From Verrucomicrobiota bacterium (GTDB lineage: Bacteria > Verrucomicrobiota > Verrucomicrobiia > Limisphaerales > UBA11358), in contig JBEKKN010000010.1 of the NCBI GenBank assembly GCA_050010675.1, forward strand, positions 5,648 to 69,647: a stretch of DNA of 64,000 nt, written 5' to 3'. Under the pieces are notes generated by a model. It ran no database searches. It saw nothing but the letters and a program-made list of their open reading frames with translations, and had not been told where the DNA came from. How positions within the stretch are numbered: position 1 is the first letter of the stretch; each line of letters begins with the position of its first letter. Position numbers and translations under genes: made by a program. Below are positions 1 through 64,000 of the stretch, piece after piece.

Positions 1-373
1 GGGCCGGCGGCTGTTCACGTCCGTTTGCGCGGCCTGTCATCAGCCGACCGGTCGCGGTCTTCCCAATGTGTTTCCGCCTTTGGCGGGATCTGATTTTTTG
101 AATGCCGACAAAAACCGGGCCATCCAAACGGTGATTTTTGGCCGGCAGGGCGAAGTGGTGGTGAACGGGTTGAAATTTAACAACAGCATGCCTTCGTTCC
201 CGCTCACCGACCAGGATATCGCGAATGTGCTGACGTTCGTTTACAATTCATTTGGGAACTCCGGTTTGGAAGTGACGCCGGAAGAAGTAAAGGGCCTCCG
301 TTCACAACACCCAACACCCTCCGGATCACCAGCCGCCTCCGGACCACCCGCGGCCAAAAGCGACTTTGAATAG
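1..373 (+). CDS. Cytochrome c domain protein, 5'-partial (possibly the C-terminal cyt c domain of a larger enzyme such as NirK)
   Basis: Frame 2 is open from the window start: CAACH heme motif (nt 26-40), FPPLAGSDFL, distal Met in SMPSF, LTDQDIANVLTFV. Confidence 0.85.
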   Translation, partial: GRRLFTSVCAACHQPTGRGLPNVFPPLAGSDFLNADKNRAIQTVIFGRQGEVVVNGLKFNNSMPSFPLTDQDIANVLTFVYNSFGNSGLEVTPEEVKGLRSQHPTPSGSPAASGPPAAKSDFE

Positions 374-544
374 CCGGGACGATGGGCCATTCCGCCCGCC
401 CGGACGGGTCGCGAGCAAAGCAACGAACCCGATGTCCCCCCTCCAACAGCCACGGCACCAGTCGTCCGCCGATGCAGCCCGTCGCGCCGGTGACGAGGAT
501 AAGTTTGATTGTATCCAGGCTGGCTTGCGGACGCTGAAATTGGC

Positions 545-1018
545 TTATGGAAACAGTCCCTGCAACGTTTCCTGGCGGAAATGAAAGATTTTCTCCACAT
601 CGCGGCGCACAAACAGGGTGTTAATCAGCCAGCCGCCGATTACGGCATATTGCACGCGATCTCGCGTGAGCGTTCCGCCGTCCTGCTCCTCGAAGGTATG
701 CTCGTGAATCCATGCGCGATAAGGGCCGCGCCGTTGTTCGTCCACGAACCGGCCGGGCGGCTCCCACGCGGTGATCTCGCTTCGCCAGCGCAACGGCAGA
801 CCCCGCAGCCGCAGCCGGTAGTCAATCTGCAGGCCGACGCGCATTTCAATCGGGCGTGGCGTCAACACCTCAAATTTCAGCCACGGCGGGGTGAGCGTTT
901 CGAGATTGAACGCGTCGGCGAAAAAACGGAACACCTCGTCGCGCCGGTGCGGAAGCCACAACTCGGTTTCCAGTTGGAAGAGGCCTTCCGGCGTCCGGCT
1001 GAAGCAAGGTGGTTTCAC
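545..1018 (-). CDS. SRPBCC/START-like domain protein
   Basis: FFADAFNLETLTPPWL, W.SEITAWEPP.RFVDEQ.RGPY..W.HEH; ATGA overlap with the upstream desaturase. Confidence 0.85.
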   Translation of the reverse strand: MKPPCFSRTPEGLFQLETELWLPHRRDEVFRFFADAFNLETLTPPWLKFEVLTPRPIEMRVGLQIDYRLRLRGLPLRWRSEITAWEPPGRFVDEQRRGPYRAWIHEHTFEEQDGGTLTRDRVQYAVIGGWLINTLFVRRDVEKIFHFRQETLQGLFP

Positions 1019-2505
1019 GCGGCCTGGCCCAGATCCTCCAGCAACAGGCGTGCGCTGATGCGCGCCGATTCGAAAATGACCGGCAGGCCGCTGCCCGGAT
1101 GCGTGCCGCCACCCACCAGATACATCCCGTCAAATTCTTCGAATCGATTTTGCGGACGCAAATTCAGCATCTGCGAAAAGTTGTGCGCCAGGTTGAAGGT
1201 CGCGCCGCGATAAATGTCCAGCTTGCTCTCCCAATCGGCGGGCGTCACCACGCGCTCGAACCGGATGCGGCTCTCGAGGTCCGCCGGCAGGCCGATTTTC
1301 GTCAGTTGCCGCAGGGCCACGCCGCGAAAACGCGCGCGCTCCCGGCTCCAATCCACGTTGGGATGCTGATGCGTCACCGGCAGCAGGACATACAACGCGC
1401 TGTGGCCGGCCGGCGCCATGGTGGCATCGGTGCGGACGGGGTTCTCGACGTAGAACGACGGGTCTTCCGACAGCACATGCTGCCGCTCAATCTCGTCAAG
1501 GTTGCGGCGGTAATCCCTGGCGACGTAAATGTTATGGTGCGCGAGCTGGTCGAAACGTCCCTCCACGCCGAGATAAAGCATGAACGTCGAACAGGAATAG
1601 CTTTTCTTCGCGAGTTTCGCATCACTCCAGCGCCGCCGCCGGCGGTCGGGCACGAGTTTCGAAATCGCGTTGGCGAAATCGGCGTTCAACACCACGGCGT
1701 CGGCGCGTTGTTCGCCCTGCGCGGTGCGCACGCCCGTGACGCGCCGGCCGGTAAACAGGATTTCCTCCACCGCCGTGTTGAGCTCGATTTTCACGCCGAG
1801 CTCCTGCGCCACGCGCGCCAGGTTGCGCGTGATGGAATTGCAGCCGCCCGTCGGATGCCAGATGCCGTGCTCGTATTCGAGAAACGACAGGATGGAAAAC
1901 AGGCTCGGACATTGGAACGGCGACATGCCGAGATATTTCGATTGAAAGGTGAAGGCGAGTTGCAGGCGCGGGTCCCTGAAAAAGCCCGCCAGTTCCGCGT
2001 GCAGCGATTTCCACGGCTTCAGAAACGGCAGCACCGCAAGCAGGCGTGCGCTAAGCAGGCTCGTCCACCCGGGAAACGGCACCTGCAGGCACGGCGCGAA
2101 CTTTTCCAGCTTCACACGATTGTACGCCATGAATTTCCGGAACTGCGGCCCGTCCGCCGGCGAGAGTCTGGCTATCTCCGTCACCATCCGCTCGAGGTCG
2201 GAGGTCGCGTTCAACTCGCCCCCGGCCCCGAAAGTCAGACGGTATTGCGGGTCGAGCCGGGTCATCCGTACTTCCTTGAACAGGTCGCGTCCGACTTCTT
2301 GAAAAATTTCCTGTAGAATCTGCGGATAAAGAAAAAATGTGGGGCCGAGGTCAAAGCGGTAGCCGTCGCTTTCGATGACCGAAGTGCGGCCGCCCACGCG
2401 CGGTTGTTTTTCCAGAATCGTGACGTCCGCGCCGGCTTTCGCCAGCAGCAGGGCCGTGGCCAGTCCGCCCGGTCCGGCTCCAATGATGATGACACGGCGA
2501 GACAT
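1015..2505 (-). CDS. crtN: Phytoene desaturase family protein (CrtI/CrtN-like)
   Basis: GAGPGGL FAD motif, FDLGPT, C-terminal YLVGGGTHPGSGLP; sits in a C30 carotenoid cluster. Confidence 0.8.
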   Translation of the reverse strand: MSRRVIIIGAGPGGLATALLLAKAGADVTILEKQPRVGGRTSVIESDGYRFDLGPTFFLYPQILQEIFQEVGRDLFKEVRMTRLDPQYRLTFGAGGELNATSDLERMVTEIARLSPADGPQFRKFMAYNRVKLEKFAPCLQVPFPGWTSLLSARLLAVLPFLKPWKSLHAELAGFFRDPRLQLAFTFQSKYLGMSPFQCPSLFSILSFLEYEHGIWHPTGGCNSITRNLARVAQELGVKIELNTAVEEILFTGRRVTGVRTAQGEQRADAVVLNADFANAISKLVPDRRRRRWSDAKLAKKSYSCSTFMLYLGVEGRFDQLAHHNIYVARDYRRNLDEIERQHVLSEDPSFYVENPVRTDATMAPAGHSALYVLLPVTHQHPNVDWSRERARFRGVALRQLTKIGLPADLESRIRFERVVTPADWESKLDIYRGATFNLAHNFSQMLNLRPQNRFEEFDGMYLVGGGTHPGSGLPVIFESARISARLLLEDLGQAA

Positions 2506-2542
2506 ACCTATTAGTTAACCAAAACCAACCGGCAGAGCAAGT

Positions 2543-3925
2543 TTAGTCGCCCAGCAGAAAGCGCGTCGCCCGTTTCAAGCCCCCCAAAGAAAGCTTGGGT
2601 GGCGGATAACGGAATGGCGTATCCAGCCAGGTTGCCCGGCGCAACACTGCGCGCTGATGCGAGAACGCGTCAAAGCCCGCCCGCCCATGATACGTGCCCA
2701 TCCCGCTTTCACCCAATCCGCCGAACGGCAGCCCCGTGCCGATCATGTGCGAGACCACATCGTTCACGCACACGCCGCCGGACCGCGTCTCCGCCAGCAC
2801 CCGCGCCTCCGTGGCGCGGTTGCCGGTAAAGACATACAGCGCCAGCGGCGTTGGCGGTTCGCGCAGCCGGGCGAGCGCGGTGTCGAGGCTGGTGAATTCG
2901 AGCACGGGCAGAATCGGCCCGAAAATTTCCTCCTGCATCACCGGCGCGTTCGGCGGCACATCGGTCAAAATCGTCGGCGCCAGAAATAGATCCTTTGTAT
3001 CCTGCTGACCGCCGTGAACCACCTTTCCGTCGCGCAGATGCCCCGTCAACCGCTCAAACTGTCGCGCGTTCACGATGCGCCCGTAGTCGGTGCTGCGGCT
3101 GGGATCGGCGCCGTAAAAATTCAGGAGCGCCTTTCGCAGCGCCGCCACGAACTCATCGCGAGCGCCGCGTTCCACCAGCACATGGTCCGGGGCCACGCAC
3201 GTCTGCCCGGCGTTCATGAATTTTCCCCACGCAATCCGGCGCGCCGCCAGTTCCAGGGGCGCGTCCGCACAGACAATGGCGGGGCATTTGCCGCCGAGTT
3301 CCAGCGTCACCGGCGTGAGGTGCTTTGCCGCCGCCGCCATCACCACGCGTCCCACGCGGGAGCTGCCGGTGAAAAAAATCTTGTCGAACCGCTCGCGCAA
3401 TAAAGCCTCGGCCACGTCCGCGCCGCCGGTGACGACGGAAATGAATTCTTCCGCGAAGTTCTCCCGGACGAGCGTGGCGATGGTTCCCGCCGTGCGCGGC
3501 GCGAATTCGGAGGGTTTGAGCAGCGCGCAGTTGCCCGCGGCGATGGCGCTCACCAGTGGCGTGACCAGCAGTTGCACGGGGTAGTTCCACGGGCCGAGAA
3601 TGAGCGCGACGCCGAAAGGTTCCGGCTGCACCCAGCCGCGCGCGGGGGCGACGAACCACGGCGTCCGGCGGCGACGGGGAGACATCCACGCGCGCACGTG
3701 GCGCAGGGCATGACGGATTTCCGCCTGCACCAGCCCGAATTCGGACGCGCAGGCCTGCTCCGGCGATTTGCGGAGATCGGCGTGGAGCGCGGCCAGCAGG
3801 GCGGATTCGTTCCGCGCCAGCGCGGCGCGCAGGGTTTCCAGTTGCGCGCGCCGGAACGCCAGCCGGCGCGGCACGCCGGATTGGAAAAACGCACGTTGAC
3901 GTTGGACGGTGGCGGCAAAATCCAT
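2543..3925 (-). CDS. Aldehyde dehydrogenase (AldH/CrtNc-like)
   Basis: PWNYP, FTGS, LELGGKCP, NAGQTCVAPD, EEIFGPILP; start placed at MDFAATV. Confidence 0.9.
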   Translation of the reverse strand: MDFAATVQRQRAFFQSGVPRRLAFRRAQLETLRAALARNESALLAALHADLRKSPEQACASEFGLVQAEIRHALRHVRAWMSPRRRRTPWFVAPARGWVQPEPFGVALILGPWNYPVQLLVTPLVSAIAAGNCALLKPSEFAPRTAGTIATLVRENFAEEFISVVTGGADVAEALLRERFDKIFFTGSSRVGRVVMAAAAKHLTPVTLELGGKCPAIVCADAPLELAARRIAWGKFMNAGQTCVAPDHVLVERGARDEFVAALRKALLNFYGADPSRSTDYGRIVNARQFERLTGHLRDGKVVHGGQQDTKDLFLAPTILTDVPPNAPVMQEEIFGPILPVLEFTSLDTALARLREPPTPLALYVFTGNRATEARVLAETRSGGVCVNDVVSHMIGTGLPFGGLGESGMGTYHGRAGFDAFSHQRAVLRRATWLDTPFRYPPPKLSLGGLKRATRFLLGD

Positions 3926-3972
3926 ATTCAGCTTGGTCAAAGTTCTTGTGCCACGTATAAGTTCGTCAAGCA

Positions 3973-4737
3973 ATGATTCGTTTGCTTTCAAGCCTGCTCC
4001 TGTTCGCCGCGTTGCCGGCATGGGCGGATGCGGTTTCCGATCAACTCACCGCGGCGGGTATCGTGGAGTTTACGGCCGCCTATCAGGCGTGGGATGGCGC
4101 GCGCTTTGGCGCGGCGGCGGAGTTGTTCCGGCAGGCCAGCACCAACGCCACGGCCAACGTGACCAATTTTTACTGGCTGGGCGCGGCGGAGTTTCATCGC
4201 TGCCTGGAGTTGCGCCCGGACCCCGCCAACGCGCCGGCGGCCGATGCCGCCATGGCAGCGGCGGTGGCTGCGCTGACGACCGCGGTGAAGCTGGACGAGT
4301 CCCACGCGGAAAGTCACGCGTTACTCGCGACGCTTTACGGTCTGAAGATCAACGGCAGCCTGCTGCGCGCCGCCTGGTACGGCCCGCGCGTGGAGCAACA
4401 TCGAAATCTGGCGATGAAGTTTGGTGCGACCGATCCGCGCGTGCAATATCTGTTGGGCATGTGCCAGTTTCACACGGCCGCGAAGCCGGCGGACTGGCGC
4501 GCGGCGTTGACGACGCTGCTCGGGGCCGAAAAACTTTTTCAAGCCGAGGACAAGGTTCCCGCCGCGCCGCTGGAACCGCGTTGGGGTCATGACAGTTGCC
4601 TGACGTTCACCGGTCTTGCGTGCGAAAGGCTCGGCCAACCGGCGGCCGCGGCGGATTATTTTCGCCGGGCGCTCGCGATGCATCCCCAGGACAGCCTGGC
4701 GCAGGCCGGCCTAAAACGGATCACGGGAAAGAAGTGA
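3973..4737 (+). CDS. Secreted TPR-like protein
   Basis: Signal peptide (..ALPAWA), Ala/Leu-rich helical repeats such as AAADYFRRALAMHP. Confidence 0.7.
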   Translation: MIRLLSSLLLFAALPAWADAVSDQLTAAGIVEFTAAYQAWDGARFGAAAELFRQASTNATANVTNFYWLGAAEFHRCLELRPDPANAPAADAAMAAAVAALTTAVKLDESHAESHALLATLYGLKINGSLLRAAWYGPRVEQHRNLAMKFGATDPRVQYLLGMCQFHTAAKPADWRAALTTLLGAEKLFQAEDKVPAAPLEPRWGHDSCLTFTGLACERLGQPAAAADYFRRALAMHPQDSLAQAGLKRITGKK

Positions 4738-4744
4738 GCACAGC

Positions 4745-6223
4745 ATGAGTAACAAGAAAGTCATCGTCATCGGCGCGGGGTTGGGCGGATTGTCCGCCGC
4801 CATCTCGCTGAAGCAGGCGGGCTACGACGTCGAAATCTTCGAGAAGAATGCGCAGATTGGCGGCAAATTGAATGTGCTTAAGGAGCACGGCTATACGTTT
4901 GACCTCGGCCCGTCCATCCTGACGCTGCCGCACATCTTCGCGCGGTTGTTTGAGCGCAGCGGCAGGAAAATGTCGGATTACTTTTCCATCCGCGCGTTGC
5001 GTCCGCACTGGCGGAATTTTTTCGAGGATGGCGTGGTGCTCGATTTGTATCCCGAGCCCGACCGGATGGCCGCCGAGGCGCGCAAGGTCGGCGAACCGCC
5101 CGAAAACATCGAACGGTTTCTCAAATACTCCGCCGGGCTTTACGACCTAACGAACGAAGGCTATTTCGAGCAGGGCCTGGACAACTGGCGCGATTTCGCC
5201 CGGCATTACGGGCTTTGGAAGTTTTTCCAGTTCGATTTGTTCCGCAACCTGCATCAGGGGGTGGCGTCGCATCTCCAGACGCGTTACTTCCGCGACATTT
5301 TTGATTTTTTCATCAAATACGTCGGTTCATCGGCTTATCGCGCGCCGGCGTTCATGAATGCCATGCCCACCATCCAGTTCCGCTACGATCTCTGGTACGT
5401 GGACGGCGGGCTTTATAAAATTGCCGTCGGCTTGCGCCGCCTGATGGACGAACTTGGCATCCCGATTCATCTCAACTCCGAAGTCACTGATGTCCGTCGT
5501 GAAGGTTCACGCGTCACCGGCCTCGTGGCGAGTGGAACTTTTCATCCGGCGGACATCATCGTGTCGAACATGGAAGTCATTCCTGCCTACGAAAAATTGC
5601 TGCGCGAGGACAAAGCGTTCATCGCGTCACTGGAAAGGAAGCTCGAACCCGCCTGTTCCGGTCTCGTGCTGGATCTTGGCCTCGATTGCCAATACCCGCA
5701 ACTGGCCCACCACAACTTCTTTTACTCCGGCCATCAGCGTGAACATTTCCGCACCGTATTTCAGAAGCATGAATTGCCCGGTGACCCGACGATATATCTC
5801 GTCGCCGCGTCCAAGAGCGATCCGACCGTCGCGCCGGCGGGCTGCGATTGCCTGAAAATTTTGCCGCACATTCCCTATATTGACGATGAGCACCCGTTGA
5901 CCCGTGAGGATTACCTGAAGTTCAAGGAGCGCATCATTGACAAGCTGGAGCGCATGGGTTTGAAGGATTTGCGAAGGCACGTCGTCTTTGAACACGTCTG
6001 GACGCCGCTCGACATCCGCCAGCAATATTACTCCAACAAAGGCTCGATCTATGGCGTCGTGAGTGACCGCTGGAAAAATCTCGCCTTCAAGGCGCCCAAG
6101 CAAAGCACGTTGTATCCGAACCTTTTTTTTGTCGGCGGCTCGGTCAATCCGGGAGGCGGTATGCCCATGGTCGTGCTATGCGGCCAGAACGTCGCCCGGA
6201 AAATCGTTTCCTGGGACCAATGA
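4745..6223 (+). CDS. crtP: Phytoene desaturase family protein, CrtP/CrtNb (diapolycopene oxygenase)-like
   Basis: GAGLGGLSAA, FDLGPSILT, FVGGSVNPGGGMPMV; followed by crtQ and crtO. Confidence 0.75.
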   Translation: MSNKKVIVIGAGLGGLSAAISLKQAGYDVEIFEKNAQIGGKLNVLKEHGYTFDLGPSILTLPHIFARLFERSGRKMSDYFSIRALRPHWRNFFEDGVVLDLYPEPDRMAAEARKVGEPPENIERFLKYSAGLYDLTNEGYFEQGLDNWRDFARHYGLWKFFQFDLFRNLHQGVASHLQTRYFRDIFDFFIKYVGSSAYRAPAFMNAMPTIQFRYDLWYVDGGLYKIAVGLRRLMDELGIPIHLNSEVTDVRREGSRVTGLVASGTFHPADIIVSNMEVIPAYEKLLREDKAFIASLERKLEPACSGLVLDLGLDCQYPQLAHHNFFYSGHQREHFRTVFQKHELPGDPTIYLVAASKSDPTVAPAGCDCLKILPHIPYIDDEHPLTREDYLKFKERIIDKLERMGLKDLRRHVVFEHVWTPLDIRQQYYSNKGSIYGVVSDRWKNLAFKAPKQSTLYPNLFFVGGSVNPGGGMPMVVLCGQNVARKIVSWDQ

Positions 6224-7311
6224 TTATCCTCCCCGGCGTCACGCTCGCGCTCTGGTTCGCCGGCTGGATTGTGCTGGGCCGCGTCCGGGGTTGCGGTCGC
6301 GGTGAACCCAATCAGCCCGTCTCCGGCGAAGCGCTTTCCATCATCATCCCCGCGCGCAACGAAGAACAAAATCTGCCCACGTTGCTGCGTTCCATCGCCG
6401 CCCAATCCTTGCGCCCGCGCGAAATCATCGTGGTGGACGACGCTTCCACCGACCGCACCGCCGGGGTGGCGCGCGAACTTGGCGCGACGGTCATCGCGTC
6501 GCAACCGCTGCCCGACGGCTGGCGCGGCAAGACGTGGGCCTGTCATCAGGGCGCGCAGGTTGCGACCGGCAGCCGGCTGCTGTTCCTGGACGCCGACACC
6601 TGGTTTGAGCCGGACGGTTTGCGCCGTGTGCTGGCGGAATTTGAAGCGGCTGGTGCCGGTGTCCTGTCCGTCGCACCGCATCATTGCGTCCGGAATTTTC
6701 ACGAACAGTTCTCCGCTTTCTTCAATCTCGTCATGCTCGCCGGCACGGGTGCGTTTACCATTCTGGGCGACCGCCTCGCGCCGCGCGGTCTGCTGGGCCA
6801 GTTCATGCTCATTGAACGCACCGCCTATCAGCGCGTCGGCGGCCACGAAGTCGTGAAGGGCCGCATCCTCGAAAACTTCTGGCTGGCGGAACAATTGCGC
6901 GCGGCGGGTGTGCCGTTGCGCTGCCGCAGCGGCTGCGGCGTGTTCGCCTTCCGTATGTATCCGCACGGCCTGCGGGAGCTGGTGGAAGGCTGGACCAAGG
7001 GTTTTGCCTCCGGTGCCGGTCAAACTCCGGTGCCGCTCCTGCTGCTCGTCATCGCATGGCTGACCGGCCTCATGCTCGCGCCGCTGGGCCTCGTGCTCGC
7101 GGGTGACCCGTGGCTCCGGCTGGCGGTTTATGGCCTGTGCGTGGCGCAGGTCGCGTGGTGGTTGCGGCGCGTGGGAACCTTTCATTGGAGCGTGGCGCTG
7201 TTTTATCCCGCCCCGTTGATTTTCTATTTCGCCGTGTTCGCCCGCTCGGCCTGGCGGGCGGGACGCAAACAGGAAGTGGCCTGGAAAGGGAGGCAAATTC
7301 GGGGTGATTGA
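6220..7311 (+). CDS. crtQ: GT2 glycosyltransferase, 4,4'-diaponeurosporenoate glycosyltransferase-like
   Basis: SIIIPARNEE, VVDDASTD, GWRGKTWAC, FLDAD, FRMY..G..EL.EGWTK, WKGR end; ATGA-coupled to crtP. Confidence 0.8.
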   Translation: MIILPGVTLALWFAGWIVLGRVRGCGRGEPNQPVSGEALSIIIPARNEEQNLPTLLRSIAAQSLRPREIIVVDDASTDRTAGVARELGATVIASQPLPDGWRGKTWACHQGAQVATGSRLLFLDADTWFEPDGLRRVLAEFEAAGAGVLSVAPHHCVRNFHEQFSAFFNLVMLAGTGAFTILGDRLAPRGLLGQFMLIERTAYQRVGGHEVVKGRILENFWLAEQLRAAGVPLRCRSGCGVFAFRMYPHGLRELVEGWTKGFASGAGQTPVPLLLLVIAWLTGLMLAPLGLVLAGDPWLRLAVYGLCVAQVAWWLRRVGTFHWSVALFYPAPLIFYFAVFARSAWRAGRKQEVAWKGRQIRGD

Positions 7312-7768
7312 ACTCTCCATCGCGTGGATTATTGTGCTGAACGTGGCCGGCTGGCTCGTCATCCAGATCGGCCTCGCCTGGCTGTTTACCCAAATGCCGG
7401 TGACGTGGTTCAGTCCGGGCGGCGCGCGCGCCTGGGAACGGGGCGGACGTTTTTACGAAAACGTCTTCAGCATCAAGCGCTGGAAAAACCGGTTGCCGGA
7501 TGCCGCGCGCTGGTTGGAGGGCGGCTTTGCCAAAGGTGCGCTGGCGGGAACCGATGCGGATTACCTGCGCCGGTTCATCCGCGAGACGTGGCGCGGCGAA
7601 TTGTGTCATTGGCTGGCCATCGGCTGCGTCCCGCTGTTCTTCCTGTGGAACCCATGGTGGGGCGACCTGGTTATTGCCGGCTACGCCGTGGCGGCGAACC
7701 TGCCCTGTATCCTGGCCCAGCGCTACAATCGCCTGCGGCTCCGGCGGCTGCTCGCCCGCCGATCCTAA
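7304..7768 (+). CDS. crtO: Glycosyl-4,4'-diaponeurosporenoate acyltransferase
   Basis: WE.GG.FYE...IK.WK..LPD, ET.RGELCHW, NLPCI.AQRYNR.RL. Confidence 0.85.
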   Translation: MIELSIAWIIVLNVAGWLVIQIGLAWLFTQMPVTWFSPGGARAWERGGRFYENVFSIKRWKNRLPDAARWLEGGFAKGALAGTDADYLRRFIRETWRGELCHWLAIGCVPLFFLWNPWWGDLVIAGYAVAANLPCILAQRYNRLRLRRLLARRS

Positions 7769-7842
7769 AGCGCGGGTGGCATTTTCCAGTCGGCGAGACG
7801 GACGAATTGGGCCGGGGCTGCGGTTGACCGGCAGCAGTCGGG

Positions 7843-8340
7843 TCAGTCCGGCTTTTCCGCCAGTAAAGAATCCAAATCCAACGGGTGCGTGAACATGGCC
7901 ACGCCCCCCTCGGGCGAACGCGGCCATTGTTTCCGCGGGCGATCCCAATAAAGTTCCACGCCATTGTTGTCCGGGTCGCGCAAATATATTGCCTCGCTCA
8001 CGCCGTGGTCGGACGCACCTTCCAGTTCGATGCCCGCCGCGAGCACGCGCCGCAAGGCGTCCGCCAGCAGGGCGCGCGTCGGGTAAAGAATGGCCAGATG
8101 ATACAGGCCGGTCGCGCTGGGCGGCGGCGGGGAACCGCCCGCACTTTCCCACGTGTTCAGGCCGATGTGATGATGATAACCGCCCGCCGAAATGAAGGCT
8201 GCCTGTGAACCGAACCGCTGCGTCAATTCGAAGCCCAGCACACCGCAATAAAATTTCAGCGCGCGATCGAGGTCGGCCACTTTCAAGTGCACGTGGCCGA
8301 TCCCGACCCGGTCATCGATCGGAACGGTTTGCTTGGTCAT
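7843..8340 (-). CDS. VOC family (glyoxalase/catechol dioxygenase-like) protein
   Basis: GHVHLKVADL, AGGYHHHIGLNTW, DHGVSEAIYL.DPD.NGVELY. Confidence 0.9.
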   Translation of the reverse strand: MTKQTVPIDDRVGIGHVHLKVADLDRALKFYCGVLGFELTQRFGSQAAFISAGGYHHHIGLNTWESAGGSPPPPSATGLYHLAILYPTRALLADALRRVLAAGIELEGASDHGVSEAIYLRDPDNNGVELYWDRPRKQWPRSPEGGVAMFTHPLDLDSLLAEKPD

Positions 8341-8383
8341 TTTTCAAGTTTCATCCAGCAACCGCGTTTTGGGAAGCGGCGTC

Positions 8384-9433
8384 TTAGTTTGATTTCACGC
8401 CTGATTCTTCCGGAACGACTTCCAGCTGCAGTTTTTCCGAGCCCCGCAACATCTCAATGGGCGAACGCACACCGACCTGTTCTCCCGTCAGCAATTTGTG
8501 CAGGTCGTCAACCCCGGCCACCGGCTGTCCGCCGTAGGCGACAATCAGGTCGCCCTCGCGCAAACCGGCCCGGCCCGCCGGGCTGCCCGGTTCGACGTGA
8601 ATCACCAGCAGGCCGGTTTCCACCGGCAAATGATGATGCCGCACCAGCCGCCGGTGAATCTTCGCGGTCTGCCCGCCCAGACCCAGGTAACTGCGCCGGA
8701 TGACACCGTCCTTGATGAGCCAGCCGGCAATGTATTTGGCCGTGTTGATGGCGATGGCAAAGCACAACCCCTGCGCCGGCAAAATCACCGCCGTGTTCAC
8801 TCCAATGACTTCGCCGCGGGAATTGACCAGCGGCCCGCCGGAATTGCCCGGATTCAACGCCGCGTCGGTCTGGACGATGTTGTCCATGAGCCGGCCCGAA
8901 CTGGAACGGAACGACCGGCCCAGTGCGCTCACCACGCCCGCCGTCACCGTGTACTGGAACCCATACGGATTGCCGATGGCGATGGCCAGCTGGCCCACGC
9001 GTAACTGGTTCGAATCGCCCAGCCGCACCGGCTTGAGATTTGGCGCATAAATGCGGATGACCGCCAGGTCCGTGTCCGGGTCCGAGCCGATGACCTGGGC
9101 GTCCGGCCGCCGGCCATCAGCCAGCGTCACTTCAATCCGGTCCGCGCCGTGGACGACGTGGCTGTTGGTGAGGGCGAACCCGTCCGGCGTGATGATGAAT
9201 CCCGACCCGCTGCCCGCGGATTCCCGGCCATTCCGTCGGCCGCCGGTTTTGTACACGTCGATTTTCACGACCGACGGGCTGACCTCGTCGGCCGCATTGA
9301 CCACGGCGTCCGAATACGCGTCCAGCAACGGTCCATCTGACACGGGCGCCGGCCGCGTCGTGGCCTGGCGGTTCAACCCTTCGTGTTCATCCGTCACCGG
9401 GAACACGCCTGAGTTTTTTTCGGTAATGTTCAT
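8384..9433 (-). CDS. HtrA-like trypsin serine protease with PDZ domain
   Basis: GSGSGF, TNSHVV, DLAV, QTDAALNPGNSGGPL, C-terminal PDZ (GSPA.RAGL..GD). Confidence 0.92.
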   Translation of the reverse strand: MNITEKNSGVFPVTDEHEGLNRQATTRPAPVSDGPLLDAYSDAVVNAADEVSPSVVKIDVYKTGGRRNGRESAGSGSGFIITPDGFALTNSHVVHGADRIEVTLADGRRPDAQVIGSDPDTDLAVIRIYAPNLKPVRLGDSNQLRVGQLAIAIGNPYGFQYTVTAGVVSALGRSFRSSSGRLMDNIVQTDAALNPGNSGGPLVNSRGEVIGVNTAVILPAQGLCFAIAINTAKYIAGWLIKDGVIRRSYLGLGGQTAKIHRRLVRHHHLPVETGLLVIHVEPGSPAGRAGLREGDLIVAYGGQPVAGVDDLHKLLTGEQVGVRSPIEMLRGSEKLQLEVVPEESGVKSN

Positions 9434-9565
9434 GTTACATCCCCGCCCTTTCCGGCGGCATGGTAACCAGTAAACCCGTTTCCGAATCTGTCAAATGGAC
9501 CAGTTGATGACCGGGCGAGGCGGATTGTCAGCCAGCGGATTTGGCGTTACATTGTGGCGTATTTT

Positions 9566-10297
9566 ATGCCGTTCCAATTGCTCAACCTTGAAGGGGTCGC
9601 CAATTATTTGCACCTCACGCCCGCGGACGTTGAACAACGGGTGAAGAACCGCGAGATCCCTTTTGAAAAGCGCGGTGACCGGGTGGTGTTTCGGAAAAAC
9701 GAAATTGACGCCTGGGCTTCGCAACGCATCCTCGGTTTGCCCGGCGAGCGGCTGGCGGATTATCATCAGAAATCCACCCGCCACGCGCGGAAAATCCTGA
9801 CGCAGGAAGCTCTCCTGCCGGAAATGCTCCGATCGGGAGCCGTGGCGTCGGCCATGACCTCCAAGACCCGGTCGTCCGTGCTGCACGATCTGGTGGCGCT
9901 GGCGGAAAAGACGGGGAACCTCTCCGATCCGAAAATCCTGCTGGCCAGCCTGGAGGCGCGCGAGGAATTATGTTCCACGGCCGTGCCGGGCGGATTTGCG
10001 CTGCCGCACCCGCGGTTCCATGAACCTTACCTGTTTGAGCAGTCGTTCATCGTCGTGGGCCGGCCGGTCCAGGAAATCCATTTTGGCGCGCCCGATGGCC
10101 AGCCGACCCATCTGTTCTTCCTGCTTTGCTGCCAGGACGACCGGTTGCATTTGCACACGCTGGCCCGGCTGTGCCTCGTCGCGCAGAAAACCAAGGTGCT
10201 GGATCAGCTCCGCGACGCCCCTGAGGCCCAAACCATGCGCGACGTCCTCATGGCAGCGGAACAGGAAATTCTGGCCGATCGAAAAGCCGTTTCGTAG
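9566..10297 (+). CDS. HTH (excisionase-like) + PTS EIIA (Ntr/Fru-type) protein
   Basis: N-terminal VANYLHL..EIPF; RE...STAV.GG.ALPHPR, FGAPDGQP. Confidence 0.85.
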   Translation: MPFQLLNLEGVANYLHLTPADVEQRVKNREIPFEKRGDRVVFRKNEIDAWASQRILGLPGERLADYHQKSTRHARKILTQEALLPEMLRSGAVASAMTSKTRSSVLHDLVALAEKTGNLSDPKILLASLEAREELCSTAVPGGFALPHPRFHEPYLFEQSFIVVGRPVQEIHFGAPDGQPTHLFFLLCCQDDRLHLHTLARLCLVAQKTKVLDQLRDAPEAQTMRDVLMAAEQEILADRKAVS

Positions 10298-10506
10298 GAC
10301 CGTGCCGCGGGCACGCCCGTTGGAAATCTTAATTTCTGAAAACAGTGCTTCCCATCCACCGGCAACCCGTTTAGAATCTGCCCGCGTCGGTTTCCGACGG
10401 ATTCCCGCCGGGTGCTGCAAGGAGCACCTATTCGTGATTCTTGTTTTCTGTCGTGAGTTCCGGTCATTTGTGGAGCGGAACTTGCTTGAATGGTGGTTCA
10501 GCTATT

Positions 10507-11982
10507 ATGTCGCAGCCAAAAATTATTCAGGGCGGAATGGGCGTGGCCGTTTCCGGCTGGAAACTGGCGCGCACCGTTTCGCGATTGGGCCAGCTTGGCG
10601 TCGTTTCCGGGACGGGACTTGCCATCATCCTGGCCCGCAACCTGCAACTCGGTGATCCCGATGGCCACCTGCGCCGCGCCCTGCACCAGTTCCCCATCCC
10701 GGCCGTCGCCGCGCGCGTGCTGGCACAATATTTCATTCCCGGAGGAAAATCGCCGACGGCGCCGTTTAAATCCGCCCCCATGCCGACGCTCCGCCCCGGC
10801 CCGGCCTTGGTGGAATTGACGGTGGCGGCAAATTTCGTGGAAGTATTTCTGGCCAAGGAAGGCCACGGCGGATTGGTCGGCATTAATTTTCTCGAAAAAA
10901 TCCAGCTGCCCACCCTGCCTTCGCTCTACGGCGCGATGCTGGCCAACGTGGATTATGTGCTCATGGGCGCCGGCATCCCGCGCGCCATTCCCGGAGCGCT
11001 GGACCGGTTGGCGGAAGGCGAACCGGCCCAACTGAAGATTGATGTCATCGGCGCCCTGCCCGGTGAGGAATTCCTTTCCACGTTCGATCCCCGCGCTTTC
11101 TGCGCCGGCCCGCCCCCGGCGGTCAGGCGTCCGCAGTTTCTGGGAATTGTGGCCTCGGCCACGCTCGCCATGACGCTGGCCAAAAAGGCCAACGGACGCG
11201 TGGACGGCTTCGTCGTCGAGGGTGATACCGCCGGCGGTCACAACGCCCCGCCCCGCGGCGCGATGCAGCTGAACGCCATCGGCGAACCCATTTACGGCGA
11301 GCGCGATGTGGTGGACCTCGAAAAAATCCGCGCGCTGGGTCTGCCGTTCTGGCTGGCGGGTTCGTATGGCCGGCCCGGTCGGCTGACCGATGCCCTGCGT
11401 CTCGGTGCCGCCGGCGTCCAGGTGGGGACGGCGTTTGCGTTTTGCAACGAATCCGGCCTGCGCCCCGAGCTTAAACAACAGGCGCTGCAAATGAGCCGCG
11501 CCGGCAACGCGCGCGTCTTTACCGACCCGGTCGCCTCACCCACCGGCTTCCCGTTCAAGGTGGTCCAGATGGAAGGGACGCTTTCCCATGCCGACCAGTA
11601 TGCGGCCCGGACTCGCATTTGCGACCTGGGCTATCTGCGGCATCTCTATCGCAAACCGGATGGCACGCCGGGTTACCGTTGTCCCGCTGAACCGGTGGAT
11701 GACTATATCAAAAAAGGTGGCACGGTGGCCGACGCCCAGGGCCGCAAATGCCTCTGCAATGGGCTGGTCGCCAACGTGGGTCTCAGTCAGGTGCGTTCCG
11801 AACAGGAAGAAGAACTGGCCTTGATGACCGCCGGCGACGATGTCGCGAATGTCGCGCAATTTCTGAAACCCGGTTGCAATACCTATTCTGCGGCCGACGT
11901 CGTTGAGCGTTTGCTGGATAGAACGATTCCCGTCAACGGCACCAAGGTTTTAATCGCGGAGCCGGTCCCGGTGCCCGTTTGA
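10507..11982 (+). CDS. Nitronate monooxygenase family flavoprotein
   Basis: IIQGGMGVAVS, MGAGIP, EG.TAGGHNAPPRG, GA.GVQVGTAF, SPTGFPFKV. Confidence 0.88.
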   Translation: MSQPKIIQGGMGVAVSGWKLARTVSRLGQLGVVSGTGLAIILARNLQLGDPDGHLRRALHQFPIPAVAARVLAQYFIPGGKSPTAPFKSAPMPTLRPGPALVELTVAANFVEVFLAKEGHGGLVGINFLEKIQLPTLPSLYGAMLANVDYVLMGAGIPRAIPGALDRLAEGEPAQLKIDVIGALPGEEFLSTFDPRAFCAGPPPAVRRPQFLGIVASATLAMTLAKKANGRVDGFVVEGDTAGGHNAPPRGAMQLNAIGEPIYGERDVVDLEKIRALGLPFWLAGSYGRPGRLTDALRLGAAGVQVGTAFAFCNESGLRPELKQQALQMSRAGNARVFTDPVASPTGFPFKVVQMEGTLSHADQYAARTRICDLGYLRHLYRKPDGTPGYRCPAEPVDDYIKKGGTVADAQGRKCLCNGLVANVGLSQVRSEQEEELALMTAGDDVANVAQFLKPGCNTYSAADVVERLLDRTIPVNGTKVLIAEPVPVPV

Positions 11983-12054
11983 ACCGTGTCCGAACCGGTC
12001 GCGCCTGACCCGACAATCTGCTCTTCGTGACGGCGACGGACTTTCTGGATATTC

Positions 12055-14172
12055 TTAAAACCCAACCTGCCTTGAGCAGGGGAATTGTGTGCGGAAAAAC
12101 CGCGCCGGGTTCGTGGGGTTGAACAGATAGGGTGGCGTGGCCGCATTCGTTGTCCACGGGCCGGTAAGGTTGGTTGCTTCCAGGAGGGTTCCATAATCCC
12201 AGTTCACCTCTAAATTCGAGCCGGACCACTGGATGGCCGGGGTCGCGGCCAGGGCGCGAACGATCACACAGCACAGGTAACAACCGAAATCCCCATTCAG
12301 GGAAATGGTTTGCGTCGTGTTGGTGGCCGTAAAGGTTCCCACCACATAAACATTGTCGCCCATGGCGAATGACTGGGAAACGTCGGCGGTGTCGTTCGCA
12401 TCCGAAAAGTTCGCCTGACGGCCCGTCACGGCGACATCGTTGAAGGCGAACAACTGTGCGGAATATCTCCGGCCCGTTGTCAGGTTGTTCAGAGAGATGC
12501 TTTGCCCACTATTACCCTCGGTATTGGCGCCAAGAATCGCGTTAAGGTTGGCATCTCCGGTGTCTCCGACGAACTGCCCGGTATGAGGTGCATAACCACC
12601 AGTCAAGGTGGCCGAAGCACCCGTATTATCAAAGACAAACACATTGGTGCCATTCGTCACCGACAAGGCGGAACCGCCGAAGGTTTCAGCCTCGAAGAAG
12701 CTGCCGGACACGCCGCCCAAGATTTGCGCTGCCGTCAGACCCGTGAAAGGCACCTTGGCCGACCATTGGATTTGGGAAGTGGATGCCGGCAATACGGTCA
12801 ATTGCACCCAAGAGCTGTTGGTGGGGACAAGGGATTGAGAATTGCCGGCGCTCAACCGGTAATACCCGCCGGCGCTGGTCGGCGGATTGGACAACGTCAG
12901 CATGGTGTTGGTCGCACTCGGAACCGACACCGCGCCGGTGCCGTCGTTGGTGGGGCTGAACTGCCACTGATAATTGATCGGCGGGCTGCCGATAAAGGAG
13001 GCCGTCAAATGCATGACGTTGTGGTTGCCGGCGTGAATGCTGAGGCCGGTTGTGCTGCCCAGATCAATGGCGTTGTCGGGATAAATAAAGGTTTCGTTTG
13101 TGAGGATCGGTGCCGAATCAACGACCCACAGCCTTGCCGGCGGCGAGCTGGTGACGGAACCGCATTCATTCGATCCGACCACGACGTAATCCAGTTGGTT
13201 GGCGCTCGTCACGTTTGAGATTTGAAGGACGTTCGACGTCGAACCGGTGATCTGGCCGCCGTCGTAAAGATTGGAGTAAACCCCGCTGCCGATGGCCCCG
13301 GCCATCCATTGAACGGAATTGGGAACGGGGTAAAGCAAAGAATAATCCTCTCTAAACGTCGCGGTCGTTCCGGGGATGTTAGTTGTGTTTAATGGCCCAA
13401 CCCAGAATACGGGCAGGCAGGAGTTGGAGGTGGTGGTGTCGGAAATGGAATAATTGTTAAACTGAATGTTCCCTCCCGTGGCCGTAAATTCAGATAAGAA
13501 GCCGCCGCCTGTAATATAACCGGTCAAATCGGCTGATGCCGGCGGACCAACCACCACGTTGGTGTTTAGGGAAGCAAAGGTGCAATGGCCACTCACGGTA
13601 AGCAGGTTCCAGCCGCTGGCCGCGGGATTGAAATACATAGTATAGCTCTGAAAGGCATTGCCGGAGGCATTGATGAAAAAATTCGTGGAAACATACCACT
13701 GGTTGTTATTCATTTGCACCGCCCAGTGGATTTGTTCACCGGCTCCCGGCCCATTGTTCGCCATCACCGAGTAAGACAGATTTTGCACCATTGCCAGGTT
13801 GATTCCCGGGAAAGCCATCTTATTGCTGACCGGTCCGAGCCCGTCGCCTGGGGAAAGATCGTACGGACCGCCGTTCGCGGTTGCGGTTGTATAATACCAG
13901 GCGTTGGTTTGGGGTGCGGTATCGTCGTAGGTATAGACGGCGCACACAGGGAAGGTTACCCCGTGATCGTTGACACCGCTGAAAATGCGGGCAGGACCAT
14001 ATGAACCACCGATGTCCTGAATTCAACCAACATTGGTTACCATCTGGCTATTCGGCTTCGGCATGGAGAAGGTTTCCTGATAAACAAGGTTGATCGTTTG
14101 TGCCCGGGCAATTCCGCAGAGGACAGCCAATGCCAGGCAGGTTGATGAACGGAGCCACTGGGTTGGTTTCAT
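12055..14172 (-). pseudogene. Secreted Ig-like domain protein with an in-frame TGA at codon 50
   Basis: ATG at 14172 starts a signal peptide (MKPTQWLRSSTCLALAVLCGIARA) in frame with ORF 12055..13947; a single TGA (14023-14025, VG*IQD) interrupts it; Ig I-set-like motifs and an LEATNLTGPW...FFR tail. Confidence 0.75.
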
Positions 14173-14426
14173 TGGGCTTGAGATTTGAAACCCCGAGGCC
14201 GGTTGTATCCGGATTCCTGCCGGCCAGGAGATTGTTTTTGTGATTGGTCGCTTATCGCATGGGTACCCGCTGACAATAACTTCAAGCGCGAAAACTGCAC
14301 CCCAAAATCATTAGGGCAATCCTTCAACCTTTGCCCAGGATGTCGAAACATTATGCATTTATGGCATAAAATGCAAGCCAAGAATGGGTTGACCCAAACT
14401 GAAATGAAGGACGCGGTGGGGTTGAT

Positions 14427-14783
14427 TCAGTTCGTCCGCTCAAATCGTCCCGCCGGTGGCCGCCGCTTAAGCACCTCGCAATTTTGCCGGGCCAGATCGT
14501 GCATTTGTCGAATCATTCCGCGCAGCCGTTCGCCGAAGGGCGTCAGCGAATACTCGACGTGCGGGCGTTTCGCGGCCAAGTCCTTGCGCCGCACCGCGCC
14601 GTCCTGTTCCAGTTCGCGAAGCTGGGCGGTGAGCACCTTCTGGCTGATGCCGGGCAGCGCCTTGCACAATTGGGCGTGCCGCCGCGGTCCGTCGAACAGC
14701 TCCCGTAAAATCAGCACCTTCCACTTGCCGCCAATCACGGCCAGCAGGCGTTCAACTTCACATTCGACGGTCTTGAGATTCAT
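14427..14783 (-). CDS. HxlR family transcriptional regulator
   Basis: IGGKWK.LIL, GISQKVLT.QLRELE.DG, VEYSLT..G. Confidence 0.92.
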   Translation of the reverse strand: MNLKTVECEVERLLAVIGGKWKVLILRELFDGPRRHAQLCKALPGISQKVLTAQLRELEQDGAVRRKDLAAKRPHVEYSLTPFGERLRGMIRQMHDLARQNCEVLKRRPPAGRFERTN

Positions 14784-14791
14784 GCGTCATG

Positions 14792-14807
14792 GGCACCCAA
14801 AAGTGCC
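14792..14807. promoter_or_regulatory. Putative HxlR operator palindrome GGCAC-N6-GTGCC
   Basis: Inverted repeat in the 63-bp gap between divergent hxlR and pirin. Confidence 0.5.
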
Positions 14808-14846
14808 TGATTGCGGAGATTACAAACAAGGGCATCTTAGGGCAAC

Positions 14847-15542
14847 ATGATGACGATTCGAAGAGCCAACGAGCGGGGCCACGCCGACCACGGCTGGCTG
14901 AACAGTTACCATACGTTTGCATTCGCCGATTACCATGATCCCCAATGGATGGGGTTCCGGGATCTGCGCGTGATCAACGATGACACCGTCGCCGCCGGCG
15001 CGGGTTTTGGCCGGCATCCGCATCGCGACATGGAAATCATCAGCTATGTCCTCGACGGCGAACTGGAGCACCAGGACTCGATGGGCAACGGGCGCATCAT
15101 CCAGCCGGGTGAATTCCAATACCTCGCGGCGGGCACCGGCGTGGTGCACAGTGAATACAATCCGTCGAAACAGGTCCCGGTTCATTTCCTGCAAATCTGG
15201 ATACAGCCGGACAAATCCGGGGCCAAACCGGCCTATGGGGAAAAATCCTGCGCCAACGCCGCGCCGGGCCGGCTGCATTTGATCGCCAGCAAAGCCGGAC
15301 GCGAGGACAGCCTCCGCATCAACCAGGACGCCGACCTGTGGCTCGCGAAGTTCAGCGACGGCCAGACGGTGACGCACGAGCTCAAGCCGAAACGTCATGC
15401 GTGGGTTCATGTGGCCGAAGGCAAGGTAACGTTGAACGGACAACCACTCAACGGCGGCGATGCCGCGGCCGTGAGCGATGAATCGAAGCTGGAACTGGCC
15501 GGCAAAGGCTACGCACAGGTTCTGGTGTTTGATTTGAACTGA
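14847..15542 (+). CDS. Pirin family protein (YhhW-like)
   Basis: GWLNSYHTF, LRVINDD, GF..HPHRDMEI, HSEYN, HFLQIWI. Confidence 0.93.
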   Translation: MMTIRRANERGHADHGWLNSYHTFAFADYHDPQWMGFRDLRVINDDTVAAGAGFGRHPHRDMEIISYVLDGELEHQDSMGNGRIIQPGEFQYLAAGTGVVHSEYNPSKQVPVHFLQIWIQPDKSGAKPAYGEKSCANAAPGRLHLIASKAGREDSLRINQDADLWLAKFSDGQTVTHELKPKRHAWVHVAEGKVTLNGQPLNGGDAAAVSDESKLELAGKGYAQVLVFDLN

Positions 15543-15692
15543 AGTTGCGCAAGGTGGGGTGAGGCGGCTGACGAGCGGGCCTTGGCGCGTCAAACCGTGG
15601 CGACGTTGGCTCGCGGGGATTACCGCCGGGCGGGACAGGCTGCTCGCCCCACCGGCATTGCGGCGCCGTCCGTTTGCAGGTAAATATGCCGC

Positions 15693-16295
15693 ATGGAAAA
15701 GAACCGGCTGGAGGCCTTCAGTGATGGCGTGCTGGCCATCATCATCACCATCATGGTGCTGGAATTGCGGGTGCCGCAGGGTCCGGGGGCTTCAAACCTC
15801 GCCGCGCTGAAATCCTTGTTGCCGGTGTTTCTGACCTACGCGTTGAGCTTCATTTATCTCGGCATCTACTGGAACAATCATCATCATCTGCTCAAGGCGG
15901 CGCACAAGGTAAACGCGGCGATGATGTGGGCGAACCTGCACCTGTTGTTCTGGTTGTCGCTTTTCCCGTTTGTCACCGGCTGGATGGGTGAAAACCATTT
16001 AACGACGGCGCCCACGGCGCTCTACGGCGCGGTGATGTTGTTGGCCGCCGTCGCCTATTACATCCTGCAAAGCGTGATCGTCGCCCAACAAGGTCCCGAT
16101 TCGAAACTGGCGAGGTCCATCGGCCGGGATTTCAAGGGCAAGGCGTCACCGGTGCTCTATGCCGTGGCCATTGGCCTGGCGTTCTTTGAACCCTGGATTT
16201 CCGGCTGCCTCTATGTGCTCGTCGCGCTGATGTGGCTCATCCCGGACCGGCGCATTGCCCGGGTCGTGGATGAATCGGGGTCGTCCGCGTACTGA
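15693..16295 (+). CDS. TMEM175-family potassium channel (DUF1211)
   Basis: RLEAFSDGVLAIIITIMVLEL, YW.NHH. Confidence 0.92.
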   Translation: MEKNRLEAFSDGVLAIIITIMVLELRVPQGPGASNLAALKSLLPVFLTYALSFIYLGIYWNNHHHLLKAAHKVNAAMMWANLHLLFWLSLFPFVTGWMGENHLTTAPTALYGAVMLLAAVAYYILQSVIVAQQGPDSKLARSIGRDFKGKASPVLYAVAIGLAFFEPWISGCLYVLVALMWLIPDRRIARVVDESGSSAY

Positions 16296-16346
16296 TGGCT
16301 TCCGCGAAGATTTTTTGAAAACCGCTGCCGGTTGGGAACCGGCATT

Positions 16347-16562
16347 TCACCGCAGCCGCCAGGTGATGCGCGCCTTGTTCAAATCGTAGGGCGACATCTC
16401 CATCTTCACCCGATCGCCGACGGTCAGGCGCACCCAGCGTTTGCGCATCTTGCCGCAGATCGTCGCCAGCACCAGATGTTTGTTGTCGAGCTCCACCCGG
16501 AACATCGTACCGGGCAACACCAGGGTGACGCGGCCTTCCACTTCAATGTGTTCTTCTTTCAT
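16347..16562 (-). CDS. infA: Translation initiation factor IF-1
   Basis: IEVEG.V...LP..MFRV.LDN, GKMR, GDRV..EMSPYDL.KARI. Confidence 0.95.
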
Positions 16563-16638
16563 GGGCTGATCAAATAAAGCGCCGGTTCGTGATTGAGCAG
16601 GAGATCCTGCCGGTCGGCAAACTCGAGGTTGCCGGACG

Positions 16639-16675
16639 AAAAGGCGGAGTCCGGTTCACCCGAACCCCGCCCTGA
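16639..16675 (-). terminator. Intrinsic terminator after RRM gene 1
   Basis: GGCGGGG..CTCCGCC stem with a short U-tract on the minus strand; homologous hairpins follow the other two RRM genes. Confidence 0.6.
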
Positions 16676-16693
16676 AATCCTGCTCCCGCCGGA

Positions 16694-17023
16694 TTAATAG
16701 CGATTGCGACTGCCGCCGCCGCTGCCGCTCACCCGGAATTCACGGCGACCGCCGCCGCCGCCGCCGGTGCGTTCTTCGCGCGGCTTGGCAACATTGACCG
16801 TGAGGGCGCGACCGCCCAGTTGCGCGCCATTCAGCGCGGCAATGGCCTTCTGCGCCTCTTCGGGCGTGCTCATGGTGATGAAACCAAAACCCCGGGGACG
16901 GCCGCTCACGCGATCCATCATCAGGTTGGTTTCCGTGACCGTGCCGTGCGCCGCAAAGGCGTCCTGCAGGTCGTTTTCAGTGGTGTCGAAGGATAAATTT
17001 CCGACAAACAATTTATTGCTCAT
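16694..17023 (-). CDS. RRM RNA-binding protein with Gly-rich tail (copy 1)
   Basis: RNP2 LFVGNL, RNP1 RGFGFI, GR.LTVN.A.PRE. Confidence 0.95.
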
Positions 17024-17155
17024 GTGATGTTTACTGTCCTAGACCGAACTTTGCTGACCAGACTGTTCCCGTTAATCGGATTTCAAATCATCACTGAACC
17101 AGGTTCACCTGAGGATTTACCATGCCGTGGAAGCTCTGTACTATCTAACAGACGA
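17024..17155 (-). ncRNA. Conserved structured 5' leader of RRM gene (copy 1), candidate cis-regulatory RNA
   Basis: 34-nt block 17075-17108 identical to 30626-30659 and 35627-35660; stems supported by G-U/G-C variation between copies. Confidence 0.6.
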
Positions 17156-17240
17156 ACCCAATATTCGCTGATTCCACCGCGATAGCAACAAGAATCGGCA
17201 ACTATCTTTCCGGCGGGAAATGGGGCCGGTGCCGGGTTGG

Positions 17241-18293
17241 TTATGGCGCTGCGGCGGGCGGGGAACCCAGTTTTGCCGCCAGCTGGCTGACCTGCTTTTC
17301 CAGTTCGCGCAGGCGATGAATCATCTCCGGCAACTGCTGCGCCGCGATAATTTGCCGCTTCGCCTGTTTGTCGGGTATCGCCGGAATGCCCAGGACTTTT
17401 GCGCCGGCCGGCACGTCGCGCATGACCCCGGATTTCGCGGCAATGATGGCCTGCTGGCCGAGTTTCAAGTGTCCGGCAATGCCGGACTGGGACGCAATGA
17501 TGACGTAATCCCCCAGGTGCGTGCTGCCCGCGAACCCGACCTGGCCCATGATCAGGCAATGCCGGCCCATGACCACGTTGTGCGCCACGTGTACGAGATT
17601 ATCAATCTTCGTTCCCGCGCCGATCACGGTGGCACCCAGGGCGGCACGGTCGATCGCCACGTTGGCGCCAATCTCGACATCGTCGTGAATGATGACGTTG
17701 CCGATCTGCAGCACCTTGCGATGCCGGCCTTCGTCCAAAACATAACCGTAACCGTCGGAGCCGATCACCGTTCCGGCGTGGATCACCACGCGATGACCGA
17801 TGACCGTCTTCGGGTAAATCACCACGTTGGGAAACAGGCAGACGTCTTCGCCTAGTCGGGTATCGCGCCCGATATGATTCCCGCCGAGCAGGACGGAGCG
17901 CGGGCCAATCTGGACGCGGGCGCCAATCACGCAGTTGGGGCCGATGTGCGCCGTCGCATCCACCTGGGCCGACGGATCGAGGTTCGCGCTGGGATGAATG
18001 CCTTGCGGGAACTGGTCCGGCGGGAAGAAAACGGGCAGTAATCTGGCCATCGCGACCCGCGCGCTGGCCACCTGGATCAGGACCTTCTTCGTCGAACTGA
18101 AGCCGCCCGGGACCAGGATCGCCGCCGCGGCGCTTTGTTCCGCCGCCGCAAAATGTTCCGGATTGTCGGCAAAGGTGAGGTCGCCGGCCCGGGCATTGTC
18201 CGCCGCGGCAAATCCGGTCAGGCGCGTGGATCCGTCGCCGAGGACATCACCGCGGACGCGTTCGGCGATTTGAGAAACGGTAAAGGAGATCAT
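17241..18293 (-). CDS. lpxD: UDP-3-O-(3-hydroxyacyl)glucosamine N-acyltransferase
   Basis: Hexapeptide repeats, [31 protein letters not shown]. Confidence 0.93.
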
Positions 18294-18470
18294 GTGAGGT
18301 AGGTTTCAGGCCGCTGGCTTTGAGCGGTAAAATCGTTGGCGTATTGTCGGGTGATCACGATCGGTGTTTGTCCGGTTCTCATGGGTGTTTCCGGCTCGCA
18401 GAGTTTTGACGCACGCGGATGAGTTTGTCGATGACAACTTGCGATCTCCGGCGCGTTGAGCCTCCCGGAT

Positions 18471-20334
18471 TCAGGGTAAACTCAGCCGGAAAAACCGGAT
18501 TTGACCCACCTGCGGCAGGGAGACTTCAAGATTGCCATTCTGATCGGTGACGACGTTGGTGACCGGCTGCCAGTTCGCCGGCGCGAGGTTGGTCGTGCTG
18601 TAAAGATTGAAACCGTTGGTGGGCCCGGGCCAGGCGATGGCCAGGGTTGAACTGTTCGTTCCCGGGCTCATGGACAGCATTGGTCACGCCACTGAGACTG
18701 GTGATGTTGTTTGACAGGTCGCGCTGATCATAAACGTTCCAACCGGCGGGGATCGCGTAGTTCGTCGTGACGTCAGGGTTCCAAAGCACATGCGCGTTCG
18801 TGAAACCGAGCCGTTGCAGCGTCGCGACCCAGGTGCCGTTTGAGTCGATCGTCAGGCCCGTCATTTGCGCGCCGACGAGCCAGCTGGCGGTATTGCTGTA
18901 GGCGATGCCACCGGCGTCGGATATTTCACTGGGCGGGTTGATGCACAACGGAACATATCCTGCCGAAGCGCCCTTGTCATAATTGTACCAGTCCCAGTTC
19001 TGCACATTCTGGGTCCACCAGAACAGATAGGCGCGGGCAACGATGCCGGCATTCTCCTGCGGGTTGGCGTTCGTGGAGGCGGCACCTTCGGTGCACCAGA
19101 TGGGCAGGGAACTCCATTGGGGGTAATGCGAAAGCATGTCCCGCAGACCGACCACTTCGCCCAGGCTGCTTTCGGGGCGCGATTCGGTGTAATCATGGAA
19201 CGTCACGATGTCCGGGGGCGGTCCCCCCGCCTGGATGTACGCTTCCAGCCAGCCCAGGCCGCCCAGGGTGATGTTCGGCCCGAGGATTTTGATCGTCGGG
19301 TCAACATTGGTCAGGACCGTGCGGGCGATTTGCGCCATCGTCACCATGTTGGAAATTGCGCCGGTGTAATAGGACGGGGAATCGCTCTCGTTCCACACCT
19401 CGTAATACTGGATGAAACCCTTGTAACGCAGCGCCACGCTCTGCACGTAATTGCTCCAATAATTCATGTCACCCGGTTCCGAGGAAGCGCCGGGACCATT
19501 TTTGGCCGTGGGCGTGTTGGTGGTCAGCGCCGCCCAGGCCGGCGTCTGGCCGAGGGTGTAAATGATCCTCGTTGCCGGGTTGTTGGTCCAGACGACGTTG
19601 GTGCAGGCATCAAAATGGGTCCAGGCAAAATAGTTCGTATTGGTTTCAACCTGGTTCCAGTGGATGCCGACGTCCCAAAAGCGCACCAGCCCCTGCTGCA
19701 GCGGCGGCCAGTTGTCCGGCGCGGTAAACGCGCTGATGTGCATGCCAAACAACGTCGCCGGAATCGCGGACGTTGTGTTCATCAGCGGTGCATAAAGATA
19801 GTTCGAAGTCACCTCGGCCAGCGCGGCGTCGTCAATCCAGAAGGTGCCGTTGGTCAGAAAATTGACGGTGAACTGCGCGTAGCTGCCGTTCTGCCAGCCG
19901 CCGTTGATCAGGACCGGCTGCCAGTTGGTGTCCACGGTCACGATGTGGCTCGCCGCGGATTGAAAACCGTTATGCACCACGTTCGAGCCGCGTAACTCGA
20001 ATTGCACCCGCGAAGGACCGGCGGCGCGCAGCCAGACGCTGGCGGCATAAACGCTGCCCGCCTGGAATGTGAACGGCTGGTAAAACATCGCTGTGTTGGA
20101 GGCCGTCAGGCCGCTCACCGTCGCCCGCTGGCAACTGGCGCCGGAATAGGGATTGTTCGTCTCCGGCGCAAATAAAATGGACGTACCCCCGACCGCAAGT
20201 TGGGTCCAGTTGGAGGCGATGCCCGACGGAGTAAACGTTTCGAAGTCGGCATTCGTCAGGAACTGTGCCCACGCACTGTTGCCGGTCGCAATCAGTGTCA
20301 GAAAGACCACCGCCAGGATAAATCGCCGTCTCAT
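18471..20334 (-). pseudogene. Secreted CBM4/9-like + clan GH-A glycoside hydrolase, frameshifted near 18680
   Basis: Signal peptide, LTNADFE carbohydrate-binding start, YEVWNE, DIVTFHDY, PIWCTEG; the verrucomicrobial C-terminal tail (YSTTNLAPANW..FFRL) lies in another frame at 18471..18680. Confidence 0.75.
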
Positions 20335-20415
20335 GGAATCCTCACGCGAATTGGACGAACGAGTGCCGCGACAGGTTACAATCCGGCAGTGAATCTGCCG
20401 CCCTGGCCGACGACC

Positions 20416-22347
20416 TCAAGTTGGACGACCACTCGGTGGAACTGCCGAAGCCGCGCGGATCGCCTCCAACTCCTCCCAGCGCGCGTACAGCTTTGCGAGA
20501 TTGCCCTTCGCCGCGGCGAGGTCGGCATTGAGCTGGCTGGTTTGCGCGGCGCGGGTGCGGTGAAAATCCGGCGAGGCAAACAAGGCTTCGATGCGGGCGA
20601 TTTCCGCGTCCACCGCGTGAATTTGCGCCTCCATGCCTTCCAGCTCGCGCGTTTCCTTGAACGACAGCTTGCGGGGCTTGGCCGGGCTCGGTGTCTTCGG
20701 GGCGTCGACTCGGGAGAGCGCCGTTGATTTGTTTGCAGAGATGATGGCGGCGCTCTGCCGAGACGCCGCGACAACCTGCCGCTGCTTTTTTTCCAGGTAA
20801 TAATCGTAATCGCCGACGCTGTGATGGATTTTGCCGTCGCCTTCGAAGGCCAGCACGTCGGTGCAGACGCGGTTCAGGAAATACCGGTCGTGGCTCACCA
20901 CCAGCACGGTGCCCGGAAACGCAATCAACGCCTCCTCCAGCACCCGTAACGTCGGCAGGTCGAGATCGTTCGTCGGTTCGTCGAGGATGAGGAAATTGCC
21001 GCCGTTCTTCAGGATGCGCGCGAGCAGCAAACGGCTGCGTTCGCCGCCGCTCAGGTGTTTTACCAGCGTCGTGATGCGATCGTCGGCGAACAGGAACCGC
21101 TTGAGATACGAGCGCAGCGAAATTTTGGCTTCGCCGAAGATGACAAATACCGTGCCGTCGCTGACCTCCTCCAGCGCCGTGCGTTCCTCGCGCAATTGAA
21201 TCCGCCCCTGGTCCACATAGTTGAACTTCGTGAGCTGGCCGGTCTTCACCGTGCCTTCCGTGGGTGCCAGCTGGCCGATGATGATCTTGAGCAATGTGGT
21301 TTTACCCAGGCCGTTCCGCCCGGCCACGCCGATGCGCTGGCCGTTTTCGAACGTGAAATTGAACCCGCGAAACAGCGTGCGCCCGCCGAGGTCCATGCCC
21401 AGATTGCTCAATTCAACGACGCGATTGCCCAGTTGCGGCGGCGGCGGGATGCACAGCTCCACGTCTTCCTCGATCACCGGTCCGTCCTGCGCCGCGGTTT
21501 CATAGTAACGCTCGAACCGGTTCTTCTGCTTGCTGCGTTGAGCGCGCGGACCCTGCCGCACCCAGGCCAGTTCCTTTTTGAGAAACATCTGGCGCTTGTG
21601 CTCGATGGTGACGTCCGCCGCCTGGCGCTCGGCCTTGTCCAGCAGGTAATCGGTGTAATTGCCGGCGTGCGAGAAAAACCGGCCGTCGGAGAGCTCGACC
21701 ATGCGCCTGGCCACGCGGTCGAGAAAATAGCGGTCATGCGTGACGACCAGGAACGAGCCGTGGAACTCGTCGAGAAATTCGGCGACCCACTCGATGGATT
21801 CCGGGTCCAGATGGTTCGTCGGCTCGTCGAGAATCAGCAGGTCGGGGTCCGAGACCAGGGCGCGGCACATGGCGATGCGCCGCTTCTCGCCGCCGGACAG
21901 GCTTTCGATGCGCCGGTCGGCGGCGGGACAATTCAGGTGCGACATCGCGGTCTCAATGCGCCGGTCGAGCGTCCAGCCTTCCAGCGCGGCGATGCGATGC
22001 TCCAGTTCCTCGTGGCGTTTTGAGTCCTGCGGCAGCGATTCGAATTCCGCAATCAAATCCAGCACCGGCTTCGCCCCGTCGCGGATGTTTTCGAGCACGT
22101 TCTTCGCCGGATCGAGCATGAAATCCTGCGGCAGGTAGCTGACGACGAGTTCGCGCCGGCGGGTGACATCGCCGCCATCCGGCGATTGCAGTCCGGCGAG
22201 GATGCGGAGGAACGTCGTCTTGCCGCAGCCATTGCGCCCGACGAGCCCGATGCGGTCGCCTTCGTCAATCGCCAGCGTCGCGCGGTCGAGTACCGTGCGA
22301 TCACCGTAGCTTACGGTGATTTCAGTGGCGGTCAGGATGGTGGACAT
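20416..22347 (-). CDS. uup: ABC-F family ATPase (Uup-like)
   Basis: Two ABC domains (GRNGCGKT/LSGGE/LDEPTNHLD and GRNGLGKT/LSGGE/DEPTNDLD), C-terminal KLSFKE.REL coiled coil ending ARWEELE. Confidence 0.88.
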   Translation of the reverse strand: MSTILTATEITVSYGDRTVLDRATLAIDEGDRIGLVGRNGCGKTTFLRILAGLQSPDGGDVTRRRELVVSYLPQDFMLDPAKNVLENIRDGAKPVLDLIAEFESLPQDSKRHEELEHRIAALEGWTLDRRIETAMSHLNCPAADRRIESLSGGEKRRIAMCRALVSDPDLLILDEPTNHLDPESIEWVAEFLDEFHGSFLVVTHDRYFLDRVARRMVELSDGRFFSHAGNYTDYLLDKAERQAADVTIEHKRQMFLKKELAWVRQGPRAQRSKQKNRFERYYETAAQDGPVIEEDVELCIPPPPQLGNRVVELSNLGMDLGGRTLFRGFNFTFENGQRIGVAGRNGLGKTTLLKIIIGQLAPTEGTVKTGQLTKFNYVDQGRIQLREERTALEEVSDGTVFVIFGEAKISLRSYLKRFLFADDRITTLVKHLSGGERSRLLLARILKNGGNFLILDEPTNDLDLPTLRVLEEALIAFPGTVLVVSHDRYFLNRVCTDVLAFEGDGKIHHSVGDYDYYLEKKQRQVVAASRQSAAIISANKSTALSRVDAPKTPSPAKPRKLSFKETRELEGMEAQIHAVDAEIARIEALFASPDFHRTRAAQTSQLNADLAAAKGNLAKLYARWEELEAIRAASAVPPSGRPT

Positions 22348-22529
22348 TTCAATTCAAGCCGCAGCATGACACAACATTACCCACAGGAACGCGGACGGTA
22401 TCAAAGCCCTGGGAAGGAACAAGCCGGGAAAGCCGGTCCGACGCTGATTGTTTTGTCCGGCTTGGTCAGGTTGGGGGCTTGATTCTTCGTTGGTGCCCCT
22501 CCGGATATGTTGACGGTGATGGCCGCCGG

Positions 22530-24926
22530 CTACCGGCTTTGCAAGGTGACGCTGGCCGGTTCGAGCCCGGGCGCACTTGCCTGCACCGTGATGCCACCGC
22601 CCGATCCGTTGGATTGCAGAATCACCAGCCCGCGGCCCTGGAATGTCCGGTGCGTGTCGCCCTGGCAATTTTCGTGGTTGCTCAAATCGCCGTTGCCGAT
22701 GCCGATGATTTTGGCCGGGCCGGTCAAATCAAATTTCACTTCCGCGTCGGCATCGGGCACGCGCACGCCATTTTCGTCCACGATCCGGAATTCAATCTGG
22801 GAAACGTCCTTGCCATCGGCGCGGAGTTGAGTCGTGTCCGGCAGCAGTTCAATTCGGTGGGGCGCGCCGGCGGTTTGCAACACGTAATCGCAAACGTCCC
22901 GTCCGTTCACGCGGCCGACGGCCCGGAGCGTTCCCGGCTCGAAGGGCACCTGCCAGTTTAAAACGCCGTCAACGGCTTCGGAACGTTTCCGGGTGCCGAT
23001 GATTTTGCCGTTCAAGGTCAGTGTGACTTCCGGGCAGTTGGCGTAAGCGGCCACGTTCACGGTGGCGTTGGAGGGCCAGTTCCAATGTTCGGCGGCGTTG
23101 AACCGCCGGTTCAGGGGCGGGCCGGGGACGCATAAATAAACCATCGGCCGGTCGTTCCACAGGCTTTGCCGGAACCAGCCGATGGGTTTTTTGAAACCGC
23201 AAAGGTCGAGCAGGCCCGCCCCGTTGGCGCGATCCGGCCACGCATCCGCCTCGCCGAGATAATCAACGCCCGTCCACAAAAATTGGCCGGCAATATAATC
23301 ATTCGTCTCCACCGCGCGCCACGCGGCATATGGATGGCCGTTCTCGCTGCCGTAAATGACCCGTTTCGGAAATTTCTTATGGTCGTCGGCATAACGCGCT
23401 TCCTGATAGTTGTAGCCGGTGGCATCGAGTAATTCCGGCAGGCCGACGGCGTCGGACATCGCCACCATCGCGAGCGCCGCGGTGACGGGCCGTGTGCGAT
23501 CCAACGATTTAACGGCGGCCACCAGTGGCGCGGCGCATTTCAACAAATCTGCGGCCGGGGGATTTTCCGGGCGATAATTTTGCCCGAGCACGGGGTCCGA
23601 AAATGGATCGTTGGGATAATCAATCTCGTTGCCGATGCTCCACAGAATAATGCTCGGATGATTGCGGTCGCGGCGGACCATGTCCGAAATGTCCGTCACC
23701 GACCATTGATCAAAAATTTCGGCGTAACCGAAGTGGTCGGGCACGCCGGCATTCCAGCCGGCAACCCATTTATTTTTCCCCGGCGTAAATTCGTCAAACG
23801 CTTCATCCATCACGAGCAAGCCCATCCGATCGCACAGGTTCAACAATTCCGGGTCCGGCGGATTGTGGCTGGTGCGGATGGCGTTGACGCCGATTTCCTT
23901 GAGCAACCGTAATCGCCGTTCCAGAACCTTGTCCGGCACCGCCGCGCCCACCGAACCGGCGTCGTGATGCAGGCAAACCCCCTTGAGCTTGGTCGAAACG
24001 CCATTGAGAAAAAATCCTTGGTTGGCGTCAAACGTCGCGGTGCGGACGCCAAAGGAGGTTTCCGTTTCGTCCACGGTCCCGTCGCCGGATTGGAGGTGGC
24101 TTTTCAAGGTGTAAAGCTGCGGCGATGCGAGCGACCATAATTTCGGCTCCGAAATTTTTATTTTTTGAACCAGTGTTCGAACCGATTTGCCGGCGGCGGA
24201 TTTTGAAGCGGTGGCGGTCCCGACGAGAGTTCCGTCCGGCGCGACGATGTCCGATCGCAACGAAAATGTCTCTTCCTTGCTGAAATTGTTTTCAATCGCC
24301 GTCTCGACGCGGATGAGCGCGGAATTCTTTTTTATTTCCGGCGTGGTCACCGATGTTCCCCAATGGGCGAGGCGCAGCGGCTCCGTGATCACCAGCCGCA
24401 CGTTGCGATAAATTCCCGAGCCGGTGTAAAAACGCGAATCAGCGTAACGCGAATGATCCACGCGCACGGCGACGACGTTGTCAGAATTCCAATTCAAATA
24501 CGGCGTCAAATCGTATTCAAAACCGATGAAACCGAACGGCCGCGCGCCGACAAATTGGCCGTTGATCCAAACCTCGGAGTCGTCATAGACCCCGTCGAAT
24601 TCAATCGCGACCAGCTTGTTTTCCTGCGCCGCGTCGAGCCGAAAATGTTTGCGATACCAGCCAATCCCGCCGGGTACGAAGCCGTTGCCGCTGCCATAGT
24701 CCGGGCTGAACGGACCTTCGATGCTCCAATCGTGCGGTACCTCCAGCTGGCGCCAGCTGCCATCATCGAACGCCGGCAACATTGCCGATGCAAAGTCGCT
24801 TTTGCTGAAAAGCCAGTTTGCGTCAAAATCTTCCGTGAGGCGCGCCGACAAGGCCGGCGAATGAAACGGAATGGCCGCAAAAACCCAAACCAGAAAGGCC
24901 ATGGGAAATATCTTTGGAAATCTCAT
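22530..24926 (-). CDS. GH2 beta-galactosidase-like glycoside hydrolase
   Basis: VPHDWSIE, GIGWYRK.F, GSGIYR, KGVCLHHD, RTSHNP, RDRNHPSII.WSIGNE; start placed at MRFPKIF. Confidence 0.92.
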   Translation of the reverse strand: MRFPKIFPMAFLVWVFAAIPFHSPALSARLTEDFDANWLFSKSDFASAMLPAFDDGSWRQLEVPHDWSIEGPFSPDYGSGNGFVPGGIGWYRKHFRLDAAQENKLVAIEFDGVYDDSEVWINGQFVGARPFGFIGFEYDLTPYLNWNSDNVVAVRVDHSRYADSRFYTGSGIYRNVRLVITEPLRLAHWGTSVTTPEIKKNSALIRVETAIENNFSKEETFSLRSDIVAPDGTLVGTATASKSAAGKSVRTLVQKIKISEPKLWSLASPQLYTLKSHLQSGDGTVDETETSFGVRTATFDANQGFFLNGVSTKLKGVCLHHDAGSVGAAVPDKVLERRLRLLKEIGVNAIRTSHNPPDPELLNLCDRMGLLVMDEAFDEFTPGKNKWVAGWNAGVPDHFGYAEIFDQWSVTDISDMVRRDRNHPSIILWSIGNEIDYPNDPFSDPVLGQNYRPENPPAADLLKCAAPLVAAVKSLDRTRPVTAALAMVAMSDAVGLPELLDATGYNYQEARYADDHKKFPKRVIYGSENGHPYAAWRAVETNDYIAGQFLWTGVDYLGEADAWPDRANGAGLLDLCGFKKPIGWFRQSLWNDRPMVYLCVPGPPLNRRFNAAEHWNWPSNATVNVAAYANCPEVTLTLNGKIIGTRKRSEAVDGVLNWQVPFEPGTLRAVGRVNGRDVCDYVLQTAGAPHRIELLPDTTQLRADGKDVSQIEFRIVDENGVRVPDADAEVKFDLTGPAKIIGIGNGDLSNHENCQGDTHRTFQGRGLVILQSNGSGGGITVQASAPGLEPASVTLQSR

Positions 24927-25213
24927 AAAGATCCGCACTTTAGTTTGTTTCCGAAAATCATTCCAGCGCATTTCCCCGTTTTCCAGCCGGGGGAACGGCT
25001 CCTGCAAACGAGCCCCCAGGCCGTGGTGGCGGTGATTGCGAATGACGAGCAATCCTGCGATGTCCCACTGATGGTGGTGAGGATGATGGACATGTCAGAA
25101 CGCGAACGCGGCAAAGAATTCAACCGGAATAAACGAAAGGGTCTGGCAGCATGAATCCGGCAATCCATTTGCGCAAGACGCCCTGCGTTCGATATTCTCC
25201 CACATCACCACAT

Positions 25214-27964
25214 ATGAAACACTTTCCGATTTTCCTGGTTTTGATTCTGGCGGCGTTTCGCTGCGCCGGGATGACCGTCAGTCATCCGGGTTGTGAACAT
25301 CGGGAAAATCCCCTCGGCGTGGACATGGCCCAGCCGGGTTTGAATTGGATTTTGCAATCGTCCAGGCGTGGCGACCGGCAGACGGCTTATCAGGTCCTCG
25401 CGGCCTCGAGCCGGTCCCGGCTTGATAAAAACACGGGGGATTTGTGGGACAGCGGCAGGGTGGATTCCGATCGCACGATCCAAATCCTGTATGCCGGCCA
25501 CGCATTGGAGTCGGCGCAACCAGTCTTCTGGAAAGTGAGGGTTTGGGATGCCCAGGGCAAAGTCTCTCCCTGGAGCCAGCCGGCGACGTGGACGATGGGC
25601 CTCCTGAAAACGAACGACTGGCAGGCGCAGTGGATTGGCGCCGCGGACACGAACATACCATCGCTGTTGTTGCGCCGTGAATTTTCCGTGAAGCCCGGAC
25701 TCCGGCGCGCCCTCGCCAATATTTGCGGCCTTGGCCAATATGAATTGACCCTCAACGGCCAAAAAGTGGGCGACGATTTACTGTCACCCGGCTGGACGAA
25801 ATACAACCAGACCTGTCTTTACGACACGCTCGACATCACTGCGGACTTGAAAACCGGAAAGAACGCCGTCGGGATCGAACTCGGCAACGGCATGTACAAT
25901 CTTCCGGCGACCCGGTTCAAGCCGCCGGGCTGGCAGCCCTATTCCTTTGGCCCGCTCAAGGCCATTGCGCAAATCCGGCTGGAATATGCCGACGGCTCGG
26001 TCGAGACGGTGGCCACGGATGAACACTGGCGGGTCGCCGCCAGCCCGATTACTGCATCGTCGATTTATAGCGGCGAAGATTTCGACGCCCGGTTGGTGCA
26101 ACCAGGCTGGAACCGGATTAAATTCAACGATGCCCAATGGGCGTCCGCGCAAATCGTCAACGGGCCGGGCGGTGAGTTGCGCGGACTTTCCGTCGCCGCG
26201 CCGCCGATTCGCTGGTTTGAAATTCATCAGCCGGTCTCCTCGCGCCCGCTCACGAACGGGGACGTCGTTTTTGACCTCGGCCAGAACGCGGCACACGTCC
26301 CTCGAATTTCCGTCACCGGCCCGGCGGGCAGCCGGGTGCGCCTGATTCCATCGGAGCTGGTCGGCCGCGATGGTTCGGCGGACCAAGGTTCGATGGGCGC
26401 GGGACGCCGCAACGGCATCTGGTGCGACTTCACCAAGGCAACGGACGGCGTGGAGACGTGGTCGCCGAAATTTTTCTACGTCGGTTGCCGCTATCTAGAG
26501 GTGAAACGTTATCCGGCCGCCGGCGAAACCCGATTGCCCGCCGTGAAATCCATTGCCGGCATCGTCGTGCAATCCTCTTCCGAACCCGTCGGCGAATTTG
26601 AATGTTCCAACCCGTTGTTCAACCGCATCCGCGCGCTCGTCCGCTGGGCGCAGCGCAGCAATATGATGAGCGTGATGACCGATTGTCCGCAGCGTGAAAA
26701 GCGCGGCTGGCTCGAGGAGGATCACTTGAACGGACCGGCCTTGCGTTACGAATTCGACCTCGCGCCGTTGTTCACCAAAATGCTGAACGACATCGCCGAT
26801 TCACAACTCCCGGACGGACTCGTGCCGACGACCGCGCCGGAATACGCGATTTTCCGGGACCGGGGCCAGACCGGTGACGAACGGGGCATTTTCGGCGATT
26901 CACCGGAGTGGAGCAGCGCCTTCATTCTCGTGCCGTGGCAGCAGTATGAATTCGACGGCGACCTCAATCTGTTCCGCGCGCACTACAACGCGATGACCAA
27001 TTACCTCGGTTATCTTGGCCGCCGCGCCACCAACGATATCGTCAATTACGGCCTTGGTGACTGGTACGACCTGGGCCCGAAACCTCCGGGGATCGCGCAG
27101 CTCACGCCCATTGCCCTCACCGCGACGGCCTTTTATTACCTGGACGCGGAAATCATGTCGCGCGCCGCCGCGTTGCTTGGCAAGGACGATGACGCCAGGC
27201 AATTCTCCGAGCTGGCGCAAAACATCCGCACCGCGTTCAACGCGAGATTTTACGACCCGGCCCGGCGCCTTTACGCCACCGGCTCGCAGACGGCGGATGC
27301 GATTCCGCTCGTGATGGACTTGTGCGACCCGGCCAATCGCGACGCGGTGCTCGAGGCCATTGTCCGCGATGTGCGCCAACGCGGCAACGCGCTGACGGCT
27401 GGCGACGTCGGTTACCGCTACCTGCTCCGCGCGCTGGCGGGCGGCGGGCGCAGCGACGTGATTTTTGACATCAACGACCAGTCGGGGAAACCCGGCTACG
27501 GTTACCAGTTGAAAATGGGCGCGACCAGTTTGACCGAGGCGTGGACCGCCTGGCGTGCCGCGTCCCAGAATCACTTCATGCTCGGCCAGATCCAGGAATG
27601 GTTCTACCACGATCTCGCCGGGATCCAGAACGCACCGGACAGTGCGGGTTTCAAAAAAATCATCATCAACCCGCAGCCCGTTGGCGACCTGACCTGGGCC
27701 AGGTGCCAATACCATTCCGTTCGCGGCCCCATCACGGCCGAATGGCGTCGCGCCGCTAACCAATTTACCCTCGACGTTACGATCCCGCCAAACACCACGG
27801 CCACGGTCCTGGTTCCCGCCCGGTCCGTCGCTGACGTCCGGGAAAGCGGCGTGGCGGCCGACAAGGCAACTGGTGTGAAATTCCTTCGGGCGGAAGCGGG
27901 CCGCGCGGTTTTTGAGGTCGGGTCCGGGAAATATCAATTCGCAACGGCTTCCGGCGGACTTTGA
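25214..27964 (+). CDS. GH78 alpha-L-rhamnosidase
   Basis: LWDSGRV, GLGQYEL, DLGQN, TDCPQREKRGW, GATSLTEAW, SQNHFMLG. Confidence 0.92.
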   Translation: MKHFPIFLVLILAAFRCAGMTVSHPGCEHRENPLGVDMAQPGLNWILQSSRRGDRQTAYQVLAASSRSRLDKNTGDLWDSGRVDSDRTIQILYAGHALESAQPVFWKVRVWDAQGKVSPWSQPATWTMGLLKTNDWQAQWIGAADTNIPSLLLRREFSVKPGLRRALANICGLGQYELTLNGQKVGDDLLSPGWTKYNQTCLYDTLDITADLKTGKNAVGIELGNGMYNLPATRFKPPGWQPYSFGPLKAIAQIRLEYADGSVETVATDEHWRVAASPITASSIYSGEDFDARLVQPGWNRIKFNDAQWASAQIVNGPGGELRGLSVAAPPIRWFEIHQPVSSRPLTNGDVVFDLGQNAAHVPRISVTGPAGSRVRLIPSELVGRDGSADQGSMGAGRRNGIWCDFTKATDGVETWSPKFFYVGCRYLEVKRYPAAGETRLPAVKSIAGIVVQSSSEPVGEFECSNPLFNRIRALVRWAQRSNMMSVMTDCPQREKRGWLEEDHLNGPALRYEFDLAPLFTKMLNDIADSQLPDGLVPTTAPEYAIFRDRGQTGDERGIFGDSPEWSSAFILVPWQQYEFDGDLNLFRAHYNAMTNYLGYLGRRATNDIVNYGLGDWYDLGPKPPGIAQLTPIALTATAFYYLDAEIMSRAAALLGKDDDARQFSELAQNIRTAFNARFYDPARRLYATGSQTADAIPLVMDLCDPANRDAVLEAIVRDVRQRGNALTAGDVGYRYLLRALAGGGRSDVIFDINDQSGKPGYGYQLKMGATSLTEAWTAWRAASQNHFMLGQIQEWFYHDLAGIQNAPDSAGFKKIIINPQPVGDLTWARCQYHSVRGPITAEWRRAANQFTLDVTIPPNTTATVLVPARSVADVRESGVAADKATGVKFLRAEAGRAVFEVGSGKYQFATASGGL

Positions 27965-27976
27965 CTGGCGTGCAGC

Positions 27977-29626
27977 CTAATCCCTGGCCGTCTGTGCCGG
28001 CAACGCGGACAATGGCACCCGCTCGTTGGTTTTGGCGAAATACTCGGCCGACCATTCATTGGTGAACAGCACGACCGGGTTTTTGCCCACGTCATATGCG
28101 ATCCGGGAACCGGTTGGCAGCGACAAGGCGTCTAGATCGTCCTCCTTCATATCCACCGGCAGCCAGCGGACGACTGTCCAAGGCGCGGCTTCGAGCCGCG
28201 ACACCGCGCCGTACTCGCTTTCGAGCCGGAATTGCACGACCTCGAATTGCAACGGGCCGACCGCTGCGAGCAAGGGTGTTTTCACCGACGAATTGCGCAG
28301 GTATAGCGCCTGGATGACGCCTTCCTGCATCAATTGCTCCAGTCCCTGGCGAAATTGTTTGAACTTGGCCGTGTTCGGGTTGTGCAGGTAGCTGAAGGCT
28401 TCGGGTGTGAACCGCGGGATTTCCTTGTAAATGATTTTGGGGTCGGTCGTCAGCGTGTCGCCGATGCCAAAGCCGTTGTGGCCGACCAAGCCAATCACGT
28501 CGCCGGGCCAGGCTTCGTCGACGGTTTCGCGCTCGTTGCCGAACAGCTTGTGCGAGCTGGACAGGCGCACCTTCTTTTCCGACCGCGAATGATGCACCGT
28601 CATGTCACGCTCGAATTTGCCGGAACAGACCCGGACGAACGCGATGCGGTCGCGGTGTTTCGGATCCATGTTCGCCTGAATCTTGAAAATGAACCCGGAG
28701 AACGCGGGGTGTTCCGGCGTGATGTAGTCGCCGACCTGGGGCGGTGAATGGCTCGGGTCGCCGTTCACCCCGGCGGCCACCGCCGAATGCCGTCCTTTGG
28801 GTCCGGGCGCGTGTTTCAGGAAACCGTCCAGCAGCAGTTGCACGCCAAAGTTGTTGCTGGCGCTCCCGAAGAAAACCGGCGTGGTCTTGTCCCCCAGCAC
28901 GGCGGCGTCATCCCAGTCATGCCCGGCGTGTTCAAGCATGGCGAGTTCCTCGACCGTTTTGTGAAACGTCGCATCGTCCAGACGGCCGCGGACCGCCGGA
29001 TCATCAAGGCCGCCGACCTGCACCGGCGCGCGATATTGGCCGCCAACGGTGCGTTCGAACAGATGCATCAGTTTTGTCTGCCGGTCATAAACGCCCTGAA
29101 ACTCGGAACCGTTGCCGATGGGCCAGTTCACCGGGAACGCGCCGATGCCCAGCACGTGTTCCAGTTCGTCGAGCAGGGCCAGCGGATCTTTGGTCGGCCG
29201 GTCGCACTTGTTCATGAACGTGAAGATCGGCACGCCGCGCTGGCGGCAGACCTCGAAGAGCTTGCGCGTCTGCGGTTCGATGCCCTTGGCCGAGTCAATC
29301 ACCATCACCACCGAATCCACCGCCGTGAGCACGCGATAGGTGTCCTCGGAAAAATCCTTGTGCCCCGGCGTGTCGAGCAGATTGAGGCGGTAACCGTTGT
29401 AATCGAATTGCAATACCGTGGAGCTGATGGAGATGCCGCGCTTCTTTTCCAGCTCCATCCAGTCGGACGTGGTGGCGCGTTGATTTTTACGCGCGGTGAC
29501 CGAGCCGGCGAGCTGCACCGCGCCGCCGTACAGCAGCAGCTTCTCCGTCAACGTGGTCTTGCCCGCGTCCGGATGCGAGATGATGGCGAACGTGCGGCGT
29601 TTCTGAATTTCGTCCGTGATGTTCAC
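27977..29626 (-). CDS. prfC: Peptide chain release factor 3
   Basis: RRTFAIISHPDAGKTTLTEK, DTPGH.DFSEDTYR, FKIQANMDP.HRDR. Confidence 0.97.
   Translation of the reverse strand: MNITDEIQKRRTFAIISHPDAGKTTLTEKLLLYGGAVQLAGSVTARKNQRATTSDWMELEKKRGISISSTVLQFDYNGYRLNLLDTPGHKDFSEDTYRVLTAVDSVVMVIDSAKGIEPQTRKLFEVCRQRGVPIFTFMNKCDRPTKDPLALLDELEHVLGIGAFPVNWPIGNGSEFQGVYDRQTKLMHLFERTVGGQYRAPVQVGGLDDPAVRGRLDDATFHKTVEELAMLEHAGHDWDDAAVLGDKTTPVFFGSASNNFGVQLLLDGFLKHAPGPKGRHSAVAAGVNGDPSHSPPQVGDYITPEHPAFSGFIFKIQANMDPKHRDRIAFVRVCSGKFERDMTVHHSRSEKKVRLSSSHKLFGNERETVDEAWPGDVIGLVGHNGFGIGDTLTTDPKIIYKEIPRFTPEAFSYLHNPNTAKFKQFRQGLEQLMQEGVIQALYLRNSSVKTPLLAAVGPLQFEVVQFRLESEYGAVSRLEAAPWTVVRWLPVDMKEDDLDALSLPTGSRIAYDVGKNPVVLFTNEWSAEYFAKTNERVPLSALPAQTARD
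28743..28769. repeat. Palindromic in-frame insert in prfC
   Basis: GGTGAATGGC-N7-GCCGTTCACC, within the extra segment SAVAAGVNGDPSHSPPQVG. Confidence 0.5.
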
Positions 29627-29713
29627 AAAGGACGCATATCATAACCAGAAATCGGGCCGGAACAAGTTTTGGATTTTGCCCGGCGCCGCTGCCGCCGGAG
29701 GTGGAGTCGGTCA

Positions 29714-29803
29714 TTTACAATCGCCACCCCGGCGCGCATGATGCCCCTGCCTTCGGAGAAACTGACATGCCGCGGGCAGGTCAACCTGACGGAAGACAAT
29801 GTT
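29714..29803 (+). promoter_or_regulatory. Shared promoter and leader upstream of small basic ORF A
   Basis: TTTACA-N17-CATGAT, then CCTTCGGAGAAACTGACATGCCGC (29750-29773), identical to 35875-35898. Confidence 0.6.
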
Positions 29804-29872
29804 ATGGCTAAAAAATCCAAGGTCAAAAGCGCCGCCAAAAAGAGACCGGCCGCTAAAAAGAAAAAGAAGTAA
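29804..29872 (+). CDS. 22-aa Lys/Ala-rich peptide MAKKSKVKSAAKKRPAAKKKKK
   Basis: ATG after GGAAG; histone-H1-like composition; shares its leader with ORF 35931. Confidence 0.55.
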   Translation: MAKKSKVKSAAKKRPAAKKKKK

Positions 29873-29932
29873 CCTGTTCCCACTGTCTCTCCTGACAAAA
29901 ATCAGGAGGGACAGGTTGCTCCCCAAAACCAC

Positions 29933-30148
29933 GTGGCCGTGAAACTCTGCCAGGGTCAGGTCTGGAAAAAGGACGGACACTACGTCCGCATCGTGCGACT
30001 CGAACGGCTCGAGGTGGAATATAAATCGTTGGACAGCCTCGCCAGCAAGGCCGGCCCCAAAACCGTCACCAGCAAAAAAGATTTCTGCCGCCTGCTCAAA
30101 GGCGCGCATTTGTTGTCCGCCCGCAAACCATCTCCGCTGGCCGGATGA
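29933..30148 (+). CDS. Small hypothetical protein
   Basis: 71-aa ORF (KLCQGQVWKK..YVRIVRLERLEVEYK) with normal codon usage. Confidence 0.65.
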   Translation: MAVKLCQGQVWKKDGHYVRIVRLERLEVEYKSLDSLASKAGPKTVTSKKDFCRLLKGAHLLSARKPSPLAG

Positions 30149-30167
30149 GGCCCGGGTGGGAACAAAC

Positions 30168-30205
30168 AAAAAAAGGCGGAGCCCGGTTTTCACCGGACCC
30201 CGCCC
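30168..30205 (-). terminator. Intrinsic terminator after RRM gene 2
   Basis: GGCGGGGTCCGGT-GAAA-ACCGGGCTCCGCC followed by a T-run on the minus strand. Confidence 0.8.
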
Positions 30206-30221
30206 TGAAATCCAAAAGGGA

Positions 30222-30572
30222 TCAGTAGCGTTCGCGACGTCCGCCGCCACCACCACCGCCACCGCCACCGCCGCCGTAACCGCCACGACGACCACCACCG
30301 CCACCGCCGCCGGGGGCGCGTTCTTCACGCGGCCGGGCTACGTTGACCGTGAGGGCGCGACCGTCCACTTCCTTGCCGTTCAAGGCTTCGATGGCCTTTT
30401 GGGCCTCCTCGGGTGAACTCATGGTCACAAAACCAAAACCGCGGGGGCGGCCGGTTTCGCGATCCATCATCAGGTTGGTTTCCACGACCGTGCCATACGC
30501 GGCGAACGCGTCGTTCAGGTCGTTTTCGGTGGTATTGAAGGAAAGATTTCCCACAAACAATTTGCTGCTCAT
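30222..30572 (-). CDS. RRM RNA-binding protein with Gly-rich tail (copy 2)
   Basis: LFVGNL, RGFGFV, long GGG/RGG tail. Confidence 0.95.
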
Positions 30573-30706
30573 ATGATGTTTACTGTCCTAGACTAAACTT
30601 AGCTTTTGCCAGACTGTTTCCGTTGATCGGATTTCAAATCATCACTGAACCAGGTTCACTTGAAGATTTACCATGCCTTAAAAAGAGACAAGCCATCTAA
30701 CAGACA
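30573..30706 (-). ncRNA. Conserved structured 5' leader of RRM gene (copy 2)
   Basis: Shares the 34-nt invariant block and other blocks with copies 1 and 3; TTGCCA-N16-TACACT promoter-like motif just upstream. Confidence 0.6.
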
Positions 30707-30790
30707 ACCGCAGTGTAACAGGTTCCGGCGGGATGGCAACAACCTTCGTCAATTATTTTTTCAGCCCGCCCGGGCCCGGTCCGGACCGGG

Positions 30791-31876
30791 TCAGGTCGCG
30801 GAAACCCCGCCGATGGCCTGTAATTTCGGGTTGATCACCCGGCGCCACCAGGGCGGCAACAGCACCATGGCGATGGACCAGAAATACCCCGCCGGCAGTT
30901 TGGGCGCCTGCGGCTCGGTCGCCAGCAGATAATAGGGTTTCACCGCCAGATGATGATAGGAATGGTGCCCGACCCGGAAGGTCACATAACTCGAAAAGAA
31001 ATGGTAGGTGTCCCAGGAATGTTCCGCCCCGGTCTTTTCATACTCCCCCGCCTGCTGTTTGCGCAGCAATCCGTAGTGCTGAATGTAATTGACGGATTCC
31101 AGGACGATGTGGGCCCCGACGATGTGGGCCAGATAGAACAACAATCCCCACAGGCCCGAAAGTAGATACAGGACCAGCAGGAGCGCCAGCTGGCCCACGG
31201 CAAACATGGTCATTTTGTTCCGGAAAATACCCGCCCCGGCGGCGGGTTCCCCGGCGGCAAAGCGTCTGGCCTCCAGGTGCCAGGACCGGATCATGCTCCC
31301 GGGGATCGTCCGATAAATGTACGCGTAAATGCTTTCGTTCAACCAGGCGGTGTTCTCGTCCTCGGCGGTCCCGGCATGGACATGGTGGCTGCGGATATGA
31401 ATGACCTTGTAGTGCGGGTAAAACAAAAACGTGGTGGTGATGCGTTGGAGGATCTGGTCGAGTTTTTCCTTCGCATGCAACAACTCATGGGCCGCGGCAA
31501 AACCAATCCCGCCCAGCAAACTCGACGATACCAGAATCAGGCTGATTTCGATGACGCTGAAGCGATGAATGGACATCGCAAAATAAATCACCGTCCCCAT
31601 GTAAAACAGGGCATAGAGCCGCGTGTTCCAATGCAGCAGGGAGATTTCAAAGGGGGAAAAGTCATTTTTGTCAAAATGACCAGTGTCCTGCCAGCCGGTG
31701 AGCAGGTCGAGCAGCGGCACCACGGCGAGCAAAAAAAGGACCGGCAGCGCGAGCCAGTAACCGCCGCCGTAAACACCCAGGGCCAGCAGCCCAAACAGCA
31801 GTTGTGGCAGAAAACAAAAGAACAGATGACGATACTTTCCGCTCACCGCCGTGCTTTGCGAAGCCTCTGGTTGCAT
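30791..31876 (-). CDS. Alkane 1-monooxygenase (AlkB)/desaturase-like membrane di-iron enzyme
   Basis: His boxes AHELLH, HIRSHH, NYIQHYGL, HHSYHH; PKLPAGY. Confidence 0.85.
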   Translation of the reverse strand: MQPEASQSTAVSGKYRHLFFCFLPQLLFGLLALGVYGGGYWLALPVLFLLAVVPLLDLLTGWQDTGHFDKNDFSPFEISLLHWNTRLYALFYMGTVIYFAMSIHRFSVIEISLILVSSSLLGGIGFAAAHELLHAKEKLDQILQRITTTFLFYPHYKVIHIRSHHVHAGTAEDENTAWLNESIYAYIYRTIPGSMIRSWHLEARRFAAGEPAAGAGIFRNKMTMFAVGQLALLLVLYLLSGLWGLLFYLAHIVGAHIVLESVNYIQHYGLLRKQQAGEYEKTGAEHSWDTYHFFSSYVTFRVGHHSYHHLAVKPYYLLATEPQAPKLPAGYFWSIAMVLLPPWWRRVINPKLQAIGGVSAT

Positions 31877-32089
31877 GATGATCTGTCGTTCTGTCTTTAC
31901 CTCGCGCCGTTGCTGCCCGATCGGGCGACGGCGTCCGAAAAGCGTCAGCCAAGGGGCGGAACACCCCACCGCCGACGTTGGATCTACTAAAAGGTGTCCT
32001 AAAAGTCAAGTTCAGACGCGCTGTTGACAGCCGATCAAAGCGGATTGATTTGACTTCTCATTTGCCCGAATAAATCGTCTTATTCCGCC

Positions 32090-33121
32090 ATGGCAGAGCC
32101 AAGCGCCAGCGGGAACACCCATCCGACGTACCGGCAGACGATGCTGGACAAGCCCACGTATGGGCATCCCGGCCCCGCGCCAAAAACGCCGGCGATCCGG
32201 CAGGTGCTGGCCGAGTGGTTGGATGCCATCAGCTTCTGGAAAGACCGCACCCGGTTGATCCCGGCCGCGTACGCGACCTATCACTTTGCCACGTTCCTGG
32301 TATTCGTCTGGTTTTTGGCAACGCATTTTTCCATCTCGGCCGTCCTCACGGTTTTGCTCTGTGCCTGTTTCATCGGCACGGTTTACAACACGGTATGGTA
32401 TCACCGGCTCTGTTCGCACCAGGCGTTTAAATTCCGCAACCTCTGGTTTGCGCGGGTGTTTTTGTGGACGAATCCCATCTGCCTGCGCGAGGAGAGCTAT
32501 GTGATTCCGCACCGGATTCACCATGCGAAGTCGGACGAGCCGGGAGACCCTTATGGCCCGCACCTTGGCTGGCTGGGAAGTTATCTGGCCACCGAAACGC
32601 AGCAGAAGACCAATCGCAACCTCACCGCTGCCGAGTATGAGCGGCTGGTGAAAAGTCTGGAACACGTCGGATTTATGAGTAATACCTATGAGCAATATCG
32701 GCGGACGGGCTCGGTTGAAAACGTCTGGCACTATTTTGCGCGTGTGGTCTTCGTCCATCTTTTCTGGGGGATGTTGGCGTGGGCCGCGGCCGGTTGGTGG
32801 GGAGTCTGGGCGTGGATATCGGGGGTGTTCCTGTTAAGCTTCATGGTGCGTGACTTCAATTACCGGGGGCACAGTGCCTTGACCGGCACTCACAAGCCCG
32901 GCGAACCGGTGAACCAGTTCGTTTACGGGCTGATCGCCGGCGAGTGGCATGAGAACCATCATCAATATCCCCGCCTCGCGCGCAGCGGCCTGGCCTGGTG
33001 GCAGGTGGACGCGCCTTACTGGATCATTCGCGCCATGAAAGTCTGCGGGGTTGTTTCGCAATGCAACTCACAGGTGCCTCCCGCCAAGTTTCAGCCTTCC
33101 GATGCGCAAATCGTGGTTTGA
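32090..33121 (+). CDS. Fatty acid desaturase (delta-9-like)
   Basis: His boxes HRLCSH, HRIHH, WHENHH. Confidence 0.85.
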   Translation: MAEPSASGNTHPTYRQTMLDKPTYGHPGPAPKTPAIRQVLAEWLDAISFWKDRTRLIPAAYATYHFATFLVFVWFLATHFSISAVLTVLLCACFIGTVYNTVWYHRLCSHQAFKFRNLWFARVFLWTNPICLREESYVIPHRIHHAKSDEPGDPYGPHLGWLGSYLATETQQKTNRNLTAAEYERLVKSLEHVGFMSNTYEQYRRTGSVENVWHYFARVVFVHLFWGMLAWAAAGWWGVWAWISGVFLLSFMVRDFNYRGHSALTGTHKPGEPVNQFVYGLIAGEWHENHHQYPRLARSGLAWWQVDAPYWIIRAMKVCGVVSQCNSQVPPAKFQPSDAQIVV

Positions 33122-33307
33122 ACATCGCTTCGGACTGAAAGACGCGCTGCCATCGATCCAACGCCGGGCCGTTCCGGATAAATGGCGCGCCATCCCCGGG
33201 ACGAGGACCGTGCCGGCGGCTGGAACCGCGAGGCACTGAATCGTGCGGCAATCGTTCATGCCTGATGCGTTCACCCAAACCGGTTCGACCTGGCTTCCGC
33301 CCCTTGC

Positions 33308-34018
33308 TCACCGGCGGCGGAAGGCGTCGGTGAGGCCGTAGGCGAGCGCGTAGCAGATGAAAATCGCGGCGCCGCCGGCAACCCCTAGCCACCCGGTCTT
33401 AGCGGCGTTGCCGTGCCGGAGCGGTTTGGCCAGCAGCGTGAAGGCGATGGCGATGCCGAATTCGCCGAGGATGATATAATAGGGCGTGTTGGAAATCATG
33501 CGGCAGCCGCGGTATTGCCACCAGTGAATGCGGCGCGCCATCTCTTCGTAGTACGGAATGTTGATGGCACCGAGCGCGCCGACGGCGGCCAGTCCGAGGC
33601 CGCCGAACCGGTCGCGCAGCCACAGGCCGAGACAGCCGAATTGTACGGCGACGATTTCCCAGGCAAACGGCATCCAAATCGGCGAGCGCCACAACATTGG
33701 CCCGCCGCCAGCGGAGTAATCCAGCGTGCGGGTAAAATCCACGAGCCACGCGTCGGCGGCCAGTTCGACAAAGCCGGTCACCAGCCCGAAAACCATCAGC
33801 CGCGTCAGCAACGCATCATGGTAAAGGACGACAAAGCCGATCAGGAGCGCATTGTCGAACAGGTTGAGCGCGAGACCGGTCTTCCAGTCCGACCACGGCG
33901 CGAACGTGAGCAGCGCGACGGCAACGACGTTGATGACGATGGTCGCCAGTACGACGCGCAGGCGTCTCAATTCCAACGAATCAATCGGCAGGCTGGCCAG
34001 CGGTTTGAGTTTGACCAT
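33308..34018 (-). CDS. Hypothetical multi-pass membrane protein (DUF6989-like)
   Basis: Several TM helices, EL.ADAWLV, P.WMPFAW, YEEMA....WW.Y. Confidence 0.65.
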   Translation of the reverse strand: MVKLKPLASLPIDSLELRRLRVVLATIVINVVAVALLTFAPWSDWKTGLALNLFDNALLIGFVVLYHDALLTRLMVFGLVTGFVELAADAWLVDFTRTLDYSAGGGPMLWRSPIWMPFAWEIVAVQFGCLGLWLRDRFGGLGLAAVGALGAINIPYYEEMARRIHWWQYRGCRMISNTPYYIILGEFGIAIAFTLLAKPLRHGNAAKTGWLGVAGGAAIFICYALAYGLTDAFRRR

Positions 34019-34075
34019 GGAACGGATTACTAGCAAATCGCCGTCCAATAGTCACCTCGGCTTTTCCGCCGGCCG

Positions 34076-34237
34076 TCAGGGAGCCACCGCCCCCCACGAC
34101 GCGCTGGGTTTCCAGGCCGATTCCTGCCGGGTTTGCCGCCAATCGCGCTGCGTCAATTCCGGCGCCGTCAGCGCCTGCCACAATTTCTCCGGCGTCGTGC
34201 GGATGCAGGTCACCTGGACGAATGGTTCGGGTTTCAG
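34076..34237 (-). pseudogene. Truncated SRPBCC/AHA1 paralog remnant
   Basis: Translates LKPEPFVQVTCIRTTPEKLWQALTAPELTQRDW..ESAWKP.., homologous to the N-terminus of 34262..34702; no ATG, stops after 53 codons. Confidence 0.7.
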
Positions 34238-34261
34238 GTTTTTCGTGGTTGGTTTACGCGG

Positions 34262-34702
34262 TCATTTGCAAAAGATGTTGAGTCCCTTGCCGGTTTCCAA
34301 AAACGTTTTCAGGCTGGAGAGGACGCGCGGCCAGCCCCAGGAAACCCCGCGGAGCATCTTCGAGCCCACCTTCAATTTGTCGTGCGTCACCTTGAGGCAC
34401 ACCATGTCTTCCAGCGCCTCAATCTCAAACGTGACGCGCGATTGGTCGGCGAGCCTGTCCGGGTCGGCCCAGCTCAGCACCAGACGTTTGGGCGGAGTGC
34501 TTTCCAGCACCTTGCCGGTGATCCAAACGGGGTCCGCCTCTTTTTCAAAGACGTGCTCCCATTTTGAACCTTTCTTCCAGTCCGAAACATTCTTGGCGCC
34601 GCCCCAATATTGGCGGGTGAACTCGGGCCGGGTGATCGCATCCCACAGTTTCCTGGGCGTGGTGCGAATGTAGGTGGCGTAAACTAACTTTGGCTTTTGC
34701 AT
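34262..34702 (-). CDS. SRPBCC (AHA1-like) domain protein
   Basis: YIRTTP.KLW.AIT.PEFTRQYW, SRVTFEIE, GWP.VLSSLKT.LETG. Confidence 0.9.
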   Translation of the reverse strand: MQKPKLVYATYIRTTPRKLWDAITRPEFTRQYWGGAKNVSDWKKGSKWEHVFEKEADPVWITGKVLESTPPKRLVLSWADPDRLADQSRVTFEIEALEDMVCLKVTHDKLKVGSKMLRGVSWGWPRVLSSLKTFLETGKGLNIFCK

Positions 34703-34705
34703 GAC

Positions 34706-35032
34706 TTATCCTTTCTGGTTGGTTTTGGTTTGTTCGAGACCCTTTTTCAGATCGCCGAGCGCCTGAAGGCGATGGCGTTCGTATTTGCCAATCCAGCGCT
34801 CGCTGATCTCGTGCAGCGGCACCGGATTCAGATAATGCAGCTTCTCGCGCCCCCGCCAGACCACTGCCACCAGGTTCGCCTTCTCCAGCAACCGGAGATG
34901 CTTGGTGACCGCCTGCCGCGTCATGTCGAGGTGCGCGCACAATTCGCCGAGCGTCCGCCCGTTGCTCTGGTGCAACTGGTCGAGCAACTGTCGGCGGCTC
35001 CGGTCGGCCAACGCTTTGAATACCGCATCCAT
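34706..35032 (-). CDS. ArsR/SmtB family regulator
   Basis: VFKALAD.SRR.LLD.L, MTRQAVTKHL..LE.ANLV, GREK.HYLN. Confidence 0.92.
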   Translation of the reverse strand: MDAVFKALADRSRRQLLDQLHQSNGRTLGELCAHLDMTRQAVTKHLRLLEKANLVAVVWRGREKLHYLNPVPLHEISERWIGKYERHRLQALGDLKKGLEQTKTNQKG

Positions 35033-35041
35033 CTGCGCGCC

Positions 35042-35071
35042 ATAATATGCAACCAAATGGTTGCATGTCAA
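35042..35071 (-). promoter_or_regulatory. Sigma70 promoter overlapping an ArsR operator palindrome
   Basis: TTGACA-N18-TATTAT on the minus strand enclosing the perfect palindrome ATGCAACC-AAAT-GGTTGCAT (35047-35066). Confidence 0.8.
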
Positions 35072-35206
35072 GCGCCGATTTTTAGGGAGCTGAATGGGGA
35101 ATGTCCCGGAGGAATTGAAGCCTTCAGCCGGGGGCTGCCCGAATGCTTTCGGGGCTGCCTTGGAGCCATCGTCCCGCCTATGGAATCAACCCGGAATCGA
35201 AAAATA

Positions 35207-35242
35207 AAAAGGCGGGATCCGGTTCTCACCGGACCCCGCCCC
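35207..35242 (-). terminator. Intrinsic terminator after RRM gene 3
   Basis: GGCGGGGTCCGGT-GAGA-ACCGGATCCCGCC followed by TTTTATTTTT. Confidence 0.8.
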
Positions 35243-35257
35243 GAAATCCAGACTGGA

Positions 35258-35572
35258 TTAGTAGCGATCGCGACCGCCGCCGCCGCCGTATCCACGACCG
35301 CCGCCGCCGCCAGCCGGGCGCTCTTCACGCGGCTTGGCCACGTTGACCGTGAGGGCGCGGCCGCCCAGTTGCGAGCCATTCAGCGCGCTGATGGCTTTTT
35401 GCGCCTCCTCGGCGGAGTTCATGGTGATGAAGCCAAAACCGCGCGGACGGCCGGTGGCCCGGTCCATCATCAGGTTGGTTTCCATGACCGTGCCGTGCGC
35501 GGCAAACGCGTCCTGCAGGTCGTTTTCGGTGGTGTCAAAGGAAAGATTCCCGACAAATAATTTGCTGCTCAT
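35258..35572 (-). CDS. RRM RNA-binding protein with Gly-rich tail (copy 3)
   Basis: LFVGNL, RGFGFI, GGGGGRGYGGG tail. Confidence 0.95.
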   Translation of the reverse strand: MSSKLFVGNLSFDTTENDLQDAFAAHGTVMETNLMMDRATGRPRGFGFITMNSAEEAQKAISALNGSQLGGRALTVNVAKPREERPAGGGGGRGYGGGGGRDRY

Positions 35573-35705
35573 ATGATGTTTTACTGTCCTAGACTAAACT
35601 TTGCTTTTACCAGACTGTTTCCGTAAATCGGATTTCAAATCATCACTGAACCAGGTTCACTTGAGGATTCACCATGCCTTGAAAGAGACAAGCTATCTGA
35701 CAGGC
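35573..35705 (-). ncRNA. Conserved structured 5' leader of RRM gene (copy 3)
   Basis: Same conserved blocks as copies 1 and 2. Confidence 0.6.
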
Positions 35706-35838
35706 CGGTGCAGGGTGACGGGTTCCAGCCGGAAGGCAACAACTATCGGCAACTATGTTTTGGGCCATAACCCCGGGAATTTCGTCGGGTATCCGGCCGG
35801 CTGACCGTCCGCCGGGCCGGATGAGGTTGCATCCATCA

Positions 35839-35930
35839 TTTACAATGACCACCCCGGCCGGCAGGATGAGCATCCCTTCGGAGAAACTGACATGCCGCAG
35901 GTGATCAACCCGTGGAAGAAAACCAAAATT
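35839..35930 (+). promoter_or_regulatory. Shared promoter and leader upstream of small basic ORF B
   Basis: TTTACA-N17-CAGGAT, then the 24-nt block identical to 29750-29773. Confidence 0.6.
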
Positions 35931-36056
35931 ATGGGCGACCGATCCCCGAAGTCCAACCAGAAGAAATCAAACCAGAAACAGGCCCAGGCCGACAGCGCCG
36001 ACCAGAAGAAAAAGGCGGCCGAAGCCGCCAAGTCGGCGGCCCTTAAAAAACGGTAA
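35931..36056 (+). CDS. 41-aa Lys/Gln/Ala-rich peptide MGDRSPKSNQKKSNQKQAQADSADQKKKAAEAAKSAALKKR
   Basis: ATG after an A-rich leader, GC3-rich codons; below the ORF-track length cutoff. Confidence 0.65.
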   Translation: MGDRSPKSNQKKSNQKQAQADSADQKKKAAEAAKSAALKKR

Positions 36057-36144
36057 CCGTCCGTCCCGACCGGAACCGGTTTTTCTGGCGTTGCCGCGCA
36101 AATTTCGCGGGAAATGGAAGCCCTGAATCCGCCCAAAAGTTTGA

Positions 36145-36921
36145 TCAGCTTTTCGGCGGCCATTCCACGCCCGCCAGTTCCCTGGGCAGTTGCGTCGGGT
36201 CGACCGGATAGATAAGCGAGAGGTCCATCTGGGATTTTGAGCCTTGGAGAAATTCCAGTTCCTCCGGCGCGCCGAGGATGAGCCAGAGCACCTCGGCGTT
36301 GGTGTCGTTGAACACCTGACGCAATTGGTCCGGCCCGACCAGCACGCCACCGTATTTGGGCACGGTCAATGTCTCTTCGCCCACGCGCAGGCGGCCTGTG
36401 CCTTCCAGCACGAAATAAAACTCCTCCGCGCGGATATGTTTGTGCAACGTGTTTGCGCTCTGGGGCGGCAACCGCCAGAGCCGCGCGCCGAGATTCTCGC
36501 TCCCGGTGCGCTCCAGATAATCTGCGTTTGGGATCTTCATCAGGTTGGAAGGACGCCAGAAGAGGTCTTCCGGTTTGATGAGATGGTAACCCTGAATGGC
36601 AATATGCGTCATGGCCGTGGTGGGCGTGGCCCCATGCCAATGTTTCTCGCCGGGCGAAAACCAGATGACGTCACCCGGCCGGATTTCCTCGATCGGGCCG
36701 CCCCAGCGCTGCGCGCGCCCGCTGCCCGCCGTCACAATCAGGGTCTGTCCCAGCGGATGGGTGTGCCAGACCGTCCGTGCGCCAGGCTCGAACGTGACGA
36801 TGGCGCCCGCAACCCGCGCGGGATCGTTTCCATTGAACGGTGAGTCAATGCGCACCGTGCCGGTGAACCAGTTGGCCGGTCCTTTGCCGGAAGGCTGTGA
36901 GCCACTTCGTTTGATTTCCAT
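36145..36921 (-). CDS. Fused double cupin protein
   Basis: Cupin 1 ([24 protein letters not shown]) joined at ~36591 to cupin 2 ([22 protein letters not shown]). Confidence 0.85.
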
Positions 36922-36951
36922 ATTTCAAATGCCTTTCGCCTTATCGTTTTT

Positions 36952-37077
36952 ACCACGGATGAACACAGATGGACACAGATGAAAAGTCGTGTTGGCGCTC
37001 CGTTGTTCGGCAAATTAAGCGGTTTAGGATTTATTTGCGGAATTCAAAATCCGTGTTTATCCGTGTCCATCCGTGGT
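36952..37077. repeat. Inverted pair of 10-mer tandem repeats (ACAC[AG]GAT-type)
   Basis: ACCACGGATGAACACAGATGGACACAGAT (36952-36980) versus ATCCGTGTTTATCCGTGTCCATCCGTGGT (37049-37077). Confidence 0.8.
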
Positions 37078-37100
37078 TGAACCGCATTGTTGCCAATCTC

Positions 37101-38174
<1,074 letters not shown>

Positions 38175-38280
38175 CTAAACCTTGGAACCAGTCGACGTGA
38201 AGGTCGTGAGCGTGACAATCGCGTGACAATCACTTGACGGTCAAAAGGCTTTCTGCCACTGCTCTGCCCGCCAGCGTCGA

Positions 38281-39111
38281 ATGAACTTGAAAATTCGGGC
38301 CATCACAAAACGGGAGCCCTTGGCGGTCCGGTCCCGCGTCTCCCGGCTCGCCCGCGTGGAATTTGAGCGGCATCCCTACCCCGCCTTGCTGAAGGAACCG
38401 GCGCATTTCTGGGACGAGGTGTTCATCGCCAACGAGGCCGACGTGCTGGGAGAAGTGACGCACCCGCGCATCCGGCGCAAACTGGCCTATGACGCGGCCA
38501 CGCACCGGCTGTTTCTGGAATACATCGAGGCCGACACGTTGGATGACCTGGTGCGCAAGGGCATCACGCTCACCGATCAGGGGCGGACGCACCGCCTCCT
38601 GCAAAGCGTGGCCGAAACGGTGGCGGATATGCACGCGGGCATTTTCTGCGGGCGACCCATCGTTCACAACGATTTGAAGAGCCGGAACGTGCTGGTGCCC
38701 GTGGCCGCGCCCGGGGAAACGCGGCTGATTGATTTTTCGCACTCGTTCTTCGAGGGGAATCTGCCATCCTTTATCACGGACAAGAAACAAAATCCGGCCG
38801 GCACGGCCCAATACACGGCGCCGGAGAAATGGGAGGGGGATTTCACGAAAGGTTTTAAAGGCGATGTGTTTGCCTTTGGCGTCACCGCCTATCATGCCTA
38901 CATGGGAAAATATCCGTTCGGCGGCACAATCGCGCAAATCGGACGGGCGATCCGGGAGACGCCGACGCCTTCGCCTCTGAAACTGGGGCATAATCTGCTC
39001 CGCAACACCGCTGCCATCATCATGGCCTGCCTGGAGAAGAATCCCGATCGCCGGCCGTCCATGGAACAGGTTGCCCGGGTCTATGCTGATTCCGCTTCCT
39101 TGCTCAAGTGA
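38281..39111 (+). CDS. Hanks-type Ser/Thr protein kinase
   Basis: HNDLKSRNVL, LIDFS, GTAQYTAPE, DVFAFGV, P.RRPS. Confidence 0.88.
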   Translation: MNLKIRAITKREPLAVRSRVSRLARVEFERHPYPALLKEPAHFWDEVFIANEADVLGEVTHPRIRRKLAYDAATHRLFLEYIEADTLDDLVRKGITLTDQGRTHRLLQSVAETVADMHAGIFCGRPIVHNDLKSRNVLVPVAAPGETRLIDFSHSFFEGNLPSFITDKKQNPAGTAQYTAPEKWEGDFTKGFKGDVFAFGVTAYHAYMGKYPFGGTIAQIGRAIRETPTPSPLKLGHNLLRNTAAIIMACLEKNPDRRPSMEQVARVYADSASLLK

Positions 39112-39187
39112 GCAGCGGACCAATCTTGAGGCTCATTCCTTCGGTGACCGCTCCACGCCAGCGTAGCGCGGCACGGTCAACGTCTCA

Positions 39188-39769
39188 TTACGCCGTGCGC
39201 CGCAACACGCGCACCCGCTCGCGGCCCTCGCGTCCGCGAAAGGTCAGGTCCGGCACATAATCGTCGACGATTTCGTAGCCGTCCGCAAAGGCTGCCGTCA
39301 GTTCAGCGACGCTGAGAGGGTAAGGAGGTCCTTCCTCACCCGGATCGAGATCCGGATTGATGAACCACACCCCGATCAACAGGCCTCCACGCCGCAACGT
39401 CAGGTCAATGCCGCACCGGTAGTCAGCGCGCAGCGACGGATGCAACCCGCTCATGCAGGTGTGTTCCAGCACCACGTCAAACGCGCCGCGCATCTCCACG
39501 GGCGGATTAAACAAATCCCCGACCACGAAACGCTCAGCCAGCTGCGGATATCGCGCGCGCGCCGCCGCCACGCCCGTGGGTGCGATGTCCAGTCCCGTCG
39601 CATCCAGCCCGTCCTCCACCGCCAGCGCCACCTCATGTCCGTGACCGCAGCCCGGCACCAGCGTGCGTCCCCGCACCGCATGTTGCTCCAGATATTGCTT
39701 CATCGGCGGCGACGGCGCGTTCTTGTTCCAGAACGTGTCGCCCTTTTGGTAAATTTCTTCCCAGTTCAT
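39188..39769 (-). CDS. Thiopurine S-methyltransferase-like SAM methyltransferase
   Basis: LVPGCG.GHE, GLDIAP, GDLF, FD.VLEHTC, GPPY. Confidence 0.88.
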   Translation of the reverse strand: MNWEEIYQKGDTFWNKNAPSPPMKQYLEQHAVRGRTLVPGCGHGHEVALAVEDGLDATGLDIAPTGVAAARARYPQLAERFVVGDLFNPPVEMRGAFDVVLEHTCMSGLHPSLRADYRCGIDLTLRRGGLLIGVWFINPDLDPGEEGPPYPLSVAELTAAFADGYEIVDDYVPDLTFRGREGRERVRVLRRTA

Positions 39770-39774
39770 ATGGC

Positions 39775-39835
39775 GGGCAGAGCGGCAGCTCTGCCCTACC
39801 AGAATAAACGGTAGGGCGGCGCTGCCGCGCCGCCC
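39775..39835. repeat. REP-like GTAG palindrome pair
   Basis: GGTAGGGCAGAGCTGCCGCTCTGCCC (minus, 39775-39800) and GGTAGGGCGGCGCTGCCGCGCCGCCC (plus, 39810-39835). Confidence 0.85.
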
Positions 39836-39839
39836 AAAT

Positions 39840-40485
39840 CTAAACCCTTAGCCAGCCGCGGAACCCCCTGCCGCTGTAATATATATGCACGCTGCCAATA
39901 TTGGATAATTCGTTCTGGCGCATCTTGCCAGTAGTGTAGGGTTTCCAATGCTACTGCACCTATCACCGCCAAAACAGACGTCAAAGGAATTTTATGTAGC
40001 TGTTCAAAGTCTTTTGCAAAGGGTAGATGCGCCCTGGAAAAATCTCTCAAATTAAAAGGAACCCAAACAAAATTTGGGACAAAGTCTTTGTTTATTCTCC
40101 ATTTGAACTTTTTGAGAATGGATTCCTCGATGCGCCAACTCTACGAAGCAGAAACACTTGCTTACGAACTATGGCGAATTGGGGCTGCGTTACGGATTGT
40201 CGGCAAAGGAGCCGGATTAATCGTGGCGAACAATCCGGGAAGAATTCTTTGCAACTCCTGTTCAACTGACGATTGATATGAAAGTAGATATGCGCGGCTC
40301 TGCTCAGGTCCAAATTCCCCTCGCGGAATCAGATTCCAGAAGCTGTCGCGAATGGGATGCGGACGTTTCGGAAAGTTGTTGTTAGCGGATAGATCTCGAT
40401 GGAGAAGTAAGAAGATCGGCTGGTAATATTCAAGTATGACCCTTTCGGGTCTGTTCCGCATTTTTCGTTTTGCGCGTGAGCTCAT
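39840..40485 (-). pseudogene. AT-rich degenerate gene fragment(s) directly downstream of thiC
   Basis: Visible GC drop; short broken minus-strand ORFs (40162..40485, 39796..40050) with no recognisable motif. Confidence 0.4.
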
Positions 40486-40495
40486 TAGCCCATCA

Positions 40496-42658
<2,163 letters not shown>

Positions 42659-42715
42659 ATGGAAAGCTAGGACGAATGATCGGCGGCGTCAAGCTGGGTA
42701 GTGTCCCAATTTGGC

Positions 42716-42959
42716 GGTAGGGACATCGCGCTGCGATGTCCTCGCCCGCGTAGCAGCGGGCGAAATGAATCACATCCCCTCCCAAGTTCCACGCATCTCA
42801 CACCTAGCGCCGCTGAACGCGGCGCGGACGGCGCAGCGCGCCATCCCTACCTGATTAGGACACCACCTCAAGCCGCGCACCGCATTGGGTGGTGGGCCAA
42901 TGCCGTTGGTAGGGACGCCGCGCCGCGGCGTCCGGACGGCTCGGCGAGCCGTCCCTACC
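42716..42959. repeat. Cluster of four REP-like GGTAGGGA palindromes (two inverted pairs, BIME-like)
   Basis: 42716-42741, 42826-42851 (minus) and the doublet 42908-42959; each is GTAG followed by a GC-rich hairpin. Confidence 0.88.
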
Positions 42960-43037
42960 TTCCTAAAGAGCCGCGCGCTGAATGGATTTTTCTCTGATGC
43001 TTGACACTGCCGCATTTGAACATGTTATCCTGAACGC

Positions 43038-44585
43038 ATGACGCCACGATTCCTTTCCCTCTTCCTGTTGCTGGCCGGTTTCAATCTCTGTGCCGCCGAT
43101 GCGCCGGATTATTCCTCATTCATCCGCACCCCGCCCGCGCCGCCCACACCGCATATCAACGGCCCGACGGTGTTCGGTGTGCGCCCGGGTTCGCCCCTGC
43201 TTTACACAATTCCGGCCACCGGTGACCGGCCGATGACGTTCAGCGTGGAGAACCTGCCCGCCGGCTTGAGCGTGGACGCCGCCAACGGCCAGATCACGGG
43301 CACGCTCAAAAAGAAGGGCGAGTATGCCGTGGTGTTCCACGCCAAAAACGCGGCGGGCGAGGCGCAGAAAAAATTCCGCTTCCGGGTGGGCGATAAAATC
43401 GCGCTCACACCGCCGATGGGCTGGAACAGCTGGAATTGCTGGGCCTGGACGGTGAGCCAGGACAAGGTGCTGAAGTCGGCGCGGGCGATGGTTTCGTCCG
43501 GGCTCATCAATCATGGCTGGACGTACATCAATATTGATGACACCTGGCAGGGCTCGCGCACCGGCGCCGACCACGCGCTCCAGGGCAACGGACTTTTTCC
43601 CGACATGAAAGGGTTGTGCGACACCATTCATCAGATGGGATTGAAGGCCGGCATTTATTCGACACCCTGGATCACGTCGTACGCCGGCCATGCCGGTGAG
43701 TCGAGCGACAATCCCGACGGCGCGTGGACGAAGGCGTTGCAGAACGCCAAACATTTTGGGAAATATAGTTTCATCGGGGCCGACGCGAACCAATATGCCG
43801 CCTGGGGTTTCGATTATTTGAAATACGATTGGGACCCGCTCGATGTGCCGCACACCAAGGCCATGAGCCAGGCGCTCCGAAAATCCGGACGCGACATCGT
43901 TTTCAGCCTCTCGAACGACGCGCCGTTTGATCATGCTGCCGACTGGGCGGAATGGGCGAACTGCTGGCGCACCACCGGCGACATTTTTGACAGCTGGGAC
44001 ACGCCCGGCCAGCAGTGGAGCTTCACCGTCTCGGAAATCGGGTTTTCGCAGGACCGCTGGGCGCCGTATGCCGGGCCGGGCCATTGGAACGATCCCGACA
44101 TGCTGGTGGTGGGCTATGTCGGCTGGGGGCCGCAGCTGCATCTGACCCGGCTCACGCCGGATGAACAGTACACGCACATCACCATGTGGTGCATGTTGTC
44201 CGCGCCGTTGTTGATCGGCTGCGACCTGGACCGGCTGGATCCCTTTACGCTGAACCTGCTGGACAACGACGAAGTGCTGGCGATTGACCAGGACGCGCTC
44301 GGCCAGCAGGCCACCCGCGTGGCAACGGTCGGGGCCGTGGATGTGTATTTGAAGAATCTGGAAGACGGCGGCAAGGCGCTGGCCTTCTTCAACCGGGGTT
44401 CGGCGGCGGAAACCATTGAGTTCAACAAACTCGAATATCTCGGCATTCACGGCCGCCAGGCGGTGCGCGATTTGTGGCGGGAGGCGGACCTGCCGGACAT
44501 CACCGCCAGCAACGGGGCTTTGTTCAGGGTGAACGTTGCCGCCCACAGCGTGGAGCTTTATAAATTCATCCCGGACCCGCAGTAA
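43038..44585 (+). CDS. GH27 alpha-galactosidase with N-terminal Ig domain
   Basis: TPPMGWNSWN, YINIDD.WQ, WGFDYLKYDW, WRTTGDI, WNDPDML. Confidence 0.93.
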   Translation: MTPRFLSLFLLLAGFNLCAADAPDYSSFIRTPPAPPTPHINGPTVFGVRPGSPLLYTIPATGDRPMTFSVENLPAGLSVDAANGQITGTLKKKGEYAVVFHAKNAAGEAQKKFRFRVGDKIALTPPMGWNSWNCWAWTVSQDKVLKSARAMVSSGLINHGWTYINIDDTWQGSRTGADHALQGNGLFPDMKGLCDTIHQMGLKAGIYSTPWITSYAGHAGESSDNPDGAWTKALQNAKHFGKYSFIGADANQYAAWGFDYLKYDWDPLDVPHTKAMSQALRKSGRDIVFSLSNDAPFDHAADWAEWANCWRTTGDIFDSWDTPGQQWSFTVSEIGFSQDRWAPYAGPGHWNDPDMLVVGYVGWGPQLHLTRLTPDEQYTHITMWCMLSAPLLIGCDLDRLDPFTLNLLDNDEVLAIDQDALGQQATRVATVGAVDVYLKNLEDGGKALAFFNRGSAAETIEFNKLEYLGIHGRQAVRDLWREADLPDITASNGALFRVNVAAHSVELYKFIPDPQ

Positions 44586-44725
44586 CCGGTCGTCGCAACC
44601 GGTGGCCGGCAAGGCCCGGGATTTGAACGGGAATACGCCGGGCTGATTTCTAATCTGCGCCGATTGTTCCATTAGCCGGCTTGACCCTCGCGGCAAAAAC
44701 CGGTTTGATTAAGGGGGAAAATTTT

Positions 44726-45940
44726 ATGAGTTCGCCAAAATCTCCGCTCGATGAGTTGCGCATCGAGCGCCGTCCGGCGCGGCCATCCCCGTTTAAGCCT
44801 TGGATGGCGGTCGTGGTGCTGGCCGTATTGCTGGTGCTCGGCGGGGCGGTTTGGTGGCACGCGCAGGCCGGCGCGGTGGTCGTGCAAACGGCGGTGGCGC
44901 GGGACGCCCGGAGTGGCGGTGCCGACCGCACGGTGTTGAATGCCTCCGGTTACGTCACCGCGCGACGGGAGGCGACGGTTTCCTCCAAGGTCACCGGGAA
45001 GGTCACAGAAGTGCTCATCGAGGAGGGCATGAAGGTCAAGGCCGGTCAGGTCCTGGCGCGACTGGATGATTCCAACGTCAAGGCCAGCCTCGACGTGGCC
45101 GTGGCCCAACTGGCCTCGGCCCAGGCGGCGCTGGCGGAAACCGAGGCGCAACTCAAGGACGCCGACCAGGAATTTCAGCGAACGACGGAACTGGCCAAAC
45201 AACACATCGCGTCCCAATCCGACCTGGACCTGGCCGAATCGAATGCGAGAGCGTTGGAAGCCCATCTGGCGCAGCAAAAACTGGACGTGGTCGTCGCGGA
45301 TCGCCAGGTGTTGATGTGGCAGCAGCAGATGGACGACATGATCATCCGCGCGCCGTTTGACGGCGTGATCACCACCAAGGATGCGCAGCCAGGCGAGATG
45401 ATTTCCCCGGTCTCGGCCGGCGGCGGTTACACGCGCACGGGCATCGGCACCATCGTGGACATGGGCTCGCTGGAAATCGAAATTGACGTGAACGAAAGCT
45501 ACATCAACCGGGTCGAACCGGCCCAGCCGGTCGTGGCCACGCTGGACGCGTATCCCGACTGGGAAATTCCCTGCAAGGTCATCGCCATCATTCCGACCGC
45601 CGACCGCGACAAGTCCACGGTCAAGGTGCGGGTGGGTTTCGATCAGCTGGACCCGCGCATCCTGCCGGACATGTCCGTCAAGGTGGCCTTCCGGGACAAC
45701 GGCGTAACGGCGGCGGGTCACGCGGTGATGGTTCCCAAAAATTCGGTGCTTAACCGCGATGGCCGCGACGTGGTGTTCGTGGTGCAGGACGGCCATGTCG
45801 AACGCCGCGCCGTCACCGTCAGCGACACCCAGAACGACGATTCCGTGTTGAGTGCCGGCGTGGCTGCCGGCGAAAAGGTGGTCGTGGGCGCGCCGGCTGA
45901 TTTGCAGGACGGCATGGCCGTAAAGGAGAAAAAGTTATGA
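44726..45940 (+). CDS. Efflux periplasmic adaptor (MacA-like)
   Basis: TM anchor, ASGYV.ARR.A.VSSK..G, IRAPFDG, coiled coil. Confidence 0.9.
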   Translation: MSSPKSPLDELRIERRPARPSPFKPWMAVVVLAVLLVLGGAVWWHAQAGAVVVQTAVARDARSGGADRTVLNASGYVTARREATVSSKVTGKVTEVLIEEGMKVKAGQVLARLDDSNVKASLDVAVAQLASAQAALAETEAQLKDADQEFQRTTELAKQHIASQSDLDLAESNARALEAHLAQQKLDVVVADRQVLMWQQQMDDMIIRAPFDGVITTKDAQPGEMISPVSAGGGYTRTGIGTIVDMGSLEIEIDVNESYINRVEPAQPVVATLDAYPDWEIPCKVIAIIPTADRDKSTVKVRVGFDQLDPRILPDMSVKVAFRDNGVTAAGHAVMVPKNSVLNRDGRDVVFVVQDGHVERRAVTVSDTQNDDSVLSAGVAAGEKVVVGAPADLQDGMAVKEKKL

Positions 45941-46644
45941 ACGAAGACAAATCCAACACCGGCACCCTGGTGCAGGTAGAAGGCGTGGGAAAGGTTTTCC
46001 ATCGGGGTTCGGAGGACATCCACGTGTTGACCGATTTGAGTCTCCAGGTTCCAGCCGGTGAATTCCTGGCGTTGATGGGGCCGTCCGGTTCCGGCAAGAC
46101 CACCCTTCTGAATTTGATTGGCGGTCTCGACCGCCCGACGAGCGGCACGGTCGCGGTCGCCGGCGAACTCATCGATCAATTATCCGACCGCGGTCTGGCC
46201 GCGTGGCGCGCGCGGCACGTCGGTTTTGTGTTCCAGCTTTACAACCTGATGCCGGTATTGACGGCGGAGCGGAATGTGGAACTGCCGCTGTTGCTGACGC
46301 ATCTTTCGAAGGCGGAACGGAAGAAACACGTGGAGACGGCGCTGGCGGTCGTCGGGCTGTCGCACCGCGCGAAGCATTATCCGCGCACCCTTTCCGGCGG
46401 CGAACAACAACGCGTCGGCATCGCCCGCGGCATCGTCACCGACCCGACCCTGTTGCTCTGCGACGAACCGACCGGCGACCTGGACCGGAAATCCGGCGAC
46501 GAAATCCTGGACCTGCTCCAGGCGCTGAACCGGGAGCACGGCAAAACCATTGTCATGGTCACGCACGACCCGCATGCCTCGGCGCGCGCGGCCCGGACCC
46601 TGCATCTCGACAAGGGGCAGTTGAGCAACGGCTCGGCGAAATGA
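45937..46644 (+). CDS. ABC transporter ATP-binding protein (LolD/MacB-like)
   Basis: GPSGSGKT, LSGGEQQRV, CDEPTGDLD. Confidence 0.95.
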   Translation: MNEDKSNTGTLVQVEGVGKVFHRGSEDIHVLTDLSLQVPAGEFLALMGPSGSGKTTLLNLIGGLDRPTSGTVAVAGELIDQLSDRGLAAWRARHVGFVFQLYNLMPVLTAERNVELPLLLTHLSKAERKKHVETALAVVGLSHRAKHYPRTLSGGEQQRVGIARGIVTDPTLLLCDEPTGDLDRKSGDEILDLLQALNREHGKTIVMVTHDPHASARAARTLHLDKGQLSNGSAK

Positions 46645-47795
46645 AATTCCTGCATCTTATCTGGAGCAACCTGAAGCGGAAAAAGCTGCGCACGTCGCTG
46701 ACGCTGCTTTCGATTGTCGTGGCGTTTGTCCTGTTCGGGTTTTTGGCGGCCATCCAGCAGGCGCTGGTCGGCGGCGTGGCCCTGGCGGGCGCGGACCGGC
46801 TGATTGTCCGCGAGAAGGTGTCCATCATCAACCTTCTGCCGGTCAGTTACGAAGCGCGAATGGATCGCATCCCCGGTGTGGATTTCGCCACGCACCAGAC
46901 CTGGTTTGGCGGCGTATACCAGGACCCCAAAAATTTCTTCATGCAAAATCCCGTCGAACCGGAAAAATTTCTCAAGATGCATCCGGAAGTCATCCTGCCA
47001 CCGGATCAGTTGAAGGCGTGGCTGGCCACGCGGACGGGCGCGATCGTCGGCCGCCGGACGGCGAACCGATTCCATTGGAAGATCGGCGACCAGGTTCCCA
47101 TTCGATCCACCATCTGGTCGGGGCCGGACGGCAGCCGCACGTGGACCTTTGACATCGTGGGTATATACGACGGCAAGGACAAGGGCACCGATACCACGCC
47201 GTTGTTCTTCCATTATGATTACTTCGACGAAGCGCGGCAGTACGCCAAGGGACAGGTGGGCTGGTACACCATACGCATCAAGGATCCGTCGCAGGCGGCA
47301 GCCGTGGCCCGGCGGGTGGACGAGGAATTTGAAAATTCGCCGGCGGAAACCAAGACGGAACCCGAAGGTGCGTTCATCCAGGCCTGGGCGAGTCAAATCG
47401 GCAACATCGTGTTCATTGTCGCAGCCATTCTGGGCGCGGTCTTTTTCACGATCCTGCTGGTGACGGGCAACACCATGGCGCAGGCGGTGCGCGAACGGAC
47501 CGGCGAGCTGGGCGTGCTCAAGGCCATTGGGTTCACCAACGGGCAGGTCGTCGCGCTCGTGCTCGCCGAGTCGTGTCTCTTGACGGTGCTCGGTGGAACC
47601 CTCGGGCTCGGACTGGCATGGGCCTTTATTTCGCGCGGCGACCCGACGTCCGGCCTGCTGCCCTTGTTCTTTCTACCCACGCGCGATTTGCTGATTGGAG
47701 TGGGCATCAGCCTCGTGCTGGGGTTGGTCACCGGAATTTTTCCCGCGCTCCAGGCGATGCGCCTGCGTGTAGCGGACGCCCTGCGTAGGATGTAA
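46641..47795 (+). CDS. ABC transporter permease (FtsX/MacB family)
   Basis: ATGA-coupled start MKFLHL; RERT.E.GVLKAIGF. Confidence 0.92.
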   Translation: MKFLHLIWSNLKRKKLRTSLTLLSIVVAFVLFGFLAAIQQALVGGVALAGADRLIVREKVSIINLLPVSYEARMDRIPGVDFATHQTWFGGVYQDPKNFFMQNPVEPEKFLKMHPEVILPPDQLKAWLATRTGAIVGRRTANRFHWKIGDQVPIRSTIWSGPDGSRTWTFDIVGIYDGKDKGTDTTPLFFHYDYFDEARQYAKGQVGWYTIRIKDPSQAAAVARRVDEEFENSPAETKTEPEGAFIQAWASQIGNIVFIVAAILGAVFFTILLVTGNTMAQAVRERTGELGVLKAIGFTNGQVVALVLAESCLLTVLGGTLGLGLAWAFISRGDPTSGLLPLFFLPTRDLLIGVGISLVLGLVTGIFPALQAMRLRVADALRRM

Positions 47796-47890
47796 AATGA
47801 TTTCCCAAACTCATTTTCAATTCATGGGTGAATGGCTGCGTTGCGCCGTTCCCGACGTGACGGGACAGCGCAGCGTCACGGCCGTTGCCC

Positions 47891-47918
47891 CAACCCTCAA
47901 CCCTCAACCCTCAACCCA
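47891..47918. repeat. Heptamer tandem repeat (CAACCCT)3+
   Basis: CAACCCT x3 then CAACCCA, immediately before the second permease start. Confidence 0.7.
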
Positions 47919-47921
47919 CTA

Positions 47922-49121
47922 ATGGCCGGCCCCATCAACTGGATTTCACAAGTCGGGTCCATCACGAAGTTCGGGTTGCTGAGCCTCCCGCAACGGCGCG
48001 GCGCGGTGGCGGCCACGGTCATCGGCATCGCCGGCGTCGTCGCCGTGCTCGTGGGCGTGCTTTCCATTGCGGCGGGTTTCCGGCACGCCATGACCGTTTC
48101 CGGGTCGCCGGACGGCGCGATTATTTTGCGCAGCGGCGCGGACAGCGAAATGGTCAGCGGCTTCGGGCGCGACGAGACACGCGTCATCGCCGACACCCCG
48201 GGCATTGCGCGCACCTCGCAGGGCCCGCTCGCGTCCGCGGAGTTGTTCGTCATCATCGACCTGCCCAAGCGCTCCACCGGCACGGATGCGAACGTGCCCC
48301 TGCGCGGGGTGGAACCCGCCGCGTTGCTGGTGCGCGATAACTTGAAAATCGTCCGGGGCCGGATGTTCGACTGGGGCAAGGACGAGGTCATTGTCGGTCG
48401 CGGCGCGGCCCAGGAATTCGCCGGATTGGACGTTGGCTCAAAGATTCAGGTGGGCCGTTACGAATGGCCCGTGGTGGGCATGTTCTCGGCAAACGGCGGC
48501 GTGGCGGAATCGGAAATCTGGAGCGACGCCAAGGTATTGCAGGACGCCTACAATCGCGGTGATTCGTATCAATCCGTCTCCGTCAAACTGAATTCCCCGG
48601 AGACGTTCCAGGCGTTCAAGGATGCGCTCACCTCCAATCCGCAACTCAACGTGCAGGTCACCCGGCAATCCGATTATTACGCCCAGCAATCCGAAGCCAT
48701 CACGCGGTTGATCACGACGCTCGGTTTTATCATCGCATTTCTGATGGCCATCGGCGCGGTGTTCGGCGCGCTGAACACGATGTACAGCGCGGTCGCGGCG
48801 CGGACGCGGGAAATCGCCACCCTGCGCGCGCTCGGGTTTGGCAGCGGCGCGGTCGTGGTCTCGCTCATGCTCGAATCACTGCTGCTGGCGCTGGTCGGGG
48901 GGGTCATCGGCGGCGTGCTGGCCTATCTGGCCTTCAATAATTTTCACACCTCGACGATGAATTTTCAGAGCTTCAGCCAGATTACGTTCGCCTTCAAGGT
49001 CACGCCGCAATTGCTGGTGCGCGGCATCATCTGGTCGGCGGTGATTGGTTTGATCGGGGGTTTGTTCCCGGCCATTCGCGCCGCGCGCCTGCCTATCGCG
49101 TCGGCGTTGCGGGAGTTGTGA
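47922..49121 (+). CDS. ABC transporter permease (FtsX/MacB family)
   Basis: NTMY.AV..RTREIATLRALGF, GGLFPA.RAAR. Confidence 0.92.
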   Translation: MAGPINWISQVGSITKFGLLSLPQRRGAVAATVIGIAGVVAVLVGVLSIAAGFRHAMTVSGSPDGAIILRSGADSEMVSGFGRDETRVIADTPGIARTSQGPLASAELFVIIDLPKRSTGTDANVPLRGVEPAALLVRDNLKIVRGRMFDWGKDEVIVGRGAAQEFAGLDVGSKIQVGRYEWPVVGMFSANGGVAESEIWSDAKVLQDAYNRGDSYQSVSVKLNSPETFQAFKDALTSNPQLNVQVTRQSDYYAQQSEAITRLITTLGFIIAFLMAIGAVFGALNTMYSAVAARTREIATLRALGFGSGAVVVSLMLESLLLALVGGVIGGVLAYLAFNNFHTSTMNFQSFSQITFAFKVTPQLLVRGIIWSAVIGLIGGLFPAIRAARLPIASALREL

Positions 49122-49176
49122 GGAATAAAATGGGCAGTCCGCCGGAGGCGGACCGCCCGGTAAAAAACGGGTCCGT

Positions 49177-49896
49177 CTATTTTTGGATGTCCAGCAATTC
49201 CACCTCGAAGATCAAGGTGCTGTTCGGTCCAATCTTCGGGCTGGGGCTTTGCTCATCGTAGGCGAGCTTGGCGGGGATGAACAACTGCCACTTGTCACCC
49301 ACTTTCATCATCTGCAGCGCCTCCGTCCAGCCGGGAATCACGCCGCCCACGGGAAAGGTGGCCGGCTGGCCGCGTTGCACGGAACTGTCAAAGACCGTCC
49401 CGTCAATCAGCGTGCCGGTGTAGTGCACCGTGACCGTGTCGGTTTTCTTGGGGGTGGCGCCGGTGCCGGACTTGAGGATTTTATATTGAAGTTCCGCCGT
49501 TGTTCCGTCCGGCAAAGTCACCGGATGAACCTTGACGCCGTCCTTGGTTTTGTTCGCGGCGAGGAACGCCTCGCCGTCTTTGAGGTTTTTGGCGCCATCG
49601 GCATATTTGGCCGCTTCGGCGGCATTTTTGGCTTCGACGTCCTGCTGAAGCTGTTGCAGCGCGGCGTGGGCTTGCTCCGCCGTCAGCGCCGGCTTGCCAC
49701 CCAGCGCGTCGGTGATACCCGCCGCCAGCGCCCGAGCATCCAGGCCCAAGTCCTGGGCTTTGAGATTTGAACCGATGTTCAGGCCGATGGCATAGCTGGT
49801 TCTCTGTTTGGGATTCGTCAAGTCAGGCTTGTCCTGTGCCGCCGCGGAACTCACGAGCAATCCGAGGGCGAGGGTCGGGATGAGATATGATTTCAT
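49177..49896 (-). CDS. FKBP-type peptidyl-prolyl isomerase (FkpA/Mip-like)
   Basis: Signal peptide, SYAIG, VHYTGTLIDGTVFDSS, VIPGWTEALQ, LIFEVELL. Confidence 0.95.
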   Translation of the reverse strand: MKSYLIPTLALGLLVSSAAAQDKPDLTNPKQRTSYAIGLNIGSNLKAQDLGLDARALAAGITDALGGKPALTAEQAHAALQQLQQDVEAKNAAEAAKYADGAKNLKDGEAFLAANKTKDGVKVHPVTLPDGTTAELQYKILKSGTGATPKKTDTVTVHYTGTLIDGTVFDSSVQRGQPATFPVGGVIPGWTEALQMMKVGDKWQLFIPAKLAYDEQSPSPKIGPNSTLIFEVELLDIQK

Positions 49897-50082
49897 TTGA
49901 TGATTCTTCGTATGGGTGTTTGCGAAGCAGGAGCATCCGGGAGCCATGCGGTTTCGTCAAGGGTGGATCGAAGGCGGCTCGGATGGTTGCGCCGCGAACA
50001 TGTTGCTGCGGCTATCGGCGGTGACCGACCCGGGGATCACCCAAAAAAGGTGAATGGGTTTCGATTCCCTTTCCAAAGCCGT

Positions 50083-51021
50083 TCAAACTTCCTTCAGCGC
50101 GCGGTTGATCCGTTCGATGGCTTCGTTGATTTCCCCGCGGTTTTTGAACCCGATGACCACGGCGTCGATCTCCGGACAGGCCATGGCATAGCGGATGGAT
50201 TTCTCGCGGTCGGCCGGATCGGTGAACGTGCCGTTACCGCAGATTTTCATGCCAATCACGCCACGACCTTTCGCGCGCATGATTTTAATTTGCTGCATCA
50301 CCGGGGTGATCTCATTGCGCTGGCCGCTCCAGGCGCCGGTTTCGTTGTCGGTGTAACTGCCCTGCGGATTCACGCGCACCAGGTGCACCTCGGGCCAATC
50401 CGAGGTGACCCCCGCGCGCAACGCGGGCAGGCTGTGGCAGGAAACGCCCTTGGCCCGGATCCATTTCCGGTCCTGGGCTTCGTCGAAGGCGTCCATGACG
50501 CGTTTCCACTCGTCGGTCCACTGGCCGCGGGTCATGCAATGAACCAGCAGGCTGTCGATGTAATCGGTGTCGAACGTTTTGCGGTGGTGATCAATCACGG
50601 CCAGGACGTCCTCCGGCCGGCCATCCATCTTGGATTGGATGAACAGCTTTTCCCGCGGCAACCCCTTGATGGCGTCGGCAATCAATCCAAAGGTCCGGTA
50701 GGATTCGGAGGTGTCGATGTACGTAATGCCGCGGTCATAGGCATAATGGATGAGATCGACGAACGCGTCCTTGCCCTTGGCGGTCTGGATGTGGCCGTTG
50801 TCGCTGCCGGTGCCGAAACCCAGCCGGCTCAGTTTGATGCCGGTATTACCCAGCGTCACTTGATCCGTGGCCGTGCGCGTCACGGCGGGACCGGCGGTGG
50901 ATTTGGTTTCACCCCAGGCCCAGGGTGAGAGCAGCACCGTGCCGGCCAGGGCGGTGGAGGTTTTCAGAAAATCACGGCGATTAAGTCCGTTACGGTTCGA
51001 ACGCGGGGGTTTCATGGTCAT
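50083..51021 (-). CDS. Tat-exported aldo/keto reductase family protein
   Basis: NRRDFLK Tat motif, SRLGFGTG, YIDTSESY, GVSCH, IGMK. Confidence 0.85.
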   Translation of the reverse strand: MTMKPPRSNRNGLNRRDFLKTSTALAGTVLLSPWAWGETKSTAGPAVTRTATDQVTLGNTGIKLSRLGFGTGSDNGHIQTAKGKDAFVDLIHYAYDRGITYIDTSESYRTFGLIADAIKGLPREKLFIQSKMDGRPEDVLAVIDHHRKTFDTDYIDSLLVHCMTRGQWTDEWKRVMDAFDEAQDRKWIRAKGVSCHSLPALRAGVTSDWPEVHLVRVNPQGSYTDNETGAWSGQRNEITPVMQQIKIMRAKGRGVIGMKICGNGTFTDPADREKSIRYAMACPEIDAVVIGFKNRGEINEAIERINRALKEV

Positions 51022-51265
51022 TTGCTTTCCGGTTGGCGGCCACGGGGACAATCCGACGCGAGCCGCGAGGGGATGCGGCTACCCGGTAATGAGGCGGCCT
51101 TGCACATGCGTCACAAATAGCAGCAGCCGGTGGAATTGCAACAACGTTTTGCCTGTGCCGGAGGTCGCTGGGAAAAATTGGGAACCTTTTTCCGATTTTC
51201 TCCTCTTACAAGGGAAGGCGGGATGCCTTTTGAAGCAAAACACCATCAAGTTGAAGGAAAGAGCC

Positions 51266-51823
51266 ATGAAAATGACATTAAAATTAATTTCTCCGAAACT
51301 GTTTTTGACCCTCCTTGCCGCCTGGGGAGCGTCCGCGGTCGCCTTTGCCCAGGGCGAGTCGGCCACCGGCACCGTGAGCGGGGTGTTGAACGGCAGCTTG
51401 TATGATTACACCATAACGCTCAACAATACCTCCGGCTCGGTTCCCATTGGCAGTTTTTGGTATTCCTGGACGCCAACCATATCGCCGTTCTTTTATCTTC
51501 CCTCCACTCCAGGCAGCGCCGGGGCTCCGGCGGGGTGGACGGCGGGAGTGGTGGCAAATTCAATTCAATTTTCCAGTTCGGGAACACCGCTGGCCCCGGG
51601 ACAGTCCATTCAATTTACGTACGCCGCCTCATTTTCACCGGCGCAATTGACCGGCGATGCCGGGTATTCCTATGTTTATAGCGGAGGGATTGAAGGCGAC
51701 GCCGGTGCCTTTGTGAACATTCAAACGGTGCCCGAGCCCGCCTCGCGGGGATTGTTGACGGCCGGTCTTCTCAGCCTGGTATTGGCCGGTCGGCGGAAGC
51801 TGCAGAAAGGGGCTGCCGCTTAA
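51266..51823 (+). CDS. PEP-CTERM sorting domain protein
   Basis: Signal peptide; C-terminal VPEPAS, hydrophobic helix, RRK. Confidence 0.88.
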   Translation: MKMTLKLISPKLFLTLLAAWGASAVAFAQGESATGTVSGVLNGSLYDYTITLNNTSGSVPIGSFWYSWTPTISPFFYLPSTPGSAGAPAGWTAGVVANSIQFSSSGTPLAPGQSIQFTYAASFSPAQLTGDAGYSYVYSGGIEGDAGAFVNIQTVPEPASRGLLTAGLLSLVLAGRRKLQKGAAA

Positions 51824-51840
51824 GGCCGCTGTTCAACTTC

Positions 51841-51876
51841 AAAAAGAGGCGAACGGGATTCCCGTTCGCCTTTTTT
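51841..51876. terminator. Bidirectional intrinsic terminator
   Basis: A-run, GGCGAACGGG-ATT-CCCGTTCGCC, T-run, between convergent genes. Confidence 0.85.
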
Positions 51877-52984
51877 AATGGGTTTCACCCGCCGCCACGG
51901 GCGGCAACGGCGGCAGGCCTGCCACGGCGCGAACCGGGGTGATGGCCCGGCGATAACCCGGATCACTCAGGCTGTACGAACGCGGATCATCAAACAGCGC
52001 CTGTACCGCGTTGCTGGTGCTCTCGGCGCGTCCCTCCATCCCGGCCCACTGCATCCACCAGGTCCACTTCGGTTGTTGGTTGAGAATGTCGACGGTCGGC
52101 GGCGGTCCCACTTCCGCCAGGGTGACCGGCTTGCCATCCGCCAGCTTGAGCAGATCGTGGTAATAAGTTGGGTTGAAATCGCTATGATACACATCGAGCG
52201 CGGCAATATCGAAATATTGTCTGCCGGGAAAATAATCGGCGAACTGCCGTTCCGGCATGGCGGGCCGGTCCACGCTCCAGATCCAGATCAGGTTGTTGAG
52301 CTGGTGGTAATTCACGAGCCGGTCAAACAATTGCCGGTACAGGACCGCGGTGCCGCTCTCTCCCCGCCGTCCGCCCCACCAGAACCATTCGCCGTTCATT
52401 TCATGATACGGCCGCCACAAGACCGGCACGTGCGCGTCCTGGAGTTGTTTCAGGTAACCGGCGATGACATCCACCTGCGCGCACCAATGCCGGTTCAGTT
52501 CCGTGCCGGGCGTGATCAGGTCATTCCACTGTTCATCGGTCAACCGGCCCTGCACGCTCGCCAGCCGGTTCGTCGCCGGGGCGTCACGCCGGGGCATGAA
52601 CGTGACCGGCTCATCGGCCGTGGGCGGCACCGCATGCCAGCACAGGGTGATGATCGCCCCGTTCGTCCATTGGCGTTCGCATTCGGCAATGATGTCCGGC
52701 CGCGCCGCCACCGCATCCTTGTCGCCCGGCGCGGCGAACCCAAAGTCCTGGCCAAAAATGGCCGGGGTTTTTCCGTAGAGCCGGCTCGCGAGCACCGTGG
52801 AGGTGTCCTTCGTGTTCGGAAAATTGTGCTGGCCGGTCAGGGTGTGCCGGCCCGAAATGCCCTGAAGGTATTTCAACAGCGCGGCGGCTTCAGGCGAGGG
52901 ATGAGGTGTCACCGGCTTGATCGACGTGCAGCCGGCACACAGGACCGCCAGAAAAAGTCCGGACAGGATTTGCTTGAAGCTCAT
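51875..52984 (-). CDS. GH26 beta-mannanase-like lipoprotein
   Basis: Lipobox LCAGC, WRPYHEMNG.WFWWG, YFPG..Y.DI, LAEVG. Confidence 0.9.
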   Translation of the reverse strand: MSFKQILSGLFLAVLCAGCTSIKPVTPHPSPEAAALLKYLQGISGRHTLTGQHNFPNTKDTSTVLASRLYGKTPAIFGQDFGFAAPGDKDAVAARPDIIAECERQWTNGAIITLCWHAVPPTADEPVTFMPRRDAPATNRLASVQGRLTDEQWNDLITPGTELNRHWCAQVDVIAGYLKQLQDAHVPVLWRPYHEMNGEWFWWGGRRGESGTAVLYRQLFDRLVNYHQLNNLIWIWSVDRPAMPERQFADYFPGRQYFDIAALDVYHSDFNPTYYHDLLKLADGKPVTLAEVGPPPTVDILNQQPKWTWWMQWAGMEGRAESTSNAVQALFDDPRSYSLSDPGYRRAITPVRAVAGLPPLPPVAAGETH

Positions 52985-53085
52985 GGTTTCTGCTTTGGTT
53001 GAAATGGATTTCGTCCATACAAGCAGAAATGTTCCGCGACTGCAACCGGGCTTTTTCAAGGGTAGTGGTACGTTTTGCCGCTTTC

Positions 53086-53135
53086 GGTGGGGCGAGCGTC
53101 CTCGCGAGCCGGCTCGTCAGCAGCCTCGCCCCACC
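53086..53135. repeat. REP-like doublet GGTGGGGCGAG...CTCGCCCCACC
   Basis: 11-bp terminal inverted repeats; its reverse complement nearly matches the leuS insert at 59893-59954. Confidence 0.88.
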
Positions 53136-53179
53136 AAAAAGTACCACTGCCTTTTCAGGGGCGTGAACCCTGAGCAACC

Positions 53180-53207
53180 AAAAGGCGAACGTGAATTCCC
53201 GTTCGCC
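53180..53207 (-). terminator. Intrinsic terminator after ahcY
   Basis: GGCGAACG-GGAATTCA-CGTTCGCC-TTTT on the minus strand. Confidence 0.65.
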
Positions 53208-53269
53208 TGGTTCTGGCGGCGCTTGGTGAACGCCGGAAATTTACGCCGGTTCCAGACCGCCGCTACGGT

Positions 53270-54739
<1,470 letters not shown>

Positions 54740-54772
54740 ATGAGTCGGGAGTTAAAAGTTGAGGTTTAAAGG

Positions 54773-55951
54773 TCAGTTGAGTTTCAATGCCCGACGCAGG
54801 TCCTTGACCTTGTCGGTTTTTTCCCAGGTGATCGCGGGATCGTTCTTGCCGAAGTGACCGTAATTGGTGGTCCGGGCATAAATCGGCCGGAGCAGATTGA
54901 GTTGCTTGATGATGGCGGCCGGCTTGAAGCTGAATACTTCGCAGACCGCCTTTTCAATGGCCTCATCGCTGACAACGCCCGTGCCGAAGGTGTTCACACA
55001 GACGGAGACCGGGTCGGGATAGCCGATGGCGTAGGCAAACTGGATTTCCGCGCTGGTCGCGAGGCCCGCGGCCACAATGTTCTTGGCCACATAACGGCCC
55101 ATGTAGGCCGCGCTGCGGTCCACCTTCGACGGGTCCTTGCCGCTGAACGCGCCGCCGCCGTGCCGGCCCATGCCGCCGTAGCTGTCCACGATGATTTTAC
55201 GCCCGGTCAATCCGGTGTCGCCCTGCGGTCCGCCGACGACGAACCGGCCGGTCGGATTGATGAGGAACAGCGTCTTCTTGGTGATCAGGCGCTTCGGTAA
55301 AACCTTTTTGATGACTTCTTCGATGCAAAACTCCTCGATGGTTTTATGCTTCACGTCGTGTGCGTGTTGGGTGGAGATGACGACGTTGGTGATCGCCACC
55401 GGCTGATCGTTCACGTAGCGGACGGAGACCTGGCTCTTGGCGTCGGGCCGCAACCACGCGACCTTGCCGCTCTTGCGAATTTTGGTCAGCGCGCGGCCCA
55501 GCTTGTGGGCATACATGATGGGCGCGGGCATCAGTTCGGGCGTTTCCGTCGTCGCGTAACCAAACATCAATCCCTGGTCGCCGGCGCCCTGCTCGGCCTT
55601 CTTCTTGCCGACGGCCTTGCGCGCGTCCACGCCCTGGGCGATGTCCGGCGATTGCGACGTGATGGCGTTCATGATCAACACCTTGTCCGCGTGAAACACG
55701 TCGTCCTCGTGCGTGTAGCCGATGTCGCGAATGGCCTGGCGGGCAATGGCGCTGAAATCGAGCTTGGCCTTGGTCGTGATTTCGCCGCCCACCACGACGA
55801 GGTTGCACTTGGCGTAGGTTTCGCAGGCCACGCGGCTGTGCGGGTCCTGGGACAGGCAGGCGTCCAGCACGTAATCAGAGATGGTGTCGCAAACCTTGTC
55901 CGGATGGCCTTCGCCAACGGACTCAGACGAGAAGATGAAATTTTTACTCAT
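54773..55951 (-). CDS. metK: S-adenosylmethionine synthase
   Basis: [38 protein letters not shown]. Confidence 0.98.
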
Positions 55952-55975
55952 GGAATAATTGGTTCAAATGTCATA

Positions 55976-56021
55976 TTGACGTATCAGGATAAGATGATAT
56001 ATCAGAATTGAAGCGCGTCAA
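55976..56021. promoter_or_regulatory. Overlapping divergent promoters with SahR-like operator GTATCA-N8-TGATAT (55981-56000)
   Basis: Plus strand TTGACG-N16-TATATC; minus strand TTGACG-N16-TATCAT; the palindrome lies across both promoters. Confidence 0.7.
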
Positions 56022-56058
56022 CACGTTTCTCAAAAAAACCCGGCGTGCTGTGGAAACG

Positions 56059-56992
56059 ATGTCATCGGCACTGAAATCACTTCGGGCCCTGTCCGACCCA
56101 ACGCGCCTGCGCATGGTGGCGCTGCTGGAGCGGGAGGAACTGTCGGTCAATGAGTTGCAGGAGGTCACGCGGCTCGGGCAGTCGCGCATCTCCACGCACT
56201 TGGGCCTGTTGCAGGACGCCGGGCTGCTGCAATCGCGGCGCGAGGGCAAGCGGACGTTCTACAAGTCGAGCCCGCCGGCCGACGGCGCGGCGCGCGAACT
56301 CATCCAGCTGGCGATCCGCGGGGCGAAGGAACTGCCCGAGTACGAGGGCGACCAGATCAATCTCAAGCGCATCCTCGCCCGCCGGCGCGAACAGGCGCAG
56401 GTTTATTTCAACCAGATTGCCGGCCGTTTCGACCGGGTCTATGGCCCGGGCCGTTCATGGCAGGCGTTCGGGCATCTGCTGCTGCGGATTCTGCCGCCGC
56501 TCGTCGTGGCTGATCTGGGCGCGGGCGAAGGCTTGTTGGGCGAACTGCTGGCGCGCCGCTGCAAAAAGGTCATCGCCGTGGACAATTCGGAAAAGATGGT
56601 GGCGTTTGGCGCGGCCAAGGCGAAGAAGAATGGGCTGAAGAATCTGGAATTCCGCCTGGGCGATCTGCAAAACCCGCCGATTGAACCGGGCGGCGTTGAC
56701 CTCGTGATTTTGAGCCAGGCCTTGCATCACGCGGCGGCGCCGGCCCAGGCAATTGCCGCCGCGTACCGGATTCTCCGGCCGCGCGGGCAGATCATGATTC
56801 TGGATTTGCTCAAGCACAACTTCGAGAAGGCACACGATCTGTACGGCGACCGCTGGCCGGGATTTGCCGAGAGTGATTTGCATCGCTGGCTCGAAGACGC
56901 CGGTTTCAAGAAGATCGAGATCAGTGTGGTGGCCGGTGAAGAACAGCCGCCGCACTTCCAGACCATCCTGGCCGGGGCGGAAAAAATTAGCA

Positions 56993-57003
<11 letters not shown>
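56059..57003 (+). CDS. sahR: ArsR-HTH + SAM-binding methyltransferase-domain regulator (SahR-like)
   Basis: [19 protein letters not shown]; DLGAGEG motif I; divergent from metK-ahcY. Confidence 0.8.
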
Positions 57004-60547
<3,544 letters not shown>

Positions 60548-60670
60548 AGAGCGGGGATTTTGCGGAAAGTGAAGCGATGGGGCAATCGCGGAATTGGCGC
60601 AATGCCTTTGACAGGGCGTCCCGGACGGCGTAGATAATCCATTAATCGCTCATCCCAGCATTTTCACGCC

Positions 60671-61576
60671 ATGAAAGTCCGTCCCAATGTGCGGGTCTTC
60701 GCCGCGCCGAAGTGTCGGCGCCCTTCGGGCCCGTGCCCTTGTCCGCGCTGGCGGGGATTGGCGCGAACGCCGGTCGAGGGTTTCACCCTGATTGAATTGC
60801 TGGTGGTGATCGCGATCATCGCCATTCTGGCGGCGATTTTATTGCCGGCGCTGTCATCGGCGCGCGAGCGGGCGCAGGGCCTCATTTGCCTCAACAACAC
60901 GCATCAACTTGCGCTGGCGTGGCAGCTATATGCGGACGATCACAACGGCGAGTTGCCTTATAATCTGGGCATGACGCCGGGAGGCAGCCGGACCAATATC
61001 AATTGGGTCAACAACGTCATGACCTGGGACACGAGTTCCGACAACACCAACCTGGCCACGCTCACCGGGGCGAGCCTGGGGGTTTATGCCCAGGGCGAGA
61101 CGCGCATGTACCGGTGTCCTTCCGACCGCGCGCTCAGTTCGCTGCAATCTGCCGCCGGCTGGAGCGCGCGCATCCGCAGTTATTCCATGAACGCGATGAT
61201 GGGCGACGCCGGTGACTTCACGACCGGCGGATTCAACGTGAACAATCCGGATTACACGCAATTTTTCAAAATCACGCAAATTCTGCGCCCGGCGGGGATT
61301 TTTGTCTTTCTGGACGAACATCCCGACAGCATTGACGACGGCTATTTTGTGAATAAAGCCTATCACTGGCAGTGGCTTGATCTGCCCGCGTCCTATCACA
61401 ATAATGCCGCCGCGTTTTCCTTTGCCGACGGTCACAGCGAACTGCACAGCTGGCTGGAGCCCAGCACCCTCCGTCCGCCCCTGCCGAATGCCGCCGGGCT
61501 GCCGATTTCAATTCCCCATGATGAATGGGCGGACTTCGAATGGGTGATTTCGCACATGAGTGTCGAGAGTCAATGA
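60671..61576 (+). CDS. Prepilin-type N-terminal cleavage/methylation + H-X9-DG domain protein
   Basis: [24 protein letters not shown]; C-terminal [13 protein letters not shown]. Confidence 0.93.
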
Positions 61577-61597
61577 CGACACCGGCGTCGCGCCGCC

Positions 61598-62356
61598 TTA
61601 CAAATACCGCCGGAGGGTCTGTTCGTCGCCTTGCGTGCCGAGCAGGTAGAGTTTGTCACCCTGCGTCCACACGGCGGTCATGAGTTGATTGACCCTGGCC
61701 AATCGGGGCGGGCCGGCGGACGGGGTATTTTTGACCGCAGCGCGGTCCACCACGAACAGCCAAAGATCACCCTGTTCGCCCGGGGCCAGGGGTTTGCCGG
61801 TGCTGAAACAGATCATGGAAACCTTCATTCCCTGCCAGCTTTCAATGGCGCAGCCGGTCACGGCAACTTTTTCGAGTGGCGCCGGCAGGACGTAATCCGC
61901 CGGCGCATGATTTTGCCCGAGATAGGCGCGGATTGACCCTGAATTGTTGGTTGCCAAATCCATGACATACGTGCGCAACGCAGTCCCGACCATGCGGTTC
62001 TGGTAAACCGCCAGGGTGTTGTCACTTTTCAGGGATTGCAGCCAGGGGGTGATTAATACAAACGAGACCACCACGGCCGCCGCGATGGCTGCAAGCGCCG
62101 GGAGCCGCCGCCAGTCAAAGTCTTTTCTCCGCGCCGCCTGTTCGGAAATGATTTGCTCCTTCAATCCGGCGGGCACCGGGATCTGCCGGAGCTTCGCGCG
62201 CAAGACCTCCTGTCGGGCACAATGTTCGCCGAACCAGCGCGCCAGCTCCACGTCCCGTTGCGCCAGCGCCAGCGCCTCGGCAATTTGCGGATCAGCATCG
62301 TCCGCCGTACCGGGCCGGTAGAGCAACAAAATGTTTTTGGCTTCGTCGCGATTCAT
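61598..62356 (-). CDS. Putative anti-sigma factor (DUF3379-like)
   Basis: ATGA-coupled to the ECF sigma; N-terminal helical region, single TM, periplasmic domain. Confidence 0.7.
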   Translation of the reverse strand: MNRDEAKNILLLYRPGTADDADPQIAEALALAQRDVELARWFGEHCARQEVLRAKLRQIPVPAGLKEQIISEQAARRKDFDWRRLPALAAIAAAVVVSFVLITPWLQSLKSDNTLAVYQNRMVGTALRTYVMDLATNNSGSIRAYLGQNHAPADYVLPAPLEKVAVTGCAIESWQGMKVSMICFSTGKPLAPGEQGDLWLFVVDRAAVKNTPSAGPPRLARVNQLMTAVWTQGDKLYLLGTQGDEQTLRRYL

Positions 62357-62880
62357 AAATCCGTTCGCGGGGCGGTTGACCCGATGGCACTCCCCCCGGT
62401 CAGCAACTGGTGCAGCCGGTCGAGACCGCGCGCCAGGCGCGATTTGACGGTACCGATTGGCACTTCAAGAATTCCAGCAATTTCAAGATAGGAATAATCC
62501 TGCAGGTAAAAAAGGGCGACCGGCGCCCGGTAAATCTCGTCCAGGTGCGCCAAGGCGGCCAGCACCTGCGCGTTATCCAGTTGATGGAGCGGGGTGGGCG
62601 ACACGACGGGAAGTTCGGCGGCCGCCTGCTCCAGTTCCACGTGCGGAAAGCGAACCTGTTTCCTCCGCGCGCCGAGGAACTCGCGGTGGAGGGTGGTAAA
62701 CAACCATGTTTTCACTTTGGTTTCATCACGCAATTGGTGGCCCTTGGCGGCCCAGATGCAAAACGTCTGTTGGGTAAGATCACAGGCATCGGCCTCGTCG
62801 CGCGTCAGACTGAAGGCAAATTGGTACAACGGCTGGTAATGGCAGGTTACCAGGCCTTCAAAGTCCACGCCGTCAGCCAT
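62353..62880 (-). CDS. ECF RNA polymerase sigma factor
   Basis: LY.FA.SL, DLTQQTF, KTWLF, SY.EIA.IL.VP.GTVKSRL.R. Confidence 0.93.
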   Translation of the reverse strand: MADGVDFEGLVTCHYQPLYQFAFSLTRDEADACDLTQQTFCIWAAKGHQLRDETKVKTWLFTTLHREFLGARRKQVRFPHVELEQAAAELPVVSPTPLHQLDNAQVLAALAHLDEIYRAPVALFYLQDYSYLEIAGILEVPIGTVKSRLARGLDRLHQLLTGGSAIGSTAPRTDL

Positions 62881-63331
62881 ATCGCAGCATCAAGGTTAAG
62901 AGTCGTCAATGTGCCAATTGTTCCCGCCCTTTGGCCACTTTATAACGCTTTCCTGGTTCGTTGACCGGAGGTGATGAGGCAAATACGCATGAAACCGTTC
63001 GCAATGATATCACCCACGGGAACAAGTTGTCCAATCATCCCTCTTAACCGGGAGCATGGTGTCCCTTGGCGCAAAAGCAAACTTGAAAAAGCCGGGTCCA
63101 GAATCGGGGCGTAAGACCAGGGCCGCGGGTTGTCTTTCAGACGGCGGCCTGCCGGATTCGAGCGAATGCCGCCACCGCCGTTCAACCGGCCAAAAAACCC
63201 CGTTTACGGGCGGGGGTCCGGTCGCGCCGGTCGAAAAGAAACGGCAGCTCGTGGTTCAATGGATTGCCCGGTATTGGATTCAGCCGATTGGCAAACCGTA
63301 AAACCGAACAACCAGGAAGTGTATGGATACA

Positions 63332-64000
63332 ATGAAGATTCTTTCCCGATGGGCGGGCATGGCGGTGGGGGCGATGATCTTTGCCCACTCGCCTGCCGGG
63401 ATTGCCGCCACGGTCACCGTGTTTGTTGGCAACACCAACCTCTCGGGTCTTGCCGCCGACGTCTTTGTGCCCCCCAGCACCAATATCAACGTCAACGACA
63501 AGGTGGTATGGGTTTGGGAGGGACTTAATCATTCCTCGACCAGCGGCACCAACGGGGTCCCCAGTGGATTGTGGGATTCGACCATTACCAGCCGACCGCA
63601 TGCCTTTACCAACACCTTCACGGCTCCCGGCAATTTTTCGTATTATTGCCAGGTTCACGTTTCTTTTGGCATGACCGGATTGATCAGTGTGGCGGCGGTT
63701 GACCTGCCGCCAACCGTTTCCATCACCAACCCGGTCAATAACGCCACTTTCAGCGCGCCGGCTTCGTTTACGCTGGCGGCGACCGCTTCCGATCCGGACG
63801 GGACCGTGACCAATGTTCAATTCTTCCAAGGGGCAACGTCACTGGGCAACTTTGCGACGAGTCCCTATTCAATGCCGGTCAACAATCTTGCCGCCGCCGA
63901 TTATACCTTTTCCGCCGTGGCCACGGACAACGGCGGGTTGACCGCCACCAATGCCGTCACCGTTCATGTGGTCACGCCGGTCCCCATCATTCTGAGCGCG
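63332..64000 (+). CDS. Secreted plastocyanin-like cupredoxin + Ig-like domain protein, 3'-partial
   Basis: Frame open to the window end; signal peptide, NH..., YYCQVH...GMTG type-1 Cu ligands, then PPTVSITNP..AATASDPDG.V..VQFF. Confidence 0.85.
   Translation, partial: MKILSRWAGMAVGAMIFAHSPAGIAATVTVFVGNTNLSGLAADVFVPPSTNINVNDKVVWVWEGLNHSSTSGTNGVPSGLWDSTITSRPHAFTNTFTAPGNFSYYCQVHVSFGMTGLISVAAVDLPPTVSITNPVNNATFSAPASFTLAATASDPDGTVTNVQFFQGATSLGNFATSPYSMPVNNLAAADYTFSAVATDNGGLTATNAVTVHVVTPVPIILSA

What the first reader, a model, noticed from the sequence alone, without database searches (positions are those of the whole stretch)
17024..35705. Three RRM genes share a conserved ~130-nt structured leader that pairs the ribosome-binding region
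Seen: leaders 17024-17155, 30573-30706 and 35573-35705 share an invariant 34-mer and other blocks. On the mRNA strand they can form (i) AAAUC..UGAAC-CUG-GUUCA..GAUUU (copy 3 GAAUC gives a G-U pair), (ii) UCCG-N5-CGG(A/G) with a variable loop, and (iii) a long-range helix CUGU(U/C)AGAU : GUCU..GACAG covering the AGGA SD-like site, where the U-to-C change in copy 3 converts G-U to G-C. Known: cyanobacterial rbp (RRM) genes and cspA are cold-regulated through their 5' UTRs. Inference: a candidate undescribed cis-regulatory RNA, either a thermosensor or an RRM autoregulatory site.
Basis: partly seen in the sequence, partly recalled or inferred. Interest (0 to 1): 0.78.

Follow-up and report, generated by a model that had tools for sequence, protein, structure and literature searches.

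The report
Conserved leader RNA of verrucomicrobial rbp genes
The three genes for small RNA-binding (RRM) proteins share a real, widely conserved and apparently undescribed folded leader RNA that, in related bacteria, also precedes classic cold-acclimation genes, so it probably controls a cold-stress gene set.

Summary
Three monocistronic RRM genes on the minus strand, plus a fourth elsewhere in the genome, each carry a leader of about 130 nt containing an invariant 34-mer. Leader identity is 84-92%, against 72-73% at four-fold synonymous sites.

The conserved unit is a 74-nt three-stem junction. Compensatory changes support it: 139 double-change cells against 64 in shuffles, 0 of 500 shuffles as high.

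No Rfam 15 family matches. A core-only model hits 131 of 151 sampled genomes of the order and extends into other Verrucomicrobiota.

Most copies precede RRM genes. Others precede fatty-acid desaturase, IF-1, IF-3 and DEAD-box helicase genes, which looks like a cold-acclimation set.

No temperature or binding data exist, so feedback site and thermosensor cannot be told apart.

The parts
17160..17188 (-). Copy 1 predicted promoter: -35 TTGCTA (17188-17183), 17-nt spacer, -10 AATATT (17165-17160)
   Evidence: By homology to copy 2. Not found by the consensus scan. Inferred.
17024..17153 (-). Copy 1 leader, 130 nt from predicted TSS G17153 to the base before AUG
   Evidence: A contig from an RNA library spans 16955-17084.
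17058..17130 (-). Copy 1 three-stem junction core: P1 5' strand 17126-17121, P2 17118-17085, P3 17080-17068, P1 3' strand 17065-17061
   Evidence: R2 match at 82.3 bits, E 6.8e-24. Coordinates. Covariation.
17143..17151 (-). Copy 1 5' arm of the long-range helix (CUGUUAGAU)
   Evidence: Part of the MFE fold from the predicted TSS.
17034..17044 (-). Copy 1 3' arm of the long-range helix (GUCUAGGACAG), containing AGGA 17040-17037, 13 nt before AUG
17018..17029 (-). Copy 1 start-codon stretch CAUCACAUGAGC, complementary to the 3' strand of P2 (alternative fold)
16694..17023 (-). Copy 1 RRM protein gene, 109 aa with a Gly/Arg-rich tail
30712..30739 (-). Copy 2 promoter-like site: TTGCCA, 16 nt, TACACT with TG before it
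   Evidence: 9 of 12 matches. It places the TSS near 30705.
30573..30705 (-). Copy 2 leader, 133 nt
   Evidence: A contig from an RNA library spans 30463-30655.
30609..30681 (-). Copy 2 junction core: P1 30677-30672 / 30616-30612, P2 30669-30636, P3 30631-30619
   Evidence: R2 match at 82.6 bits. Coordinates.
30583..30593 (-). Copy 2 3' arm of the long-range helix with AGGA (30589-30586). Its 5' arm is 30703-30695.
30222..30572 (-). Copy 2 RRM protein gene, 116 aa
30173..30206 (-). Copy 2 intrinsic terminator-like hairpin, 15 pairs followed by a T run
35712..35739 (-). Copy 3 predicted promoter: TTGCCT, 16 nt, CACCCT
   Evidence: By homology. Not found by the scan. Inferred.
35573..35704 (-). 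Copy 3 leader, 132 nt
35610..35682 (-). Copy 3 junction core: P1 35678-35673 / 35617-35613, P2 35670-35637, P3 35632-35620
   Evidence: R2 match at 83.3 bits. Coordinates.
35584..35594 (-). Copy 3 3' arm of the long-range helix with AGGA (35590-35587). Its 5' arm is 35703-35695 (CUGUCAGAU).
35258..35572 (-). Copy 3 RRM protein gene, 104 aa
35209..35242 (-). Copy 3 intrinsic terminator-like hairpin

Best explanation
Each rbp gene is a self-contained unit: a sigma-70-like promoter, a leader of about 130 nt, an RRM/glycine-rich CDS and an intrinsic terminator.

Shown: the leader's conserved heart is a 74-nt three-stem junction.
- P1 is the closing helix GGC-UG/CAGUC.
- P2 is a long interrupted hairpin, AAAUC-UCA-UGAAC / GUUCA-UGA-GAUUU.
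- P3 is the hairpin CCCG/CGGG.
- The junction strands are nearly invariant: GGU.AAUC, GAUUUGAAA and GGGAAC.
- The structure forms on the mRNA sense strand. It is conserved across Verrucomicrobiota and marks mainly rbp genes. In some genomes it also marks desaturase, IF-1, IF-3 and DEAD-box helicase genes.

Inferred: it is a cis-acting, post-transcriptional control element of a cold- or stress-acclimation gene set. I favour the junction as a recognition platform for a trans-acting protein. The most likely candidate is the glycine-rich RRM proteins themselves, giving negative feedback on their own mRNAs that extends to the other marked mRNAs.

In rbp mRNAs the flanks add an expression platform. 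The 5' end folds back on the AGGA-containing stretch 13-25 nt before AUG. The 3' strand of P2 can instead pair with -9..+6 around AUG. Protein binding or temperature could therefore shift translation and 5'-end-dependent decay.
For: Structure:
- On 100 model-aligned matches (98 distinct), 95.6% of cells are paired against 89.4% in shuffles. There are 132 double-change cells against 43.7, with 0 of 500 shuffles as high.
- On an unfitted MAFFT alignment of 86 distinct cores, 88.5% are paired against 83.1%. There are 139 double-change cells against 64.2 (0 of 500). Eighteen of 24 pairs show changes on both sides. Slid controls give 26-49% paired.
- Frequent A-U/G-U alternation (for example AU 34, GU 31 at one pair) fits only the sense RNA.

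Conservation:
- 131 of 151 genomes and 94 of 107 genera of the order.
- 59 of 151 genomes in the class sample.
- 14 of 151 genomes in the phylum sample, including two 0.9-Mb genomes.
- More than 120 stretches in species genomes, titled almost all Verrucomicrobiota.

Gene set:
- Of 100 R1 matches: 95 RRM, 2 DEAD-box helicase, 1 IF-1, 1 desaturase, 1 unknown.
- Of 29 core-only matches in 5 genomes: 21 RRM, 2 desaturase, 1 IF-1, 4 unknown, 1 cut by a contig end.
- Of 80 pattern loci: 73 RRM, 1 desaturase, 1 IF-3, 1 unknown, 4 cut.

Modularity:
- The core lies 28-46 nt before most starts. It lies about 100-200 nt before infA, infC and one rbp gene.
- Flank pairing is absent in non-RRM leaders. This suggests the junction itself is what is recognised.

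rbp flanks:
- Cognate 5'/3' flank duplexes average -15.1 against -12.5 kcal/mol for non-cognate pairs, 0 of 5000 permutations as low.
- Mean z is -1.11 against dinucleotide shuffles in 19 rbp leaders.
- The MFE from the predicted TSS is the long-range helix plus the junction in copies 1 and 2.

Precedent: Bacteroides RRM-1 proteins have 122-155-nt 5' UTRs, support cold adaptation and feed back on their own expression, partly through the 5' UTR (passages of PMC13370968).

Contigs from RNA libraries bridge the CDS and the leader.
Against: - There is no expression, temperature or binding measurement. The cold link rests on gene association alone, and several marked genes have unknown function.
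- In this genome only the four rbp genes carry the element. The single CSD gene does not.
- The leaders are not more stable than shuffled sequence, with z of -0.66, -0.10 and +0.09.
- RRM domains usually bind short single-stranded stretches, so a folded junction is not an obvious RRM site.
- The invariant junction bases could equally serve tertiary folding or a ligand.
- Four of 5 motif-less genomes of the order still have RRM genes, of other subfamilies and with other leaders.
- The alignment is fitted to the model and leans towards the structure.
Confidence: 0.5

Rival explanations
1. A protein-independent RNA thermosensor of the cspA type. The leader switches between the long-range-helix-plus-junction fold and a fold in which the 3' strand of P2 sequesters the start codon, and temperature sets the balance.
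For: - The two folds are nearly isoenergetic in silico. The junction-enforced fold lies 0.5, 0.0 and 0.4 kcal/mol above the MFE at 37 C. In copy 3 the MFE is the AUG-sequestering fold, -27.8 against -27.4.
- Complementarity between the P2 3' strand and the start region is better in cognate pairs than in non-cognate pairs: -8.63 against -7.19 kcal/mol, 0 of 5000 permutations, 47 representatives.
- There are apparent compensatory changes, for example GGGAUGAU with AUCAUCC.
- The cspA precedent is cited in PMC13370968.
Against: - In 8 non-RRM leaders the same complementarity is no better than dinucleotide shuffles, mean z -0.08.
- The core sits at variable distance from the start.
- Strong conservation of unpaired junction bases is unusual for thermometers (established knowledge).
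- Lowering the temperature in silico does not favour the junction fold. The gap moves from 0.5 to 0.9, from 0.0 to 3.3 and from 0.4 to 0.5 kcal/mol.
Confidence: 0.25
2. A constitutive mRNA stabiliser or translation enhancer. A paired 5' end protects against 5'-end-dependent decay and the junction recruits the ribosome, giving high expression of abundant RNA chaperones without conditional regulation.
For: - The predicted +1 is base-paired in the MFE of copies 1 and 2.
- Contigs from four RNA libraries of four studies cover the rbp CDS and leader.
- The element is retained in two 0.9-Mb genomes.
Against: - It does not explain the recurrent recruitment to desaturase, IF-1, IF-3 and helicase genes in separate lineages.
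- 5'-end pairing is not supported outside rbp leaders.
Confidence: 0.1
3. A riboswitch. The three-way junction with invariant junction bases binds a small molecule or ion that signals stress.
For: The architecture, with covarying stems around invariant junction strands and a wide distribution, is typical of riboswitch aptamers.
Against: - The gene set is RNA chaperones, initiation factors and desaturases, not metabolism or transport of one compound.
- No consistent terminator or SD-sequestering expression platform exists across gene contexts.
Confidence: 0.07
4. A DNA-level operator. The conserved block just downstream of the promoter is a binding site for a transcription factor, and the RNA pairings are incidental.
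For: The block begins at the predicted +1 and is very strongly conserved in sequence. A DNA-binding repressor at a cyanobacterial rbp leader is recalled from memory and was not checked.
Against: - Compensatory changes preserve pairing.
- G-U pairs are frequent, and these would be C-A mismatches on the other strand.
- Apical loop lengths vary from 1 to 7 nt while the stems are kept.
Confidence: 0.05

Closest known systems
E. coli cspA 5' UTR thermosensor / cold box (Rfam RF01766, accession as given in an earlier scan note; Giuliodori 2010 as cited in PMC13370968, passages seen)
   Same: A long leader (about 130-160 nt) on the mRNA of a small, abundant nucleic-acid chaperone. Alternative folds involve the start region. 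Related cold-shock genes are co-marked.
   Different: No sequence or model similarity: no Rfam hit even at E up to 10. The protein is an RRM, not a CSD. The conserved unit is a compact three-stem junction. The genome's own CSD gene lacks it.
Chlorobi-RRM RNA motif (RF01697; Weinberg 2010, PMC2864571, table line seen)
   Same: A candidate cis-regulatory structured RNA upstream of RRM protein genes in one bacterial phylum.
   Different: The covariance model does not match. The phylum differs. Here the element also precedes desaturase, IF-1, IF-3 and helicase genes.
5' UTRs of Bacteroides thetaiotaomicron rbpA/B/C (PMC13370968, passages seen)
   Same: RRM-1 proteins with 122-155-nt leaders. They have a role in cold adaptation, and feedback acts partly through the 5' UTR. 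The paper itself leaves the thermosensor question open.
   Different: No conserved RNA structure is described in the passages I read. Homology to the element here was not tested, because no Bacteroides sequence was at hand.
Cold-regulated rbp genes of cyanobacteria (abstract of PMC9333190 in the listing; 5' UTR element recalled from memory)
   Same: Glycine-rich single-RRM proteins needed for cold adaptation. Cold-induced partners include the helicase CrhR (abstract of PMC6693541) and desaturases (recalled).
   Different: A different phylum. Sequence relation was not tested. The mechanism proposed there is recalled only and was not read.

Membership tests
Any Rfam 15 family | Match to the family covariance model at its gathering score | tested here: not met
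   0 matches in the whole 64-kb window. At E up to 10 there were only chance-level hits: snoR101, Xist_exon1, mir-1264, DicF, PK-BYV and SNORD59. Their scores were 9.5-15.2 bits against gathering scores of 40-79.
Chlorobi-RRM motif (RF01697) | Position directly upstream of RRM protein genes | tested here: met
   4 of 4 RRM genes of the genome. 95 of 100 R1 matches.
Chlorobi-RRM motif (RF01697) | Similarity to the family's covariance model | tested here: not met
   Not listed even at E up to 10 for any of the three leaders.
cspA-type thermosensor leader | Similarity to the cspA thermoregulator model in Rfam | tested here: not met
cspA-type thermosensor leader | Two mutually exclusive folds, one of which hides the start region | tested here: inconclusive
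   The folds are near-isoenergetic in silico. There is a cognate advantage in rbp leaders. There is no signal in 8 non-RRM leaders.
cspA-type thermosensor leader | Temperature-dependent structure and translation | not testable with these tools
   Needs probing, toeprinting or reporters at two temperatures.
Autoregulatory protein-binding leader (r-protein-leader type) | The encoded protein binds its own leader and represses it | not testable with these tools
   Only indirect: modular junction, invariant unpaired bases and the Bacteroides precedent.
Riboswitch | Association with genes for the metabolism or transport of one ligand | tested here: not met
   The gene set is RRM, desaturase, IF-1, IF-3, DEAD-box helicase and unknowns.
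Structured cis-regulatory RNA (generic) | Covariation that supports the pairing more than shuffled and slid controls | tested here: met
   R-scape itself could not be run.

The most novel reading that the evidence does not exclude
The junction is an RNA 'operator' of a phylum-wide post-transcriptional cold regulon. Glycine-rich RRM proteins would recognise this one folded 74-nt module. Through it they would control their own mRNAs and those of IF-1, IF-3, a DEAD-box helicase and membrane desaturases. This would be a defined structured target and a global-regulator role for bacterial RRM proteins, in place of the Csp/cold-box system of Proteobacteria.
Probability: 0.3. Interest if true: 0.8.

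Novelty: new member of a known kind. Interest (0 to 1): 0.62.

Why it matters
Bacterial RRM proteins are poorly understood, and no defined RNA target or control element is established for them. This element gives a compact, covariation-supported RNA module. It is present in hundreds of soil, peat and freshwater Verrucomicrobiota.

It ties rbp genes to initiation factors, a helicase and desaturases. That yields a directly testable hypothesis about how a major, mostly uncultured soil phylum senses or adapts to cold. It also makes the open question from Bacteroides, whether rbp leaders are thermosensors or feedback sites, testable on a clearly delimited structure.

The two covariance models built here could annotate the element in metagenomes and metatranscriptomes.

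Tried and rejected
1. Rfam. Nothing at gathering score and nothing credible at E up to 10.

2. Thermodynamic stability. MFE z-scores were -0.66, -0.10 and +0.09, so there is no unusual stability. With extra 5' bases the MFE did not show the junction. From the predicted TSS it did, for copies 1 and 2.

3. An ECF-type promoter reading (GGAAC-N17-TCTG), which would put the TSS inside helix iii. I dropped it because relatives conserve TTGC..-16/17-..A...T rather than GGAAC.

4. Upstream ORF across P2 (AUG GUA AAU ... UGA). Rejected. The triplet is ATG in only 37 of 86 cores (TTG 20, CTG 17, others 12). ORF length and stop are not conserved, and P2 loop lengths vary from 1 to 7 nt.

5. Start-codon sequestration as a general feature. 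Not supported in 8 non-RRM leaders, mean z -0.08.

6. Long-range 5'/3' pairing as a general feature. Mean z +0.09 in 6 non-RRM leaders. On the MAFFT alignment A2 the four long-range helices are paired in only 58-80% of cells.

7. A first script for that test crashed on an anchoring regex and was replaced.

8. RNA data. All four runs are assembled contigs, so no TSS, strand or level can be read. The bins just upstream of the leaders show next to no cover, but a hole proves nothing. One low-depth contig with 8 differences reaches 35811. Adapter-tagged contig ends at 30670 and 35692 are fragment ends, not TSS evidence.

9. Motif-less genomes of the order. Their RRM genes gave no R2 hit with filters off. 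They belong to other RRM subfamilies.

10. Literature. Searches found no description of a verrucomicrobial rbp leader. The main text of PMC5737381 holds neither 'RRM' nor 'Verrucomicrobia'. Its supplements, which list all 224 motifs, could not be seen.

11. Earlier-findings look-up by sequence found nothing.
Full report
**What is in the window**

Three small genes on the minus strand encode single-RRM proteins with Gly/Arg-rich tails. Their CDS are 16694-17023, 30222-30572 and 35258-35572. Pfam RRM_1 scores are E 1.5e-21, 4.5e-25 and 2.1e-22.

Aligning the three loci shows conservation running from about 190 nt before the ATG through the CDS. It includes 34 consecutive invariant leader positions.

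Each gene looks monocistronic. Copy 2 has a sigma-70-like site, TTGCCA-16-TACACT preceded by TG, ending at 30712. Copies 1 and 3 have homologous hexamers. Relatives conserve the same -35/-10 blocks. This places +1 at about 17153, 30705 and 35704, and gives leaders of 130-133 nt.

Strong terminator-like hairpins follow copies 2 and 3. The TSS is inferred, not measured.

**Is it more than a recent duplication?**

Yes. Pairwise leader identity is 84.0, 85.4 and 92.4%. Four-fold synonymous sites of the RRM domain are 73.0, 71.8 and 71.8% identical. The 150 nt upstream of the leader are about 51-53% identical. The 3' flanks are 57-65% identical.

The genome holds four RRM genes. All four carry the element, and nothing else in the genome does: the next hit has E about 0.2. 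The single cold-shock-domain gene lacks it.

**Distribution**

- A plain DNA search with copy 1 found matches in 56 of 61 related genomes and 21 of 25 genera.
- A covariance model of the whole leader (R1, from 67 leaders) hit 59 of 151 genomes in a class-level sample (45 of 90 genera).
- R1 hit 14 of 151 genomes in a phylum-level sample. These include two genomes of only 0.9 Mb, where it again precedes an RRM gene.
- A core-only model (R2, 74 positions, 24 pairs) hit 131 of 151 sampled genomes of the order (94 of 107 genera), with 1-7 copies each.
The 80 listed titles are almost all Verrucomicrobiota: Limisphaerales / subdivision 3 / Pedosphaera, Opitutaceae and Verrucomicrobiales.
- Twenty of the 151 order genomes lack it. 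Of five such genomes, four still have RRM genes. These belong to other subfamilies and have unrelated leaders.

**Structure**

It also predicted a closing helix, GGC-UG with CAGUC, which makes a three-stem junction. Within the order the sequence is too conserved to test much, so more distant copies were added.

On 100 model-aligned matches (98 distinct):
- 95.6% of cells are standard pairs, against 89.4% in shuffles.
- 132 cells have changes on both sides, against 43.7.
- 14 of 20 pairs show such changes.
- 0 of 500 shuffles reach the observed score.

Because that alignment is fitted to the model, I repeated the count on a plain MAFFT alignment of 86 distinct cores with a 24-pair structure of my own:
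- 88.5% paired, against 83.1%.
- 139 double-change cells, against 64.2 (0 of 500).
- 18 pairs with double changes, against 13.9 (1 of 500).
- 26-49% paired when partners are slid.

P2 is the best supported helix: 91.9% paired, with 11 of 13 pairs showing double changes. P3 is 99.7% paired but varies little. P1 is 75.9% paired on this unfitted alignment, with clear switches such as AAGG/UCUG to GUGA/UCAC.

Many pairs alternate A-U with G-U. That places the structure on the sense RNA rather than on DNA or an antisense transcript. The junction strands GGU.AAUC, GAUUUGAAA and GGGAAC are nearly invariant.

The structure is not unusually stable, with z of -0.66 to +0.09.

Folding from the predicted +1, the MFE of copies 1 and 2 is the junction carried on a long-range helix. 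In that helix the 5' end pairs with the stretch containing AGGA. For copy 3 this fold lies 0.4 kcal/mol above an alternative.

Evidence across lineages for the long-range helix:
- Cognate 5' and 3' flanks pair better than non-cognate ones: mean -15.1 against -12.5 kcal/mol, 0 of 5000 permutations, 74 representatives.
- In 19 rbp leaders the duplex is better than dinucleotide shuffles, mean z -1.11. Ten have z below -1.
- On the MAFFT alignment the four long-range helices are paired in only 58-80% of cells.

So helix (iii) has moderate support.

The alternative fold pairs the 3' strand of P2 (GUUCAGUGAUGAUUU) with -9..+6 around the AUG (AAACAUCAC-A-UGAGC). This complementarity is also better in cognate pairs: -8.63 against -7.19 kcal/mol, 0 of 5000, 47 representatives.

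Neither flank feature is seen where the core precedes other genes. Mean z is +0.09 for the long-range helix (n=6) and -0.08 for start-region pairing (n=8). The universal unit is therefore the junction. The flanks look like an rbp-specific expression platform.

**Gene association**

Three partly independent samples give the same picture.

| Sample | RRM | Desaturase | IF-1 | IF-3 | DEAD-box helicase | Unknown | Cut by end of contig or locus |
|---|---|---|---|---|---|---|---|
| R1 matches, n=100 | 95 | 1 | 1 | 0 | 2 | 1 | 0 |
| R2 core-only, five multi-copy genomes, n=29 | 21 | 2 | 1 | 0 | 0 | 4 | 1 |
| Pattern scan loci, n=80 | 73 | 1 | 0 | 1 | 0 | 1 | 4 |

Notes on the table:
- R1 includes 15 nt of CDS, so it is biased towards rbp genes.
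- The 95 RRM matches in the R1 sample include one gene with an in-frame stop and one lying about 200 nt downstream.
- The two DEAD-box helicase genes come from one genus.
- One of the four unknowns in the R2 sample is a weak, probably false match.
- The pattern scan is blind to the downstream gene.

The desaturase, IF-1 and helicase cases come from different families, and partly from different orders.

Initiation factors IF-1 and IF-3, a DEAD-box helicase, desaturases and small RNA chaperones are the classic cold-acclimation set of E. coli and cyanobacteria. This is established knowledge, recalled. The cyanobacterial Rbp1 and CrhR statements are in the abstracts listed. In this genome, however, only the rbp genes carry the element.

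**Transcription**

Twelve listed RNA-library rows from 9 studies (peat, wetland, permafrost) hold parts of the stretch. Four were laid, and all are assembled contigs. Contigs bridge the start codon into the leader (16955-17084 and 30463-30655). That fits co-transcription of leader and CDS, but it shows no start, strand or level.

**Mechanism**

Shown:
- A conserved, covarying junction on the mRNA strand.
- Its modular use in front of a recurring gene set.
- rbp-specific flanks that can mask the AGGA region or the AUG.

Inferred: post-transcriptional control of a cold- or stress-acclimation set.

I favour a protein-recognition platform, most likely for the Rbp proteins themselves acting in feedback. 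Three reasons:
- The unpaired junction bases are invariant across the class.
- The core works at variable distance from the start.
- Bacteroides RRM-1 proteins show feedback partly through their 122-155-nt 5' UTRs (PMC13370968, passages).

A protein-free thermosensor is the main rival. It rests on the near-isoenergetic folds. A riboswitch, a constitutive stabiliser and a DNA operator are less likely, for the reasons given under rival explanations.

**Comparison with what is known**

The element works like the cspA leader, the Chlorobi-RRM motif and the Bacteroides rbp leaders. It is not a member of any curated family.

I found no description of it in print. The main text of PMC5737381 was searched, but its supplements were closed.

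I could not compare the sequences, and a look-up by sequence found nothing. That note says the leader always precedes RRM genes. Here about 5-10% of copies precede other genes.

**Verdict**

The finding is real. It is a new RNA family of a known kind, a leader of RNA-chaperone or cold-shock genes. Its mechanism is open and testable.

Noticed in passing
window 16640-16680, 30173-30206, 35209-35242 (minus strand): The three rbp paralogs also share a conserved 15-bp intrinsic-terminator hairpin (GGGCGGGGUCCGG..CCGG..CCGCC plus a U run). Copy 1's version has a shorter U run and was not called by the scan.
   Followed up: partly
L126 (G260 contig 195), between the junction core and infA: A terminator-like hairpin CCAAGC-CUGCC-GCUUGG followed by UGUGUUUUUU lies between the element and the IF-1 start, about 150 nt downstream of the core. 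This hints at attenuation or antitermination in that context. L142 likewise has a GC hairpin between the core and a distant rbp start.
   Followed up: no
L145 (G249 contig 472): An rbp gene behind a good copy of the element has an in-frame TAG after ...KLFVGNL. It is either a pseudogene or an assembly error.
   Followed up: no
L212, L222, L224, L257, L278, L234, L259, L233, L258, L273: Records titled Bifidobacteriaceae, Bifidobacterium, Akkermansia muciniphila, Limnocylindrales, Methylomirabilota or Sulfotelmatobacter MAGs carry the exact verrucomicrobial core pattern. These are probably mislabelled or mis-binned contigs, but transfer was not excluded.
   Followed up: no
window 16704-17027, 30343-30576, 35334-35576 (+ strand): Long antisense ORFs overlap the rbp genes. 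They look like by-products of the GC-rich glycine-codon repeats, not genes.
   Followed up: no
window 16694-16790, 30222-30330, 35258-35330: The Gly/Arg-rich tails of the three paralogs differ by in-frame indels of GGN repeats (109, 116 and 104 aa). The RRM domains are co-linear.
   Followed up: partly
L182 (G370 contig 15), infA leader: The 8-mer AGUGGCGA of the P2 3' strand is repeated 15 nt before the IF-1 start codon. It is a direct repeat rather than a complement. Unexplained.
   Followed up: no
window 17189-17205, 30740-30757, 35740-35757 (minus strand): A further conserved block, AUAGUUGCCGAU.GUUG, lies just upstream of and overlapping the -35. It contains a second TTGCC/TTGAC and could be an UP-like element or a factor site.
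   Followed up: no
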